From positions 25,883 to 89,882 of IMG/VR virus record IMGVR_UViG_3300032242_003075: a stretch of DNA of 64,000 nt. One strand, written 5' to 3'. The stretch comes from a virus. Made by a program: the position numbers and the translations under genes. The stretch's first letter is position 1. Every line of letters starts with the position of its first letter. The notes under the pieces are model-generated. The model was not told the origin of the DNA. It saw nothing but the letters and a program-made list of their open reading frames with translations, and did no database searches. Shown one piece after another: positions 1-64,000 of this stretch.

Positions 1-2
1 AA

Positions 3-395
3 ACTGGAACAATTAAGATAGCCGGTCATAACGTTAAGAGATTCGACGTTCCGTTCCTATGTAAAAGAGCATTCATTCATGGAATTAAACCATCAGGAGT
101 TCTTCAAACTTGGGATAAGAAACCTTGGGAAACTGCAATAATTGATACATCAGAGCTTTGGTCTTTCGGTGCATGGCAAGAAGGTTTTACTTCCCTTGAT
201 CTACTAGCGACCGTCCTAGGCATAGATTCACCAAAGGACGATATTGATGGGTCAGAAGTTCATTCAAATTACTACCGAGGAAATATCGCTAGGATTTCAG
301 AGTACTGTCAAAAGGATGTGGTGACTCTAATTCAAGTTGCTTTAAAATTATCTGGCTTAAACCAAATTGAGCAGTCCAGTATAATAATAAAGTAA
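3..395 (+). CDS. 3'-5' exonuclease, PolB-exonuclease-related (5'-truncated by window edge)
   Basis: My translation of frame 3 (not in the ORF track): ...IAGHNVKRFDVPFL...KPWE..IIDT.ELW.FG...SLDLLATVLGIDSPKDDIDGSEV...YCQKDV. These are DEDD ExoII/ExoIII-type motifs. Stop TAA at 393-395. Confidence 0.8.
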   Translation, partial: TGTIKIAGHNVKRFDVPFLCKRAFIHGIKPSGVLQTWDKKPWETAIIDTSELWSFGAWQEGFTSLDLLATVLGIDSPKDDIDGSEVHSNYYRGNIARISEYCQKDVVTLIQVALKLSGLNQIEQSSIIIK

Positions 396-414
396 GAAAA
401 AACAAAATTAATAA

Positions 415-1983
415 GTGAAACAAACAAAATTTAAAGCTGAAGCTCGTCAGGAGTTAGCTAAGGGTATTAATGCACTGGCGGATGCAGTAAAAATAACTTT
501 AGGCCCAAGAGGTCGAAACGTTATCATTTCTAGGGACAATTCAGTTGCCATAACCAAGGACGGAGTTACTGTTGCTCGTGAGGTTCACCTTGAAAATTTC
601 TTAGAGGACGTTGGTGCTCAGGTAATAAAACAGGTTGCAAATAAAGTTGCATTGGAAGCAGGGGACGGTACAACAACAGCAACCGTACTAGCTCATGCAA
701 TCTTCACTGAGGGTAACCGTTACGTTGAGACGGGCTCTCATCCGATGGACCTTAAAAAGGGAATCGAAATAGGCATGAAAGCTATCGTTAACCATCTTAA
801 GGGTCAAAGCCAACAAACTACAGATCTTAATAAGATTAAACAGGTCGCAACCATATCCGCAAATAACGATGAAGAAATAGGCACAATCATTGCTTCTGCC
901 ATGGAATCTGTAGGTTTTGATGGAATCATCACAGCCGGCGAAAGTAAAACAAGCGAGACCTTCGTTGAGGTGGTTAAGGGAATGCAAATTCAAAGCGGAT
1001 ACGTATCACCGTACTTCATTACTGACACGGAAACTAATTCCGTTGAATTTACAAAACCGATCGTTATGTTGTACGATGGTAAGATCAAAAATCTTACGGA
1101 CATTCTTCAGTTCTTAGAATATTCAAATAAACAAAAGCAACCTCTATTAATAATAAGCGATGGTGTTGACGGAGAAGCGCTAAGCACTCTACTTGTTAAT
1201 AAATTACAGGGAATTCTTAAAGTTGCCGCGGTTAGAGCTCCAGGCTTTGGAGAAAACCGTAGATCAAGGTTGCTTGACATTGCCACATTAACCGGTGCGA
1301 CTCTAATTTCAGAAATGGACGGAGTCACCATTAAGGAGGTAATCGCTGCAAACTATGTGGGATCATGTGATTCAATCTCAGTTACCAATGATTCAACCAC
1401 AATAATTGGAGGTCATGGATTTCCGGATGAAATCACGGATTTAATAAATGACATTAAGTCTCAAATTGAAGCGACCGATAATGAGTCCAGTAAGATTTTA
1501 CTAAGGGAACGTCTTTCTAAATTTGAAGGTGGAGTCGCCATCATTAAAATAGGTGCAAATTCCGAAATTGAAGCTCGTGAAAAGGCCGATAGAATTGACG
1601 ATGCTCTTGGAGCAACTAGAGCTGCCGTTGCTGAGGGAATCGTTGAGGGAGGCGGTATTGCCCTAATGAGAGCGGTTAGCGAAATTCAGGTAACTTCTCC
1701 AATTAGAGATATTCAGTTGGGAATTGACCTAATTAAAAAGGCTTGCACCCAACCGTTTAAAACCATTTTAGAAAATGCAGGTATCAATCCGGAGATCGTT
1801 TGGACTAAGATCCAAGATGGTGCTCCAGGTTTTAACGCTAAGACCGAAGAGTACGTTAATATGATTGAGTCAGGTATAATTGACCCGGTTAAAGTTACCA
1901 GAACTGCATTGGAAAACGCAGTTTCAATCGCAAGTTTACTAATAACGACCGACTGTTTAATGGTTCAAAAACCAAAGGAATAA
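415..1983 (+). CDS. groEL: Chaperonin GroEL (phage-encoded)
   Basis: TLGPRGRNV, ITKDGVTVA, GDGTTTATVLA, APGFG, GGG.AL and GIIDP.KV motifs; lacks the C-terminal GGM tail. Confidence 0.97.
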   Translation: MKQTKFKAEARQELAKGINALADAVKITLGPRGRNVIISRDNSVAITKDGVTVAREVHLENFLEDVGAQVIKQVANKVALEAGDGTTTATVLAHAIFTEGNRYVETGSHPMDLKKGIEIGMKAIVNHLKGQSQQTTDLNKIKQVATISANNDEEIGTIIASAMESVGFDGIITAGESKTSETFVEVVKGMQIQSGYVSPYFITDTETNSVEFTKPIVMLYDGKIKNLTDILQFLEYSNKQKQPLLIISDGVDGEALSTLLVNKLQGILKVAAVRAPGFGENRRSRLLDIATLTGATLISEMDGVTIKEVIAANYVGSCDSISVTNDSTTIIGGHGFPDEITDLINDIKSQIEATDNESSKILLRERLSKFEGGVAIIKIGANSEIEAREKADRIDDALGATRAAVAEGIVEGGGIALMRAVSEIQVTSPIRDIQLGIDLIKKACTQPFKTILENAGINPEIVWTKIQDGAPGFNAKTEEYVNMIESGIIDPVKVTRTALENAVSIASLLITTDCLMVQKPKE

Positions 1984-2019
1984 TCCACATCAGCATACAA
2001 AAAACTATTAGCCATCTGT

Positions 2020-2058
2020 GAGCATGCGCCTGTCGAGTAATACTCACGGGCGCTGTTC
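2020..2058. other. GC-rich imperfect hairpin downstream of groEL
   Basis: gagca-t-gcgcc-tgt-c-gagta / tactc-acg-ggcgc-tgttc; no U-tract. Confidence 0.5.
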
Positions 2059-2097
2059 TATTATAGAGAACCAATAGATAAAATAAAGAGTAAGTCA

Positions 2098-5000
2098 TTG
2101 CCGATTCAAAATTTTAAACAACTCATAAATGACATTAAGTGCGGTAAGCTAGCATCCCCCATTTTCACGGAAGCTGATTTAGCTGCAATTAAAGCCTGTT
2201 TACCGGCACCTCAAGACATTCCGACCTCAAACCCGTCGATTACCAACCCAGTCATTACGAGCTGCGTTAACGATGGAATCTCTGAGGTCCAAAAAATAGT
2301 TAGGCAACAGACGAATAGACAAGGTTTTGTGATCGAACTTGCCACCGTGAAAGCAAAGGTCCAAGAGGCCCTAGACCATTACTCGTTCATTTTAGAGTAC
2401 TTCAAAGAGAGGCTTAAATTCTTCAATGACACATTAACTAGAGTTGAACCGTTCACCTCGCAATACCTTTACTTTGGGGCTGAAGTTTCCAAATACGATA
2501 ATTTAATCAAGTCACAACTAGCCGTTCTTAGCAATTCAGGTTACGACATAACTGCTCTACAATCAATTAGCGATTCCTTAATACTAAAGTTAAGTGACGA
2601 TTTTAGTAATTCATCTAACGTTCTCAGTAATTTAACTATAACCTCACCTGTTAAGCAGTATCTAAGCTTAAGAAAACTAAAGATATCTGCTGACGGTTCT
2701 GCATTGATAGCAAAAAGGGGCGGGGCCTCCGCCCTAGCTAAAAAGATTGAATCCCTGACTCCTTTGCCTGAGCTAGCAATCGATGCTCAAGCCGAATTAG
2801 CTAAAATTTGCTCAAGTTACAGCAGTCAGTTGAATCCAATTTTTACATCATTGACTAATTTAGTGCCATCCGAAATTAAACCTCCGAATAGGACAGCTGC
2901 TTTTGGAATTAGAATAATAGGGCTTAATGGCTCAACAATATCAGTTTCTCACGTTGATGATCATGGTAAGTCAACTAATTCTGATAAGCAAATTAACGTG
3001 TTAACTAACGTTAACCTAACTAAAAATCCATTCAGAAAAACTTCTGGTGAGTACTGTTACGGCATTGACCCAATGTCCAAACCTTTAGAACTTTCCGATT
3101 ACGATAAGCTAGTTGGAGCTCTTTATAATAAGACCTCTTCAGGTTACGAAGGGCTTTATCGAAAATTGGCTAAACCTGTCCAATTTCTTTATTCACTTGA
3201 AGAAAGGGGACTAACAATTGATCCATCAAAGACCGATCCTATGCTTAACGGCATTAAGGATGCCCCGGTCTCAATCAAAATTGAAGATCAAACCCTATTC
3301 ATTAGCAATCAATCAACCTATGAGAAATTCTATGAAACCTTAACTTCGACACTACCGACCAAAATTAAAATTGAAAGGGCTAAAAATTTCCCAAAGGAAA
3401 TATCAACAACTCTTTCCAAACTTCGAGATTTTGCTCAAAGGGAAGTTGCTGATCAATTTAGGGGAATTACTAGCATTGGTTCAGGTCTTTCGGATAAGTT
3501 AGCCTACTATAAAAAAGCGCACGATGAACTTGTTGAAAAAATAGCGGATTGTAATTCTCAAATCGATCTGTTGGACACAGCAATTAATCAAAATTCAATG
3601 AGCCCCGACTCCTTAGCCAAGGACATTTCCGTAATACCCTGTTTTTCTAGTGTCTTTTCATCACCTCAACAGATTCAAAATTGTGAGGCCGAGACCATGA
3701 AGAAGTTAGGAACCGACCCACTTCTAATAAGAACCCTTTCTGGTAATGACGCTAATCTCCCCGACCTGAACACTCCATGTTACTGGAGAGAATTTTGCAA
3801 AGAGCTAAATAAGGTTTCTTTACTTCCTGTTCCCGACCTAACTTCTCCGCCGTTTAGGTATTATCCGGTGAATAACATAATACCGACTCCGGTTGGCGTG
3901 GTGCTAGTAACGCTACCTCAAAAATGGAAACCGTTATTCGTACTACCTTCGGCTCTTGGCACGTTAATCACCTTTTTGGTGATGCCGGTCGCAGTAGTCG
4001 GAATACCTTTACCTTCAATTTTCATGCTATACCTTTCGCCCGACGGTAGAAAGTACATGATATTTGCTCCAAACCTACCGGTTTTATATCCAAGTGCAAT
4101 TCAATACGGTTATGAATTCGATTCTAATGCAATAAATCCAACCGGGCTAAGCGGGCCGCATAAAGGTCTATTCACAAAAGGTTCATTAAGTTCACCCTTA
4201 TCGATTTCAGCCGCTTCGTCCAAGGCTTCCAGGCTTACTTCGATTGCCGCTGACTTGGCCCTAGGCAATAAATCCGTAATTAGATCAAAGGACGGAACTA
4301 AGATTGGCGAAATTGATTCAACCACGTATCTTGATAAGTACCTATCGACTTCTGAAAGGGCGAAAAACTCTGCCGATTTTGATCCAGCCAAGGATTTCGA
4401 TAAGACGCTAACAAAGTTTAGAAAGAACGTAAATAGGCAGTTCGATAAGCTAGGCGAAATGCAAATAACAGCTGTGTCCAAATTAAAGGATAAAACCAGA
4501 TCAGCTAGACACACTGGTGTGATGGATGCTGAAAATGAAAAAGATTCAAAAAACCGTAGAAATCTTAAAAATGCGGCCAGGAAAATTGATCCGATTGAAC
4601 TAGGCTCAAAGATCGATAGCATACTTTCCGACGTAAATTCGTACATTGATAAGATAAAATTAGGAACGATATACTTTCCTGAGGATCCCACTAAAATGAA
4701 TCCTAAATTACCTGGATCAATAAGCGGCTTAATTTCAACCCTTGAGCATGCATCCGTGGGTGGAATGATGAAACCTTCGGACTCAACTAACCTATTAAAA
4801 AAAATTAAACGATCGGCCGCCAGCATTGACCCTAATAAATTACCGGGAAAAAAGACGTTTAACTTAATCAACCCAGAAGACTTTAAAGATTTCAAGAAAG
4901 CACTAAGCGATTATTCAAGTAAAGCTCTTAAGTACCTATCGGGTGAAGAATCTCCAGCTGATGACATTGATCCGAACCTACCGGAGAAGGACCAAGCAAA

Positions 5001-6327
5001 GATAAAAAAGGCTGCAACTTTAAGAAAAAGTCGTCTCAAAACCGCCTTAGCCTTCACGACATTAGCGGTCGCGACTCCGTCTCTCAAACTATTTGATCCA
5101 GCTGCTCCATGTTGTGAAACCTCTCCAAACCTATTGGAAAACGCAATACCTCCTCAAGTCAAAGCCTCAATTGCAGTATTCACCGCTTTATTCGATGCAT
5201 TCATTAATGGATTAACGATAGACTCATTGCGATCAATCCTTGGCGAATCGGTTGGAACCGTTGGAATTTCCACAGTTTCGGTTATGTTCGATACGGTAGT
5301 TTCAATGTTTCCACCCATTACGTTACCTGAAAAGCCTGACCTAGTTTCAATATCTCAAGCTTTATTAATTCCAATATTAACTGCGATTAGCATTCCACAG
5401 GCTCCAAATCCTTTGGGAGTTCCTTTACCCATACAGATAGCAATTCCGTTGGACTCAATCGTGAAACCTCTGCTCAAAGCTGCGATCGCTTATCTAATTG
5501 AGCTAATTTTAAGAATGCTAGCCGATTCGGCTAATTTATTAAAGTCAGATTCAATTAGCGGATCATCGGTTACCGTTCAGCAAATAGTTCAGCAAATTCC
5601 ATGTGGAGGTTCACAAACTGCTACAGTAACAACGACTAACGTGTCAAATACTGTCTCAATAACTTTACCTAATGGAGTTAAGGTTGACCTTAAGAAAGTT
5701 CCGACCATTCCGTTAGACATCATTCAGTACTTTAGCCTACTAACCTCAACCGATTTAGTAACCTTAATCCGGAACCTAGTACTGGTTTCTATCGATTCAA
5801 TTCTAGTTCCTTTAAAAACAATAATCGAGCCGATACTCTCCGTTGCAACCAGCTTGAAGGATTTATCGTACAACATAATCGAGGCCAGCAATCCTTTCAT
5901 ATCAACCATTAAATTGATAAAAATGGCGATTGAATTACAGATCCCAAATTCATCAAAAATTCAAATTGCTAATTTCGATGCACTAAATGCGGTCAAAGCA
6001 GCCTATTTTCCTGTAATTGAGGCGACCGAGCCGGTGGTTTCTGAGATTGCATGGCTTGGTTCAATCGTTGCATGCGCAACTGGCCCAACTGGAATTACCT
6101 TAGCTAGAACTGCAGCAAATCCATTTTTAAACCAGGATGATCTTCCTCCTTGGGAAAGGCTTACTCGTAAAAATCCACTGTTTGCCATCTTTTTAGATGA
6201 AATTGCATGGAGAAGTAGCCTAGTTTCGACCGGGTCTCTACTTTTTCAAACAAAAATGCCAGGGCTTTACCCAACCGCTTGGAGCCCAACCATTTTCTCA
6301 GATCCTGGAGCATTATATCATAACTAA
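2098..6327 (+). CDS. Large hypothetical protein (1409 aa), possibly virion-associated; coiled-coil and Pro/hydrophobic segments
   Basis: Long ORF, TTG start, ATAAAATA upstream; no recognisable catalytic motif. Confidence 0.6.
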   Translation: MPIQNFKQLINDIKCGKLASPIFTEADLAAIKACLPAPQDIPTSNPSITNPVITSCVNDGISEVQKIVRQQTNRQGFVIELATVKAKVQEALDHYSFILEYFKERLKFFNDTLTRVEPFTSQYLYFGAEVSKYDNLIKSQLAVLSNSGYDITALQSISDSLILKLSDDFSNSSNVLSNLTITSPVKQYLSLRKLKISADGSALIAKRGGASALAKKIESLTPLPELAIDAQAELAKICSSYSSQLNPIFTSLTNLVPSEIKPPNRTAAFGIRIIGLNGSTISVSHVDDHGKSTNSDKQINVLTNVNLTKNPFRKTSGEYCYGIDPMSKPLELSDYDKLVGALYNKTSSGYEGLYRKLAKPVQFLYSLEERGLTIDPSKTDPMLNGIKDAPVSIKIEDQTLFISNQSTYEKFYETLTSTLPTKIKIERAKNFPKEISTTLSKLRDFAQREVADQFRGITSIGSGLSDKLAYYKKAHDELVEKIADCNSQIDLLDTAINQNSMSPDSLAKDISVIPCFSSVFSSPQQIQNCEAETMKKLGTDPLLIRTLSGNDANLPDLNTPCYWREFCKELNKVSLLPVPDLTSPPFRYYPVNNIIPTPVGVVLVTLPQKWKPLFVLPSALGTLITFLVMPVAVVGIPLPSIFMLYLSPDGRKYMIFAPNLPVLYPSAIQYGYEFDSNAINPTGLSGPHKGLFTKGSLSSPLSISAASSKASRLTSIAADLALGNKSVIRSKDGTKIGEIDSTTYLDKYLSTSERAKNSADFDPAKDFDKTLTKFRKNVNRQFDKLGEMQITAVSKLKDKTRSARHTGVMDAENEKDSKNRRNLKNAARKIDPIELGSKIDSILSDVNSYIDKIKLGTIYFPEDPTKMNPKLPGSISGLISTLEHASVGGMMKPSDSTNLLKKIKRSAASIDPNKLPGKKTFNLINPEDFKDFKKALSDYSSKALKYLSGEESPADDIDPNLPEKDQAKIKKAATLRKSRLKTALAFTTLAVATPSLKLFDPAAPCCETSPNLLENAIPPQVKASIAVFTALFDAFINGLTIDSLRSILGESVGTVGISTVSVMFDTVVSMFPPITLPEKPDLVSISQALLIPILTAISIPQAPNPLGVPLPIQIAIPLDSIVKPLLKAAIAYLIELILRMLADSANLLKSDSISGSSVTVQQIVQQIPCGGSQTATVTTTNVSNTVSITLPNGVKVDLKKVPTIPLDIIQYFSLLTSTDLVTLIRNLVLVSIDSILVPLKTIIEPILSVATSLKDLSYNIIEASNPFISTIKLIKMAIELQIPNSSKIQIANFDALNAVKAAYFPVIEATEPVVSEIAWLGSIVACATGPTGITLARTAANPFLNQDDLPPWERLTRKNPLFAIFLDEIAWRSSLVSTGSLLFQTKMPGLYPTAWSPTIFSDPGALYHN

Positions 6328-6330
6328 ATA

Positions 6331-6358
6331 AAAACTCTAATCAACTTCGGTGTATAAT
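6331..6358 (+). promoter_or_regulatory. Putative early/middle promoter AAAAC-N17-TATAAT
   Basis: Same bipartite motif and 17-18 nt spacing recurs before several replication genes. Confidence 0.55.
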
Positions 6359-6382
6359 TAGTTAGTCACTTAAATTAAAAAC

Positions 6383-7573
6383 ATGACCAACGAACTTAAT
6401 AACTCTGAAGAGATCACAAACCTCGAACATTTATTCAATCAAGGAAATAAGCGCCTAAATTCCAAGCTTAAATTAACTAGCGCTGATAAAAAAGCCGGTT
6501 TAAAAGTCTTTTGTACTGAACCTTACGCTCAAGACATGTACGACAAGTACTACTCAACAATGAGCTCATCATCCCCAGTCGCAAGCAAGGACTTTCAAAT
6601 TGGGCAGATATGCAAGGTAACGGTAAAAGGAATAAACTTTGACACCAAAATGATCGAAGTTCAGGATAACCTATCCCTATCCACCATTTTTGTTCCGTTT
6701 CGTGAATTTAGCGAAGAACCTGCTCTACTTATAAATAGTGAAGCTAACCAATCGTTTAAGGTCATGATTTATAAAACGGACGGTGGCGAATTCTTAGGTT
6801 CCGAGAGACGTTGCATTGCAATATCATATCGTGAAGATCTTGAAGAGTTCATGAAGACTGATAAGTGGTTCTACGTTAAAGTAATTAGCCTAGTTAAGGG
6901 CGGATACTTAGCGCTATACAAAGGCACAGTGAACTGCTTTTTACCTGGCTCTCATGCAGCAGCCAATGTCATTAGAGATTTTAATGAATACCTAAATAAG
7001 GAGATCCCGGTCATGATTGAGAACTTTGATTCTGTGAATAACTTGTTCATAGTTTCATATAAGAAGTACATCAAACAAACTCTACCTCAAAGAGTCCATG
7101 AACTTAAATTTGGTGAAAAATATACAGGTACTTTAACCAATAATCCATACGAATTTGGAATGTTCATTGAATTCCAAAATTATTTCACAGGTTTACTCCA
7201 TAAGACCGAGCTGTCTAATTACTCCGAAATGACTAGATCATACAGAGTTGGTAGTTCAATAGATTTCTACATCAAGGACATCGTAATGAAGAAGGGCGAA
7301 CCTAGGATCATCCTAACCGACTCTTATGATAAGATCAGCGATGAGACTCTTGCTTGGCAAGATTTAAAAAATCGAATAGACGGTAAAACTTTAGATTACA
7401 CCTTAGACAAGAGAGATTTTAACCTTGAGGTTGAGCTTCCGGATAATGGATCAATTTTCAGAACGGACGTAAATCACCTAAAAGGCAGAAGTAGAATTGC
7501 TGACTCCGGTAAAATAAAAATTCAAAGAGTTGACATGATTCGTAGACAATTAAAGTTTGAATTTGTTAACTAA
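6383..7573 (+). CDS. Ribosomal protein bS1-like multi-S1-domain RNA-binding protein
   Basis: S1/OB repeats: VKVISLVKGGYLA...CFLPGSH; GTLTNNPYEFGMFIEF..FTGLLHKTEL; plus degenerate N- and C-terminal repeats. Confidence 0.75.
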   Translation: MTNELNNSEEITNLEHLFNQGNKRLNSKLKLTSADKKAGLKVFCTEPYAQDMYDKYYSTMSSSSPVASKDFQIGQICKVTVKGINFDTKMIEVQDNLSLSTIFVPFREFSEEPALLINSEANQSFKVMIYKTDGGEFLGSERRCIAISYREDLEEFMKTDKWFYVKVISLVKGGYLALYKGTVNCFLPGSHAAANVIRDFNEYLNKEIPVMIENFDSVNNLFIVSYKKYIKQTLPQRVHELKFGEKYTGTLTNNPYEFGMFIEFQNYFTGLLHKTELSNYSEMTRSYRVGSSIDFYIKDIVMKKGEPRIILTDSYDKISDETLAWQDLKNRIDGKTLDYTLDKRDFNLEVELPDNGSIFRTDVNHLKGRSRIADSGKIKIQRVDMIRRQLKFEFVN

Positions 7574-7611
7574 TTAACGACTTCTTAATAGCCTGGAGAT
7601 AAATAATACAG

Positions 7612-7770
7612 ATGAAATGCTCTAACTTTAGATCAACTTTTTCTAGCAGTTCGCTGTACATTCGGTTAACAATTAGCAGTGTAATCACTCATCCATTAAC
7701 CTTAAACGCAACTCCAATTATTGAGAATTTCATCAACCTTTATAAAGACTTAAATTTTATAAGAACTTAA
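7612..7770 (+). CDS. Possible 52-aa leader peptide upstream of nrdJ
   Basis: ATG 7612 to TAA 7770 (MKCSNFRSTFSSSS...), preceded by GATAAATA at 7598-7605 and followed directly by a strong hairpin. Confidence 0.3.
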   Translation: MKCSNFRSTFSSSSLYIRLTISSVITHPLTLNATPIIENFINLYKDLNFIRT

Positions 7771-7774
7771 ACGA

Positions 7775-7815
7775 CGCTACCCTAGTCAATAACTAGGGTA
7801 GCGCTGTCTTTGTTT
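7775..7815 (+). terminator. Hairpin/terminator-like element in the nrdJ leader
   Basis: Perfect 12-bp stem cgctaccctagt-caata-actagggtagcg followed by ctgtctttgttt. Confidence 0.55.
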
Positions 7816-7837
7816 AACTGATTCACAAAATAACAAA

Positions 7838-10423
7838 ATGAAACACAGAATGATAGATAATGAATTATCTAAAAAAGACCCTTTGTCGAAAACCGTATAC
7901 ACCAGAGAAGAAGCTGAAATTGCTTCATTGGCTTACTTTAACGGAGACGAGCTAGCTGCAAACGTTTGGATAAACAAATACGCGTTAAAGGATTCATCCG
8001 GCAACCTTTATGAAAGTAATCCGGAGATGATGCATCATAGAATTGCATCTGAGCTTGCAAGAATTGAAAACAACTATAAAAATCCATTAAGCGAAGATTA
8101 CATTTTTTCCCTATTGGATAAGTTTAAGTACATCATTCCGCAAGGTTCTCCAATGTCCGGCATAGGTAATGATTTTCAAACAGTTTCTCTCTCTAACTGT
8201 TTCGTGATCGGAGTTAATGGGCCGTCCGATTCCTATGGAGCTATCATGAAAACTGATCAAGAACAGGTCCAGCTAATGAAACGCCGTGGCGGAGTAGGTC
8301 ATGATCTATCAGACATTCGCCCATCCGGTTCCACCGTTAATAATTCAGCCTTAACCTCAACCGGCATAGTTCCATTTATGGAACGCTACTCAAATTCAAC
8401 CCGTGAAGTAGCTCAAGGTGGTCGACGTGGAGCTCTAATGCTTTCATGTTCGGTTAGACACCCCGAAATTGAAGCTTTCGTTAACGCAAAATTGGACAGC
8501 ACCAAAGTTACCGGAGCTAACATTTCAATTAAGATCCATGATGATTTTATGAATGCTGTTAAGTCAGGTACTCAGTACACTCAAAAGTACCCAATTTGGT
8601 CAGAGACCCCAAGCATAACTCAACAAATAGACCCAAAATTTTTATGGGACAAGATCATTCATAATGCCTGGAAATCAGCTGAACCTGGAATTTTATACTG
8701 GGATCAGATTATCAGAGAATCGTTCGCTGATCGATACGCTGACTTAGGTTACAGAACTGTGTCGACAAATCCTTGTGGAGAACTTCCTTTGTGTCCTGAT
8801 GATTCTTGTAGGCTTTTAGCCGTTAACTTATTATCTTATGTCGTTAACCCTTTCACCAAGGATGCATATTTTGATTTTAATCTATTTAAAGAACACGCTC
8901 AAGTAGCTCTTCGCCTAATGGATGACATCATTGACCTTGAAATTGAAAAAATTAGTTCAATCATTAGTAAAATTCAAAGTGATCCTGAATCGGATGAGGT
9001 TAAACGAACCGAGCTTGAGTTATGGCAAAGAATTCAGGCCAAGTGTAAAGACGGCCGCCGAACTGGTGCAGGTATCACTGCCGAGGGAGACATGCTAGCC
9101 GCCTTAAATTTACGGTACGGTACTCCAGAAGCTACAGAATTCGCAGTTAAGGTTCATAAAACCTATGCATTAGAGGTATTTCGCTCATCTAATATTTTAG
9201 CAAGGGAACGAGGTGCATTTAAAATATGGGACCCAACTAGAGAAGAAGGTCATCCATTTTTAGCTAGAATTAAACAATGCGACGAATCTTTATACGAAGA
9301 TTTAATGAAATACGGTAGACGAAACATAGCTCTTCTAACCATTGCACCGACTGGTACAGTTTCATTAATGTCCCAAACCACATCAGGCATTGAACCAGCT
9401 TTCATGGTATCATATAAGCGCAGAAAGAAAATCAATCCAAACGATAAGAATTCTAAAACAGATTTCATCGATTCAGTTGGAGATCATTGGGAAGAGTATC
9501 ACGTATTTCATCATGGATTTAAAAAATGGATTATGGCAAAAGGTCATAAATTCATTCCTGCTGGGGAACCTGTACATCTTGACAAATTGTCTGACTCCAC
9601 CATTGAAATGCTCATCGAAAAATCTCCTTACTACAAAGCCATGGCTAACGACGTTGATTGGGTGGAAAAGGTTAGAATGCAAGGTAAAATACAGCAATGG
9701 GTGGATCATTCAATCTCAGTAACTGTTAACCTTCCCGAACATGTGACCGAGGAACTTGTTAATCAGGTGTACATGACCGCATGGGAAGAGGGCTGTAAGG
9801 GTTGCACAATATACCGTGATGGTTCCAGATCGGGAGTCTTGGTTTCCAAGGATGAAAAAAAGAAAAATGAACTTTTTAAAGATTCGCAAGCCCCAAAGAG
9901 ACCAATTGAGCTGGAATGTTCGGTTACTAAATTCATGAACAGCGGAGAACGTTGGGTCGGATTCATTGGTCTACTTAACGGAAAACCTTATGAAATTTTT
10001 ACCGGCAATCATGAGAATTTTCCCATACCAAATTATGTCGATACAGCAAAGATAGTTAGGTCTAAAAAGGACGGACAATCATCGTATGACGTTGTCTACA
10101 CTGATAAACTTGGTGAATCAATTAAAATTCCGAACTTAAATCATGCATTTGACGCTAAGTACCATGACATGGCAAAAACAATTTCAGCCGTGCTACGCCA
10201 CGGAATGCCATTACCATACGTCATCGAACTTTTAGATTCGTTGAATTTAGACGGTGATCTTATTACTACTTGGAAAGCCGGAGTTAAGCGAATGCTTAAA
10301 AAATTCGTTAAGGACGGAACGACTATTTCCGGTAAAACCTGTAAGACGTGTGGATCCGATTCTCTTGTTTACACCGAAGGTTGTTTAACTTGCAAGAACT
10401 GTGGAGATTCAAAGTGCGGATAA
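7838..10423 (+). CDS. nrdJ: Class II (adenosylcobalamin-dependent) ribonucleotide reductase
   Basis: SLSNCFV, RRGGVG, RRGALM, TNPCGE, TIAPTGT, YRDGSR motifs; C-terminal Cys cluster (CKTC...CLTCKNCGDSKCG); no small-subunit gene adjacent. Confidence 0.92.
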   Translation: MKHRMIDNELSKKDPLSKTVYTREEAEIASLAYFNGDELAANVWINKYALKDSSGNLYESNPEMMHHRIASELARIENNYKNPLSEDYIFSLLDKFKYIIPQGSPMSGIGNDFQTVSLSNCFVIGVNGPSDSYGAIMKTDQEQVQLMKRRGGVGHDLSDIRPSGSTVNNSALTSTGIVPFMERYSNSTREVAQGGRRGALMLSCSVRHPEIEAFVNAKLDSTKVTGANISIKIHDDFMNAVKSGTQYTQKYPIWSETPSITQQIDPKFLWDKIIHNAWKSAEPGILYWDQIIRESFADRYADLGYRTVSTNPCGELPLCPDDSCRLLAVNLLSYVVNPFTKDAYFDFNLFKEHAQVALRLMDDIIDLEIEKISSIISKIQSDPESDEVKRTELELWQRIQAKCKDGRRTGAGITAEGDMLAALNLRYGTPEATEFAVKVHKTYALEVFRSSNILARERGAFKIWDPTREEGHPFLARIKQCDESLYEDLMKYGRRNIALLTIAPTGTVSLMSQTTSGIEPAFMVSYKRRKKINPNDKNSKTDFIDSVGDHWEEYHVFHHGFKKWIMAKGHKFIPAGEPVHLDKLSDSTIEMLIEKSPYYKAMANDVDWVEKVRMQGKIQQWVDHSISVTVNLPEHVTEELVNQVYMTAWEEGCKGCTIYRDGSRSGVLVSKDEKKKNELFKDSQAPKRPIELECSVTKFMNSGERWVGFIGLLNGKPYEIFTGNHENFPIPNYVDTAKIVRSKKDGQSSYDVVYTDKLGESIKIPNLNHAFDAKYHDMAKTISAVLRHGMPLPYVIELLDSLNLDGDLITTWKAGVKRMLKKFVKDGTTISGKTCKTCGSDSLVYTEGCLTCKNCGDSKCG

Positions 10424-10468
10424 CTAAAGATACGACAGTCAAACAATAAAACTTTTGTTTTAGGATTA

Positions 10469-10491
10469 GGAGGCTCCGGCCTCCTTTTTTT
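10469..10491 (+). terminator. Rho-independent terminator after nrdJ
   Basis: ggaggc-tccg-gcctcc followed by T7. Confidence 0.85.
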
Positions 10492-10492
10492 G

Positions 10493-10500
10493 TATAAATA
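10493..10500 (+). promoter_or_regulatory. T4-type late promoter TATAAATA
   Basis: Exact T4 late consensus, 23 nt upstream of the ORF at 10524. Confidence 0.7.
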
Positions 10501-10523
10501 ACCGTAACCTTGATAATAAATAC

Positions 10524-11051
10524 ATGAAAATTCTAAAATTTGAAGAATATAGATTAGTCCTAGAGGCAGAGATTGACGCTACACCTGAACCTGTCGAGCC
10601 GTTACCTCAAACTTCCCCAACTCAACCTTCTCAGCCCAGCCCATCTCCTTTACCGGACTTCGGTGAACCATCAACCTTACCGCCAGATCCAAATGCACCC
10701 GTCGTTAATAATGCACCCGTTAACATTAAGCTGGTGATGTTGGACCCAGACCGTAAGTGGCATACGTCCTACACCGATGGAGGAGGAGTCAAACGTTATC
10801 CGGAGTATGAGATCGTGCCCGCTGACCTTGAAAAATGGATAACTGATTCAAACTTAACCGCTCAGCGAGATGCAATTATGCAAGCTATTCAGGGTAAAAA
10901 ATCTATGGACAAAGAGATTTTTACTAAGTTTAAGTCAGCCTTAGCCACCTCAAAGTTAGGTAAGAATCGAGGTGACCTTGACATTCAATACGATCCAAAT
11001 AAGGAACCGTCAACCACCAATCTTGACATTATTTTCGTTAAGCCAGTCTGA
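10524..11051 (+). CDS. Hypothetical protein, putative head-internal protein (Pro-rich linker)
   Basis: N-terminus MKILKFEEYRLVLE resembles the T4 capsid-targeting sequence; late promoter upstream. Confidence 0.6.
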   Translation: MKILKFEEYRLVLEAEIDATPEPVEPLPQTSPTQPSQPSPSPLPDFGEPSTLPPDPNAPVVNNAPVNIKLVMLDPDRKWHTSYTDGGGVKRYPEYEIVPADLEKWITDSNLTAQRDAIMQAIQGKKSMDKEIFTKFKSALATSKLGKNRGDLDIQYDPNKEPSTTNLDIIFVKPV

Positions 11052-11070
11052 TTTATTTTCCATTTTTTAA

Positions 11071-11097
11071 AAACCGAATGATGCAGTTTAGTAAAAG
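11071..11097 (+). promoter_or_regulatory. Putative early/middle promoter AAAC-N17-TAAAAG
   Basis: Recurrent bipartite motif. Confidence 0.5.
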
Positions 11098-11123
11098 ATT
11101 TTAACTAAAAAATCATTTGAACA

Positions 11124-12164
11124 ATGGAAGATCTATTTAACCTTAATCTAGACGATTTCTCCGGTAAATCGCAAAGCACTGCACGTAAAATTGACGAAAA
11201 CATGTACAACCCCGGGCCGGACCAAGGACAAAATGGAATTTACAAATCTATAGTCCGTTTCATTCCGTGGGCACAAGACACTTCAAAAAGTCGTTACAAA
11301 AAGTACGCGGCTAAGCTAACTAATCCTTTAACCAACGAAAGACTGTACGTTGATTGTCCTTCAACCACAGGATCATCATCGATTTTATGGTCCCTTGACC
11401 TTGAATTAAAAAGGTTATCAACTGAGGAACCTGCAATAGTTGAAGAAATCAAAAAATACTTTAACAGGTACTACAACTACTACTCTTGCGTTTACATCAA
11501 AAAGGACCCACAATTTCCTAATTTAGAGGGACAAATCAAAGTGTACTCGTATGGATACACAATTGATAATTTAATCCAACAGGAGATCAATCCTGAATCG
11601 GAGCTTGTCGTAACTCAAAAGATAAATCCGTTCTCTCTTACTGAGGGTAAGGATTTCGTATTAGTCATTAAACGTAAGACTAAATCATGGAGAGATTTTA
11701 GCTCAAGTAAATTCATGAACGAGGTTAGTCCACTAATCATTTCAACTCAAGGTAAAGAAATAGCTGCTTCAACCGAACCTAAGGTAATGGGATTCATCGG
11801 CGACTACCTTAAAAAGAATTCTCCTGATATGAGCCCGTACTTCTTTAAGGAATGGACAGATCACGAATACGAAAAGGTTGCGGATTACATTAAAGCGATC
11901 ATACCTTACAAACAGATCATCGATAACCTAGTTTCAACGACCAAGGATGAACGTATGAAGAAACATTTTACTAACACTAAATCGATTTCTCGTACCGAAG
12001 CCCCAATGGGAGAAGCTATGGAATTCTCTGCAGCTCCGACCAAAAGTTCAAGCGTTTCGGTTAGCTTAGATGATTTAGACATTGCTGAACCTAAGTCATC
12101 ATCAGTTAAACCTAGCTCACCCGCTAAGTATGCTGAGGTAGATGATCTTTTTGCAGATTTATAA
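11124..12164 (+). CDS. Single-stranded DNA-binding protein, T4 gp32-like
   Basis: IVRFIPW, CPST, YIKKDPQFPNLEGQIKVY.YG, PF.L.EGKDF.L, D.SSSKF; acidic tail DDLFADL. Confidence 0.85.
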   Translation: MEDLFNLNLDDFSGKSQSTARKIDENMYNPGPDQGQNGIYKSIVRFIPWAQDTSKSRYKKYAAKLTNPLTNERLYVDCPSTTGSSSILWSLDLELKRLSTEEPAIVEEIKKYFNRYYNYYSCVYIKKDPQFPNLEGQIKVYSYGYTIDNLIQQEINPESELVVTQKINPFSLTEGKDFVLVIKRKTKSWRDFSSSKFMNEVSPLIISTQGKEIAASTEPKVMGFIGDYLKKNSPDMSPYFFKEWTDHEYEKVADYIKAIIPYKQIIDNLVSTTKDERMKKHFTNTKSISRTEAPMGEAMEFSAAPTKSSSVSVSLDDLDIAEPKSSSVKPSSPAKYAEVDDLFADL

Positions 12165-12180
12165 AAATACCTAACCTAAT

Positions 12181-12453
12181 ATGTCTGATCAAATCAACAC
12201 AACTGAACCTACAGCTGAGTCTGCTCCAATAGCAACTCTACTTTCCTCAATTAGTTACTCAAATCTAACAGACTACGAGAATTTTCTAGCTAATTTAACA
12301 ACCGAGCATGCAGTCCTAGTTTTAATTTCTGCAGCTAATCACAGTCAATCTAAGGGTATATTTAACCTTGACGAAGCTGAACTCATAGCTAAAGCCATTA
12401 AAAGACTTAGCTCAAAACCGGATGACCAATCACCACAAGAACCAACCAATTAA
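12181..12453 (+). CDS. Hypothetical protein
   Basis: ORF in the replication operon. Confidence 0.6.
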   Translation: MSDQINTTEPTAESAPIATLLSSISYSNLTDYENFLANLTTEHAVLVLISAANHSQSKGIFNLDEAELIAKAIKRLSSKPDDQSPQEPTN

Positions 12454-12463
12454 CTAAAAATAA

Positions 12464-13573
12464 ATGAACTTAATCATCGATGGAAATGCATTTTTAAATG
12501 TAGCTGTAAGTATCGTCAAAAACATTCTTCTAAATGATAAACGAGTTGGTGAAAAGTACTACGTGTCCGACATTCTAGAAGATGATAAGTTCATGTTAAA
12601 ACAGGCTAGCAAAGATGCGTTCAGAAGTTTTTCAATAAATTATTTTGGAAGCATTCTTGCGCCCTTTAAGGATAATATCAGCTCAGTCTTTTTCGTATTT
12701 GACTCTAAGAGTTGGAGAAAGAAATACATTAAAGAGCATTTTGAAGCACATGGTGAAGGAGACTTTAGTTACAAGGGACAGCGTAAGTACGATGATAAAA
12801 TCTATCTCTTTTTCGAGTACTTTCAAAATGAGATACTAAACGGCATAGCTGAAGAATACGGAGTAGTCGTTAACCGAGTGCCTGGAGCTGAGGGAGACGA
12901 TCTAATTGCTTACATTTGTGAAAATCTAAATGAAGACATTTGCATTTGGTCAGTTGATAAGGATCTTACTCAATTGCTAGAAAGCGATAAACGTAAGATC
13001 ATCTTAATCATGCCAAAGCAGATGACCAAGTACAAAAAGATCTATACAACTGAAGATTTTGATATGACAGAAACATCAAACGTTGATCTATTTAACTTTG
13101 ATATTTCAATGATCGATAATTCCGCTGTTACTACCATCGTACATGATTTAACCCAAAAGGATTATAAGCATTTCACAGTTGATCCAACCCTTGACGTTGT
13201 GACAAAATTCTTAGCCGGTGATGATTCGGATAATATCCCAAGAATTCATCCAAAGATGACAGCTTCTAAAGTTGCTAGAGTAATCGAGCAAGTTAAGAAT
13301 TCCAACGATTGGAAATCAATACTTTCTAGAATTGACTCAGGTGATTCTAAGTTCATTGATCAATTACGTGATATAACATGTGAAATTCTAAAAATAAAGG
13401 AACCTGGTGAATCTCAAACGATCCAGAATAACCTTAACCGCAATCGAACGCTAGTTAGACTAAATACAAAGGTTTTTCCTTCAGAAATTAGGGAATCTTT
13501 AATCGCAAACGTTGATCTAACTGTTCGAAGAAAGTTTAACTACTCTAAATTTAAAAAAAATTACAAACACTAA
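12464..13573 (+). CDS. rnh: T4 RNase H-like 5'-3' exonuclease/flap nuclease
   Basis: IIDGN, FD.KSWRK, YKGQRK, EGDD, SVDKDL.QL and GDDSDNIP motifs. Confidence 0.88.
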   Translation: MNLIIDGNAFLNVAVSIVKNILLNDKRVGEKYYVSDILEDDKFMLKQASKDAFRSFSINYFGSILAPFKDNISSVFFVFDSKSWRKKYIKEHFEAHGEGDFSYKGQRKYDDKIYLFFEYFQNEILNGIAEEYGVVVNRVPGAEGDDLIAYICENLNEDICIWSVDKDLTQLLESDKRKIILIMPKQMTKYKKIYTTEDFDMTETSNVDLFNFDISMIDNSAVTTIVHDLTQKDYKHFTVDPTLDVVTKFLAGDDSDNIPRIHPKMTASKVARVIEQVKNSNDWKSILSRIDSGDSKFIDQLRDITCEILKIKEPGESQTIQNNLNRNRTLVRLNTKVFPSEIRESLIANVDLTVRRKFNYSKFKKNYKH

Positions 13574-13905
13574 TGAGCACCGAAATACAAACCGGCTTTT
13601 TGCCACTATTCGAAAGAGTCCTAGTTCTACCGGATTCAGTTGAGACTAAAACTGAGACAGGAATCATTTTGCCGCCTGAGGCTCGAAAGAGACCTAACAC
13701 CGGGACCGTAATTTCACTAGGTCATTTGGTTGCAACTAATTCAGGTTGCCCAGTAAAGGAAGGCAATCGCGTCCTCTATCAAAGATACTCCGGACTGGAC
13801 GTTAAATGGGACAATAAAGATTATCATTTAATAATGGCTAACGATCTATTAGCAATTATTGATAAGGATCAAGAAACAACACTTGAGCTAAAGGAAAATG
13901 TTTAA
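13573..13905 (+). CDS. groES: Co-chaperonin GroES
   Basis: PLFERVLV, mobile loop KTETGIILP, G.V...G, V..G.RVLY.RYSG. Confidence 0.92.
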   Translation: MSTEIQTGFLPLFERVLVLPDSVETKTETGIILPPEARKRPNTGTVISLGHLVATNSGCPVKEGNRVLYQRYSGLDVKWDNKDYHLIMANDLLAIIDKDQETTLELKENV

Positions 13906-14503
13906 AAAGTTCGATCAGTTTCTTCTTGAAAGAAGGGGCGGAGATTTTAGAATATTTTGCGATCTAGACGGAGTCTTGGTCGATTTCATAAGAGGTTTTA
14001 AGGAAATCCCAGCCAATTCTAAGAGTCAATCACCCGCTGATTACGAAAAGGCTCACGGTAAGGGCTCAATATGGCCAATGATAAATGCTCTTGGAGAAAG
14101 CTTTTGGGCTAACCTTGACTGGACTGAGGATGGCCGTGAATTATGGGACTATTTGAAACAATACGATCCGATAATTCTATCGTCACCAAGTAGGCATCCT
14201 GGATGTTTAACTGGTAAAGCTAAGTGGGTTCACCGTAATCTAGGAATTGATCAGGACCCTGTGCTTAATCCAACCGATTTCACTAAGGATACTAGACTAA
14301 TTCTATCTAATCATAAACACGATTACGTTGAACCTTGTAAAAACCTGTTGGGTAAACAACCTATCCTAATAGACGATTTTGATAAGAAATTGAAGATGTG
14401 GACAGATTCAGGTGGAATCGGCGTCCTACATAACGATTCAACTGACACAATTAGGGTAGTTGAGGATATTATGAGAGAGTCCAAGAGACCTGATTTCAAT
14501 TAA
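13898..14503 (+). CDS. HAD-family 5'(3')-deoxyribonucleotidase
   Basis: DLDGVLVDF motif I, ILSSP, K..W, ILIDD; N-terminal MFKKFDQFLLE leader. Confidence 0.8.
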   Translation: MFKKFDQFLLERRGGDFRIFCDLDGVLVDFIRGFKEIPANSKSQSPADYEKAHGKGSIWPMINALGESFWANLDWTEDGRELWDYLKQYDPIILSSPSRHPGCLTGKAKWVHRNLGIDQDPVLNPTDFTKDTRLILSNHKHDYVEPCKNLLGKQPILIDDFDKKLKMWTDSGGIGVLHNDSTDTIRVVEDIMRESKRPDFN

Positions 14504-14550
14504 AAAAAAGGTTCTCGGACCTAAACTAAGTGGTAGCCTTTAAAACTGGC

Positions 14551-14580
14551 AAAAAAAAGGACTCTATAGAGTCCTTTTTT
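14551..14580. terminator. Bidirectional terminator between convergent genes
   Basis: A8-ggactc-tata-gagtcc-T6. Confidence 0.85.
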
Positions 14581-14601
14581 GTTTTAATATGTCCATTATA
14601 A

Positions 14602-17600
14602 TTAGAACGATGGTGTAAAACCTGTTGATTGAGACGAAAGTTGACCGTTTGCTCTTGTGATTGTGATACGGTTGATGAACTTTTGAATTCCTCTTGGGAA
14701 GTTAACAATTATATCAACCACACCAGCATTATTTTCAAGAACAGTTACTCCGTTATTTGAATCGTCAAATACAATATCGAACGTTGTGATACCGTTAGCA
14801 TCTTGAACTGCAGTTAAGTAATTCTTGATAAGAGTCTTAACTCTTAACCTAGTGGTAGGATCGTTAAACTCAAAAAGATAGTTTAATAAGATTCGTTCAA
14901 CGTCCCTTTCGATTGTAACCAGGGCTTCTCTAACGTGAATGTTGTTAAGGGCTGACTTAACCGTTTGATAACCTGTGTTGTTTGAGAATATCATAACTCC
15001 AAAACCTCTACGCCTAACGATTAAGTTAAAACCTGCAGGTTCCAAGAAATCTCTATCATCATTGGTTAAATCATATTCAACACCAGTAATTTCAGGTTCG
15101 GTGATAATTCCCCTTTTACCTGCAACAATTGAGAAAGTATTTCCATTTGAGTACTTTTTCATGTACGTATTAGCAACATAAGTGGCTGGCGGAATTGACT
15201 TGTTTTTTCCGTTTTCATAAATGATTAAGTTTGGCATGAAGTATCCAGCATAGGTTGAAATCGGAATTCCATTCTTATCTCCGCTAGCGAATCCGAAAGT
15301 AAAGCTTGGATTTGAAAGCAAGTTACCTCCGGTTGAAATGTATTCAGTTGACACCAAGTTAGTATTAATATCAATGAATCCTGGGTCGCTTGACCTTTCG
15401 TACTGGGCAAATGATGGAGAGTTTAGAATGGCAAAGGCTTTTCCATGATCCGCCGCTAGTTGCACTAAGTACTGCTTAGACGCGTGTGATATTTGACCCT
15501 CATACGAATCAATTATGTATCTGAAATCTAATGTTTCGTTATCCGCTACTGTTGCTGCAATGTTCGTATTATCGTACATGTAGCTTAGAATATCGTCCTG
15601 TCTTTGAGACGTTCCGTTAGGGTACATTGCAGTTTCATCAACGATCATAGCTGGAACGTAAAATCCGTGCAAGTTAGTCACGAAATTCTTAATTCCTTTG
15701 TAGCACGTTAGCTTACTGTCAGTAAGATCAATTCCTCTAATGTTTGAATCCGTGTAACCGTCAACCTTGATCGTATATTGTAAAGTTGTTGCAGGTAAAC
15801 TGTCCGGACCAATTGATGGAACTGATACTTTCACAGCAGAAATTGATTTAATCTTTAAGAACCTCTCTCTAATTACCGGATCACCATTAAGGTCAGTCGT
15901 TATTTTAGCTTTAACGTATTGACCGGTTTTAAAGAAGTTATCAATATCGGCTCTGCTGTCTGAGTTATAAGTGAAACCTGGATTAGGTCTTTCCTTTTTA
16001 GCTGGATTACCGTATAGCGTTGGATCCAGCGTAACCACTAATTGGTTTGGCGAGGAATATTTAAAGTTGTAAGGTGAGCTAGTTATGAATCTAGTAGAAT
16101 CAGTTAAATCGAATTCATACTTAAAAAGATTTTCAGTTGCTTGAATGATGTGTAAATAGTGGAATCCACCATCTGTTGTGTAGTAAGCGTCTGCTTGGTT
16201 AGTGAATGTTGCATCGCTATAGACAAAGAATTCAATGTACTTAATTTGACCAGTAGACTGAATATTCACTACTCCATTAGTCGATATGTACTTATTGACT
16301 TGAGCAGAAGAGACTGGATCAATCCAATTAATCTTGTCTCCAGTTTTTACGAAACCTGAGGCCCATGCCGAGTACAACTTACTTCCGTATGTTGCAACAA
16401 TGTACTTATTACCTCCACCGTTAACAATGTAGGTCTCACCATTAGCGTATGTTGAACTATAACTAGTAGAAGTTAGCTTAAAGTAATAATCAGAAGCAAT
16501 GGGCTTTCTGTGACTTAATACGTCAATTAGAGCGACCGCGTTCTGTAGTGAAGTACCATCATCAACTCCATAAGTAGCTAAGTCCATTTCATCAACTCCA
16601 TAACCTACTAGATCAAGTCGTTGTTCTGATACTGGCTCAGTCGATGTACCGCTTGCGAATGTTGCATTAGTTAAGTCAATCATGTCGATCTTTTTATGAT
16701 CTAATGATAAGAAAAGACCACTTTGACTAAATGATCTATTGAATAAAGTATCGATTGATGCAACAGCTCCAGTTAAATCCGTGAAGTCTGGTATAATCGA
16801 TCCGATTGTTCGGTTAACCAAAGTTACTTCTCTCAGAGACGTAAAATTAGTTAATTGACCTAATTTTAAGCCGGTCTCGTCAAAATACTGGCGATATACT
16901 GGATCTTTTGCTAATCTTCTGTAATCTGTCCAATTTCCTTCAACTGCAATGACCTCAATGAAATAGTCGGCCATGTAGTCATCCGGGTGTAAGTATTCCG
17001 GTATTTCAACCTTTTCTCCAAGTAACTTGTAGTAATCCTTAACCGTAATGTCATAACCGTTTGTGTCAGCGATTCTTGCCCATACCGTAACTTGTTTCTT
17101 TGATAAGTTAACTAAACTAATCAATTTATTTGAATCACGAGTTACTGTTCCGGAAGCCGGAAACGTATCTCCAAGTTTAAGATTTTTGTACTTACTTAAT
17201 TGATCAGCATCAGCAAACCATAACTTTTGAGTGTTATAAAAGTGAGAAATGCTATCGTGGTAAGCAGAAGAGGTCCAAGTAGCATTATTTGACGCTGATT
17301 CTGTGTTAAACGTTGTGAAGTATGCAATGTCAGTATCTGTCACCGGCAAGATATTCAGTGCGTATACTGGGCCTTGTCTTAGAGCTACATCAATCGTTCT
17401 GTGAAAGTAGCTTCCGTTCTTTTCAAGCTTAGTATCAATTTCTCCATACACCGCTGATAAGGCCTTAGTATCATTGATGACCACGACTGAGTTAATTGGT
17501 CCTTTTTTGCTAGAGCCAATTACCAACCGACCAGTTGAGTTAGGGAGGCTAAGGTTTATGCTCTCATCTATTTCAACTGTGTAGACACCGCTTGACTTGT

Positions 17601-17628
17601 ATCTATTCAGATTTAATTTTTCTGCCAT
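14602..17628 (-). CDS. Contractile tail sheath protein (gp18-like)
   Basis: SSGVYTVEID, G.SKKGP.N, C-terminal AG..RG, D.L...G.N.I, SAL..IHVRE, FEFND..TR. Confidence 0.92.
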   Translation of the reverse strand: MAEKLNLNRYKSSGVYTVEIDESINLSLPNSTGRLVIGSSKKGPINSVVVINDTKALSAVYGEIDTKLEKNGSYFHRTIDVALRQGPVYALNILPVTDTDIAYFTTFNTESASNNATWTSSAYHDSISHFYNTQKLWFADADQLSKYKNLKLGDTFPASGTVTRDSNKLISLVNLSKKQVTVWARIADTNGYDITVKDYYKLLGEKVEIPEYLHPDDYMADYFIEVIAVEGNWTDYRRLAKDPVYRQYFDETGLKLGQLTNFTSLREVTLVNRTIGSIIPDFTDLTGAVASIDTLFNRSFSQSGLFLSLDHKKIDMIDLTNATFASGTSTEPVSEQRLDLVGYGVDEMDLATYGVDDGTSLQNAVALIDVLSHRKPIASDYYFKLTSTSYSSTYANGETYIVNGGGNKYIVATYGSKLYSAWASGFVKTGDKINWIDPVSSAQVNKYISTNGVVNIQSTGQIKYIEFFVYSDATFTNQADAYYTTDGGFHYLHIIQATENLFKYEFDLTDSTRFITSSPYNFKYSSPNQLVVTLDPTLYGNPAKKERPNPGFTYNSDSRADIDNFFKTGQYVKAKITTDLNGDPVIRERFLKIKSISAVKVSVPSIGPDSLPATTLQYTIKVDGYTDSNIRGIDLTDSKLTCYKGIKNFVTNLHGFYVPAMIVDETAMYPNGTSQRQDDILSYMYDNTNIAATVADNETLDFRYIIDSYEGQISHASKQYLVQLAADHGKAFAILNSPSFAQYERSSDPGFIDINTNLVSTEYISTGGNLLSNPSFTFGFASGDKNGIPISTYAGYFMPNLIIYENGKNKSIPPATYVANTYMKKYSNGNTFSIVAGKRGIITEPEITGVEYDLTNDDRDFLEPAGFNLIVRRRGFGVMIFSNNTGYQTVKSALNNIHVREALVTIERDVERILLNYLFEFNDPTTRLRVKTLIKNYLTAVQDANGITTFDIVFDDSNNGVTVLENNAGVVDIIVNFPRGIQKFINRITITRANGQLSSQSTGFTPSF

Positions 17629-17650
17629 CGAGTTTGCTTATTATTTTGAG

Positions 17651-17663
17651 TTATTTATTTATC
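17651..17663 (-). promoter_or_regulatory. Late promoter GATAAATAAATAA
   Basis: ATAAATA core about 25 nt upstream of the sheath ATG. Confidence 0.65.
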
Positions 17664-17743
17664 AACTTAGCTCCAAAAAAGTGATTTTTGTATATGCTAA
17701 GTTAACCGTTAATGTTATTTATTAGCACGAGACTCCTTAACTT

Positions 17744-17771
17744 AAACCCTTTTCTATTTTCCAGGTAAAAG
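17744..17771 (+). promoter_or_regulatory. Putative early/middle promoter AAAC-N18-TAAAAG
   Basis: Recurrent bipartite motif upstream of dUTPase. Confidence 0.5.
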
Positions 17772-17803
17772 AATGAGACTACTCATATAACATAAGCAAC
17801 TTA

Positions 17804-18241
17804 ATGAAAATTTCAAGAATCAGGGACGTTAAGATCCCAACTAGAGGAACTGAAAGATCAGCCGGCATAGATTTCTACGTGCCTAATGATTACCCAACCA
17901 CAATAATCGCTCCAGGTAAATCAGTTTTAATTCCGACTGGCATCAAGGCCCAAATCCCTTCTGGGTACATGTTAACCGCCTTTAATAAGTCAGGCGTTGC
18001 TTTAAAACAGTGCCTAATAAAGGGAGCGGAAGTATGTGATGAAGATTATCAGGGAGAAATTCACATACACGTCATTAACGTGGGTCAAGGTCACCAAACC
18101 ATAACTCCTGGCCAAAAGTTAATTCAATTCATCCTAGTTCCGGTCTTTTACGATACTGTGGAGGAAGTTGACATCTCTGATCTATACCCTGAGGTTAGCG
18201 AGCGTGGAGAGGGCGGATTCGGTTCAACTGGCACCAACTAA
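17804..18241 (+). CDS. dut: Trimeric dUTPase
   Basis: SAGIDF, KSG, DEDYQGEI, KLIQ and RGEGGFGSTG motifs. Confidence 0.95.
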   Translation: MKISRIRDVKIPTRGTERSAGIDFYVPNDYPTTIIAPGKSVLIPTGIKAQIPSGYMLTAFNKSGVALKQCLIKGAEVCDEDYQGEIHIHVINVGQGHQTITPGQKLIQFILVPVFYDTVEEVDISDLYPEVSERGEGGFGSTGTN

Positions 18242-18265
18242 TAATAACTCACATAGAACAAATAC

Positions 18266-19648
18266 ATGATAGTAAGCACAGAATTTCATACTGAGGATTC
18301 CTCATTGCTTATTTCCTATTATAATGCAGAAGGACTTTTAGAATTGATTAAGAAACCAATTCTACCTCATGATCTCTTTAACTGGACATTAACTCCAAAT
18401 CCAAGCGAGTTTAGGAACTGGGATGATAGGTTTCTTAAAAAGACCCAAGGCAAATGGTTAAGCCGATTCAGGCTTGAGGAACTGACTCAGACTAGACTTA
18501 GCGAGTCTGAATTAGCCGCAATCTACTCGGATTACAGCCCTAAGAAGTACTACCTGGATATTGAGATTCAATTAACATCAAATGAGTTTCCGGATCCGGC
18601 AAAAGCAGCAATGCCCGTTAATTTAATAACCTTTGTGAACGAGGAAAACATTTGCTTCATACTATCGACCATGAAGCATCTAGAAAAGCCAGCAATTGAA
18701 CAGATGCAATCAGAGGTGAACGATTACTTTAAATCGCATAACCAGAATTTCACTCTTAAGTACCTATTTTTTGAACAGGAGGAAGAGCTATTAAAGATGT
18801 TCTTTCATAAGGCTCTACCTAAAATTCCTTTATTAACAGGTTGGAACGTTATTGGGTTTGACTGGGTTTACCTAATTAATCGATGCAAGAATTTAGGTAT
18901 CGACCCGATGGAAACCATGCCTTCCAAAACTTTGATCGGTAAAAGTAAAATGCCAACTCACTTAGGCCTACTTGACTACATGGAAGTTTTCATGAACACT
19001 AAACCTTACAAAGTCGTTGAGAATTATAAGTTAGACTACATTGCTAACCTGGTTCTTGGAACCACCAAACTTCATAGCGAGTATGCTACAATGATCGAGG
19101 CTCAACAAGATATTGAAAATTTCATCAAGTATAACATAATAGATACGGTTCTGGTTAAATTGATTGAGGATAAGCTTGGCTTGCTTGACGTTGCGTTTGC
19201 AATCTCTAAATTTGCAAAGGTTGACGTGTCCAAGGTGTTTAGCGCCGTGTACATCACCGAGACATTAATGTGTCGTGAATTCTTAGAAAGGGGTCGATAC
19301 ATGGCAAATGATCGTCGAGACGTTCAGGAGGAGGCTACCTATGTAGGAGCATACGTTGCAAAACCTGTGCCGGGTTACTACAAGTACGTATCTTGCTTTG
19401 ACTTTGCTTCGATGTACCCAAACATCCAAATACAGTTTAACATTTCACCGGATGCATACTTAGGTAAAATTCAAGAAGGTCAGACCATTCAAGATGATCA
19501 AATCTTAACAAAGAACAATACAGTATTTTCTAAAAAGACCGATTCGGCTGCTAGAACGATCTTAACTAGGCTGTATAACGGTCGTGTTGATACTAAGGCC
19601 GAGATGAAAAAATTAGAAGAACAACTGACTGGTGCTAAAGTTGCTTAA
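18266..19648 (+). CDS. Family B DNA polymerase, N-terminal subunit only (exonuclease + motif A)
   Basis: ExoI LDIE, ExoII GWN..GFD..YL, ExoIII YNIID, motif A DFASMYP; ORF ends in the first fingers helix without motifs B and C. Confidence 0.88.
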   Translation: MIVSTEFHTEDSSLLISYYNAEGLLELIKKPILPHDLFNWTLTPNPSEFRNWDDRFLKKTQGKWLSRFRLEELTQTRLSESELAAIYSDYSPKKYYLDIEIQLTSNEFPDPAKAAMPVNLITFVNEENICFILSTMKHLEKPAIEQMQSEVNDYFKSHNQNFTLKYLFFEQEEELLKMFFHKALPKIPLLTGWNVIGFDWVYLINRCKNLGIDPMETMPSKTLIGKSKMPTHLGLLDYMEVFMNTKPYKVVENYKLDYIANLVLGTTKLHSEYATMIEAQQDIENFIKYNIIDTVLVKLIEDKLGLLDVAFAISKFAKVDVSKVFSAVYITETLMCREFLERGRYMANDRRDVQEEATYVGAYVAKPVPGYYKYVSCFDFASMYPNIQIQFNISPDAYLGKIQEGQTIQDDQILTKNNTVFSKKTDSAARTILTRLYNGRVDTKAEMKKLEEQLTGAKVA

Positions 19649-19667
19649 AAAAATAAAAAACTCAATT

Positions 19668-20312
19668 ATGAACAATTTCGATATGGAAACCTTGATCTCA
19701 ATAAAATCAAGCTTTCAATCAAACAAATTCCAATGGATAAAAACCAATGATCGTGCAAAGGTCGGCAAGATTGTTGAGGTTAGGGACGTTGTTCCCAGCC
19801 GAAACGGTAGATTCACAGCAATTCTATCTGACGGAACCCAGGTCGATACTGATCGAGTTTCTTCGGACTTAATGATGATCACCGATGACCAACCCCCAAT
19901 GTCAATGGCCGAGATACAATCGATCAATTACATTCCTTCCCTATCTGAGGAGGTTTCAGTTTCTCCTGATATACCTGATGAATTTGCTAAGGAAGTTAAA
20001 TCAAACATCACAACTGCCAAACCTGCTAACCTTGAACCTCCAGCTCAACCTAAATTAATCTCGCAAGCCGATACTACTGATCTATTTGGAATGTTTGAAC
20101 TGGAAGATTCAGAGATAAACGTTCCTATTAAAGTTAAGCTGCCAAGCAAGGCCCTGCTACAGATGATGTACGTAAGCTTCAAGAACAAGGAGGACTTTTT
20201 GACAAAGTTATCAAACTATATAAATAACAACATAACGGTCGATGCGATCAAGGAGACCATGAAAAAATCTCTAGATTCTGACCCAAAAAAGAATGTGCTA
20301 GATAATGAATAA
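19668..20312 (+). CDS. Hypothetical protein
   Basis: ORF track starts at 19632; ATG at 19668 after an A-rich leader is the more likely start. Confidence 0.6.
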   Translation: MNNFDMETLISIKSSFQSNKFQWIKTNDRAKVGKIVEVRDVVPSRNGRFTAILSDGTQVDTDRVSSDLMMITDDQPPMSMAEIQSINYIPSLSEEVSVSPDIPDEFAKEVKSNITTAKPANLEPPAQPKLISQADTTDLFGMFELEDSEINVPIKVKLPSKALLQMMYVSFKNKEDFLTKLSNYINNNITVDAIKETMKKSLDSDPKKNVLDNE

Positions 20313-20868
20313 CCAATTCACATCGGACGAACACAGTCAATTCGGAAAATTTAACGTATTGACAAAGACTCGAGATTCTCATTCTTCCCAGTACCTATCC
20401 GCTCAGTCAAAGTACATCGCGATAATTCCATTCGAAAGAAACTCTGAGAATAACATCAAATCCATTTATTTGCTTGATTTTCCGAATTACTCAACCGGTC
20501 GATCAGCTCAATCGCTAATAATAGATGAAATCGACCAGACTAAGGATAAGACTGTCTTTGATTCTGTGTGTCGAGCTTTGGTTGAGGAGGCAGGCCTCGA
20601 TATTGATGCTTTATCAATAAACGAGAATAACATTTTTTATCTTGGTGAAATTACCACAACCTGGCCGGTGTCATCAACTCTTCAATGTTATGGAATTGAT
20701 CTCACCGGTAAAGCTTCCCTAGAATTCACCAGAAACTTATCTAAGGATCCTTTCATCAAAGATGAATCTTCTATAATCCAAGCAAACTTTCATCAAGTAG
20801 TTAACGGAGATTACTCAGATTCAACGGTTTTAGCTGGATCATTTCTCCTAGTTTCATATTTTAACTAA
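20305..20868 (+). CDS. Nudix-fold hydrolase-like protein (degenerate)
   Basis: Partial Nudix box CRALVEEAGLD, followed by YLG. Confidence 0.5.
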   Translation: MNNQFTSDEHSQFGKFNVLTKTRDSHSSQYLSAQSKYIAIIPFERNSENNIKSIYLLDFPNYSTGRSAQSLIIDEIDQTKDKTVFDSVCRALVEEAGLDIDALSINENNIFYLGEITTTWPVSSTLQCYGIDLTGKASLEFTRNLSKDPFIKDESSIIQANFHQVVNGDYSDSTVLAGSFLLVSYFN

Positions 20869-20894
20869 AACAATTTCCGCATCTTATGTACAAG
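20867..20894 (+). promoter_or_regulatory. Putative early/middle promoter AAAAC-N17-TACAAG
   Basis: Recurrent bipartite motif upstream of uvsX. Confidence 0.55.
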
Positions 20895-20919
20895 ATGCTA
20901 AAGACAATTTTTAACACAC

Positions 20920-21810
20920 ATGGCAAAAACACCAATGGACGCATTCGCCAAGTTTAACGACTTGCTCGAAAAGAAAGTCAAGTCCAAAATAGACATCAAG
21001 GGATTTTCAGACATTGATGAATACATCCCAACCGGTAATTACCTCTTAAATGCTCAAATGTCAGGCTCTTTGTTCGGAGGTTATCCGAACACTCGAAGCA
21101 TTGGTATCGCCGGTGACTCAGGTTCAGGTAAAACGTTCTTGTGCTTGAATGCCGTACGTGAACTTCAAAAGCTAGGATACGTAGTTTTCTATATCGATAC
21201 TGAGGGAGCTATTGACCGATCTGACTATCTTAAATTTGGAGTCGATCTTGACAAGCTCACTTACCTTCGTATGGGTTACATTAGCGAGGTTAAATTTTTC
21301 ATTAACGATTTCATTGAAACTATGAAAGAAAATCCAGGTTTAAAAGTTGCAATATTTGTTGACTCGGTGGGGATGTTAGACACAGACAAGAGTAAAAGGG
21401 ACATGGAGGCCGGTAAAAACGCCGCTGACATGGGTCTTCGCTCAAAGGAGATGAGATCTCTTTTTAAATCGTTCACCCTTGAGCTTTCAAATTTACGAGT
21501 GCCATTTATTTTTACGAATCACACTTACGCTTGCCTTTTAGGAGACCATAAAATTCTAACACATCAAGGTGAACTTATGATTTCTGAACTTAAAGTAGGA
21601 CAATTAGTAGAAACTTTAGAAGGTTTAAAACCTATTGAAAACATATTTCAATACGATTGTCCAAAATTGATTGAAATAGTATTAGAGGATGACACAGTTA
21701 TCAAGTGTACGCCTAATCATAAGTTTTTAATCGGCGATGATTGGTCAAATGAAGATCATTGGGTAGAAGCAATGGATTTAATTGATGGAGCTGAAATAGT
21801 TTATAAATAA
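20920..21810 (+). CDS. uvsX: UvsX/RecA recombinase N-extein (204 aa) fused to split intein N-part
   Basis: Walker A GDSGSGKT, YIDTEG, Walker B FVDS, TNHTYA, then intein block A CLLGDHKILT and block B TPNHKF. Confidence 0.92.
   Translation: MAKTPMDAFAKFNDLLEKKVKSKIDIKGFSDIDEYIPTGNYLLNAQMSGSLFGGYPNTRSIGIAGDSGSGKTFLCLNAVRELQKLGYVVFYIDTEGAIDRSDYLKFGVDLDKLTYLRMGYISEVKFFINDFIETMKENPGLKVAIFVDSVGMLDTDKSKRDMEAGKNAADMGLRSKEMRSLFKSFTLELSNLRVPFIFTNHTYACLLGDHKILTHQGELMISELKVGQLVETLEGLKPIENIFQYDCPKLIEIVLEDDTVIKCTPNHKFLIGDDWSNEDHWVEAMDLIDGAEIVYK
21532..21810 (+). mobile_element. Split intein N-fragment (IntN, 92 aa)
   Basis: Starts at Cys1 (tgc, 21532); T-x-x-H block B; acidic C-terminal part. Confidence 0.9.
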
Positions 21811-21850
21811 AAAATTCTTGCATGTCTGTGATATATAAAAATAAAGGGAC

Positions 21851-22903
21851 ATGCAAGATTTTTTACAACGAATTATAACATCATCAAATCTAGGATTAGC
21901 GTCTCTATCTAAGTCGATTCGAAAAGATCGAGAATTTTATGATTTCTTAATTTCACAAACTTCATTTCTTTCAGAAAATGCAAACGTTCCATTTAGACTA
22001 TATCATATTAGGCAAGGATTAACTGAACAAGTTAGATGTAAACACTGCAAAAATCGATTGTTTAAAATTAGAATTGAATTCTGTAATAGGAAATGTGCAG
22101 CTATGTTTAATAGCAGATTAATTGAAGTTCAGAAAAAGAGATCAAATTCATTAATCGAATCTTTCAGTAAAAAGACAGATTCTGAAAAACTTGAAACTCG
22201 TAAAAAACGTGAATCTACTAATTTAGCGAAAGGCGGGCATGTTTCGAATCTTCATTCAGTTGAAGGAAAACAAAAAGTCAAAGAAACTTTCATTTCTAAA
22301 TATGGATATGAAAACCCAAATACAAATTCATCAATTAAGGCAAAAATTTCAGCTGCAAATAAATTAACCTCAAATCATGCTTTAGTTGTACGTAAGAGCA
22401 CCTGTTTAGAAAGATATGGTGTTGATAATGTTATGAAAACTCAAGAGGTTAAAGATAAAATAAAAGAGACTTGCTTTTCTAAATACGGCTCACAAAGCCA
22501 CATGCAAAATGACAAGTTCTTAGAAAAATTTTTTAATGAATATCACAAAAGGTACAAATCTAAAGACTATGTATTACCTAGCGGAAAAACAGTTAAATTA
22601 CTAGGATATGAACCTCACGTATTGGACTATTTATTGACTAAATTTAATGAGTCTGACATAATTATCGGGTATTCAGCATACCGAAAAATAAAATGTAACT
22701 ACATTCAAACTGGAAAAACCCATCGATATATACCAGATTTCTATATTGAGTCAAAAAATTTAGTAATCGAAGTTAAATCAAACTATACGTACAATTTCGC
22801 TGATCCAAATAAGAGAAAGTCAGTACAAGAAAAAGGAATCAACTTTGTTTATGCAGTAGTTGATATAAAGAAAAAGAAAATATCATTTAATCGTTATGAA
22901 TAA
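21851..22903 (+). mobile_element. Free-standing putative homing endonuclease, PD-(D/E)xK type, with Zn-finger and (K/R)YG repeats
   Basis: CKHC..FCNRKC; KYGYEN/RYGVDN/KYGSQ repeats; YIPDFY....LVIEVKS; located between the two intein halves; visibly AT-rich. Confidence 0.8.
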
Positions 22904-23594
22904 AATTAAAATTAAATCAGTAAAAGTCATTGAAAATTCTGAAAAAGTGTATGACATACAAGTAAAAGATGTGCATCACTACATCCTATCAAACAGGGTA
23001 GTTTCGCATAACTCAATGGATCAGTACACACCAAAGGGCATGTCCGGTGGTGGAGGTCCTGAATTCTCCGCATCAATCATTTTAATGTTGAGCAAGGGAA
23101 CTCTTCGAGATGAAAGTAAGACGACTACTGGTATAATTGTAAGATCAAAAACGAAAAAGAACAGATTAGCCAAACCCATTGATATTGAGTTTCACATATC
23201 GTTTCATAAGGGTATGAATCCTTACGTCGGGCTGGAACAATTTGTTAATTGGGAAAATTGCGGAATAGTTAGGGGTTCAAAATTAACCGAAAAGGAATTC
23301 AATAAGCTTAAACCTGAGGATCAGGCCAAATGTCATACGTTTGAAGTGAATGGGGAAACTTTCTACGTTAAACCGAGCATTCAAGCTAAGAACTTCATCG
23401 TTAGAGGAACCGGTGCGGAAGTCCCAGTAAGAGAATTTTTCTCAGCCAAGCTATTCACCGATGCAGTGCTAAAAGAATTGGACGAAAAGATAATTCAGCC
23501 AACCTTCAAATTCCCGGAAGGTCAAGAGGGCATAAATGTCATGGAAACTGATGAACTTGAGAACTTAACTGATACCTCAGACAATGATCTTTAA
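22896..23594 (+). CDS. uvsX: Split intein C-part (39 aa) fused to UvsX C-extein
   Basis: Basic IntC MNKIKIKSVK...VYDIQV...HYI...VVSHN, then Ser+1 and SMDQY.P..MSGGGG..F.AS continuing the RecA fold. Confidence 0.92.
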   Translation: MNKIKIKSVKVIENSEKVYDIQVKDVHHYILSNRVVSHNSMDQYTPKGMSGGGGPEFSASIILMLSKGTLRDESKTTTGIIVRSKTKKNRLAKPIDIEFHISFHKGMNPYVGLEQFVNWENCGIVRGSKLTEKEFNKLKPEDQAKCHTFEVNGETFYVKPSIQAKNFIVRGTGAEVPVREFFSAKLFTDAVLKELDEKIIQPTFKFPEGQEGINVMETDELENLTDTSDNDL

Positions 23595-23928
23595 GCCGAC
23601 TGACCATCTTCCTCTTAAGTACTTACTTGATATTCAGGCAAACCTACCGAGCTATCCAACTTCACAGGACTTTCTATTTGACGTCATCTCTTACCTAGTA
23701 CGAGTTGCCGAATCAAAATCCAAAGAATGGGACTCTGACTTAATTAAATTTTCCACTAAAACCTTAAAATACGTATTCGGTGAAAAACTTACACCCGAAT
23801 TCTTAGATAAGCTAAAACTTATCATGCGTGACTTAATACAAGATGGCACGTTAGTAAAAAATGGAGAATACTTAATAATTAATCAATCCGCATTTAACCG
23901 CTTTTACACGATATTACAACCTGACTAA
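23584..23928 (+). CDS. Hypothetical protein (possible winged helix)
   Basis: ORF between uvsX and helicase; ends L...G.L...GEYL. Confidence 0.55.
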   Translation: MIFKPTDHLPLKYLLDIQANLPSYPTSQDFLFDVISYLVRVAESKSKEWDSDLIKFSTKTLKYVFGEKLTPEFLDKLKLIMRDLIQDGTLVKNGEYLIINQSAFNRFYTILQPD

Positions 23929-23931
23929 ACT

Positions 23932-25455
23932 ATGATGATAGACTTTAAGGAGAACATTGAGCTCCTAGAAAAAATAATATTCAATTTTGTTTTAACCGAA
24001 GACGATAATGAGGTAATAATAAAACCTAAAAACTACGATTCTTTGGATAAACGAGAAGTTATTCCATTAATTAAAGCGACCTATTTTAACGATGATACAT
24101 TACAACGCCTTTATAGAATAGCCAAGAAATTTTTTCTTGAGTATTCTAAAGTCCCAACCCGAAACGAACTTAGAGAATTAGCGAACCTTTCTAACTTAGA
24201 CATTTCCGAATCTAAATTTAACTCAGTATTCGCCGTCGACCTAAGTAGCTATAACTATGACTTTTTATTTAAGTACACCAAGTCCTTTGTATTTTACAAG
24301 AACCTAAATGCTTCGGTGATAGATGTTCTTTCTTACTTAAAAACGACCGACATTAACCCCGAAAACGTTGAACTAATCACAAACGAAGTAAGATCAAAAT
24401 TCAACGAAAAGCTAAACGTATCATTTACAAATGCAGAATCAGGTCTAAACTTTTTCAATCCGGTCGATCACGTCCAGCTATCAAAGATTGGAAATCCGAC
24501 CGGCTTTAAATTCTTTGATAAAACGTTAGGCGGTGGTTGGAATCCAAAAACTCTAGTTGTATTTCAAGGTAGACCAAAGGTCGGAAAATCAATGGTCCTA
24601 TCAAATATTGCAGGTCGAGCATTCATGTCAGGCTGTAACGTTGGAATAGCCACCCTTGAGCTATCGGATCGTAAGTACATGAAAAGATTGGGCTCAATGA
24701 TACTAAACATCCCATTTAATGAATACGATTCAATGTTAGATTCATCTCAGGTATCCGAGGTTCAGGAGAAGATGACTAATTTACAAAAGACCATTCCTAA
24801 CCTTGGTGAGCTTGTTGTCAAAGAATTTCCAACTGGTACAGCTTCAGCAATTGACGTAGAAAATTACTTTCTAAAGGTTCAACAGAACACAGGTAAGAAA
24901 TTTAAGATAATCGTCGTTGACTACATTAACTTAATGAGACCAATGCGAGAGCAGGGTAACGTGTATGAAAAGATTAAAGTCATTTCCGAGGAGCTTAGGG
25001 CGATCGCCATCAGAAATGAATGGTGCGTCATTACCGCTACTCAAATTAAGAGAGATGCGGTTGATGACCAAGACTTAAGCATGTCAGATATCGCAGAATC
25101 TTTCGGACTAGTACACACAGTTGACTCACTATTCGGACTGATTAGGGGACCCATGGAAAAGAGAATGAAAATTAAGCTTATCGCCAATCGTGATGGAGGT
25201 TATACCGAAAGCTTTAAGATGTACCGTATGAGCTACGAATTTGCTAAATTAACCGAGGAAAATGATCCAGCTTCTGAATTCTATTCTGATGATGATGATA
25301 CTAAGTCTCTTGAGAGTCAAATGAGAACTCAGTACCAAACGGTTTACACAACGACTCTACCTCCAAATTTAATTCCAATGGCAGAGGCTTTGGCTAAAAC
25401 TCATACCATGAATACGTCAAGCAATTATGATGACATACTTGCTGACATAAAATAA
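23932..25455 (+). CDS. Replicative DNA helicase, T4 gp41/DnaB-like
   Basis: PTGF..FD..LGGG, Walker A GRPKVGKS, TLELS, KEFPTG, VVDYINL, TATQ, IAESFG. Confidence 0.93.
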   Translation: MMIDFKENIELLEKIIFNFVLTEDDNEVIIKPKNYDSLDKREVIPLIKATYFNDDTLQRLYRIAKKFFLEYSKVPTRNELRELANLSNLDISESKFNSVFAVDLSSYNYDFLFKYTKSFVFYKNLNASVIDVLSYLKTTDINPENVELITNEVRSKFNEKLNVSFTNAESGLNFFNPVDHVQLSKIGNPTGFKFFDKTLGGGWNPKTLVVFQGRPKVGKSMVLSNIAGRAFMSGCNVGIATLELSDRKYMKRLGSMILNIPFNEYDSMLDSSQVSEVQEKMTNLQKTIPNLGELVVKEFPTGTASAIDVENYFLKVQQNTGKKFKIIVVDYINLMRPMREQGNVYEKIKVISEELRAIAIRNEWCVITATQIKRDAVDDQDLSMSDIAESFGLVHTVDSLFGLIRGPMEKRMKIKLIANRDGGYTESFKMYRMSYEFAKLTEENDPASEFYSDDDDTKSLESQMRTQYQTVYTTTLPPNLIPMAEALAKTHTMNTSSNYDDILADIK

Positions 25456-25468
25456 TAAACAAACACCA

Positions 25469-26122
25469 GTGATTACTGACGACAACCACCACGAATTTGA
25501 CGAATTTAGCAATGTACATGAGTCAATTGACGATATTGAATACGATGATTCGTATGATGAATTAGAAGAAGACTCCGATTACGACGATGTTGAACTCGAA
25601 AGGCGCAGAGTGGCCTATTCTGATCTAAAGAAGTCAGATAAGATATTCAATAACACCTATAACTTAGGTCTTGAAAATCATGACGAGGATGAATATTCTC
25701 AGCTAAACTCAAAATCTGAGATTAAAATAGATAGCGGTTCTCCTGACTATCACATGTACGATCCCGAGAGATATTCGGATCATGTTGATCTCTCGATCAT
25801 ACATCGAGACATTGACATTTACGTTAAAGGTAATCAACGCGTGAACGAATTACTGGGAGATGAACCTGAAAGAAAAAAATTCACAAGGTCCGAAATAAAT
25901 GAACTTTTTGAAATTTTAATAAACGGCCTAACCAAAGGTCCACAGACGAACGTTTTTATCAATTCAATTCACGTATTGGATGCAATTTCCGCTTTACTTA
26001 GCGTTGAGTATAAAAAGCTTTTTGACACTCTAACCTACGAAAACAAAGAAATCCTGCTAATAGAATTAAATGCAAAATACGGATTTTTAGACAGTACCGG
26101 TAGAAACCATAAGATATTTTAA
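25469..26122 (+). CDS. Hypothetical acidic protein
   Basis: ORF in operon, D/E-rich N-terminus. Confidence 0.6.
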   Translation: MITDDNHHEFDEFSNVHESIDDIEYDDSYDELEEDSDYDDVELERRRVAYSDLKKSDKIFNNTYNLGLENHDEDEYSQLNSKSEIKIDSGSPDYHMYDPERYSDHVDLSIIHRDIDIYVKGNQRVNELLGDEPERKKFTRSEINELFEILINGLTKGPQTNVFINSIHVLDAISALLSVEYKKLFDTLTYENKEILLIELNAKYGFLDSTGRNHKIF

Positions 26123-27237
26123 TGCAACTTAATAACATTAGAAAAATAACGTTGATAGGCGATCTCCATCTAGGAATCAAGAATAACTCAATGGAATGGC
26201 TTCAGATACAAAAAAGCTTTTTACTTGATTTTTTGATTAGTAAGGTTGATGAAGATTTCAATCAAGCTCAGGATATTCTTTTGTTTGAGGGAGACATCTT
26301 TCATTCTCGTGAATCAATTAACGTTAGAGTTCACGATGAGGCTCTAACCATCTTTAAAACTCTTGCTGAAAAATTCAAGCGTGGAATCTACATCATAATT
26401 GGAAACCATGACGTGTATTACAAAGATCGAAACGTGGTTCACTCATTAAAGGCAATATCTCACCTGTCCGATAACATTCACGTGTTTGAAAATCCTAAAA
26501 CTTTAAGCATAAACGGATCTCATAATTTTTTAATGTTACCTTGGGTTGAAGATACGTCAAAGATCTCCGGCATAATATCCGATAATAAGGATTTTTGTGA
26601 TTACGTAATTTGTCACACCGACGTTAAGGGAGTTAAGTACAATCGTTGGACCAAAGTCGATCATGGAGTTGAAGTTTCCGACCTAGAATCGTATAAGCGA
26701 GTTTATTCCGGTCACATTCATCATCGTCAAGAGTTTAAAAATGTTCTCTACACTGGGACTCCTTACCAAATGGACAGGGGAGATCGCGGAAATACTAAGG
26801 GTTTCTATCAGTTGGACGTTTCTAGTTCAAAGATAATTGAAACCTTCATTGAGAACACTCAATCGCCAGTTTACAAGAAATTCGATGTGTATGATCTACT
26901 AGAGAAACCTATGTCTGATATAATCGATGAATTCAATAATTCATTCGTTGACATTATGATAAGCGTTAGCTTAGTTAATAAATTCTCGGTGAATAGATTC
27001 TTGGAATTGATTTCTAAGTCGACTCACAGAAAGATTGAATTTTTTACCTATGCTAATGATGATTCAAAGTCAGATTCAACGAGTGTTGAATTTAATCCTG
27101 AGGACCAATTTAACGTAATTGACATTTTTAAAAGTTACATTAAATCCAAGGAATACTCTCAGACGTTTAAACAATCTCTCGCTAAAAAATTCGTTGAGAT
27201 TCATAATACTGTAAAATTACAAGACCTAAATGATTAA
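26122..27237 (+). CDS. Recombination nuclease gp47/SbcD/Mre11-like
   Basis: GDLHLG, GDIFH, GNHD, SGHIH, YTGTP metallophosphoesterase motifs. Confidence 0.93.
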   Translation: MQLNNIRKITLIGDLHLGIKNNSMEWLQIQKSFLLDFLISKVDEDFNQAQDILLFEGDIFHSRESINVRVHDEALTIFKTLAEKFKRGIYIIIGNHDVYYKDRNVVHSLKAISHLSDNIHVFENPKTLSINGSHNFLMLPWVEDTSKISGIISDNKDFCDYVICHTDVKGVKYNRWTKVDHGVEVSDLESYKRVYSGHIHHRQEFKNVLYTGTPYQMDRGDRGNTKGFYQLDVSSSKIIETFIENTQSPVYKKFDVYDLLEKPMSDIIDEFNNSFVDIMISVSLVNKFSVNRFLELISKSTHRKIEFFTYANDDSKSDSTSVEFNPEDQFNVIDIFKSYIKSKEYSQTFKQSLAKKFVEIHNTVKLQDLND

Positions 27238-27727
27238 TCCTGCAATACTACAAACACTAATCGTTAATAAAACACCGGACGGTGAGTTCGGAGTCTTTAC
27301 CAATGCGCAAATACACAAACATACGACGGTTGAAATTTGTGCCTGGCTACCTATCACCAAAAAAGTCCAAATCTTACTTAAATCAAACGGCTCAAGTTTA
27401 GCCAACGCTATATTTGAAAATCCTGACGGAATGGACAGGGAAAGAGCTTTCATTGAAAAGCTGGCTGACATGGAATTACAGAAGAGATTGGACGCAGGGC
27501 TGATTAGCCAAAGTCAATTTACCGATCTTATACTCAGTTCATTTGACCCAACTAAATTACTTCACGTAGAGTCTCATGCTCTACTTTTAGGGTTCGGTTC
27601 AATTTATCGAAGATCACAAGTATCCCCTAACCTTAATTGGGAATATGATAGTTCCTCTAAACTATACAAATTCTTTGCAGTACAAGATATTCAAGCGGGT
27701 CAAGAACTCACGTATTTTACCAACTAA
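27230..27727 (+). CDS. SET-domain protein (degenerate)
   Basis: G.FGVF...I.K...VE, G.GS.Y(RRS)..PN, A.QDI.AG.ELTY. Confidence 0.7.
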   Translation: MINPAILQTLIVNKTPDGEFGVFTNAQIHKHTTVEICAWLPITKKVQILLKSNGSSLANAIFENPDGMDRERAFIEKLADMELQKRLDAGLISQSQFTDLILSSFDPTKLLHVESHALLLGFGSIYRRSQVSPNLNWEYDSSSKLYKFFAVQDIQAGQELTYFTN

Positions 27728-29388
27728 TGAAGATTCACGAATTCTCATTTCGAAATATTTGCTCTTACGGCAATAAATTACAGACCTTTAAGTTTACGGA
27801 TGATCCAAAGCTAATTCTTGTTCAAGGTAAGAACGGAAGCGGCAAATCCTCAATTTCCGACGCGCTGACCGTTTCGATTTACGGAAAGTCAGCGACTCGT
27901 AAGATCAAGGAAATTCCCAACCGGATCAACAAGAACGCTTACACTCACATCAAATTAACAACTTACGGCGGTAGGGAGGTCGAAATTGAACGTGGAATAG
28001 AACCTAATTTTTCAAGGGTAACGATCGACGGTGCCGATTACAATTTACCGGATAAGCGAAGGGTCGATGATTTCATTGAGGAAGAGTTAACCAAAATTCC
28101 ATTCAATGTTTTCTCAAACACAATAAGCCTATCAGTTAATGATTTTAAAAGTTTCGTTAAATTAAGTCCGGCTGACAAGCGTCAAATCATCGATAAGATA
28201 TTTGGACTTGACATTGTGAATGACATGTCAAAGGTTTCAAAGGAGGAGACAAAGAAGATTAAGGGCGAAATAACTCCGCTTGAAACTTCAATCCAAAGTA
28301 ATCAACGACTTTTAGAATCTTCGGTTAATCAGCTGGAGTCACTAAAGACTGAGATAGAAGCGACCAATACTGCAAAGCTTGAGGAGTTAACTAATCAAAT
28401 CACTGAATTATCTGAACAGAAAGAGACTCACCGATTGAAAGCTGGCGAATTTACAACACAGATCAATGAAATACAGAAAATCATTAGACAGCAACGTGAA
28501 TCAATAGGCACGATAAGATTAAACGTTTCTGAAATACAGAAAAAGTTGGACATTTACAGCAAAAACAAGTGTCCACATTGTTTATCTGATCTTACTGATG
28601 AACTTCACAGTCAAATTAAAGACAAGTTATTGGCTAAGAAGTCCGAGCAAGAATCTCTTGCACCAAGCATTACTGAAAAGATTTCAGAGTTTGAATCTCA
28701 ATTATCTGAGGTTCAAAACACTCAAACTTCAATCAAGAACCAGTTCTATCAAGTAGATGCTCAAATAACCTCCATTAAGCGTGAGCTATCTGAACTATCT
28801 AAACAGACATCAAATACTTCCGATAAGCATTTATCAGAAGTAATTAAAAGAATCAGAACTGAGATTCAAGACAGATCAGTTGAATTAACTGAGTGTCAAG
28901 AACGACTTAAGATCTCCCAAGAAATGGAACAAATACTCTCTGACAACGGCATGAAAAAGATGCTAATGAGTCAAATAATTCCATTGCTTAACAAGAAAAT
29001 TCTTAAAACGGCTAAGGTTCTGGAGTTTAAATTTGCATTTGAGTTTGACTTGGAGTTCAATCCAATAATCACCCATTTGGGAATGCAAATTTCTCCGGAT
29101 TCACTATCCGCTGGAGAACAAAAGAAGATGAACTTAATCGTTTTATTGTGCATTCTTGAGCTTATTAAGCTTAAGCATAATAAGGTGAACGTGCTATTTC
29201 TAGATGAGATTTTTTCATCGTTAGACGTTGACTCAATATTTAGAGTAGTTGATCTACTTAAAACTTTCTCCAAGAAGTACAATATGACAGTATTCGTCAT
29301 TTCTCACGATCCTCTTCCTGAGGAATACTTCGACACCAAAATTCTGGTGGAGAATTTTGACCATTTTTCGGATTTAACGATCATTTAG
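27727..29388 (+). CDS. Recombination ATPase gp46/SbcC/Rad50-like
   Basis: GKNGSGKS, coiled coil with CPHC hook, LSAGE signature, LFLDE, ISH. Confidence 0.94.
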   Translation: MKIHEFSFRNICSYGNKLQTFKFTDDPKLILVQGKNGSGKSSISDALTVSIYGKSATRKIKEIPNRINKNAYTHIKLTTYGGREVEIERGIEPNFSRVTIDGADYNLPDKRRVDDFIEEELTKIPFNVFSNTISLSVNDFKSFVKLSPADKRQIIDKIFGLDIVNDMSKVSKEETKKIKGEITPLETSIQSNQRLLESSVNQLESLKTEIEATNTAKLEELTNQITELSEQKETHRLKAGEFTTQINEIQKIIRQQRESIGTIRLNVSEIQKKLDIYSKNKCPHCLSDLTDELHSQIKDKLLAKKSEQESLAPSITEKISEFESQLSEVQNTQTSIKNQFYQVDAQITSIKRELSELSKQTSNTSDKHLSEVIKRIRTEIQDRSVELTECQERLKISQEMEQILSDNGMKKMLMSQIIPLLNKKILKTAKVLEFKFAFEFDLEFNPIITHLGMQISPDSLSAGEQKKMNLIVLLCILELIKLKHNKVNVLFLDEIFSSLDVDSIFRVVDLLKTFSKKYNMTVFVISHDPLPEEYFDTKILVENFDHFSDLTII

Positions 29389-29438
29389 GTAACCTTTTTT
29401 GATTTTAGTAGTAAAAGATAGAAAATCTTTACTCAACT

Positions 29439-30329
29439 ATGATCACCTTCAAAGCTAATTCATTTGCTGAATGTTATTCTGACTCACTTAAGTCACTTTT
29501 AGAAAATGGCTTAGTTAATAACGCTAGGGGTACCACAAGTAAAGAATTACTGGACGTTGCCCTAGTCATTGAGGATCCGACTAAATGCCTATATTCTAAT
29601 CAGGTCAGAGGTTCACAATTAAAGTACATAGCTGCTGAATTTCTTTGGTATTATTCTGGCCGAAATGACGTAGAGTTCATTTCAAAATGGGCAAAGTTCT
29701 GGGAAACGATTCAGAATCCTGACGGTACAGCTAATTCGGCTTACGGTAACTTAATATTCACCGAGACTAACGAGCATGGGTTTTCTCAGTATCAATGGGC
29801 AATACAGAGTCTAATCAATGACGCTAATACTCGTCAAGCAATACTTCATTTTAATAAACCTAAACACCAGAATTCTTCTAATAAGGATTTCGTTTGTACT
29901 ATGTACGCGAACCTACACATTAGACGAAATAAGCTCTACATGAGCGTTTTCATGAGAAGCAATGATGTTATTTTGGGAACTCCGACCGACGTAGCATTTT
30001 TTTGTTCCTTACAAATGCAAATTCATTCTCATCTTAAAGAATTTTATCCGGATCTGGAACTAGGTTCGTATACACACGTTGCTAATTCCTATCATGTGTA
30101 CGACCGACATTACGATCTAGTTAACAGAATGTTAGACTCTGAATTTAACCCTGAAAGTCTTCCACCGATAATTTCAGATCTAATTGAAATTGATGGAACT
30201 CAATCCAATGACTTCAAATCAGTTTTTGATTCAATTAACTCGCCGAGCGACGACATCTTGATATTTCAGGACAGTTTTGATCTTTTAAAATGGATCTTTC
30301 TAAATCTATCCAACATTAACCCCGAATAA
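29439..30329 (+). CDS. Thymidylate synthase-fold enzyme, T4 gp42 dCMP hydroxymethylase-like
   Basis: E..WY.S, NS.YG, DFVCT, MRSND...G...D, S.HVY.RH; Asp at the position where ThyA has its dUMP-specifying Asn. Confidence 0.8.
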   Translation: MITFKANSFAECYSDSLKSLLENGLVNNARGTTSKELLDVALVIEDPTKCLYSNQVRGSQLKYIAAEFLWYYSGRNDVEFISKWAKFWETIQNPDGTANSAYGNLIFTETNEHGFSQYQWAIQSLINDANTRQAILHFNKPKHQNSSNKDFVCTMYANLHIRRNKLYMSVFMRSNDVILGTPTDVAFFCSLQMQIHSHLKEFYPDLELGSYTHVANSYHVYDRHYDLVNRMLDSEFNPESLPPIISDLIEIDGTQSNDFKSVFDSINSPSDDILIFQDSFDLLKWIFLNLSNINPE

Positions 30330-30335
30330 CTAATC

Positions 30336-30794
30336 ATGATGATTGATAAACAACATAAATTCGACATAGCTTACATTAAGATGGCTCAAGTTTGGTCAGA
30401 GTTGTCTTATGCAACTCGCAAAAAGGTCGGAGCTCTAATCGTCAAAAACAACACAATCATTGCCGACGGATTCAATGGAACTCCTACCGGTTTTGAAAAT
30501 GAATGTGAAATTGCAATAAACCACGAGGACGGGTCCTTTATTGAATACCAAACTAAGTGGTACGTTCTACATGCTGAATCTAATGCCCTAGCTAAAGTTG
30601 CTAAATCGACCCAAAGCTCAGATGGTGCAACACTATACATCACATACTCTCCATGTCGAGAGTGCAGTAAATTGATCCTACAAGCCGGAATCAAACGAGT
30701 CGTCTATCTAGAAGAGTATCGAGATATTTCAGGTCTTGACTTTTTAAGAAGGGCTGGTGTCGATGTAAAAAAAATAGACAGTCAATCAATATGA
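30336..30794 (+). CDS. dCMP deaminase
   Basis: KVGA, G.NG.P.G, HAE.NA, SPC..C zinc motifs. Confidence 0.93.
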   Translation: MMIDKQHKFDIAYIKMAQVWSELSYATRKKVGALIVKNNTIIADGFNGTPTGFENECEIAINHEDGSFIEYQTKWYVLHAESNALAKVAKSTQSSDGATLYITYSPCRECSKLILQAGIKRVVYLEEYRDISGLDFLRRAGVDVKKIDSQSI

Positions 30795-31192
30795 TAGATT
30801 CAACAGATCGCCGACTTGAAATAGTCTTTGTTAGAGATCAGCGACAATTTATTCAAGTTTTTAACAAAAAACAAAAATGCGATTATTTACTTAACGTGAA
30901 TAAAATAATTAGGGAAAAATTTGAGCAAGAGATCATTGTCCCCAATAAGATTCAGTCCTTTTTAATTAATTATGAAATTAAAAAACTAATTGACAAAGCG
31001 GTAAACGTTAGGAATCGAAAGTACAATCGAATAATTTACGTAAATTCAGGATTAAGCGTTAGTAGCATAAACAATGCAATAAAATTCTTAACTCTTGCGT
31101 ATGATGAGATAACGTTTGTCCCGAAGCTAATTGATACCGACTCTGATTTTAATGAACTTGCCGGAGTTGAAATCATAAAAAAAGGGCTTTAG
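30791..31192 (+). CDS. Hypothetical protein
   Basis: Overlaps the dCMP deaminase stop (ATGA). Confidence 0.6.
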   Translation: MIDSTDRRLEIVFVRDQRQFIQVFNKKQKCDYLLNVNKIIREKFEQEIIVPNKIQSFLINYEIKKLIDKAVNVRNRKYNRIIYVNSGLSVSSINNAIKFLTLAYDEITFVPKLIDTDSDFNELAGVEIIKKGL

Positions 31193-31203
31193 AGCCCTTT
31201 TTT
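31177..31203. terminator. Bidirectional terminator
   Basis: A7-gggct-ttag-agccc-T6 at a convergent junction. Confidence 0.85.
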
Positions 31204-31220
31204 ATTAGATATTAGTTTAA

Positions 31221-31610
31221 TTATGCTCGATTTATCTTAACTTGTCCAGAATAAACTTGAGAATCTTCAGGTTTATTAACATCGTCTATTAGTACAATAT
31301 CAAATTCACCAGCTTTATCCTTTCTAGTCGAGATCATTACTGCAGAATCTTTTTTTGAATTCGAAGTCATTGGCTCAATTACCTTAAAATTTCTAACCTC
31401 CTTGCTATCTTCGCTTGGTTCTCCCAATGCGGTAAATTCAAAGGACTTTCCGTCAGCAGTCGTGACTGAGATTTTGTAATTGTTGTTAGTTGGCTCAGCC
31501 GGTTTAATCGTTGTAGTTTCGACGGACTTCTGATCAATGTCTCCTGTTCCAGGCATTGCTACTGCATCCTCCTCAGATAACCATTGTTCGTATAGTTTAA
31601 TCGCTCTCAT
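31221..31610 (-). CDS. Hypothetical, putative head-internal protein
   Basis: N-terminus MRAIKLYEQWLSE. Confidence 0.6.
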   Translation of the reverse strand: MRAIKLYEQWLSEEDAVAMPGTGDIDQKSVETTTIKPAEPTNNNYKISVTTADGKSFEFTALGEPSEDSKEVRNFKVIEPMTSNSKKDSAVMISTRKDKAGEFDIVLIDDVNKPEDSQVYSGQVKINRA

Positions 31611-31618
31611 TAAGATGA

Positions 31619-32257
31619 TTATTCTTCGTCCTCAGGATTTTCAGATTCTTCAGAATCTTCTTCTTCTTCCTCAGCTGGAGCTTCGCTCATTCTCTTAACT
31701 GCTGTACATAGCAGTTCAGCAACTTCTTCTCTATCAATTTCCATCTTTTCTGCTATGTCAGATATAAGATCTTCGATTTCTTCTCCGAACTCATCCATTA
31801 AGTTTTCAAGTTGTTCTGCATCAACCTCAACGTCTTCCGGCGATCCTTCCATGGGCTCATCCGTTAATGGTTCATCGGTTTCAGCTTCAGCGAACATGTT
31901 GAATCCTTCACTCTCGTTTAGAAATTCTTCGAAAGTTCTGATTCTTGCGGCTTCTTCAACAGCGTCAACTGTTGCAATTGTTGGTTTTGCGTACATTGGA
32001 TCAAATGGTTTTTTCTTTGACGTTCTTGAAATGAGGTCACGAGTTACCGCTTTCCAAGTTGGGTCGTAATTATGATTGAACTTTCCACCTTCAAAGTCAG
32101 CATTTCTGTCAACTACTCGTTGGTATGGTTCTAGTGATTTTCTTTTTGATTTATCGAAAGGTTCAGCTGAATTAGGTCCGCCGAATCCAGGTTTCTTTAG
32201 GTCAGAATACTTATCCATTGAAGGATTGTCCCTGCGTTTTATGTTAAACATGTCCAT
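31619..32257 (-). CDS. Hypothetical, putative prohead core protein (basic N-half, acidic C-half)
   Basis: Internal IRTFEEFLNES motif; very acidic C-terminus. Confidence 0.6.
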   Translation of the reverse strand: MDMFNIKRRDNPSMDKYSDLKKPGFGGPNSAEPFDKSKRKSLEPYQRVVDRNADFEGGKFNHNYDPTWKAVTRDLISRTSKKKPFDPMYAKPTIATVDAVEEAARIRTFEEFLNESEGFNMFAEAETDEPLTDEPMEGSPEDVEVDAEQLENLMDEFGEEIEDLISDIAEKMEIDREEVAELLCTAVKRMSEAPAEEEEEDSEESENPEDEE

Positions 32258-32276
32258 GATTTAGGATTTAATTATT

Positions 32277-32876
32277 TTATTGACCGATTCGAGTCTCTGT
32301 GTAAGAATCTGCAGAGAACTGAACCGAAAGTTTAAGTATAGTTTCGTTAGTGTAATCCAATTCTGTCTCGGTCATTTTCTCAGGACCTATGAAGACTGGT
32401 GAGAACACAAAATCTCTAAAGATTGCACCTGCTCGGTTGAATTGAGTTACTTGAATTGAAGCTGGGTTGTTTGCCGGTCCAGCGTACGCTGACTTTAAAC
32501 CTTGTCTACCGGTTAACGGGTTATAAATTAAATCAGCCCATGCTCTTAGTGCATTGTAGATGTAGTTATCGTTATTGTCGTTTAAGTTAACCTCAAAGTC
32601 AATCTTGAACTGGTGATATGTTTGAGCAGGCTTAGCTGGAGCGTATATCCTGTCAGAGAATTTATAGTGTTGAACAATTACTCCTGAACCTGAACCTGCG
32701 TATTCCGGAAGCTTATCCACCTTCAATACGTGTTCCAACATTAGATTGTTTCCAAATCCGATTTTTCCTGCTACTGCCGGCGGTGGTGTGATGATGACTT
32801 CAAACTGATTTAAGTAAATCGGTTCGTATCTTCCTGGACCTGCAGTTGAATTTTTAAAATGTGGTAGACCTGCCAT
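32277..32876 (-). CDS. Tail tube protein (gp19-like)
   Basis: EP.YLNQFEV.I, LP, F.VNL, W.DL.YNP.TG, V.QFNR.G, LDY, F..D. Confidence 0.8.
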   Translation of the reverse strand: MAGLPHFKNSTAGPGRYEPIYLNQFEVIITPPPAVAGKIGFGNNLMLEHVLKVDKLPEYAGSGSGVIVQHYKFSDRIYAPAKPAQTYHQFKIDFEVNLNDNNDNYIYNALRAWADLIYNPLTGRQGLKSAYAGPANNPASIQVTQFNRAGAIFRDFVFSPVFIGPEKMTETELDYTNETILKLSVQFSADSYTETRIGQ

Positions 32877-32895
32877 CGTATGTCTTAGTTTTTAG

Positions 32896-33945
32896 TTATT
32901 TATTAGTGATGGTCTCACTTTGTTTACTTGTTTTACGAGTCCTTAAACCTGACTCCCTTGCCGCAATCTCTGCCTCCAGTTTATTCTGAAGAGCTTTAAT
33001 TTCAGGGGTCGTTTTATTGCCTAGCGTAATTCCAGTAGCCTTAATAACATCGGCAAAATCAATCTCAGGTTTCTCCTTTGAATAGACCGAATTTTGATCT
33101 GGCGTAAAGCTTAGTTCAACCGAAGGTAATACCTGCACAAGTAAATTTCCTCCCAACCTGCCGCTAGCTTCGTCCGACTTAACATTAAAGTCTTCGAACT
33201 TAAACTTATGGGAAACTCCGTTAACGATTGCCTCTGCCCAAATCAGTTTGGTGTTATCAACACTTTCTCCGGAGATTACCTTAGTTAGGTTCTGTGAAAC
33301 TTTATAAAGAAAGCTAATTCCGGATGAGTACGAGCCCTTTTCTAATTGACCGTCAATGAACCTCAGCTTTTCTCCGTGCACTATTACTGTGTATTCGAAA
33401 TTACCCTTGGGTGATTCTTGATTAGGCGCTTGAGTTGTAGTGCTAGTCACTTCCTCGGTTCCTTCTGGTCCACTCAATAGCTTTGGACTATTATCTATAT
33501 TAGCTTTAGGTTTAGCGTCACGAATCACATCTACTTCACCTCCTCTAGCTGGAAAAGCGATTAACGACCGACCTATGTCCGAGCCTTTGACAAGCTCTCT
33601 CTTACCGGTGTTCTGTAATGCTCTTGACGGCTGATCGCCTGATGCTAATTGTTTTGGCTGATCCGGTCCAGGTGGCAATGCTGCCTCCTTTAGGATTCCT
33701 AGCTTAGCGTCAATTATCGAATTAATCTCCATTAGTAGACCGTTTAACTGTTCCCCGGAGGTGTACTTAACGTACTTCGGAGAAGCATAGGCCGAGGTGT
33801 AAATTAGGTCAGGGTAAACATCAGTCTCATAGATTTCGATTAATTGATCGTTTTGATTCCATTTCGGCTGTTTACCCCTGCCTAAACTCTTCCAAGTTAT
33901 CTTGAATCCTATTATTGATTCAGCTATTACGCCCTGTACTGCCAA
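32896..33945 (-). CDS. Hypothetical virion-region protein
   Basis: ORF in the late operon. Confidence 0.6.
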   Translation of the reverse strand: MAVQGVIAESIIGFKITWKSLGRGKQPKWNQNDQLIEIYETDVYPDLIYTSAYASPKYVKYTSGEQLNGLLMEINSIIDAKLGILKEAALPPGPDQPKQLASGDQPSRALQNTGKRELVKGSDIGRSLIAFPARGGEVDVIRDAKPKANIDNSPKLLSGPEGTEEVTSTTTQAPNQESPKGNFEYTVIVHGEKLRFIDGQLEKGSYSSGISFLYKVSQNLTKVISGESVDNTKLIWAEAIVNGVSHKFKFEDFNVKSDEASGRLGGNLLVQVLPSVELSFTPDQNSVYSKEKPEIDFADVIKATGITLGNKTTPEIKALQNKLEAEIAARESGLRTRKTSKQSETITNK

Positions 33946-33948
33946 TTA

Positions 33949-34251
33949 TTATCCTATTTCTTTTTCACCCTGGAATTCCTTTCCACGATTTGATTTTTTC
34001 TTGCTAGGATCGACAGGCTTGTAGTTGGCCCAGATCTCGTTATACACTCTGCAAGAAGCTCCCATGAAGTTAACTATTCCGACGTATTTTTTACGGTCAT
34101 CGCCCTTCATTTTTGAAATTTTCTTACCTATTGTACGAGCATCGTCCAGGTCCAATTCTTCATCGTCCGACTTTCCGACCAAATCCTTTATTGAGCTTTC
34201 GTTGGTGACGAAGTCCTTAAAAGATCTAATCCTGCTATTATTTTGATCCAT
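33949..34251 (-). CDS. Hypothetical, putative head-internal protein
   Basis: IRSFKDFVTNES motif. Confidence 0.6.
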   Translation of the reverse strand: MDQNNSRIRSFKDFVTNESSIKDLVGKSDDEELDLDDARTIGKKISKMKGDDRKKYVGIVNFMGASCRVYNEIWANYKPVDPSKKKSNRGKEFQGEKEIG

Positions 34252-34265
34252 TAGTTAGAGTTTAA

Positions 34266-34634
34266 TTATTTCCTTGGCAATTTAGCCATCTTAGAGTCAA
34301 CTTGCCTGTTGGAAGTTTTACCCTTAATTAGGATATTAGCCATCTTAGGGTCAACTTGCTTATTGGAAGCAGTTCCCCTACCCTTAGGTAAATCAGCAGT
34401 ATTTGTCTTTACCGACTTTGTGATGCTCGAGCCCTTTCCTTTTGGAAGCTGTGCCATTTCAGGCTTTACTGATTTAGCGATGTTTTTACCTTTACCTTTA
34501 GGTAGCTCAGACACTTTATTATCAACCTGTTTGGTGATTTTTGAACCTTTAGCCGGAGCTCCTTTTGAAAGTTCTTGGTCGATTGATTTCTTTTCTAAAA
34601 GAAATTCTTGGTAGCTTAATACTGACTTAATCAT
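34266..34634 (-). CDS. Lys-rich 19-aa-repeat protein, putative DNA-condensing head protein
   Basis: VLSYQEFLLE leader; repeats K.V....A.LPKG(K/R)G. Confidence 0.65.
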   Translation of the reverse strand: MIKSVLSYQEFLLEKKSIDQELSKGAPAKGSKITKQVDNKVSELPKGKGKNIAKSVKPEMAQLPKGKGSSITKSVKTNTADLPKGRGTASNKQVDPKMANILIKGKTSNRQVDSKMAKLPRK

Positions 34635-34715
34635 TCTGTTTTATTTTTTTGTTGCGTTATGCTTTATCTATGAATGTTATTTATTTAAGCACACGTCGTT
34701 AAAATATGAGGCGAT

Positions 34716-36425
34716 TTATAAATTATCGGCTGACCATTCAAATTTCCAATTACCGCATTCAAATGTTCGGTATAGACCCCTTTCGTGCATTATCTGAAGT
34801 TCAGTTTTAGTTGGGTCCTCGCCCTGTAGAACAAGCTTGTGTTTCATGAAGTTATTCCTGGGCATCCTGATTCCGTTGACCACCCACGAATACGAATTTG
34901 ATCTACCCAATAGCTTAAATCCAAGTTTATGATACACGGTACAGGTTGGATCCGGTGAAATGTCTACGTCGCAAAAGCTTATCACCCGGGCAGGTCCTAT
35001 TTCTCGTACGAATCTTGAGAATAACTTTGAGGCTCCTCCTATTACTGACGTGTTCAACTTTGTGCAAAGTCGTTCAAGCTCCCAAATTTCGGACTTTCTG
35101 ACGAATGTCATGACCTCAACTAATTCTGACTCGTAGAACAGGCCGTATGCAATCGTACATCTCTTTCCTCCCTTTAAATGATTTTCCTCGCAAAAATCCT
35201 TTGCCTTTTTCGAATCCATTCTATCGATGGTGCATTTTCTTGCGAATATTCTCGATTTGGACATCCCCACAAAGTTATTAATCATGCTCTCAACTATCGG
35301 TCTTTTGGTTGACCAGTCATCTTCCCAGACATGATGTAGTTTTATTCCATGTGAATGAGCTAGCATCGTTTTATTAATGTGGTATTGAGAAGGTTTTTCC
35401 ATTTCACTATGCCAGTAAGTTCCGTTAAATTCAATCGCAATCATTTCTTTCGGTAAAAAAATGTCCAATTCTGTTCCCTTTAAAACGTATTTTCTATTTA
35501 ATAGAACGTTAGGGCCGTATACTGATATGACGTAATCAGCTAAACTTTTTTCAGCCTTTGAGAATCTTCTGTTTGATATGTCTGACTTATTACAGAAAGG
35601 GCAAGGATCAGCGCCTCTTCTTAGCTTAACGTTAACGCATGAATTTGCAAGCACGAACGAGTTACTGCATTTATTGCACAGTAATGAATAGTACTGAGTT
35701 GTAGTATCGTGATCAACTAATTCAATCTGGTAGGACTTTAACTTGGCTGAGGCAGCGATTGCTAGCTTGATCTTATTTGATTTTCCAACCTTACTTGAAA
35801 TTTCTGGGCTTTTAGCAGCATTTTCAAAACCGTACCTACTTAAATTAGTATCTTTGGTTTTTTTAATACCAAGCATGTTTAACGTTCCCTGAGAATCAAT
35901 CGTTGACTGCTGTTGTTTTTTTAATATATCATAATTCTGTAAAGCATGTTTAGCTCCATACCTCTCAACCATGGTCTTTTCCATAGATTCTCTCGGTTTT
36001 CCGGACCAATTGTGCTCAGAACCGTATCGTTCCATCATGGTTTTTCGGTAATTATCCCTAGTTGATTTCAGCTTGGTTGGATGATCAACTCCGTGCTTAA
36101 GCATGGTGCTTTCCCTTAAAGTTAGTAGGCGATTACTATCAATGCATGATTTATCCCCACATGTCTCTAAGTAGCCTTTAGAATATGTATTGAATTTTCT
36201 AAGTTTACCGCATTCGCATCTAACTCCATTTTCTGAGTTGACGATGGACCATAATATCTGCTGTGGATTGTCAGGTACTTGAAACTTATTGATTAAAAAA
36301 TCTTTAAACTCTTTGTCCTTTCTTAATATGGTCAATTCGCTTTGAATTCTAACGTTTGCCATTTTTTTCTCTAATAGTTTCTCCCTGAGTGAATCTAGTT
36401 TTTCTTGATTAGTTAGAGGTTCCAT
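34716..36425 (-). mobile_element. Putative homing endonuclease: (K/R)YG repeats, Zn ribbons, Vsr-like nuclease, C-terminal GNAT/Mom-like domain
   Basis: ELDIFLP...AIEFNG.YWH; IFARKC...F.EENHL.G...GL....LV.VMTF...WEL.R.C....GGASKL; own TATAAATA promoter at 36453-36460. Confidence 0.72.
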
Positions 36426-36485
36426 GTATCCAATGATTAGGTATTTGTAATCTATTTATACAAGACAGGTCAGACATAGGTTCAT

Positions 36486-36514
36486 AAAAAAAGCAGGCAT
36501 TTCTGCCTGCTTTT
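36486..36514 (-). terminator. Terminator after major capsid gene
   Basis: On the - strand: gcaggca-gaaa-tgcctgc-T7. Confidence 0.85.
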
Positions 36515-36541
36515 ACTTATTACTAATATAGTATATTAATC

Positions 36542-38263
36542 TTAGTAAGATGATGCTGGTCTAGTTGATCCAGTTAATACACCTAAACCGTTTACAGTTA
36601 AAGTGATGTATTGAGTTTCTGGGTGCCATCCTGCTTCTGTGATTGCATAACGTGATTTCATACCAATTTTTGGAGAGAATGTACCTTCTGCAATTGTTTG
36701 AAGAGATTCAGCCATAATATACGGCATGAATTTAACACCTGGTTCTTCATCTGCACCTTTACGGCCGATGTGGATTCTGTTATCTCCGAATTTTAAGTTT
36801 GGATCCACATACACAGTTAAACCGTGTACTTTACCTGCTGGATATAATTGTCCTGCAGTTGATGGAAGATCATTATTAAACGGAGAGAATGTGTAACCTG
36901 CTACGTCAGCAAGAGCTGAAGCAACACGACCGTTAGTTACGATGTAAGTACCGGCTCCGAAACGACCTCTGTGATAAATCAAGTTAGCCATTTCAAGAAT
37001 TTTAGTTACAACTCGACGTTGTAGAGTTGAGATGTTCTCAAAACCAGTTGAACCTACTGTAAGGTCTAAGTTAGTAATGTCAGAACCTTCAACTCCTGCG
37101 ATTTCAGTGTTATGAGCTGTTCCTAATTGGAATACTCTGTCTACTAATTTCTTGTTGATCGATTGAGCAAGTTCGTTAACCGCTACGTTTTCTAACATTG
37201 AGATTACGTCGAAGTTCCAAACTCTGTTAAGATCTTGGATTTGCTCAACTGTTGCAGAGATAGCAACTTGGTCTCCTTTTGCTTCGATGAACTTGGTGAA
37301 CATACGAAGACCCATTTGACGGAATTTTGAAGTTTCTGCAACTGCTCTGGTCATTCCATCCATTTGACTTCCGTTAGCTCCTAAGTAAGGACCGTTAAAG
37401 TCAGTAGTTGAGTAATCAGCATCTGATACTGAAGTGAAACCTGAAATGTGGTTTTCTAAAGCAGATACTAATTCAACTTTGTTATCAGCTGTACGGAAAG
37501 TTACTACCGAAGTACCTGAAACGTCAGTGTTATTAGCTGGTTGAATATCAACGTCTGCTGCGAAGTAATCAGCAAGAGTACCGCTATCATGAGATAAGAT
37601 AACCTTGAAGATTGGAGTTCCGTCAACACGTGATTTACCAACGTATTGCATAACTAAGTCAGTGTTGGCTTCGTTTACACCGTAGTTGTTACCTTCGGTG
37701 AACGGTAGAGTAGCTGAGCTAAACTTAGCACCATTTGCGACACCGTTTACTGTAGAACCAGCAGCGTTTTCTAACAAACCTGTGATCTTGATTAAATACG
37801 GTTCGTATTGTTTGTCAATGTTACCACCTTGGTACACGTAATCCAAGTAAGGTAAGAAACCTACTGGAGAATCCATAGGAACTACACCAACTAGGTCGAA
37901 ACCAATAGTTTTAGCAGCCACTTGGATTGCTACAGGTAAAAGGCTTGGGAATTTATCACCAGAACCTGATACTGAAGCACCGTATCCGTTTTTAATACCT
38001 GCTGTGAACGGAGTCATTGAGCTAGTAGGAGAAGTGATTGCTCCCATTGCGCTAATAGAACCCGGTTGTTGTAAGAATAAACCTGGAGCTACACCAGTGT
38101 TTGATTCATTGATTGCACCTGCGTTATCGAAGATTGCATGGTTGTGAGCTAAGTCAACAATCCAAGGGCGAGCTGTTACGTTTGCGCCGTATCCTTCTAA
38201 AACTGGGGTCCAAGTTTCTCTGATTGAAACATCGTTCAATCTTTTGAAAATTTTAGTTGCCAT
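36542..38263 (-). CDS. Major capsid protein (gp23-like)
   Basis: W.P.LE N-terminus, DLVGV.PM..P.G, EQIQDL, I.HRGRFGAG.YIV, G..VY.D, FMPY, F.P.IG.KSRY. Confidence 0.92.
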   Translation of the reverse strand: MATKIFKRLNDVSIRETWTPVLEGYGANVTARPWIVDLAHNHAIFDNAGAINESNTGVAPGLFLQQPGSISAMGAITSPTSSMTPFTAGIKNGYGASVSGSGDKFPSLLPVAIQVAAKTIGFDLVGVVPMDSPVGFLPYLDYVYQGGNIDKQYEPYLIKITGLLENAAGSTVNGVANGAKFSSATLPFTEGNNYGVNEANTDLVMQYVGKSRVDGTPIFKVILSHDSGTLADYFAADVDIQPANNTDVSGTSVVTFRTADNKVELVSALENHISGFTSVSDADYSTTDFNGPYLGANGSQMDGMTRAVAETSKFRQMGLRMFTKFIEAKGDQVAISATVEQIQDLNRVWNFDVISMLENVAVNELAQSINKKLVDRVFQLGTAHNTEIAGVEGSDITNLDLTVGSTGFENISTLQRRVVTKILEMANLIYHRGRFGAGTYIVTNGRVASALADVAGYTFSPFNNDLPSTAGQLYPAGKVHGLTVYVDPNLKFGDNRIHIGRKGADEEPGVKFMPYIMAESLQTIAEGTFSPKIGMKSRYAITEAGWHPETQYITLTVNGLGVLTGSTRPASSY

Positions 38264-38283
38264 TTTGTTTTAAAAATGTTTTT

Positions 38284-39564
38284 TTAGTTTTGTGCTCTTC
38301 TTTTGAGCATTTCAAGGTAGTTATTAGAATATCCTCTAACTGCCTCATTTACTTTTTCTAACGAAACGTAACCTTCTTTACCTTGGTCTTCGTTGAGTAT
38401 GTGATTATTTATATTTGCTGAAGTTGCAAGTCTTTCACGAATTCCTCTAAGATCTCTAGCATCCCAGAAAGCCTTAACTTGATATGGTGTGTTTAGCACT
38501 AAGTTTGAAGCTTGAGCACCTATCCAATTTCTTTCTGCAGCCGTCATGCTTTCGAATAGTTCTTTGTAGTTAGTTGGCATGAACTTAATGTAGGCTGGAG
38601 TGTTTTCCACCTGTTTGTTTAACACCGCTTCCATTAAGTTAACAACCTCATCTTCGGTGAAGTAGATGGCGCCCTTTAACGTTTCAACGATTGCAGTTTT
38701 AGTAGCTTGATCTAAGTTATAGAAAGCTTGTTTTCTATTTTCGTTTAGTAACTTTAAGAACGGATACTTATTCTCTAGGATCGATTTAGCTGAATTCGAT
38801 TTAATATGAGTTAGGATGTTATCAACCGCGCTGGTGATATCGTCAACCGATGAACTTTCATCAACGTTAACTCCAAGACCCTCGTTTAATTTTTTAACCT
38901 CTCCAAGAAGGGTACGAGTTTTAGCTGATGCGCTAGGTAAGATCTTATCGTTTAACGATTCAGCTATGTATTCTGAGTATTTGATACCCCTTTCTAAGCT
39001 TTCTCCCAAGTAATTTGAGTACTTAATTGATGCTTCAAGATTCTCGGCTAAATAATTAGAGTACTTGATTCCGCTTTCCGCGCTTTCGGCTACGTATTCT
39101 GTGTACTGAATTCCCTTGTCCAACGATTCAGCTAAGTAATTAGCATAGGCTACAGTTTTTTCAACTCCTTCAGCGACGTATTCCGTGTAGTTGATGTTTT
39201 GGTTAAGTTTTTCTCCAATGTAGTCCGAGTAGGCAATGTTCTTTGCAACTTTTTCTCCAAGGTAGTCAGCGTAATCAATTGTATTGTTGACTTTCTCAGC
39301 AACGTGCTCAGTGTAACCAATTCCTTTATTTAGCATCGTTGACAAATAGTTAGAGTATTCAACCACTTGTTGAAGTTCTCCGGCTAAGTAGTTAACGTAT
39401 TCGGTTAATTTGGAAACCAACGGAGATTCTCCCTCAGCTGATTCATTGATCTTGATTAGATCCTTATTGTTCTTTTGTATGCTTTCATGAAGAGTCGAAA
39501 ATTTCTTTTTAACCAGTTCAGAATACCGGTTCATCTCTTCTTTTGTTACAAACTCATTAGCCAT
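38284..39564 (-). CDS. Putative nested in-frame scaffold protein (starts MANEFV)
   Basis: In-frame ATG (codon 235) with an A-rich leader and an internal AATAAATAA late-promoter motif at 39602-39610. Confidence 0.5.
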   Translation of the reverse strand: MANEFVTKEEMNRYSELVKKKFSTLHESIQKNNKDLIKINESAEGESPLVSKLTEYVNYLAGELQQVVEYSNYLSTMLNKGIGYTEHVAEKVNNTIDYADYLGEKVAKNIAYSDYIGEKLNQNINYTEYVAEGVEKTVAYANYLAESLDKGIQYTEYVAESAESGIKYSNYLAENLEASIKYSNYLGESLERGIKYSEYIAESLNDKILPSASAKTRTLLGEVKKLNEGLGVNVDESSSVDDITSAVDNILTHIKSNSAKSILENKYPFLKLLNENRKQAFYNLDQATKTAIVETLKGAIYFTEDEVVNLMEAVLNKQVENTPAYIKFMPTNYKELFESMTAAERNWIGAQASNLVLNTPYQVKAFWDARDLRGIRERLATSANINNHILNEDQGKEGYVSLEKVNEAVRGYSNNYLEMLKRRAQN

Positions 39565-40266
39565 TTGTTGTGTATTATTTTGTTTAGGTGTTGTTTCAGA
39601 GTTATTTATTCTGTAGATCTTCACAGAATCCTCGAAATTAAAATTCTCAGATATGTCAACTAATTGATTCGTAATAGCTGTTGTTTTTAATGAATCTAAT
39701 GATTCGAATAAGATGGAGAAGTTTTCTTGTAGGTTTTCGGACACCTGATTTAGCGTCGCTTGTTTAAAACCAGGTTCGTACACTAGGTCATACGTAAAGA
39801 TTCTCTGTAGTTTAACCTTACCGCTTTCAGACACGTTACCTGCGGCTCTTGAAGAGATTGAGATGACACATCCAGCCTCAACCAGAGTTTTAGCGATCCT
39901 TCCGCATGGCGTGTCTAGCAGCCTAACCTTAATTTTAACGCTATTTGACGGTTCATCATAAATTAGCGTTTCAATTACGTGAGATACGTTAGCTAGGGAG
40001 ACTTCGAATTTCTGAGGATGATCAAGTTCACCGAATAGTCTTCGCTGACTGATTTTTTCATTTAAGTATTGTAGATGGGGTAAGTACTCCTGTTTCTCAT
40101 ACACCCTATTGTTTTCGTTCATGATTCCGAAAACGGCTGCAGTACCTTCAAGGATAATATCATTATTTTCCTTGGTCACAGTTACCGCCTCATTAATGTG
40201 TTCAATTATAAAAACTGAATCCTTAGGTAGGGCAGGTGCATTTAGACTTACTATGGGTTTGTTCAA
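38284..40266 (-). CDS. Prohead protease (gp21-like) fused to scaffold/core (gp22-like)
   Basis: N.N.RVY, GELDHP, VSH.I, LLDTP.GRI, ISSRA.G, TYDLV..PGF; C-terminal 14-aa helical repeats. Confidence 0.9.
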   Translation of the reverse strand: MNKPIVSLNAPALPKDSVFIIEHINEAVTVTKENNDIILEGTAAVFGIMNENNRVYEKQEYLPHLQYLNEKISQRRLFGELDHPQKFEVSLANVSHVIETLIYDEPSNSVKIKVRLLDTPCGRIAKTLVEAGCVISISSRAAGNVSESGKVKLQRIFTYDLVYEPGFKQATLNQVSENLQENFSILFESLDSLKTTAITNQLVDISENFNFEDSVKIYRINNSETTPKQNNTQQMANEFVTKEEMNRYSELVKKKFSTLHESIQKNNKDLIKINESAEGESPLVSKLTEYVNYLAGELQQVVEYSNYLSTMLNKGIGYTEHVAEKVNNTIDYADYLGEKVAKNIAYSDYIGEKLNQNINYTEYVAEGVEKTVAYANYLAESLDKGIQYTEYVAESAESGIKYSNYLAENLEASIKYSNYLGESLERGIKYSEYIAESLNDKILPSASAKTRTLLGEVKKLNEGLGVNVDESSSVDDITSAVDNILTHIKSNSAKSILENKYPFLKLLNENRKQAFYNLDQATKTAIVETLKGAIYFTEDEVVNLMEAVLNKQVENTPAYIKFMPTNYKELFESMTAAERNWIGAQASNLVLNTPYQVKAFWDARDLRGIRERLATSANINNHILNEDQGKEGYVSLEKVNEAVRGYSNNYLEMLKRRAQN

Positions 40267-40286
40267 CTTAGTCTGACTTTTTTGAT

Positions 40287-40294
40287 TATTTATA
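40287..40294 (-). promoter_or_regulatory. T4-type late promoter TATAAATA
   Basis: Exact consensus 20 nt upstream of the protease start. Confidence 0.7.
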
Positions 40295-40330
40295 CGCGCT
40301 ACCTATAGAACAAGGTGAACTGCGTTAACG

Positions 40331-41230
40331 TTATTTATTAACGCTAATCAATAAGTCTCTGAGGCTTGTAAGTTCTTCCTCAGTAAGTTGTGCCAGATCC
40401 GGCATTTTGACGTTTATTTTGAAAATTAAGCCTCCACGATTTCCGTATTCAGAAACCAGGCCCATTTCTGGGATTCTAATTCTAAGATCTGTTAATTTAT
40501 TTGAACCTAACGATTTGATCCTAAATTTTTTACCCAGGTTGCTCTCTAGGATGATTTCCTTTCCGAATAATACATCATAAAGAGTTAATTCGGTCTCCTG
40601 AACAAGATCCGTGTGTTCTATTGAGAGTCCCAGCATGTCGATGTTAACGTTGACTATTAAATCTCCGCTAACTCGGCTAGTTGACTCGAGGCCAAATTGT
40701 AGACGCTGTTTAATTTCTTTTTTTGATCCGCCTCCCCTAACCTTCAATACGATCACATGCTGACCGTTTTTAAATGATATTGGATAAGTTCCAGTTAAGA
40801 GATTTATTGATAAGGATACAGATTTCCATTCATGTAGCGATTCTGATCCAACTGAGTTCATAATTACGTACTCAAGGTCAAAGGATTTACCTTCCATTAG
40901 TTCCTTAATCGTTGCCCATTTATCAACGGTCACGTTTAGGATCCTGGTGTCGAATTTATCGTACTTGGAAGAAAAATCAAAATCGGTAAATGACCCAAAG
41001 AAATCGCTATACTTTGAACTATTCGTTCGACTAGCGTCGTATGCCTTTCGTTTAGCTTCGTTACCTAAGGTTTCATAGGCTTCCGACACGATTTTAAACT
41101 TCTCCTCCGATTCCTTGCTATTATCATTCTTATCAGGGTGATGTTCGGCTGCAAGCTTTCGATACGCCTTGCGTATCTCATCCTGAGTAGCAGCATCAGT
41201 TATCCCTAAGTCAGCATAATAATTTTTCAA
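40331..41230 (-). CDS. DnaJ/CbpA-like co-chaperone (J domain + C-terminal domain, no Zn finger)
   Basis: NYY..LG, I.KAYRKLA..HHPDKN, F..V.EAYE.L; C-terminal GDL and G.RG.L. Confidence 0.88.
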   Translation of the reverse strand: MKNYYADLGITDAATQDEIRKAYRKLAAEHHPDKNDNSKESEEKFKIVSEAYETLGNEAKRKAYDASRTNSSKYSDFFGSFTDFDFSSKYDKFDTRILNVTVDKWATIKELMEGKSFDLEYVIMNSVGSESLHEWKSVSLSINLLTGTYPISFKNGQHVIVLKVRGGGSKKEIKQRLQFGLESTSRVSGDLIVNVNIDMLGLSIEHTDLVQETELTLYDVLFGKEIILESNLGKKFRIKSLGSNKLTDLRIRIPEMGLVSEYGNRGGLIFKINVKMPDLAQLTEEELTSLRDLLISVNK

Positions 41231-41283
41231 AATATGTGGATCTGTATTTTATTATAGTACTATAAAAGCTACTTCGCTTTCTA

Positions 41284-42087
41284 TTAATGGCCGACTGACA
41301 CAGTATCAGATAGTAGAGAATCTCTGAAGTTCAACACGATGTTCTGAGCTGCCCCTGGCGTCGAAGGTAGCTTAGCATCTATCATTGCAGCTAATGCGGT
41401 TAGCACCGAAAATAGCGTGTCTCCCATCACCGCGCTTTCGACAACGTTAGAAGACCCTATTCTGGTGTGTCCACCGTCAATGTGAACCGATTCAGCCGTC
41501 GTTTTAATTGAATTGGAAATGACGTTCACTTGGGACTGGCTCTGAACCGTTATTACGTTACCGTCCAATTCAATTGAAGATAGCCCGTCCTTGTGATAAA
41601 TTTCAATCTTGGAATCCTGATTAACGTTAATGTACGAATCTTTCATTTCAAAGGTTAGTCCTCTACCCTTATTGAAATAGAGCTTAATCTTTTCATCGCC
41701 GTCGAATAGAATGATGTGAGCTCCCTCGTATTCGTAATCTGAGCTCTTTTTGAGCTCTTCCCTAATATCATCTCCTATCTCTTGAACCTGTCCGTATTCC
41801 GGAGAATACAGGTCCCCGTTATTAAAGATGACCTCGACAATAGCGTTCTTTTTTGGAATTGAAATTGACCCGGCCTTTGCGTCCTGGCCAAAGAATGCTG
41901 GCTTTTTAGTTTGAACGGCCCAAGGTATGTCATCTGTTGGCAAATTGTCAAATATGCTAAAGACCCTTACCTTACATCTACCTTCCCTTAACGGATCATT
42001 TACGTCAACTACTTCACCCAAGTACTTTGTGGTTAAGGTGTCCGAACCGCTATGGTCCTTTTTTATGTCATGATCGGCGTTGAACAT
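41284..42087 (-). CDS. Baseplate hub/spike gp5-like (OB fold + beta-helix)
   Basis: YLG.VVD..DP...GRCKVRV, IPWA, IP.....V.V.F..GD..SP. Confidence 0.8.
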   Translation of the reverse strand: MFNADHDIKKDHSGSDTLTTKYLGEVVDVNDPLREGRCKVRVFSIFDNLPTDDIPWAVQTKKPAFFGQDAKAGSISIPKKNAIVEVIFNNGDLYSPEYGQVQEIGDDIREELKKSSDYEYEGAHIILFDGDEKIKLYFNKGRGLTFEMKDSYINVNQDSKIEIYHKDGLSSIELDGNVITVQSQSQVNVISNSIKTTAESVHIDGGHTRIGSSNVVESAVMGDTLFSVLTALAAMIDAKLPSTPGAAQNIVLNFRDSLLSDTVSVGH

Positions 42088-42099
42088 TATTTGCTAATT

Positions 42100-43182
42100 T
42101 TAGTATCCAGGTTCAATACCTAGATTGTTAATTGTTGGATTAGGCTGCGGCTCTGAATAGGTGAGGTCACCCACGAGAGAATTTTTAGCCGGCCCAATCG
42201 GTGAATTTCTTCCGAGTATTACGTCAGTGCTTCCAACCTCAGTTACCCTATTATACACGTTACCGATTACTTTGTTTTCAATTGATGCCTGTAGGTCATT
42301 AACCAAAGTTCCCACAAGTCTACCCGGTAACCTAGCCGCGCTCTGTAAAAATCTTTGGGCTCTACCCTCAAGTGAGCTTAACGCTCCTGCGAATATTCCA
42401 AGTGAGTGATAGTCAGATTCGGTCGATTGTTCCGAAAACTCAGTCACCCAACCCACCTTAATCTTAAATGATGTCGAGAAAGGTTTATCCTCTGTGTAGG
42501 CTGTGAACTCAGAGCCTCCTCCGGAACCCGATAAAATGTCAGAAAAGTCAAATTCACACCGATGAAGTATGAATCTTAGCTGATGTAATCCATTTTCAAG
42601 TTCGCCTAAATCATCCCTAATGTCCCGAATTTCGTATAATGTGATTGCCATGCTAAACGTTCTCATGTTATCTGGTAGGTTATAGCAAAGCTTGTCAAAA
42701 TCATAAATTGCCCTACGGTAGTATTCTGCGAATTTAAGTAAAGGTTGTTGGATTGAATCCAGACAGTTTATCGTAATTTCAGCTTTTTTATCTCCCTCCT
42801 TAACTCTGGTTGCTGCCTTCCACAAGCTATCAATTCCGTTGACCGATTGAAAGTACCATTGAGACTCCTGTAGAAGCTTGAGCTGCTGAGTAGCACCGGC
42901 CAAGTAAACAGCATTCTCTGAGGTCCAACTGCTACCGTATAGTCTCAACCATTCAATTGATGACATTTCCGGATTTGCATAGGGAGAAGCTGCTTCTCCG
43001 GTCAGAAATTCCTTGAACAAGTTATCAAAATAGAGGCCGTCTCCCATTGGGTGTTGAACCAGGCTCGTATCCTTTATGAAAAAATCCAGGTCGAAAGTTA
43101 GGAACACAGGGTCCTGTACGTCCGATACTGAGCTTTTAATGAACTGCTTATACTTCTTAGGTCCGTTTATTAATTGTGCCAT
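42100..43182 (-). CDS. Baseplate/tail-tube initiator-like protein
   Basis: Position in the baseplate cluster; tube-fold-like pattern (WYFQSV.G.D.LW, I.I.CL.S). Confidence 0.45.
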   Translation of the reverse strand: MAQLINGPKKYKQFIKSSVSDVQDPVFLTFDLDFFIKDTSLVQHPMGDGLYFDNLFKEFLTGEAASPYANPEMSSIEWLRLYGSSWTSENAVYLAGATQQLKLLQESQWYFQSVNGIDSLWKAATRVKEGDKKAEITINCLDSIQQPLLKFAEYYRRAIYDFDKLCYNLPDNMRTFSMAITLYEIRDIRDDLGELENGLHQLRFILHRCEFDFSDILSGSGGGSEFTAYTEDKPFSTSFKIKVGWVTEFSEQSTESDYHSLGIFAGALSSLEGRAQRFLQSAARLPGRLVGTLVNDLQASIENKVIGNVYNRVTEVGSTDVILGRNSPIGPAKNSLVGDLTYSEPQPNPTINNLGIEPGY

Positions 43183-43183
43183 G

Positions 43184-44671
43184 TTATGTTGGAAGTTCCA
43201 TTTTTGGTTCTGGGATCCAGCTTCTACGACTTAACATCATCCTAGTTGTGAATCTTCCGGTCGGTTTTATGATTTCATAATGATACGTTATTTCCTTAAC
43301 GTAATAGAATCCGCTCAGGTACTTGTCAAGAATCTCAGTAGCCATTCCTCCATCTTGATTTGAAGTTGTATCGTTTCTTTGAGAATTCGTCGAGCTCTTA
43401 TCGTCCTGTGTTGTATCATCAATCATCTGCTTGTATCGAGTTGAATAGATTGCAACCGCTACCCTAGAGCCTCTAGCTATGTTATGATTGAAACCTGGAA
43501 GCTCGATCTGAAGCATGTTCTTTTCGGTTTCTAATCGATTATGAGTGTTTATTAACTTTGCGAATTTATAGTTCGGATGAGAATTACCGTAATCGGTTCC
43601 CATCCACTTAACCACGTCATTCTTAACGAAGTCATCAAGTAAAGGAGTTTGGTGAACGGATCCGCTCTCTGATCTGGCTGATGATATGGGTTCAACGAAC
43701 CAATTTTTAACAGGATCAGTTTCTCCGTGTCTGTACATTATCACCCTTTTCCTAAAACCTTCCTCCTTTAAAATCTCCCCATTGTCGCTGATCATTGAGT
43801 GGTTTAGAATTCGACGATCCGATAGTTGACTCATCATTGATCCGTTTGATAAAACTAGGGGAACCTGTACATCGGGATTAACTAGGTCCTGGGAGTTTAA
43901 AGTTCTGCTGTTGTCAATAGCCTCAGTTGAATAGCTGCTATATCCCTCAGAGACATCCTTATCCTGATTAAACTGTCTTTCAACGTTCACGAAATTAAGT
44001 ATGTAATATCGGTCTATGAAACAGTCAAAGAAAGAAGTTTCGTTTTTATACGAATGATCGGCGACCGATTTAATGAATGACTTATAGGTCAAGTTTGGAT
44101 TTATCCAAGTCATTGAATCGTTTGTTATGTCCTCATTCGTCGCAAACCCCAATCCAAGCTCCTCAGCCACCTTTTTTAGAGTTTGGCCTGATGTTAGCTT
44201 GCTATAAGACTTAACGAAATTACCTCTTAGGTTGGGAACGTAAAGCTCACCAAAGAAATCGTATCGGGTTGATGTGTTATCCAGTGGAATCGGTATAACG
44301 CTTGTTATTAGAAAGGTTTGAGAAAATGATTTTAACTTTGAATGATTCGGTGCAACGTACACGGTCATTAACGGATTCGTTTTAGGAAATGTAACAGAAG
44401 TCATCGATCCAACCGGGTCAATTATGCTTAGATGAATCGTCGGAACCATTGAGTTTAAGTAAACGTTCATGCTAATTATGCTGGCCTCAGAAATTCTCAC
44501 GTTTCCAATTTTAACCAATGGTGCAAGCTTTCCCAGCTGACTAGCGTAGCCGGTCACCTCCGGTGTTCTAAACTTTCTATCTGAACCTTTTGTTTCTAGA
44601 TCAAGTAGATCAATTCTAGGTGGAGTTATCTTTGGGTCAAGGGTCTTTAGTATGAGATCAGACGCGGCCAT
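43184..44671 (-). CDS. Baseplate hub protein (gp27-like)
   Basis: Position; L..VA.ELGLGFATN, C-terminal G..V.V...LSG.Y.V..I.Y. Confidence 0.55.
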   Translation of the reverse strand: MAASDLILKTLDPKITPPRIDLLDLETKGSDRKFRTPEVTGYASQLGKLAPLVKIGNVRISEASIISMNVYLNSMVPTIHLSIIDPVGSMTSVTFPKTNPLMTVYVAPNHSKLKSFSQTFLITSVIPIPLDNTSTRYDFFGELYVPNLRGNFVKSYSKLTSGQTLKKVAEELGLGFATNEDITNDSMTWINPNLTYKSFIKSVADHSYKNETSFFDCFIDRYYILNFVNVERQFNQDKDVSEGYSSYSTEAIDNSRTLNSQDLVNPDVQVPLVLSNGSMMSQLSDRRILNHSMISDNGEILKEEGFRKRVIMYRHGETDPVKNWFVEPISSARSESGSVHQTPLLDDFVKNDVVKWMGTDYGNSHPNYKFAKLINTHNRLETEKNMLQIELPGFNHNIARGSRVAVAIYSTRYKQMIDDTTQDDKSSTNSQRNDTTSNQDGGMATEILDKYLSGFYYVKEITYHYEIIKPTGRFTTRMMLSRRSWIPEPKMELPT

Positions 44672-45270
44672 TAGTTAATCAGCTTATTTTTAAGCAAGGC
44701 AGCCTGTAGCTTAGTTCTTGATATTGGATCCGGGCAATCATCCTTTTTAATTGAAGTCACGTCGGTTCCAAAAACAATACGGCCGTTTACTATCTTAACT
44801 GATTTATCTCTAGCCACATTGGTTGGAGCTATTTGAGTTGATGAAGTCGACTGCAAGTAATTTATTCGGGTTTCATCCTGTTTCGTCTTAGGGTTAATGG
44901 CTGCACTGCTCTTCTTTTTCCTAGTCGAGGTCTGCCAATTACCGCCCGATCCGTTAAGCTTCTCAGGGTTGCTAACCATTGAGAGTAGAACTCCATCATC
45001 CGGTATCTTGATGAGATCTCCAACGTTTAAAGAAAATGGATTAGAAATACCGTTGTATTTCAACAGTAAGCACAGTAATCCGCTAGTTTGATAGAATGCC
45101 TTCGACAAGAGATCGGCTCTCATTTCAATGCCGTCCTCAACCAAGTAACTCTTACCCTGTCCGATCTTAACTCCCTTAAACGAAACGCTTCGTCTAGTTA
45201 AATCAACCACAGTATCTCCGTTAATTTTTGTGAAGTCTCGTTTATTCTCGAATATCTTTAAATCAATCAT
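44671..45270 (-). CDS. Baseplate wedge protein gp53-like (LysM-type)
   Basis: R.DL.S...Y......LLKYNGISNPFSL..GD.I.IP. Confidence 0.75.
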   Translation of the reverse strand: MIDLKIFENKRDFTKINGDTVVDLTRRSVSFKGVKIGQGKSYLVEDGIEMRADLLSKAFYQTSGLLCLLLKYNGISNPFSLNVGDLIKIPDDGVLLSMVSNPEKLNGSGGNWQTSTRKKKSSAAINPKTKQDETRINYLQSTSSTQIAPTNVARDKSVKIVNGRIVFGTDVTSIKKDDCPDPISRTKLQAALLKNKLIN

Positions 45271-45279
45271 TGTTAAAAG

Positions 45280-47229
45280 TTAGTTTTTACCGTAAGCTCT
45301 TTGGTAATAGAGCATTAGTAGAGTGCTGTCCACTGGCGAGTCTTTATTCACATTAACTCCCTTTGATACCGGTAAGTTATAGGCTTTTTCAACTCGACCT
45401 TGAAATTGATTGTACACCGCTTTACCAGCTTCAGTTAAGTTAGCGTAGTACTCCTGAATCTGCGTATCCGTATTCCCAGTTGTATCCGTGATAGTTGAGT
45501 ACAACTTAGTATTTTCAGTTCCAAATGTATCGCTTGCACTAGATGGTCTAAGTAAACCTTTAGTTAATTTACCTTGGCCCATGTTCAGCATTCTTTCAAT
45601 TGCGACCTTATCCCTAGGTTTCCCCTGTTGTAACTCAACAGTAAATGTGCAACCCGTCGGAAAATCATCCGGGCCAATTTCATCGTCCCATGCCATCCTA
45701 ACACTCTTGCAGATAAGATCGCCCATTGCGAATATTGGATTCATTGGATTTCCGAACACGATGTGCCATTCTCCAACCGGCCTATCTGATAACGCTGACT
45801 TTATTGAAATTAGGTTCGGTATTGCTCCTCCTAGCTTGTCATTGCTCATTACGCCGGCCTTAAAAAACTGTACAACTTCCGACAGTGGATCTTGTTTTAT
45901 TTTTTGACCGGCAACGTCCAATCCATGTTGGAAATCATTTAAGACTTTCAGTATTTGTTCAGAGCTTGAGCCAGTTGCAGTAGTTCCCCACTCAGTTAAT
46001 ATTTTTCCTAGTGCCTCGGTAACTGTCGGATCGAATTTTACTCCAGGCTTTGCAAAATACCGAGTTAATTGTCCCAAGAATTGAGCATCATTATATGTCA
46101 AGTTCATGAAATTTGAAATTAGGTCAAGAGCCACTATTTTTGGGCTTAGTCCGTTGAACGATCTAAACGAATAGCTAAAATTAATGGTGATTGTATTTTT
46201 CCAAGTAAGAGGCTGTATTCCTCTGGCCCTTCTAGTTGATTCATTGATTACGTTAACTGGGCCGTATACTCTGTTCCAGTAAGGGCCAGTTGTGTATAAG
46301 TCTCCTAAGTACTTCTGCAGCTTTGCTTCGTATCCTGAATTTTGTTGGGAGGCCTCATCAGTTCCACTAATTGAAGTGTAAGCTTTGTTCAGAGCGTTAC
46401 TAACCTCAGGTCCTCCTGGAATGTTCTTAAGTAGACTAGTTAGCTCACTAAGAAGCACTTCATTACCTTCTATTCTCTGTTCCTCTACCACGACGTCCGT
46501 CCATGGCATGTCCCAGCTAAATATTTGAAAACTACTAAGAGTGTTCCCAGTGTCTCCTCCGAACCAGGTCACAGCTTGTGCGATTGGAATTGCATGACGA
46601 TTTCCATTAACTTTATCGTTAAGTCTAAGGCTATCCCCTACTGGATAGGGGTATCTTCTTAAAGTAATTAATCGGTTATTTGGAATTTTACCGTAGTACT
46701 TACAAAAGTAAAAATCGGTTAAAGCATAGGGCTGAAATCCTATTCCGTTATACGGAGATTTCTCTGCTCCCCATTTGATCAATTTAGAGGCTGTTGGATT
46801 TGACAGCGCCGGAGAAACTTGAGTAAGTCGAGTAGGTTTACCTGCCGTTGAGCTTGCACCTGTTGACAATTTTTTTGCCTGTGCATTTGTTTGTTCTCTT
46901 TCTTCCTGTGCAATGATCTGTTCTCTTATTGCTTTTGCTTTAGCATCAAGTTCATCAGGCTCTGGATTTTTGGTTTGTTCGTATCCAATAAAATGTCCAT
47001 CAACTCTATAGTCAGTTCCTACCTGAAACCTTGAGTAATTAAATACTGTGAATTTATTAAATATTGAGCTAACGTTATTCTGGATGTAAGAACCTGGATT
47101 GTCTTTTCCGTACTTAGTTAATTCACTAGCTAATTGAGAATTGCTAGCAACGGTCTTTCCAAACCCAGCCAACGATTCCATGTAATTAACGCCGGTGAAG
47201 AACTTTTCAACCGCTAGGTGATCTGCCAT
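45280..47229 (-). CDS. Baseplate/tail structural protein
   Basis: First gene of the baseplate operon, after late promoter GATAAATAA (47249-47257); GNP.NPI..MG.LI, G.DDFPT. Confidence 0.5.
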   Translation of the reverse strand: MADHLAVEKFFTGVNYMESLAGFGKTVASNSQLASELTKYGKDNPGSYIQNNVSSIFNKFTVFNYSRFQVGTDYRVDGHFIGYEQTKNPEPDELDAKAKAIREQIIAQEEREQTNAQAKKLSTGASSTAGKPTRLTQVSPALSNPTASKLIKWGAEKSPYNGIGFQPYALTDFYFCKYYGKIPNNRLITLRRYPYPVGDSLRLNDKVNGNRHAIPIAQAVTWFGGDTGNTLSSFQIFSWDMPWTDVVVEEQRIEGNEVLLSELTSLLKNIPGGPEVSNALNKAYTSISGTDEASQQNSGYEAKLQKYLGDLYTTGPYWNRVYGPVNVINESTRRARGIQPLTWKNTITINFSYSFRSFNGLSPKIVALDLISNFMNLTYNDAQFLGQLTRYFAKPGVKFDPTVTEALGKILTEWGTTATGSSSEQILKVLNDFQHGLDVAGQKIKQDPLSEVVQFFKAGVMSNDKLGGAIPNLISIKSALSDRPVGEWHIVFGNPMNPIFAMGDLICKSVRMAWDDEIGPDDFPTGCTFTVELQQGKPRDKVAIERMLNMGQGKLTKGLLRPSSASDTFGTENTKLYSTITDTTGNTDTQIQEYYANLTEAGKAVYNQFQGRVEKAYNLPVSKGVNVNKDSPVDSTLLMLYYQRAYGKN

Positions 47230-47302
47230 TATTTAATGATTCTTTTGGTTATTTATCGAACCTACCAAGAAAGGCGGACCTACGAACTTGAGCCAAGTCA
47301 AT

Positions 47303-47941
47303 TTAGCCTACTAGGTCAGCCTTTTCCAATAGGGTGAGAGTGAACAGATCTGATCCCCAAACCTCAACTGACTTATTAACGATCGGTACCAGTTCCATGA
47401 AGTACGGTTCGGGCGAACCGCAACAAGCATTGCTCCAATTGTCAACTCTATATTCGTTTATGCTTGGGAGCACAACTCCCCTTGGCGACATTTTATGAAT
47501 GTTTAGTCCGATGTTACCGATTAACTGTTCAGCAACATGATCGATTTGATTATCTCGGTCTCCATCGCTCCATACCTTTAAGGTTCCCTTTTGAGCAAAG
47601 AACTCTCCCTCAGCGAAATGATAACCATTTCCCCAGCCCTTTCCCTTAGGGATCCACTGATGAGATCTTATGTACTGATTAGGCACTAACACCTTGGTCC
47701 CGCCAGCTAGCGGCTGGGTCGCTGATCCGTGACCGTACAGGCCTGCTTTGGTTGTGCAAGCTATGTGTAAAACGGTTTCAGCTCCTCCGACTCTGTATGG
47801 AACGAATAAATCATCATCAAAATGATTCGTGAAAGTATCCGAATTACGGACGAATATTAAGTTTAGGTTGTAATCTCCGTTGTCGAAGAATTTGTATCCC
47901 TTGAGTTCAACGCTTGCTTTTAGTGATTGGTAAAGGTTCAT
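47303..47941 (-). CDS. Putative cell-wall enzyme, L,D-transpeptidase-like His/Cys fold
   Basis: YNLN.I.VR, FDD, TT.AG, GLNIH...WSNAC resembles the G.NIH...WSxGC motif. Confidence 0.55.
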   Translation of the reverse strand: MNLYQSLKASVELKGYKFFDNGDYNLNLIFVRNSDTFTNHFDDDLFVPYRVGGAETVLHIACTTKAGLYGHGSATQPLAGGTKVLVPNQYIRSHQWIPKGKGWGNGYHFAEGEFFAQKGTLKVWSDGDRDNQIDHVAEQLIGNIGLNIHKMSPRGVVLPSINEYRVDNWSNACCGSPEPYFMELVPIVNKSVEVWGSDLFTLTLLEKADLVG

Positions 47942-47968
47942 TTTATTTAATTTTAATTTGTTAGTTGA

Positions 47969-48466
47969 TTAATTTTCGCCAAGTTGTATTCCATACCTGA
48001 ATTTCTTTGGATCTATTCCTCCGTTCATGTCGACTTCGATTTCATACGGTCTTAATGGTAGAGTTCCGTAGGTGATGTCGATTCTATCGGTGAATGGTCC
48101 AACGTCGATTATCTCAATATCTTCGATTACTGGTTCTCCAGAAGGTCCATCATATTCATATTCGAATGTCATGGTCATGCTCTTAATCATTAAGTCAATG
48201 TCACCGATTCCGTAATTATCGTACACTGGGCTAACTTCGTAGTGAATTATTAAGCTCCTTAATATTAGATAGTCAACACTAGTTTCTTCAATCAGCCCCA
48301 TTCTCCTTAGTCTCTCAACGTTTGGGTCCTGGTCATTAATTATTTGACTAAGCAGCGTTGGCTCATCGACTGCATTAAGTTCACGAGAATCCAGTTCCAT
48401 TCTGAAATTATGTTCCTGCAATGACTCATTAATTACGAATCCCTTAAATGTTGCCGCTCTTATCAT
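47969..48466 (-). CDS. Hypothetical, putative head-internal protein
   Basis: TFKGFVINES leader and ERLRRMGL motif. Confidence 0.6.
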   Translation of the reverse strand: MIRAATFKGFVINESLQEHNFRMELDSRELNAVDEPTLLSQIINDQDPNVERLRRMGLIEETSVDYLILRSLIIHYEVSPVYDNYGIGDIDLMIKSMTMTFEYEYDGPSGEPVIEDIEIIDVGPFTDRIDITYGTLPLRPYEIEVDMNGGIDPKKFRYGIQLGEN

Positions 48467-48467
48467 C

Positions 48468-48785
48468 TTAGATTTTTGATTTTTTGCCAGTTGATTTTAA
48501 GGATTCCCATTGGTTAAAACGCACGATAACTCTTTCGCTAATTTGGTCGACAGATTCTCTTTCAATGTTGTCGTCGTACAGTCCAGGAATCACTCTTAAA
48601 GTTTGCCCGTTGATCTTAACTGGATGATCTAACTCAACCTCGAATCTATTGACCTGTGGCTGGTAGCTGTTTTGATAAATTTCGGTGATCGTCGCAGGCT
48701 GACCGTCTACTGCTTCTAATGTTTCATTTTGCATCTCTTCATCGCTGATTCGTAAAATGACCCTGTCTCCGATGTTAAATTCCAT
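48468..48785 (-). CDS. Small SH3-like beta-barrel protein
   Basis: F.IGDRV......G....ITEI.....FEVELD. Confidence 0.5.
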   Translation of the reverse strand: MEFNIGDRVILRISDEEMQNETLEAVDGQPATITEIYQNSYQPQVNRFEVELDHPVKINGQTLRVIPGLYDDNIERESVDQISERVIVRFNQWESLKSTGKKSKI

Positions 48786-49050
48786 GAGCTGCTTTATGTA
48801 TCTTTATTTTTAGGGTTCCTGTTCCTTTGATTAGCCTATGCCATTCATGTCTGGGAATTTCCGTAGTATTATTTAACGTTGACGGTAGAGCATTATCCAA
48901 TTGTATCATCCAATCAGTCTCTTCAATTGATTCAATCACCCTGGTCTCGTCGTCCCTATGCCATTTTAACTCAATTGGATCAATGTCCTGAGAAAATTCT
49001 CGAATGACGTATCCATTTTCCATTTCTGAGTCCGAGTAAATCTGCATCAC
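48775..49050 (-). CDS. Small cupin-like protein
   Basis: WHRD.E.R ... IP...WHRLIKG.G.L. Confidence 0.55.
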   Translation of the reverse strand: MMQIYSDSEMENGYVIREFSQDIDPIELKWHRDDETRVIESIEETDWMIQLDNALPSTLNNTTEIPRHEWHRLIKGTGTLKIKIHKAAHGI

Positions 49051-49547
49051 TTACTTGATCTGACCTTTTTAGCTAGGTCCTTGTCCGCCTTTCCCCAAGT
49101 TCCGCTGGACTTTGTGACGAACGAATTCACCCTTGCATGAGCCCAAGCCGTTTGGCTCTGTCCTGGCCTGTGTCCTGTTTTCCAGGCAGCCATTCCTCGA
49201 TTGAACACCTGCTTTAGAATTCCAAATGGAATGTTGTACTTTTTAGCCTTTTTCCTTAATGACTCATCTGCTGAGCTTGACTCATTTAGCCTAGTCCAGT
49301 CAGCGAAGCTGTACACCTGATTCTCACTCATTTCAGAGTTCACCTGTTTGGTGTATGAACTTTTGACTTTAGAACCTTTGAACTTTCCATCTTTCCCCAA
49401 GTCACCTGGCATTGGTTTATAAGCATTGGGCTCAGAGTCACTCATTTTTGCTTGATGTTTCATTTGGCTCTGCTTTTTATCCTTTTGGTCTTTGCTTAGG
49501 CCTTTAAAATAGGGGCCTGATCTGCCGGTTACCTTTGCTTCTTTCAT
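49047..49547 (-). CDS. Basic conserved viral protein, putative head protein
   Basis: L..V..RG.AAW..GHRPG.....WA.ARVNSF motif, which I recall from T4-like phages and large DNA viruses; internal SFADW..LNES. Confidence 0.6.
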   Translation of the reverse strand: MKEAKVTGRSGPYFKGLSKDQKDKKQSQMKHQAKMSDSEPNAYKPMPGDLGKDGKFKGSKVKSSYTKQVNSEMSENQVYSFADWTRLNESSSADESLRKKAKKYNIPFGILKQVFNRGMAAWKTGHRPGQSQTAWAHARVNSFVTKSSGTWGKADKDLAKKVRSSK

Positions 49548-49558
49548 TCTAAAGCTTT

Positions 49559-49846
49559 TTATTTTTTACTTAATTTTCTTTTTACTGCAGCTCTGACCTT
49601 TTCCATTTTACTAGCGTAACTTGGATTTGAATTTCGGTTAAACACGATTTGCTGGTTTAAACTGCCTGTGATCTTTCGCATATCACCGCCTCTCGTTCTA
49701 ATTAACCAATCAGCAAGAGCATTTATGCCAAGCTTTTTAAATTTGCCATGTGCGTCTGGTGAATTAGAATCATGCCAGTCAGGCGATCCTTCGGTCTTTT
49801 TCTTTTCAGAGACGTCGTATTGTTGGTAAGTCTTTAAGTACTTCAT
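49559..49846 (-). CDS. Small basic putative head-internal protein
   Basis: MKYLKTYQQY...E leader. Confidence 0.6.
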   Translation of the reverse strand: MKYLKTYQQYDVSEKKKTEGSPDWHDSNSPDAHGKFKKLGINALADWLIRTRGGDMRKITGSLNQQIVFNRNSNPSYASKMEKVRAAVKRKLSKK

Positions 49847-49847
49847 T

Positions 49848-50819
49848 TTACCAGAATCCTGGATAAGTTTTACCTCCCCATAGGTGAGCGTATCGATTTA
49901 TTCTGCAGGCCCAATAGCCAGCGGTCAATTTATCGTTTTTAAGATGACACTGATGCCTTGCTGCAAAGCTTTTTCTTGCCTTTGGGTCGCTGACCTTTGC
50001 TGTGAGTCCGCCGTGCACATCGCCGAATGCAATTTTTTTTACCTTTTTCGTCTTTGGGTTCATCACGTAAACATGATACTTCTTTTCTCCTCCCCTCATG
50101 GGCTTTCCAAGTTCAACAGTCTTATCATGATATTCTGCCTCAAACAGGAAGTCCAACGGTACGGTTTCACCAGAGTATTCACCAAATCGACCCAAATCAG
50201 TTTCTTCGAATAAGCGTTTATCGATTCCTTCCAGCAAAAGTTCTCCACTGTCAAATCTTTTTCTGGCTTCAAGTAACAGATCAAGGTGAGATTTGCTAGC
50301 TGGTCGATACACCGACTCGGCTATAGATAGTCCCTCATTAATGTGATACTTTAAACTTTCGGACATTGGGTCCAAGCTACGATCCGGAATTCTATCCCAT
50401 ACCTTTTGATTGTTCATTCCATTTCCCCTAGCTATTTGAGTTTCCAGGGCCATGTCCTTAAGGAAGATTAAGGCTAGTTCAACGTTTCCTTCGTCCATTT
50501 CGGATTGTACTATGTCAGCTGCACTATCCGTTAGCTTAACTCGATACACCACCGCCCATCTTTGTGCATTGTACTTGCACCTAATTTGCATCATGTTGAG
50601 ATATCCGCCGTACTCCTTTTTAATCGGATCTATTTGTCCAGTATCAGTAGTTAGTCCCATTCTATTGAGTCGATCTATCTGTTCGGATCTAGTTAGGTCA
50701 GGTTCCTTTATGAATGATTCAAGACCATCGCATGCAGCTATTCCGTAATACCAGCTTGTTGGTTCTTCGCCCCTTCTGGATTCGTTAAATTGAGTAAATT
50801 TTAGTACGTGACTCATCAC
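49848..50819 (-). CDS. Multidomain putative head protein
   Basis: LKFTQFNES leader, DRLNRMGL motif, C-terminal basic domain KKY.VYV...KK..FG...RKSF.ARH.C...AGYWAC. Confidence 0.6.
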   Translation of the reverse strand: MMSHVLKFTQFNESRRGEEPTSWYYGIAACDGLESFIKEPDLTRSEQIDRLNRMGLTTDTGQIDPIKKEYGGYLNMMQIRCKYNAQRWAVVYRVKLTDSAADIVQSEMDEGNVELALIFLKDMALETQIARGNGMNNQKVWDRIPDRSLDPMSESLKYHINEGLSIAESVYRPASKSHLDLLLEARKRFDSGELLLEGIDKRLFEETDLGRFGEYSGETVPLDFLFEAEYHDKTVELGKPMRGGEKKYHVYVMNPKTKKVKKIAFGDVHGGLTAKVSDPKARKSFAARHQCHLKNDKLTAGYWACRINRYAHLWGGKTYPGFW

Positions 50820-50825
50820 TTTTAG

Positions 50826-51248
50826 TTAATTAAGTTTCTCCAAGGATCCACCGCACTTACATTTTCTATCCTCAGCAACGTCCTGTTGTCTGTAAGCGGT
50901 TCCGCATTTATTGCACTTATGATTCATTCCAGCTTCATAAATCGGATTCTCGGTCATTTCTCCAATTAAGAAATTTGCAACTTCCTCGACATCATCCTTT
51001 GACGTTGCTATGTGGTCTACCGCCCAGTTATGACCGTTTCGTAGAAGCTCGTCCACCTTTTTTGGATCCATTTTTAACACAATTCCGGTTAGTCTATGTA
51101 TTGTTTCAAGATCTCCAAAAAACATGTAGTTCTCAACTCGGTGATGATCTTCATGTCTGATTCCCGGTTCTTGCATTTGCATTTCTTGATCGGTGATTGA
51201 TTCTTCATGATGATTCATGAAATTTTCAAATGTTTTAATTAATTGCAT
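50826..51248 (-). CDS. Putative head-internal protein with C-terminal Zn ribbon
   Basis: MQLIKTFENF leader; CNKCG...CKCGG. Confidence 0.6.
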   Translation of the reverse strand: MQLIKTFENFMNHHEESITDQEMQMQEPGIRHEDHHRVENYMFFGDLETIHRLTGIVLKMDPKKVDELLRNGHNWAVDHIATSKDDVEEVANFLIGEMTENPIYEAGMNHKCNKCGTAYRQQDVAEDRKCKCGGSLEKLN

Positions 51249-51256
51249 CTCTATTA

Positions 51257-52813
51257 TTATTTTATTTTTTGTTCCCTTACGAAGTCCATGAAACCTAGGA
51301 CCGCTGATTTTTTCTTTTTCTTGCCAAATGATCCAATTGATGAGAATTTATCACCTGAACCCAAGGTCGTTGCTGTCGGCGGAGTGATTGGGCCCATTGA
51401 TCCAATCGATCCAGGCGATTGCATGCTTGCTCCTGGTGAAACGCTTGCTGATGATCCTCCCATGTCTTCCGACACCAGAGTTGACTTTGGTTTGTCCACT
51501 ATTGAAGTGTCCATAATGAACATTCTTGAAATTGCATCAGCTTTCATCTCTCCCTCTCTGCCTCCAATCAACTTACCTATTGCCATTGCCGTCGAGTTTA
51601 AAGTTTTTGAGTACAGTTTATTTAGGTGCTCACCTGTTCTAGCGAATGCCTGTTCCTCCGGTGTTGTCGGAGCGGAACCTGCCCCAATTAAAAGACTTAG
51701 AACTTCCTGTGCAGCTTTTCTGAACTTCATGATTCTTGAATCGTCGGCTATCTGTTTTCCGGTTACCGGTAGAGCAGTTCGTTGATACAGAGGCAGCTTC
51801 TTTTTAAAATCATAGTGAATTCCTTTGAACTTAGCCGTGTCGAACTGTGAACTTTTGATTCTAGCTATTAATTCTTCCTGGATCTTGTCCACTAATTTAT
51901 ACAAGTATGCCTTACCCTCAGCTGAAATTTCCGGATATGTGTTAATGCTCGTTCTGATCGAATCGGCCTCGTTTCTGACGTCCTTTTCGTTGGTCCATGG
52001 GGTGTATTGAAATTCAAAGATACGTTTCATTAGGGCTGCAACATTCGGACTTATCATGATGCCGCTTCTAATGTCCTGAGTTCTTTCCTTTCCAAGTTCC
52101 CTTTCGACCTGAGCCGTGTAGAACGTATCGACAGAGTCGATCGCTTCCTTAAAATCATCACCGTAATTTGAGGTGATCTCGCTTGAATTCTGTATTTCCG
52201 AGAACAGATCCTCAGCCGCAGCTTCCTTGTTCTCCTGAGTATCAGCTTTTTGAAAATCTTCGAACGCTGATTTTACGTTCTCCGAAGCCATTTTGACCGG
52301 TAAAGCCCTAGACCGTATGAGCTCGTCCTTGACCCTCTTAATTTCTCTTAGTATTTCATCGGTGATCGGCTCGTTTGATGTTGACTTTAAAGTTTCGTAA
52401 ATTTGATCAAGTACTTCAAGCCTGGCCGCGATCATGATGATCTTATCCTGAATCGCATTAATCCTGGCCGAATTGCTCGGCTTCTTCTTAAACTCTTCCC
52501 TTAGTTGGGCCTCGTACGATTTAAACCTCTCAGTTAAGTACTTAAAGTAATTGGTAATTGCGATTTTTATCTTTGGGTTAATGAATACTCTGGTGAAAAT
52601 CGGGTCCTTTAACTTTTGGGTTAAATCGTCCTTGTCCAAGCTTAATAACCAGTCAAATATTTGGTCAAGTTTTTCGTAATCGCCGGTCTCATCGCTTGAT
52701 CCTCCGTTTTCAACGTGTGAGATGATCTCTCCAAGACCATCGCCTATCTGAATCAGATCGGTCTCTAGGATCAAATTCTGTATTTCTTGTAGTTTTTTAA
52801 CCTTTAAAAACAT
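51257..52813 (-). CDS. Hypothetical helical protein
   Basis: Long ORF; C-terminal GSGD and VLGFMDFVRE. Confidence 0.6.
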   Translation of the reverse strand: MFLKVKKLQEIQNLILETDLIQIGDGLGEIISHVENGGSSDETGDYEKLDQIFDWLLSLDKDDLTQKLKDPIFTRVFINPKIKIAITNYFKYLTERFKSYEAQLREEFKKKPSNSARINAIQDKIIMIAARLEVLDQIYETLKSTSNEPITDEILREIKRVKDELIRSRALPVKMASENVKSAFEDFQKADTQENKEAAAEDLFSEIQNSSEITSNYGDDFKEAIDSVDTFYTAQVERELGKERTQDIRSGIMISPNVAALMKRIFEFQYTPWTNEKDVRNEADSIRTSINTYPEISAEGKAYLYKLVDKIQEELIARIKSSQFDTAKFKGIHYDFKKKLPLYQRTALPVTGKQIADDSRIMKFRKAAQEVLSLLIGAGSAPTTPEEQAFARTGEHLNKLYSKTLNSTAMAIGKLIGGREGEMKADAISRMFIMDTSIVDKPKSTLVSEDMGGSSASVSPGASMQSPGSIGSMGPITPPTATTLGSGDKFSSIGSFGKKKKKSAVLGFMDFVREQKIK

Positions 52814-52814
52814 G

Positions 52815-52997
52815 TTACGATTTGCGAAATTTTTGTCGTTTTTGCCATTCCGAAAATGGCGTTACCCAAAAATTTCTTTCAATATTTTTCTGCAAGAAAT
52901 CGTATACATCATTTCCGGCCGGATGTTGGCGTACAGCGTTCTTAAGTGGTTCCTTGCCTTTGCTATAATTCTCTATGTTCTTGTTGCTTTTTTCCAT
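52815..52997 (-). CDS. Small hypothetical protein
   Basis: First gene after late promoter AATAAATAA (53003-53011). Confidence 0.5.
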   Translation of the reverse strand: MEKSNKNIENYSKGKEPLKNAVRQHPAGNDVYDFLQKNIERNFWVTPFSEWQKRQKFRKS

Positions 52998-53044
52998 CTA
53001 AATTATTTATTCATGAGTGGATCTCTCTGTTTGGCTACCAATTT

Positions 53045-53073
53045 AAAACTTTATTGTTCTTAGCAAATATAAT
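53045..53073 (+). promoter_or_regulatory. Putative early/middle promoter AAAAC-N18-TATAAT
   Basis: Recurrent bipartite motif. Confidence 0.55.
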
Positions 53074-53099
53074 TAAATAGTATTAAACTCATTAACTTA

Positions 53100-54671
53100 G
53101 TGAAATTTGAAGATATAGGTCAAGACGAAACCTCCCACATATCCCAAGTGTATTGGAATAAACAGTTAACGTGGGACCACCGGTTAAAGATTCTTAGTGA
53201 GTATTTAGGTAAATCAGAACGAACCGTTACTAAGTGGCTGGCTAAACTCGGAATCACCGAGAGTTCTGCTCCAGAATCTCCTCAGCTGGTTAAAGCTCGA
53301 GAAAAGAAGTTCAATAAAAAGCGCAAGCGATTCCTAATCACATGGTGTCAAAATGATACGCCGGTTCATGAACCTTTCATTTGTAACCTTGAGAAATACG
53401 CTGAATCGATAGACGCTGACATTCATGTAATTGCTGGAAGGTACCGAAACCCGACTTCAATATTTACGGATAAGAACTACGAGACTTGGGACGACAGAAT
53501 CTTGGATTACCTGGACGCTAATCGGCATGAAGTTCATAAGCACATGTGGATCATGTCGGACGTTAAGATTCAGCCAACCGCTACCAATCCAATGAGCGGC
53601 CTACAGGGAATGAGCGGACTAAATTCATGCGTGTTCGGTTCGCCAAAGGTTCACCTAGAAATGATTCCAGTTCTTGAGGATACCTTACCTAAGATGATGT
53701 TAACCACCGGTGCATGCACTCCAAAGAATTACACGGATTCAAAGGCCGGTAAAAAGGGAGAATTTCATCACACAATAGGATTCGTCATCGTTGAGATTAA
53801 GGATTCCAACGTATTTTTCGCTCGACAGGTCACAGCCACCGATGATGGTAACTTCACGGATCTTTACAATAAGGTCGAATACGATCCGTTAACCAATATC
53901 AGCTCTGTAACTCGAGTTAAAACGTTAGCTGCTGCAGTTCTTGGAGACATTCATTACGGACAACACGACGAAAGAGTCATAGATAGGACTCTAGAGCTAT
54001 TCGACAAGGTTAAGCCCGATCACGTTATCCTACATGATGTGTTTGACGGACTGTCAATAAATCACCATGAGACAAAGGATCCTTTTATACAGTACCAGCG
54101 TGAGGTTGACGGCACTAATTCTTTAAAAAGAGAAATTAACGAGATGCTAACCGGTCTGGATAAATTTAAGGGATATAACGTCACAGTTGTGAGAAGCAAT
54201 CACGATGATTTCTTGGACAGGTGGTTAAAGTTAACCGACTGGCGAAAGGCATCAACCTTAAAGAATTCCCTAGAATACATGGAATACGCATCCCTACTAC
54301 TTAGGGGAGTTGCACCAAACGGAGTCATACCGTATCTAATCAATCAGAAATTTCCAAAGTTTAGGACCTTGGGTAGAAGCGATAGCTTTGTCGTTAAGGG
54401 TTGGGAACTTGCCCAACATGGAGACATTGGAGCAAACGGCTCAAGGGGATCATTATTACAATTTAGGACCCTGAATACCAAGATAATAGTCGCACATTAT
54501 CATTCTCCAGGTCGTAAGGACGGAGCATTAGCGGTTGGAACCTCCACCAAGCTAAGGGTTAATTACAACATCGGCCCCAGTAGTTGGTTACAGTCTCACG
54601 TGATAATTCATCAGGACGGAAAGGCCCAGCACATAAATTTTATCAAGGGCGAATTCACAACTCTCACATAA
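53100..54671 (+). CDS. T5 A1-like metallophosphoesterase/nuclease with N-terminal HTH
   Basis: GD.H.G, HD.FDG.S.NHH, SNHD, QHGD.G.NGSRG, H.HSP; TTGA.T..NY...KAG.K.EFHH. Confidence 0.72.
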   Translation: MKFEDIGQDETSHISQVYWNKQLTWDHRLKILSEYLGKSERTVTKWLAKLGITESSAPESPQLVKAREKKFNKKRKRFLITWCQNDTPVHEPFICNLEKYAESIDADIHVIAGRYRNPTSIFTDKNYETWDDRILDYLDANRHEVHKHMWIMSDVKIQPTATNPMSGLQGMSGLNSCVFGSPKVHLEMIPVLEDTLPKMMLTTGACTPKNYTDSKAGKKGEFHHTIGFVIVEIKDSNVFFARQVTATDDGNFTDLYNKVEYDPLTNISSVTRVKTLAAAVLGDIHYGQHDERVIDRTLELFDKVKPDHVILHDVFDGLSINHHETKDPFIQYQREVDGTNSLKREINEMLTGLDKFKGYNVTVVRSNHDDFLDRWLKLTDWRKASTLKNSLEYMEYASLLLRGVAPNGVIPYLINQKFPKFRTLGRSDSFVVKGWELAQHGDIGANGSRGSLLQFRTLNTKIIVAHYHSPGRKDGALAVGTSTKLRVNYNIGPSSWLQSHVIIHQDGKAQHINFIKGEFTTLT

Positions 54672-54697
54672 AAAAAGCTCCTTATGGAGCTTTTTTT
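54670..54697. terminator. Bidirectional terminator
   Basis: A7-gctcc-ttat-ggagc-T7. Confidence 0.85.
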
Positions 54698-56558
54698 ATG
54701 GTTCAACCTGGATGTTAGGCTTTGGCCTTTCCGGCTCTGGCTTGTCCAGGATAATTGATTCATTGATTATGCCTTCTCCCAACGACTCAGTTAGATCCTT
54801 ATTTAGATTATAGAATTCCGAATGCATTTGCACCGGGGTGAATTGCTTATAGGTTCCAAAATCCTTTTTTTGGATTGATGATAGTATGGTGTCTCCCGTT
54901 GAGCTGGTAGGTACCTCAATTAGTTTTGTGCCTCGCTTGATGTTTAGGTTACGCGACCTTTTTCTGGCAAGCTCAAGTTGCAGGGCCAGATCCCTGATTC
55001 TGCTAGGTTCCGCTGCTATCGTTGACGGTTCAAAGTTAGGCTTTATTGCCTTAAGTATTGTTTCTATGTTACCGTCATCGATCATTACGTGTCCAGCAAT
55101 CGATTGAGAATCGCTTGCTGTTATTTTATTCAGAACATTGTTCATGGTCTCCGTTTTGAACGGATACATCTTGCTGGTTTTTCCTGGATGAATGCACACC
55201 AATAAAGTAGGTAGACCTGTCTTTTCGGATAGGCGCTTTGCGTTCTTTATGTGACCGTTATGAATTGGCTGAAATTCCGAAAGTAATAAATTTACCTTTT
55301 TTACCTTACGGGCTTCATCCGCACCAACGTCATAAGTTTCAAAATATCCAGGTTCCCTATCGTCCCCAACAAACTCATTAAAGCTTGGAAAGTAATTTTC
55401 AAACACTCGATCATCTGCTACTGCTGCATAAAGCCTCTGAATTTGGTTAACCAGATTAACCTTCATCGAGTCGGTGAATAATTGAGAATTAACCTTCACC
55501 TTTTTCTTTCTGAAAACGTTAATGAATATTCTGTATATTTCCTTATAGTTTGAATTTGCTCTAATCAAGTCAATCACCATTGGATCTGTTATTAGGTCCT
55601 GGTTAACGTCGAATTCCGGCTGTTTTAGGAATTCAGGAACCTGAATCTCCAGGTCGTTGTACTTATCTCCGTAATCATGAATGAATTCGACGAATAGGTG
55701 ATTCAGCAAGGAAATGAATCTTTCCTCCTGATTCTCCCCAGTTACGGTAAAGCTTCTAAGTTGGGAGTTTCGGTAACTTTCAATGAAGTTCATTAGGTCA
55801 ATCACGATTATCCAAATGTAATCATCGCTACGCTTAATGGGTCCGTTAATCGATACGTGCTTGGCCGCATCGTAGAAAACTGGATCGACTAGCTTGGCAA
55901 GTATCAAATTATCCTCCATTCCAGGATCGTCGGTGAACCTAAATACAATCTCCTCAATCTCCCTGTCATCCGGCGAATTAATTTCCTCGGTCAGAGTTGG
56001 ATTGAGCACGGACATGATGTGTTTCGTGAATGACTGGGTCTTAAATCTTTCGACTAAGTTTTGAAGAGGTGTGAATACGAATTCCTGAATTTTTACCTTT
56101 TGATCGTCTGTCAACTTACCCTGAAATAGGATGTTTGGTGGATTAACCTGAAGCAATTCTGCCCATTTATTAAGTTCGTCACGTTCGTGAATCATTTTAA
56201 CAGCCTGAAAATTTTCGTCCAATACCTTAATGTGAGTTAAGGTTATTGGATTGCTTCGGCCAGGTCGATAGTCCATTCCGAAAACGTAATTCTCGGGGAC
56301 CTGTGATATTACAGTAGGTTCAATATTCTCAAAATGTCGTATACCTTGCTCATAGTATCCACTAAGAACGCGGTCGATGTAACCGATCTTACTGTCCTTT
56401 TTAAAGAGGTTAAACTTATTTTCCTTTTCGTCCCTTTTCGCGCCAAAGAATGCGCCATCGCTCTTTTCATTGATGATAACTGACTTATTTAAAATGTTTT
56501 CTAAAAAATCCTTTCCACGTTTTTCGTAAACGTCTCTTAAATGCGATAGCCCTGCCAT
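54696..56558 (-). CDS. RNA-ligase-like nucleotidyltransferase fused to HxGH (cytidylyltransferase/NMNAT-like) domain
   Basis: Motif I EKSDG, P..LFQG, E.IVFR, AKLV; C-terminal domain FQP.HNGH. Confidence 0.65.
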   Translation of the reverse strand: MAGLSHLRDVYEKRGKDFLENILNKSVIINEKSDGAFFGAKRDEKENKFNLFKKDSKIGYIDRVLSGYYEQGIRHFENIEPTVISQVPENYVFGMDYRPGRSNPITLTHIKVLDENFQAVKMIHERDELNKWAELLQVNPPNILFQGKLTDDQKVKIQEFVFTPLQNLVERFKTQSFTKHIMSVLNPTLTEEINSPDDREIEEIVFRFTDDPGMEDNLILAKLVDPVFYDAAKHVSINGPIKRSDDYIWIIVIDLMNFIESYRNSQLRSFTVTGENQEERFISLLNHLFVEFIHDYGDKYNDLEIQVPEFLKQPEFDVNQDLITDPMVIDLIRANSNYKEIYRIFINVFRKKKVKVNSQLFTDSMKVNLVNQIQRLYAAVADDRVFENYFPSFNEFVGDDREPGYFETYDVGADEARKVKKVNLLLSEFQPIHNGHIKNAKRLSEKTGLPTLLVCIHPGKTSKMYPFKTETMNNVLNKITASDSQSIAGHVMIDDGNIETILKAIKPNFEPSTIAAEPSRIRDLALQLELARKRSRNLNIKRGTKLIEVPTSSTGDTILSSIQKKDFGTYKQFTPVQMHSEFYNLNKDLTESLGEGIINESIILDKPEPERPKPNIQVEP

Positions 56559-56563
56559 GTTGT

Positions 56564-57172
56564 TTATTTATTAGGCTTAATTCCCAATAGCTTGTAGCAC
56601 TCGTGATTAAACGAGGCCACCGAGGATTCATCGAATTGATTAATCACCCTTCCGATTAAGTTATTTTTAGACGAGTTAGCTAATTCAGTTGATCCCAACT
56701 CGGCCAATTGAGTCATTATTGAAAGCTCCTCGCTGGTCGAATGAGCTGCATCCCATAGGTCCTTTGACCTGATCAAGTCGTCCGTTTGTCCATTGACTGA
56801 AACTAGTAAGGTCCTGTAATTTGAGAATAAGTCAGACCCTAATAGGTTCAGGTATTCTGATCGAGCTACATCATCGGTCAATCGATTTCTTAGTATTGCC
56901 CAGGTGTAAGCTGATAGAATTGCTCTATCAAATATCCAAATCTTGTCCCTGTATTCCGGCCTAAGATTCATTTCCATGATGGTCATGATGTTTCCAAGGC
57001 TGTAATAGTGTAAGGCTGGCGTTCGATCAAGGCTCTGAAGGCCCAAAGATTTGACGCGATCAGCAAAGTAAAATTTATAGTACTCAACCCTTGGATCATT
57101 ACATTCCTCAAGGAACTTGTTTATTAAAAAGGTCTTACCTGATCCCCTAGGCCCCTCTATTTGTAGTATCAT
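56564..57172 (-). CDS. P-loop nucleotide kinase (dNMP kinase-like)
   Basis: IEGPRGSGKT Walker A; IFDR...S. Confidence 0.7.
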   Translation of the reverse strand: MILQIEGPRGSGKTFLINKFLEECNDPRVEYYKFYFADRVKSLGLQSLDRTPALHYYSLGNIMTIMEMNLRPEYRDKIWIFDRAILSAYTWAILRNRLTDDVARSEYLNLLGSDLFSNYRTLLVSVNGQTDDLIRSKDLWDAAHSTSEELSIMTQLAELGSTELANSSKNNLIGRVINQFDESSVASFNHECYKLLGIKPNK

Positions 57173-57699
57173 GATAGCCTTAATTTATCAACCTGAACAT
57201 CATTTGCTAGGACCTTTGCCGTTTCCCAATCGATCGTAATGATTCTACTTTTATCAACAAAAACGAATTCAACCTTAGCCTTCATCTCTGATTTTACGAA
57301 ATGCAAGGTGTATTTGATTACTTCCCATAGGGAATCCTCAAATATCGTGATTGATTCTGCATCGTTCTCGGAGATTAGAGAGCTCACAAGCTCAGCCTTT
57401 TCTGAACCTCTTCCCAATAGGTAACACTTGTCAAATTCTATTTCGTGATTTCTCAGAATTTCAAGGACTCTATCCTCACATTCTTTCACCCTATGGGTTA
57501 CCAGGTAGTTTGAGTATGCGTCCCTTGTTCGGTCAATGATGTTTCCTATTCCAACGATATTTAGGCTCTCAGATAGTGAGACTGGTGAATCAAACCATTC
57601 GTAAGGGGTCATTCCCCTTGCTTCACTGCACGTGTATCCAGGTACCCTAAATAGGGTCTCATCAAAGTCAAATACGTTAATGTGTAAGCCTTTCTGCAT
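57169..57699 (-). CDS. HAD-superfamily phosphatase
   Basis: VFDFDETLF, LVT.R, K, IFEDS. Confidence 0.75.
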   Translation of the reverse strand: MQKGLHINVFDFDETLFRVPGYTCSEARGMTPYEWFDSPVSLSESLNIVGIGNIIDRTRDAYSNYLVTHRVKECEDRVLEILRNHEIEFDKCYLLGRGSEKAELVSSLISENDAESITIFEDSLWEVIKYTLHFVKSEMKAKVEFVFVDKSRIITIDWETAKVLANDVQVDKLRLS

Positions 57700-57705
57700 G
57701 CAAGT

Positions 57706-57734
57706 ATTTTACTGATAAATAAACCAGTAGTTTT
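57706..57734 (-). promoter_or_regulatory. AAAAC-N18-TAAAAT promoter overlapping a divergent late promoter (GATAAATA, + strand, 57714-57721)
   Basis: Both motifs lie within the 53-bp divergent intergenic region. Confidence 0.5.
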
Positions 57735-57752
57735 ACCTAAACCACTTTAATT

Positions 57753-58223
57753 ATGAATCGATCGCTACGAAAAACAAGAGAATACGATGGAAACCGATAC
57801 CATGTAATTAGAGATTGCGTTCAGAACCAGGTGCCGTTCGTCATCTATAATTTTACAAGCTCAAAGCAGTACAATCAGGTTCTTAGCGACATAGATGCTT
57901 ACGGTAAGCTTTCCTACGTCATACAGGCCCTACACTCAATTGAACAATCAGGTTCTCGAATCAGACGAGTTTATCCAAGCCTGTTTGTCACCAATCATGG
58001 AACTGACGTAAGCAACGATAAATTTAAGGAAATCGTCAAGGGTTCAATTAAGCACTATTCGCTAGACTCGATAGTGTGTCTCTACGACGGTGCAGTATCG
58101 GTATTTTACAAAAATGGAGATCACCACCAGATCGGCGAGACAATATATAGTAGCCAAACTCCGCAAGATTTTCTGTCCGACTTTTACCAGATCGAAAGCA
58201 CCTATTACTGTTTCATAGCCTAA
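57753..58223 (+). CDS. Hypothetical protein
   Basis: ORF after a late-promoter motif. Confidence 0.6.
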   Translation: MNRSLRKTREYDGNRYHVIRDCVQNQVPFVIYNFTSSKQYNQVLSDIDAYGKLSYVIQALHSIEQSGSRIRRVYPSLFVTNHGTDVSNDKFKEIVKGSIKHYSLDSIVCLYDGAVSVFYKNGDHHQIGETIYSSQTPQDFLSDFYQIESTYYCFIA

Positions 58224-58249
58224 AACTTTAATGATCTCCGTGATACAAG
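58222..58249 (+). promoter_or_regulatory. Putative early/middle promoter AAAAC-N17-TACAAG
   Basis: Recurrent motif; implies the real start is ATG 58259. Confidence 0.5.
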
Positions 58250-58705
58250 ATGTTAATCATGGACGAAGTAACAAGATCACCAAAGCGAACGATTGCTGAA
58301 GTATTTAGGGAAAAACGTGAATCCTTTTCCGGAGAAATTTACGTTGGAATTAAGCTTCTGGAGAACATTCGAAAGATTCCGGAGGCTCAAGTCACCTTTT
58401 TAAGCTTAAGGCAGCGAATGCTAGAGGAAAATCACACCTTAATTGAGCATTTCACCCAATTAAAGAAGAGTTATAGGGAAAAAAAGGGAGAGGAATGGAT
58501 CGATGCTTCGACAAGCCGTCAAGTTCGTTATAATTCCACCGAAAAGAATACCATAGTCGATGGCAAGACCGCTGCGATCAAGGAAAAGATCGAACAGGTG
58601 GAGAACCAAATCGGGTTCTACGCTGAGTCAATAAAGACAATTGATGCCGTGCTATTTGGAATAAAGACTAGGTTGGACGTACAAAAGCTATTGGACGGTC
58701 ATTAA
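58250..58705 (+). CDS. UvsY-like recombination mediator
   Basis: About 150-aa helical protein next to uvsW, as in T4-like phages. Confidence 0.55.
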   Translation: MLIMDEVTRSPKRTIAEVFREKRESFSGEIYVGIKLLENIRKIPEAQVTFLSLRQRMLEENHTLIEHFTQLKKSYREKKGEEWIDASTSRQVRYNSTEKNTIVDGKTAAIKEKIEQVENQIGFYAESIKTIDAVLFGIKTRLDVQKLLDGH

Positions 58706-58722
58706 AAATAGCAACATGCTAA

Positions 58723-60273
58723 TTGTTAACTTTTTCAATTTCAAAGGACAAACTTCACCTTCAATTAATACACCACGACACTAAGGGCGAATTAAAGGAT
58801 CTGCAACTTCATTTCAGAAAGAGGCAAAGGGGATACCAGTTCAATCGTCTCTATAAACGAAAGTTATGGGACGGTTACGATCATTTTGTGATAATAGATG
58901 AACAAACTAAGATTCCAAAGATCGGTATTGGTCTTTGGCGAGAGCTTCTACACTTCGGCGAAAAGTACGATTACGAAATTCACATTGAGGATTTCGATTC
59001 TCTTTTCAACAAGGACTTTACCAAGGAAAAGTTAGATAAATTCACGTCAGTGATGCTTGACGGCTCGAACATTGAGGCTCGAGATTACCAATTAGAGGCA
59101 GTTTATCGAGCTCTAAAGTACAAGTTCTGTTCCCTTGAGCTTGCAACATCAGCCGGTAAGACTATCGTTTTTTACCTCTACCTAGCTTTCTTAAAACGTA
59201 AGGGCATTCTAAATAAGTCCGGTAAAAAGGCCCTAATTGTCGTTCCTAGAACAAGCCTTGTCGGTCAGACCGCCGAGAAATTCACGGATGATTACAACAC
59301 CGGCCTAATTAACTTTAACGTAATGACGATTGGCGGTAAAAACAAGTACAAGGACTCCGTGTTCGCTGAATCCGACATCGTCATTTCAACATACCAGAGC
59401 TTGATAAATCGGCCTGTTGAATTCTTTCGAGAATTTAGCATCATTTGCATCGACGAAACTCACACCTCGCGAGGAAATTCAGTCAGAACAATTTTAATTA
59501 ATGCGGTCAATGCCGAATATCGGTTAGGTTTATCAGGTACCATCAAGATAGAAGAAAATTATTCTGACTTCTTTAAGATCCAGGAATACCTTGGGCCGTT
59601 AAGCATGATGTTAAAGGCAAGTCACCTAATTGAAAACAATTACTCACCCGACGTTTACATTAAAATGGTTTACTTGGACTATCCAATGACCGAACCTTTC
59701 GTCAAGCAGTACATTGAACTTCGCGAACAGGGCCAAGGCGGTAAACACCTATACGAGTCGGAACGAGCGTTCATTGTATCATACGAACCCAGAATAGAAT
59801 TCATTTCTCGTTTTGTTAAGAAGCTTGGAGGTAATACTCTAGTCTTGTACATCAACGTTAAGGATGCATACGGCCAACGAATTTGCGAAAAGATCAAGGA
59901 ATGGAACGATCAAGTTTACTACATCGACGGTGGAGTCGACATAACTGAACGTGATGATTACCAACGAATAATGGAAGCTAATTCAGGAATCGTTCTGGTG
60001 GCCTCGTACGGTACATTTTCGACCGGAATTGATCTCCGTAATGTCAATCACATCATCTTGGCCGAAAGTTATAAGTCCGAGGTGACAATTCGACAATCAA
60101 TAGGTCGAGGTATGAGAGGTTTGAAGGGCAAGATTAAGGTGACGATCTACGATTTAATAGACGACCTTAAGGGTTACATTGTGAACCACGGTCAAGCCAG
60201 GGAAAAGATATACGTTGAACAACAGTTCATCGTGTCAAAGCATCGCTTTGACCTTACTAAGTTAGCAGATTAA
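58723..60273 (+). CDS. uvsW: UvsW-like SF2 helicase
   Basis: WDG, RDYQ..AV, ATSAGKT, STYQS, DETH, GLSGT, STGI, RQSIGRG.R. Confidence 0.92.
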   Translation: MLTFSISKDKLHLQLIHHDTKGELKDLQLHFRKRQRGYQFNRLYKRKLWDGYDHFVIIDEQTKIPKIGIGLWRELLHFGEKYDYEIHIEDFDSLFNKDFTKEKLDKFTSVMLDGSNIEARDYQLEAVYRALKYKFCSLELATSAGKTIVFYLYLAFLKRKGILNKSGKKALIVVPRTSLVGQTAEKFTDDYNTGLINFNVMTIGGKNKYKDSVFAESDIVISTYQSLINRPVEFFREFSIICIDETHTSRGNSVRTILINAVNAEYRLGLSGTIKIEENYSDFFKIQEYLGPLSMMLKASHLIENNYSPDVYIKMVYLDYPMTEPFVKQYIELREQGQGGKHLYESERAFIVSYEPRIEFISRFVKKLGGNTLVLYINVKDAYGQRICEKIKEWNDQVYYIDGGVDITERDDYQRIMEANSGIVLVASYGTFSTGIDLRNVNHIILAESYKSEVTIRQSIGRGMRGLKGKIKVTIYDLIDDLKGYIVNHGQAREKIYVEQQFIVSKHRFDLTKLAD

Positions 60274-61076
60274 TACTCTCCATTAACTATGCGATCCACC
60301 GCCCACTCGTGAAAGATGTTGCTAGCATCGTTCCTAAATTCCATAATTCTTTCAATGAAGCCGACCATGTCCGATCTCCACTGGCTCAGCTCAGCTAAAT
60401 TTTCATCAACTAGTTGCTTTATTTCATCAATTGTCTTGAGCAAATCTTTCATTATTTCAGGGTCGTTGGCTAGACCCATTCGACTAAGTCTTTCATGTTC
60501 CGGGCTGTTTACCCTTGCGACCATCATCTCATAATCATCGGCCTCCTGTAATATCAGATCGTCATGGCAACCTGAATCTATGTATTCTCTAATGCCGTCC
60601 ATCCAGTACTCGTAATTGTGCTTTGGGCATATCAGCAACCAACCTCCGCTTCTGCCTCCCCATGCCACTTTAGCGATCCATTCGTTATTATCAGCGACCT
60701 CATAGGTAAAAAACTCCCGTTCCTCGGCCAGGAATAGCGAAACTAGCCTTTCTATCTCATCCTCAGTTAAGTCTTCATCCGACAGCTCAACCTCGGTTCT
60801 TAACTTTTCAACGTCCGGCCAAAATGGAACCTTTGCATCTATTGAAAAATGATCCCTGTGCACCATGTCAATCTCACGATTCCAATTGAAATCTGATTGG
60901 ATGCTAACCCATGCATTTTCCAGTTCAAGTATTTTTGCCGATACGGGTTTACTCCAATTGTATTGACTGAAACATTGTTCAAACTCCTGATAAACATAAG
61001 GCTTAGCTATTATGCGGCTTTCGTTTACCGTTTTTTTACCATGTTTGATCTTTAAGTATTCCGAGAAGGTAAGCAT
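60270..61076 (-). CDS. Hypothetical, putative head-internal protein
   Basis: MLTFSEYL...VNES leader; GGRSGGWL; ERLSRMGL. Confidence 0.6.
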   Translation of the reverse strand: MLTFSEYLKIKHGKKTVNESRIIAKPYVYQEFEQCFSQYNWSKPVSAKILELENAWVSIQSDFNWNREIDMVHRDHFSIDAKVPFWPDVEKLRTEVELSDEDLTEDEIERLVSLFLAEEREFFTYEVADNNEWIAKVAWGGRSGGWLLICPKHNYEYWMDGIREYIDSGCHDDLILQEADDYEMMVARVNSPEHERLSRMGLANDPEIMKDLLKTIDEIKQLVDENLAELSQWRSDMVGFIERIMEFRNDASNIFHEWAVDRIVNGEY

Positions 61077-61081
61077 TTTAA

Positions 61082-61696
61082 TTAAATCGATATTTTTGAT
61101 GCGATGACCACACCAAGTATGAGCTTGGTGTAAATGAGCTTAAAGTGAAAGTACGTTAGTATGACCCTAAAATCTGATCTGCTTAATTTCACTATTCCTT
61201 TACCTGACTGTAACTTGTTGAGGTTATTTATCAGCCTTGAGATGGTTGAGGTCGACCTACCTCCAATTAAGTTCTGTAAAACTTCGCTAAAAGTTTCCCT
61301 GCTTATTGAATTGGTGCCGTCACTAATCCTAGCGAGCCATTCATCCGTCTCAACTGAAACTTCTCTTTTTAGGATGATGTCCTCACTCCTTAGTCCATCG
61401 TCCAACCTTTTTGACATCCGGTCAAGATCCTCGACCTGATCAGCGATTTCACTGATCCAGATCAGGTCCTGCCTGTGCATGTATATTATTGCATTCATTG
61501 GATCCTGACGGTACTTAAAATCGATAACGTCGTTTGATTTTTCCATGAATGTCGGATTGTATTCCTCATCTAACTCGATCGCGGCTGTTTTAGAGGATGA
61601 AATTTTCATGTCAAAATCGTTATTGAAAGGAAAATTTATCATGAAAGGATAGTTTCGATTAATTCTTTCCCTATCTGTCGTAATTTCTTTTATCAT
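61082..61696 (-). CDS. Hypothetical protein
   Basis: ORF in the - strand cluster. Confidence 0.55.
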   Translation of the reverse strand: MIKEITTDRERINRNYPFMINFPFNNDFDMKISSSKTAAIELDEEYNPTFMEKSNDVIDFKYRQDPMNAIIYMHRQDLIWISEIADQVEDLDRMSKRLDDGLRSEDIILKREVSVETDEWLARISDGTNSISRETFSEVLQNLIGGRSTSTISRLINNLNKLQSGKGIVKLSRSDFRVILTYFHFKLIYTKLILGVVIASKISI

Positions 61697-61718
61697 CTTA
61701 TGTTAATGTACTTTTAAT

Positions 61719-63173
61719 TTATGATCGGATCTTCCTTACCTGATCAAGCCTTCGGATTGCAAACTGTCTAACTCTCTTAACTTTTTCAGTTTTGGCCAAT
61801 TTTTCCAAGACTTCAATTGGTGTGCTTTTATTACTAACTATAGTATCTCTAACTTGGACATAATCATCCGATGCCAATGCTGTCAGTATTTCAGCTGGGG
61901 TTTTTGGATTGCTTGCGACCGCTACTCTAACGTCCTTATCCATGTCGTTTGCTAGGCCGACGAAGTTTTCGTTTGATAACCTGTGACTACTGGCAGCAAT
62001 TGACCGAATTTCCCAATCCGGATCATCGGCCATTCGTGTTAAAACCGATTGCGGCACGTTAGCTGTTTGATCCATTGCGATATCCCTCAAGTATTCCTCA
62101 ATTGACTTGGCTAGGCCCATCCTAACTAACCTATCGTGTGACTCCTGGTCCCAAGCTTCGTCCAAGGAGTCGTCCTTTCGTCTTCTGTTTAACCTAGTCG
62201 CTTGCCTAACGTCGTCATCTGGGTCAACCGCTAACTGGTCAACTATGCTTTCTGGAGTGTTTGGGTTTAGCGCAACATGCTCTCGAACTTCGCTTGAGTC
62301 ATCTTTTGATAACTGCACCAATGCTTCAATAGGGCAGCTTAGATTACTTGCTACTTCTCTTCTAATTAGGTATTTCATGTCATTCGATAGTTTAATCAAG
62401 GTTTCTAACCCGGCGTTGGTCCTCTTAGCAACAGCTAGTCTAACCATGCCGCTCTCGTCATCGGCTAATCTGGCTAATGTTTCTCCAGATACGGCCGGAT
62501 GGTTCACAACCTTAACCTTAGTTGACCAGTCATCTCGATGCGCAATCAGTAGGTCCAAGACCCCAGTAGGTACTGGTGCCTTTGAATCATTATCTAGATC
62601 TATTTCCCAATCAGCAAGAGGTTTTAACAGTCCCATTTTAATCATTCTTTGAGTATCCTCTAAGCCCAATTCCTCAAACACCTCAGGTTGCTTACCTTTA
62701 TGAAGCTTAATTGCAGCTAACGTGTTAATGGCCTCAGCTTGAATGAATCGGTCATCATCCTTGGTTAATTTACTTAAAATTGGTTCTGGCGTTCTGCGAT
62801 TCTGTGCAACAATGTATCTGACTGAAGCACTATCATCATTGGATAGTTTAACTAATATGTCTATTGGTACCTTTGGGTTAGCAACGACGCAGTATCTAAC
62901 GTCCGGGTCGGTGTCATCCGCTAGCTCAAAAAGAGTCTCAATCGGACTGTTTTTATTTTGTGCGACAATTGCTCTAATTTCCCAGTTTGATCTCTTAGCT
63001 AATTGGGCCAAGACGATTGTTGGAATGTCAAGATTAAGATAATCGCTTTCATAGTCACCCAATAGGTCAGTTAGTTTATCTTCCCAGTCTTCAACTGACT
63101 TGGCTAGGCCCATCCTAACTAACCTATCATGTGACTCCTGGTCCCAGCTCTCGAATAATTTAACGTATTTCAT
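61719..63173 (-). CDS. HEAT/LRV-like repeat protein composed of three fused units
   Basis: About 24-aa repeats VR..VA.N..TP...L..LA.D; three RMGL/KMGL leader segments. Confidence 0.8.
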   Translation of the reverse strand: MKYVKLFESWDQESHDRLVRMGLAKSVEDWEDKLTDLLGDYESDYLNLDIPTIVLAQLAKRSNWEIRAIVAQNKNSPIETLFELADDTDPDVRYCVVANPKVPIDILVKLSNDDSASVRYIVAQNRRTPEPILSKLTKDDDRFIQAEAINTLAAIKLHKGKQPEVFEELGLEDTQRMIKMGLLKPLADWEIDLDNDSKAPVPTGVLDLLIAHRDDWSTKVKVVNHPAVSGETLARLADDESGMVRLAVAKRTNAGLETLIKLSNDMKYLIRREVASNLSCPIEALVQLSKDDSSEVREHVALNPNTPESIVDQLAVDPDDDVRQATRLNRRRKDDSLDEAWDQESHDRLVRMGLAKSIEEYLRDIAMDQTANVPQSVLTRMADDPDWEIRSIAASSHRLSNENFVGLANDMDKDVRVAVASNPKTPAEILTALASDDYVQVRDTIVSNKSTPIEVLEKLAKTEKVKRVRQFAIRRLDQVRKIRS

Positions 63174-63670
63174 CTATCGATTTCTTCTATTTAAGTTAGC
63201 AGTTGCCAGCTGCCTAATGTCCAAGTCTTTGCCTCTGGCTAACATTTCAAGAGCCTCAGTCGAGGTGTTCGGATTCTGGGCAACCATCCATCTAACTGAC
63301 GCTGTCTTGTCTACCGAAAGTCGGTCGAGAGCCTTAGTTGAGGTGTGACGATTCTGGGCAACATTCATCCTAACTGTCCAATAATCGTCATTCGCAAGTC
63401 GGTCAAGCGTCTCAATTGAGGTGTTCTGATTCTTTGCAACTGACAATCTAATGTTTGGAGTTTTGCCCTTGGCCAACTCGGCTAGAATCTCAGATGGAAT
63501 ATTAGCTCTGAATGGATCATCATATAGTTCTATCACGTACTCCTTGATCGACTTGACTAGGCCCATTTTGGCCAACATATTATATGACTCCTGGTCCCAG
63601 CTCTCGAATAATTTAACGTATTTCATCTATCGATTTCTTCTATTTAAGTTAGCAGTTGCCAGCTGCCTAA
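63132..63670. repeat. Identical 86-bp direct repeat (63132-63217 and 63585-63670) spanning gene junctions
   Basis: Read base by base; period 453 bp. A further 51-bp pair with 1 mismatch lies at 62103-62153 and 63096-63146. Confidence 0.9.
63174..63626 (-). CDS. HEAT/LRV-like repeat protein (single unit)
   Basis: MKYVKLFESWDQES leader + repeats. Confidence 0.8.
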   Translation of the reverse strand: MKYVKLFESWDQESYNMLAKMGLVKSIKEYVIELYDDPFRANIPSEILAELAKGKTPNIRLSVAKNQNTSIETLDRLANDDYWTVRMNVAQNRHTSTKALDRLSVDKTASVRWMVAQNPNTSTEALEMLARGKDLDIRQLATANLNRRNR

Positions 63671-64000
63671 CTTCCGAGTCTTTGTCCCCAGCTAGTCGTT
63701 CAAGCGTCTCAGTTGAGGTGTTCGGATTCTGGGCAACTGCCAGTTTAATGTACGACATCTCGTCATTCGCAAGTCGGTCAAGAGTCTTAACTGGAGTGTG
63801 TATATTCTTTGCAACTGACCATCTAATGTACGGTTGCTTGTCCTTGGCTAACTCGTCTAGGATCTCAGGAGGAATATCAGCATAATATAAGTTATCTCGA
63901 AGTTCTTCCTCGTACTCCTCGATCGACTTGACTAGGCCCATTTTGGCCAACCTATTATGGGCCTCACGGTCCCAATGTTCAAATATTTTAATGTATTTCA
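63627..64000 (-). CDS. HEAT/LRV-like repeat protein (single unit; start at window edge)
   Basis: Frame stays open to the edge: (M)KYIKIFEHWDREAHNRLAKMGL...; the A of the ATG would be at 64001. Confidence 0.8.
   Translation of the reverse strand, partial: KYIKIFEHWDREAHNRLAKMGLVKSIEEYEEELRDNLYYADIPPEILDELAKDKQPYIRWSVAKNIHTPVKTLDRLANDEMSYIKLAVAQNPNTSTETLERLAGDKDSEVRQLATANLNRRNR

What the first reader, a model, noticed from the sequence alone, without database searches (positions are those of the whole stretch)
47969..64000. A second shared short motif, (D/E)RLxRMGL, in otherwise unrelated tagged proteins
Seen eight times in six genes of four unrelated sequence types: ERLRRMGL (about 48295-48320), DRLNRMGL (about 50652-50675), ERLSRMGL (about 60471-60495), DRLVRMGL x2, QRMIKMGL, NMLAKMGL and NRLAKMGL (62107-63958). 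Every carrier also has the capsid-targeting-like tag. The motif looks like a short amphipathic helix inserted at variable positions and would survive cleavage of the first tag. Inference: a second address label, e.g. for ejection through the tail, anchoring to the inner capsid or DNA, or binding one host target. Together with the first tag this suggests an undescribed two-signal protein delivery system. I know of no characterised function for it.
Basis: partly seen in the sequence, partly recalled or inferred. Interest (0 to 1): 0.8.

Follow-up and report, generated by a model that had tools for sequence, protein, structure and literature searches.

The report
Second shared helix motif in tagged phage proteins
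A family of uncultured giant phages puts the same short helix, with a version of its own in each phage, just behind the head-loading tag of many unrelated proteins, which suggests that one still unknown partner reads them all.

Summary
Eight copies of x[RM][LM]x[RK]MGL lie in six minus-strand genes of four unrelated types; 0.0004 are expected by chance. All six genes carry the T4-like N-terminal tag.

The motif is the local version of a wider one: an acidic helix cap followed by L-x-x-Phi-G-Phi (Phi = hydrophobic). Relatives of this roughly 270 kb T4-like phage keep it at the same aligned position in at least seven unrelated tagged families. L and G are invariant in the two families I aligned.

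In 36 of 61 copies a hydrophobic-x-Glu site, the presumed prohead-protease cut, lies 8-12 residues upstream, usually exactly 10. The same holds at internal junctions of multi-module proteins.

Each phage has its own version: RLxRMGL here, ELxxMGF, xLxx[IL]G[LM] or [DE]Lx[ED]LGL in relatives. Unrelated proteins of one genome resemble each other more than orthologues do, and they share no codons.

I read it as the second half of a two-part leader: a docking helix that stays on the mature protein and is read by one co-evolving partner. That partner is not identified. The T4 internal proteins lack the motif, and in T4 the tag alone is enough. "Two-signal delivery" is therefore plausible but unproven. 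I found no description in print. The scan had already noted the tag and the LRV cassettes of this genome, but not this motif.

The parts
48293..48316 (-). Motif copy ERLRRMGL, residues 51-58 of the 165-aa protein (family A)
   Evidence: L53 and G57 are 2 of the 16 invariant columns in 10 family-A sequences. AF2 gives a short helix at 48-55 in a low-confidence linker ahead of a beta domain (mean pLDDT 57).
47969..48466 (-). Carrier gene, family A (165 aa), with the N-terminal tag MIRAATFKGFVINES
   Evidence: Orthologues in G001, G002, G003 and G005 keep the motif at the same aligned place. No Pfam or PHROG family.
50652..50675 (-). Motif copy DRLNRMGL, residues 49-56 of the 323-aa protein (family B)
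   Evidence: Orthologues have ELLDMGI, DLLNMGI, ELEDMGF or DLFDLGL at the same place.
49848..50819 (-). Carrier gene, family B (323 aa), tag ..VLKFTQFNES. The C-terminal domain matches phrog_7595.
   Evidence: In G003 the tag is fused directly to the C-terminal domain (187 aa), and the N-terminal domain with the motif is missing.
60471..60494 (-). Motif copy ERLSRMGL, residues 195-202 of the 268-aa protein (family C)
   Evidence: L197 and G201 are 2 of the 17 invariant columns in 17 sequences of about 25% identity. AF2 (mean pLDDT 86, pTM 0.79) gives helix 192-199, loop 200-206 and then a long helix 207-264.
60270..61076 (-). Carrier gene, family C (268 aa), tag MLTFSEYLKI...NES
   Evidence: (only itself in the 5.8-billion set). 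Foldseek finds no PDB match at E <= 0.001.
61719..63173 (-). Carrier gene of 484 aa: three fused LRV/HEAT-repeat cassettes. Each starts with the motif: 63105-63128 DRLVRMGL, 62628-62651 QRMIKMGL, 62112-62135 DRLVRMGL. Both internal junctions keep a hydrophobic-x-Glu site (VFE, LDE) exactly 10 residues before the motif.
   Evidence: Pfam LRV 2.8e-45, self-similarity, spacing.
63174..63626 (-). Carrier gene of 150 aa (LRV). Tag MKYVKLFESW, motif NMLAKMGL at 63558-63581.
63627..63998 (-). Carrier gene (LRV), 5' end cut by the end of the contig. Tag KYIKIFEHW, motif NRLAKMGL at 63933-63956.
   Evidence: A full-length relative (P0014, 123 aa) starts MKYIKIFEHW.
38284..40266 (-). Context: prohead maturation protease (residues 29-250) fused to a C-terminal part that holds eleven 14-residue repeats Y-x-x-Y-[LVI]-[AG]-E. 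It is the presumed enzyme that cuts after the tag's Glu.
   Evidence: phrog_207 at 1.5e-37; sequence and repeats; six orthologues at 63-78% identity.

Best explanation
The eight copies are this phage's version of a clade-wide element: an acidic helix cap ([SND]-x-[ED]-[ED]) followed by L-x-x-Phi-G-Phi, that is, a short amphipathic helix closed by a glycine. It is the second half of a two-part leader used by a subset of the tagged proteins of these roughly 270 kb T4-like phages. The order is tag (F-x-x-F-Phi-x-E, then S or N), about nine polar or acidic residues, motif helix, cargo domain. Shown: the motif is non-random; it is conserved at orthologous positions in unrelated families; it is linked to the tag; it sits at a preferred spacing of 10 residues from a hydrophobic-x-Glu site, also at internal module junctions; and its variable positions take genome-specific versions without shared codons. 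Inferred: the prohead protease cuts after that Glu as in T4, so each mature protein, or each module of a polyprotein, begins just before the helix. Also inferred: all copies in one phage dock to one common partner that differs between phages, most likely a component of the prohead, the capsid interior or the maturation machinery. That docking would sort, hold or position this subclass of cargo. I did not identify the partner or the step served (retention, placement or order of exit).
For: Chance: 8 copies seen against 3.9e-4 expected. Cross-validation: a 20-column model trained only on other genomes ranks 6 known copies first in this genome (10.2 to 3.7 bits). The best unknown hit scores 1.4 bits, and 7 of the 8 copies are in the top 10. 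Conservation: L and G are invariant in family A (10 sequences) and family C (17 sequences at about 25% identity), and seven families keep the motif at the aligned place across G001, G002, G003 and G005. The families are unrelated: carriers hit only their own orthologues at E <= 1e-3. Tag link: Fisher p = 6.7e-7. A profile of tag plus motif finds 25 proteins at E <= 1e-3 among 1.84 billion, and 22 of these 25 begin with a tag followed by the motif. Spacing: 36 of 61 copies have [LIVFM]-x-E 8-12 residues upstream, mostly exactly 10. This includes the internal junctions of the window's 484-aa protein, of P0003 and of P0005, and 5 of the 7 internal junctions the scan found in the eight-module P0024. 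Versions: copies from different families of one genome are 37.8% identical at six variable positions, copies from different genomes 19.5%, orthologues 23.6%; 0-1 of 20,000 within-family shuffles reach that gap. There is no codon sharing: 64/186 within genomes against 169/568 between genomes. A gp21-type protease is encoded here.
Against: No partner was found. Between this phage and its closest relative G005 (capsid protein 90% identical) the motif changes from R/R to D/E at two positions. Yet the capsid protein shows no acid-for-base swap and the protease-scaffold protein shows one, in the wrong direction. The version signal is weaker once this genome, where the motif was first seen, is left out: 88 of 20,000 shuffles reach it; 230 without the Phi position; 1,208 with only the four helix positions; 633 for families A-C alone. 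In family C the helix lies in a confidently folded region (pLDDT blocks 80-88), so there it could be an ordinary structural helix. 25 of 61 copies have no hydrophobic-x-Glu site at 8-12 residues, including all three non-LRV copies of this window (18, 12 and 19). A more distant relative, G006, has tags but no adjacent motif, and T4 internal proteins lack it, so the tag works without it. No cleavage, packaging or binding has been measured in this clade. ORF calls, the tag pattern and the list of copies are my own and crude.
Confidence: 0.45

Rival explanations
1. The motif is a recognition element on the primed side of the prohead protease's cut site. A helix 10-15 residues after the scissile Glu binds an exosite, marks which hydrophobic-x-Glu sites are cut, and so defines module boundaries in polyproteins.
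For: There is a fixed spacing of 10 between hydrophobic-x-Glu and the motif's Leu. That site and the motif persist at internal junctions where the tag's aromatic residues have decayed: SLDEAW and EVFEEL in the window's 484-aa protein, DMLED in P0005, and x-x-E-S at the junctions of P0024. The related giant-phage protease of SPN3US cuts after A-x-E and prefers Ser at P1' (passages of PMC10052503), which matches the E-S seen here.
Against: Families A, C, E and F carry the motif with no such site at that distance. Many tagged proteins have no motif, so cleavage cannot depend on it in general. There are no compensating charge changes in the protease between G000 and G005. The passages I read describe a cleavage logo of 10 residues on each side and mention only P4-P1' preferences.
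Confidence: 0.2
2. The motif acts after ejection. It is a docking helix for one host protein, and the versions follow the different hosts of the phages.
For: It stays on the mature protein. Versions differ even between close relatives (G000 and G005, capsid protein 90% identical). No compensating change was seen in the two head proteins examined.
Against: No host is known and no host protein was tested. Nothing shows that these proteins are ejected. The fixed spacing to the cut site and the repeat at every module junction are not explained by binding to a host.
Confidence: 0.15
3. There is no partner. The motif is a self-contained structural unit (capped helix, glycine stop, hydrophobic staple) that begins domains and perhaps packs against the tag helix. 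The genome-specific versions come from drift plus biased discovery.
For: In family C the helix is part of a well-predicted fold. Similar L-x-x-[ML]-G-[LF] helices occur in unrelated solved proteins at insignificant scores. The version signal drops to 1,208 of 20,000 shuffles for the four helix positions once G000 is left out.
Against: A purely local structural role does not explain why unrelated folds in one genome share R, R/K, M and L at four positions (8 of 8 for three of them, 7 of 8 for the first) while their orthologues elsewhere do not, with independent codons. A model trained elsewhere finds no copy of any other version in this genome. AF2 did not pack the tag against the helix; the tag region has pLDDT below 50 in both models.
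Confidence: 0.12
4. The motif is helix 1 of a small UBA-like or SAP/HeH-like domain present in all carriers.
For: ELxxMGF resembles the helix-1 and 'MGF loop' signature of UBA domains (recalled, not from a call). A profile search of PDB sequences lists a UBA domain (NUB1, 1veg) at E = 0.38, and a Ubiquilin-1-like Pfam model scores E = 0.042 on the family C segment.
Against: No hit is significant. There is no Pfam family at E <= 0.01 in any non-LRV carrier. What follows the motif differs completely between families: a beta strand in A, a long helix in C, LRV repeats elsewhere. There is therefore no shared 35-40-residue domain.
Confidence: 0.04

Closest known systems
Capsid targeting sequences (CTS) of phage T4 internal proteins IPI, IPII, IPIII and Alt, removed by the gp21 prohead protease
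   Same: The carriers start with a T4-like tag: aromatic residues three apart, then hydrophobic-x-Glu. A gp21-type protease is encoded nearby. As in T4, unrelated proteins share the leader (passages of PMC9026906).
   Different: T4's CTS is 10-19 residues long and is sufficient alone for packaging and delivery. T4 ipI, ipII and ipIII have no L-x-x-Phi-G-Phi element; the motif model scores them at -2 bits or less. Here a second conserved helix follows at +10, stays on the mature protein, recurs at internal junctions and varies by genome.
Propeptides and ejection proteins of giant phages (SPN3US, phiKZ, 201phi2-1)
   Same: Many head proteins are processed after x-x-Glu by a related protease, with Ser preferred at P1' (passages of PMC10052503).
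   Different: Those propeptides are mostly 111-254 residues long. The passages I read describe no shared helix downstream of the cut.
Encapsulin cargo-loading peptides and microcompartment encapsulation peptides (recalled, not from a call)
   Same: The working principle is alike: a short hydrophobic, glycine-containing peptide or amphipathic helix on unrelated cargo proteins docks to one shell or core partner.
   Different: Those peptides are the only signal, usually at one terminus, and bind the shell protein. Here the element is a second one behind a cleavable tag, the partner is unknown, and the capsid protein shows no compensating change. This is an analogy, not membership.
UBA domain helix 1 with its MGF loop
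   Same: There is a local sequence likeness to ELxxMGF (E = 0.38).
   Different: The likeness is not significant, and no common three-helix domain follows the motif.

Membership tests
T4-type capsid targeting sequence (the first tag of the carriers) | Extreme N-terminal position, two aromatic or hydrophobic residues three apart, followed by hydrophobic-x-Glu | tested here: met
   The N-termini of all six carriers compared with T4 ipII/ipIII MKTYQEFIAE and ipI MKTFKEF... read from NC_000866.
T4-type capsid targeting sequence (the first tag of the carriers) | A gp21-family prohead protease in the same genome | tested here: met
   ORF 38284-40266 matches phrog_207 'head maturation protease' at 1.5e-37.
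T4-type capsid targeting sequence (the first tag of the carriers) | Tagged proteins are packaged and the tag is cut off | not testable with these tools
   The phage is uncultured and no proteome exists. The finding rests on analogy.
T4-type CTS as the explanation of the second motif | The motif should be part of the known CTS or present in T4 internal proteins | tested here: not met
   ipI, ipII and ipIII score -2 bits or less with the motif model and have no L-x-x-Phi-G-Phi.
UBA domain | A significant match to the family model, and a 35-45-residue three-helix bundle | tested here: not met
   No Pfam hit at E <= 0.01 in the non-LRV carriers. None on the motif segments except a Ubiquilin-1-like model at E = 0.042, below its cut-off. 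PDB profile search: NUB1 UBA at E = 0.38. The sequence after the motif differs by family.
SAP / HeH / Rho_N helix-extended-helix motifs | A significant match to the family model, and a conserved second helix | tested here: not met
   No such family in the Pfam scans. The columns after the motif are not conserved across families.
LRV / HEAT repeat proteins (three of the six carriers) | Pfam LRV repeats above the gathering score | tested here: met
   PF01816 at 2.8e-45, 8.8e-16 and 2.3e-11. The motif lies in front of the repeats, not inside them.
Encapsulin cargo-loading peptide | A C-terminal peptide with the G-S-L-x-I-G-S-L-K-like consensus (recalled) that binds the HK97-fold shell protein | tested here: not met
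   The position (N-terminal or internal) and the consensus both differ. Binding to the shell was not tested.

The most novel reading that the evidence does not exclude
These phages run a two-code cargo system. The T4-like tag loads proteins into the prohead and is cut off. The helix 10 residues further on is a phage-specific 'zip code' on the new N-terminus of each mature protein or polyprotein module. One co-evolving receptor reads it and sorts a subclass of cargo, for example for placement at the portal and ordered exit. Swapping versions between phages would then mis-sort the cargo.
Probability: 0.2. Interest if true: 0.8.

Novelty: new variant of a known kind. Interest (0 to 1): 0.6.

Why it matters
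How phages choose, arrange and deliver the proteins they carry inside the head is known in detail only for the 10-residue T4 tag. A second conserved element that stays on the mature protein and changes in step across unrelated proteins would point to an unknown sorting or docking step in head assembly of giant phages. It would give a sequence handle for predicting a subclass of virion cargo in metagenomes. It would also offer a second, orthogonal signal for engineering protein loading into capsids. The pattern of tag remnant, ten residues, then motif at internal junctions further predicts that several large proteins of these phages are polyproteins cut by the prohead protease.

Tried and rejected
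Chance, or a DNA-level repeat: rejected. 3.9e-4 copies are expected and the copies use different codons.

One shared domain: rejected. There is no BLASTP similarity between the types, no Pfam or PHROG family on the motif segments, and the sequence after the motif differs by family.

Internal translation start at the Met: rejected. Relatives have I, L or F in that place.

A second protease site inside or just after the motif: I saw no consistent hydrophobic-x-Glu there by eye in the outputs. This was not counted.

The tag as a mimic of one scaffold repeat: the 14-residue repeats of the protease's C-terminal part look like the tag. But a model of the 11 repeats scores the first 30 residues of 297 G001 proteins at 6.0 bits or less, and the reversed control reaches 5.6. 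Not supported.

Charge-compensation screen, G000 against G005, over 63 orthologue pairs: the capsid and protease-scaffold proteins show none. Small excesses in ORF 42100-43182 (4 to 1) and ORF 61082-61696 (5 to 3) are within noise.

Predicted complex of the protease-scaffold protein (660 aa, 6-row alignment) with the tag-plus-motif module (45 aa, 10 rows): no verdict, score 0.00 in two runs, controls not run. This is no evidence either way.

Cultured phages: blastn of the baseplate region found nothing. tblastn of the 45-aa module gave only three chance-level Gordonia hits at E = 8. The sheath protein's nearest records are huge uncultured phages, Lak phages, a Flavobacterium phage and Sphingomonas phage PAU at 26-36% identity.

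The 268-aa protein has only itself in the 5.8-billion set, and a single-sequence scan of viral contigs found nothing. An alignment query then found 26 loci. The LRV protein has no match in the 4 related records searched.

Fold search of the family C model against the PDB: 0 matches at E <= 0.001. The ESM Atlas search on residues 1-45 of the 150-aa protein gave no usable feature hit and only generic helical matches.

T4-type late promoter TATAAATA: 7 sites in the window, none directly in front of a carrier. An AATAAATAA lies upstream of the small ORF that heads the 52997-to-47303 gene string. This is weak.

Print searches turned up no description of a second motif behind a capsid targeting tag. 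I read passages only of PMC9026906 and PMC10052503. Earlier notes of this scan held nothing on this motif.

Full report
WHAT THE WINDOW IS. The window is bases 25883-89882 of an 89.9 kb viral metagenome record that CheckV rates 33% complete. It encodes a T4-like set of genes. These include a 1008-aa sheath whose nearest database relatives are huge uncultured phages, Lak phages, a Flavobacterium phage and Sphingomonas phage PAU at 26-36% identity. They also include a capsid protein (phrog_138) and a head maturation protease (phrog_207). Relatives found through the 323-aa protein include records of about 271 kb. One of them, G001, has terminal repeats and is rated complete. So this is a fragment of an uncultured jumbo phage of about 270 kb.

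THE OBSERVATION. All lie on the minus strand inside six long ORFs between 47969 and 63998. The composition of the 78 ORFs predicts 3.9e-4 copies of the loose pattern and 4.3e-5 of the strict [DE]RL.RMGL, of which five are seen. No copy appeared in 300 proteome shuffles.

BLASTP among the carriers relates only the three LRV/HEAT-repeat genes to one another (Pfam LRV 2.8e-45). Five copies therefore belong to one paralogous family, and the independent count is four. The four types use different codons for the shared residues: 23 of 95 identical-residue codon pairs are identical. The sharing is at the protein level. All six genes begin with the T4-like tag.

I fetched the complete relative G001 and the partial relatives G002, G003, G005 and G006 and called ORFs with a simple script of my own. 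Orthologues of the three non-LRV carriers keep a related motif at the aligned position:
- Family A (165 aa): DQLKDLGF, AELKAMGF, AQLKAIGL, ADLAELGL and others.
- Family B (323 aa): GELEDMGF, TELLDMGI, DLFDLGL.
- Family C (268 aa): AELIEFGI, KELADMGL, NRLAEIGL, ELKELGL, ARLVRLGL and others.

The Leu and Gly are invariant in family A (2 of 16 invariant columns in 10 sequences). They are also invariant in family C (2 of 17 invariant columns in 17 sequences at about 25% identity). Four further tagged families of the relatives (D, E, F, Gf) carry the motif as well. Carriers hit only their own orthologues at E <= 1e-3.

The common form is an acidic cap ([SND]-x-[ED]-[ED]), a helix with L at position 0 and a hydrophobic residue at +3, a glycine at +4 and a hydrophobic residue at +5. 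A 20-column model trained only on the other genomes ranks six of the window's copies first (10.2 to 3.7 bits). The next hit scores 1.4 bits. Seven of the eight copies are in the top ten; the QRMIKMGL copy is missed.

LINK TO THE TAG, AND A FIXED SPACING. Over four genomes, 14 of 111 ORFs that match a crude tag pattern also match a loose motif pattern, against 10 of 634 untagged ORFs (Fisher p = 6.7e-7). In the complete genome G001, the six proteins scoring 5 bits or more all begin with a tag. One of them, MKHIKLFEEI, is a tag only by eye, because my pattern missed it.

A profile of ten N-terminal modules (tag plus motif, 49 positions) searched against 1.84 billion representative proteins finds 25 at E <= 1e-3 and 4 at E <= 1e-10. 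Of these 25, 22 begin with a tag followed by the motif. One has a tag with the motif further in. One has two tags and no motif. One (P0025) has no tag but has tandem 14-residue MGFDTK-type repeats. About ten of the 25 are proteins of families that were not used to build the profile. All are metagenomic, and none carries a useful name.

Measured over 61 copies, 36 have a [LIVFM]-x-E site 8-12 residues before the motif's Leu, and most have it exactly 10 residues before. The same holds at internal junctions of multi-module proteins:
- The window's 484-aa protein (VFE+10, LDE+10).
- P0003 and P0005.
- 5 of the 7 internal junctions that the scan found in P0024, an 894-aa protein with eight motif-headed modules whose junctions read x-x-E-S, 9-12 residues, L-x-x-L-G-L.
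At these junctions the tag's aromatic residues have decayed, but the Glu site and the helix remain.

The three non-LRV copies of this window do not follow the rule (distances 18, 12 and 19). Nor do families E and F, or most copies in families A and C.

STRUCTURE. AF2 on family A is poor (mean pLDDT 57). It places a short helix at residues 48-55, in a low-confidence linker ahead of a beta-rich domain. AF2 on family C is good (mean pLDDT 86, pTM 0.79). The tag region 1-24 is below pLDDT 50. The motif is helix 192-199 (pLDDT blocks 84 and 80), followed by a loop and a 58-residue helix. The fold has no PDB match at E <= 0.001. No coordinates were available, so I cannot say whether the hydrophobic face is buried.

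EACH PHAGE HAS ITS OWN VERSION. Here the copies read [DE]-R-L-x-[RK]-M-G-L. The four constrained positions are R (7 of 8 copies), R or K (8 of 8), M (8 of 8) and L (8 of 8). In G001 and G002 they read x-E-L-x-x-M-G-F, with a few exceptions. In G003 they read x-[QRH]-L-x-x-[IL]-G-[LMI]. In G005, the closest relative (capsid protein 90% identical), they read [DE]-L-x-[ED]-L-G-L.

At the six variable positions, copies from different families of one genome are 37.8% identical. Copies from different families of different genomes are 19.5% identical, and orthologous copies 23.6%. Shuffling genome labels within families reaches the observed gap in 1 of 20,000 trials, and in 0 of 20,000 after one more copy was added.

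The motif was first noticed in this genome because its copies look alike, so I repeated the test without it. The results were 88 of 20,000; 230 without the Phi position; 1,208 with only the four helix positions; and 633 for families A-C alone. The signal survives but is moderate.

Two facts argue against a discovery artefact here. First, the model trained on other genomes finds no copy of any other version in this genome. Second, codon identity at shared residues is no higher within genomes (64/186) than between them (169/568). That also excludes recent gene conversion.

WHAT IT MOST LIKELY IS. Shown so far: a protein-level, conserved motif; a link to the tag; a preferred distance from a Glu site that matches the cut site of T4-type and giant-phage proteases; recurrence at module junctions; and genome-specific versions.

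From established T4 biology, the first 10 residues of IPIII target proteins to the prohead core and gp21 removes them. Residues 4 and 7 serve targeting, and residues 8 and 10 serve processing (passages of PMC9026906). From this I infer that the carriers are loaded through the tag and cut after the Glu, so that each mature product starts about nine residues before the helix.

The concerted versions are best explained by one common ligand for all copies in a phage. I therefore read the motif as a docking helix on the mature N-terminus (or on an exposed linker in families A-C) of a subclass of head cargo. The partner, and the step served, are not identified. Confidence is 0.45.

RIVALS. The nearest rival is that the helix is an exosite signal for the protease itself (0.2). 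This explains the spacing and the junctions. It does not explain the copies that have no Glu site, nor the many tagged proteins that have no motif.

A host target read after ejection (0.15) would explain the versions without phage-side compensation. It would not explain the spacing.

A purely structural helix with no partner (0.12) fits the family C model, but it does not fit the uniform version across unrelated folds.

A UBA-like or SAP-like mini-domain (0.04) fails every family test I could run.

The capsid protein and the protease-scaffold protein show no compensating charge change between G000 and G005, although the motif flips from basic to acidic at two positions. This counts mildly against those two as partners.

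COMPARISON WITH WHAT IS KNOWN. T4 ipI, ipII and ipIII, read from NC_000866, have the tag but not the motif. In T4 the tag alone gives packaging and delivery. SPN3US propeptides are cut after A-x-E with Ser preferred at P1'. The passages I read describe no downstream helix (PMC10052503). Four full-text searches found no description of a second element behind a capsid targeting tag. I therefore rate this a new variant of a known kind, clade-restricted as far as I can see. The more distant relative G006 has tags but no adjacent motif. Earlier notes of this scan had recorded the tag (e1-6112336, e1-6112348) and the LRV cassettes (e1-6112356) on this genome, but not this motif.

LIMITS. Everything rests on sequence. 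No protein of this clade has been shown to be packaged, cut or bound. ORF calling, the tag pattern and the table of copies are my own and simple. Only five genomes enter the version test.

Noticed in passing
window 38284-40266 (-): The head maturation protease (residues 29-250) is fused to a 400-residue C-terminal part. That part holds eleven tandem 14-residue repeats (Y-x-x-Y-[LVI]-[AG]-E-x-[LV]-x-x-x-I-x), which looks like a built-in scaffold. It is conserved at 63-78% identity in five relatives. The likeness of the repeat to the N-terminal tag did not hold up in a model test.
   Followed up: partly
window 61719-63173 (-): The 484-aa LRV gene is three fused cassettes. The two internal junctions keep decayed tags (EVFEEL, SLDEAW) with a hydrophobic-x-Glu site. 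The protein may therefore be a polyprotein cut into three by the prohead protease.
   Followed up: partly
window 49559-49846 (-): The 95-aa tagged protein matches only the C-terminal 85-97 residues of family D proteins of relatives (443 aa in G001, 259 aa in G002; 63-68% identity). In this phage the motif-bearing N-terminal part of that family is absent.
   Followed up: partly
window 49848-50819 (-) and locus L032 9956-10519: The C-terminal domain of the 323-aa protein (phrog_7595) occurs widely on its own. In G003 the tag is fused straight to it (187 aa). The N-terminal domain that carries the motif is therefore an optional module.
   Followed up: partly
window 60270-61076 (-): Family C gives a confident AF2 model (mean pLDDT 86) with no PDB match at E <= 0.001. 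It has an invariant G-G-x-S-G-G-W stretch. Its function is unknown.
   Followed up: partly
window 31619-32257 (-): This 212-aa protein is very acidic (60 Asp+Glu) and has an internal tag-like stretch (..RTFEEFLNESEG..) near residue 108 and a poly-Glu tail. It is reminiscent of prohead core proteins.
   Followed up: no
window 34716-36425 (-): A 569-aa ORF matching the PHROG families 'homing endonuclease' (phrog_3339, 1.3e-99) and 'HNH endonuclease' sits directly after the capsid gene, inside the head gene string.
   Followed up: no
window 52815-52997 (-): A 60-aa ORF lies between the divergent genes. It is preceded by AATAAATAA, one base from the T4 late promoter core, and its stop codon lies 2 bases before the start codon of the 518-aa ORF. 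It may head the gene string that holds families A and B.
   Followed up: partly
protein P0025 (260 aa, metagenomic; not in the window): This untagged protein is made largely of tandem 14-residue units of the type C-[VM]-[AS]-M-G-F-D-T-K-x-[ED]-Y-[DE]-x, so the same L/V-x-x-M-G-F core occurs as a repeat. One source names it 'predicted lactoylglutathione lyase'. Its relation to the phage motif is unknown.
   Followed up: no
window 415-1983, 13573-13905 and 40331-41230: By the look of their N-terminal sequences alone (no family search was run), the phage encodes GroEL-like, GroES-like and J-domain (DnaJ-like) proteins. The J-domain gene lies between the protease and the baseplate genes.
   Followed up: no
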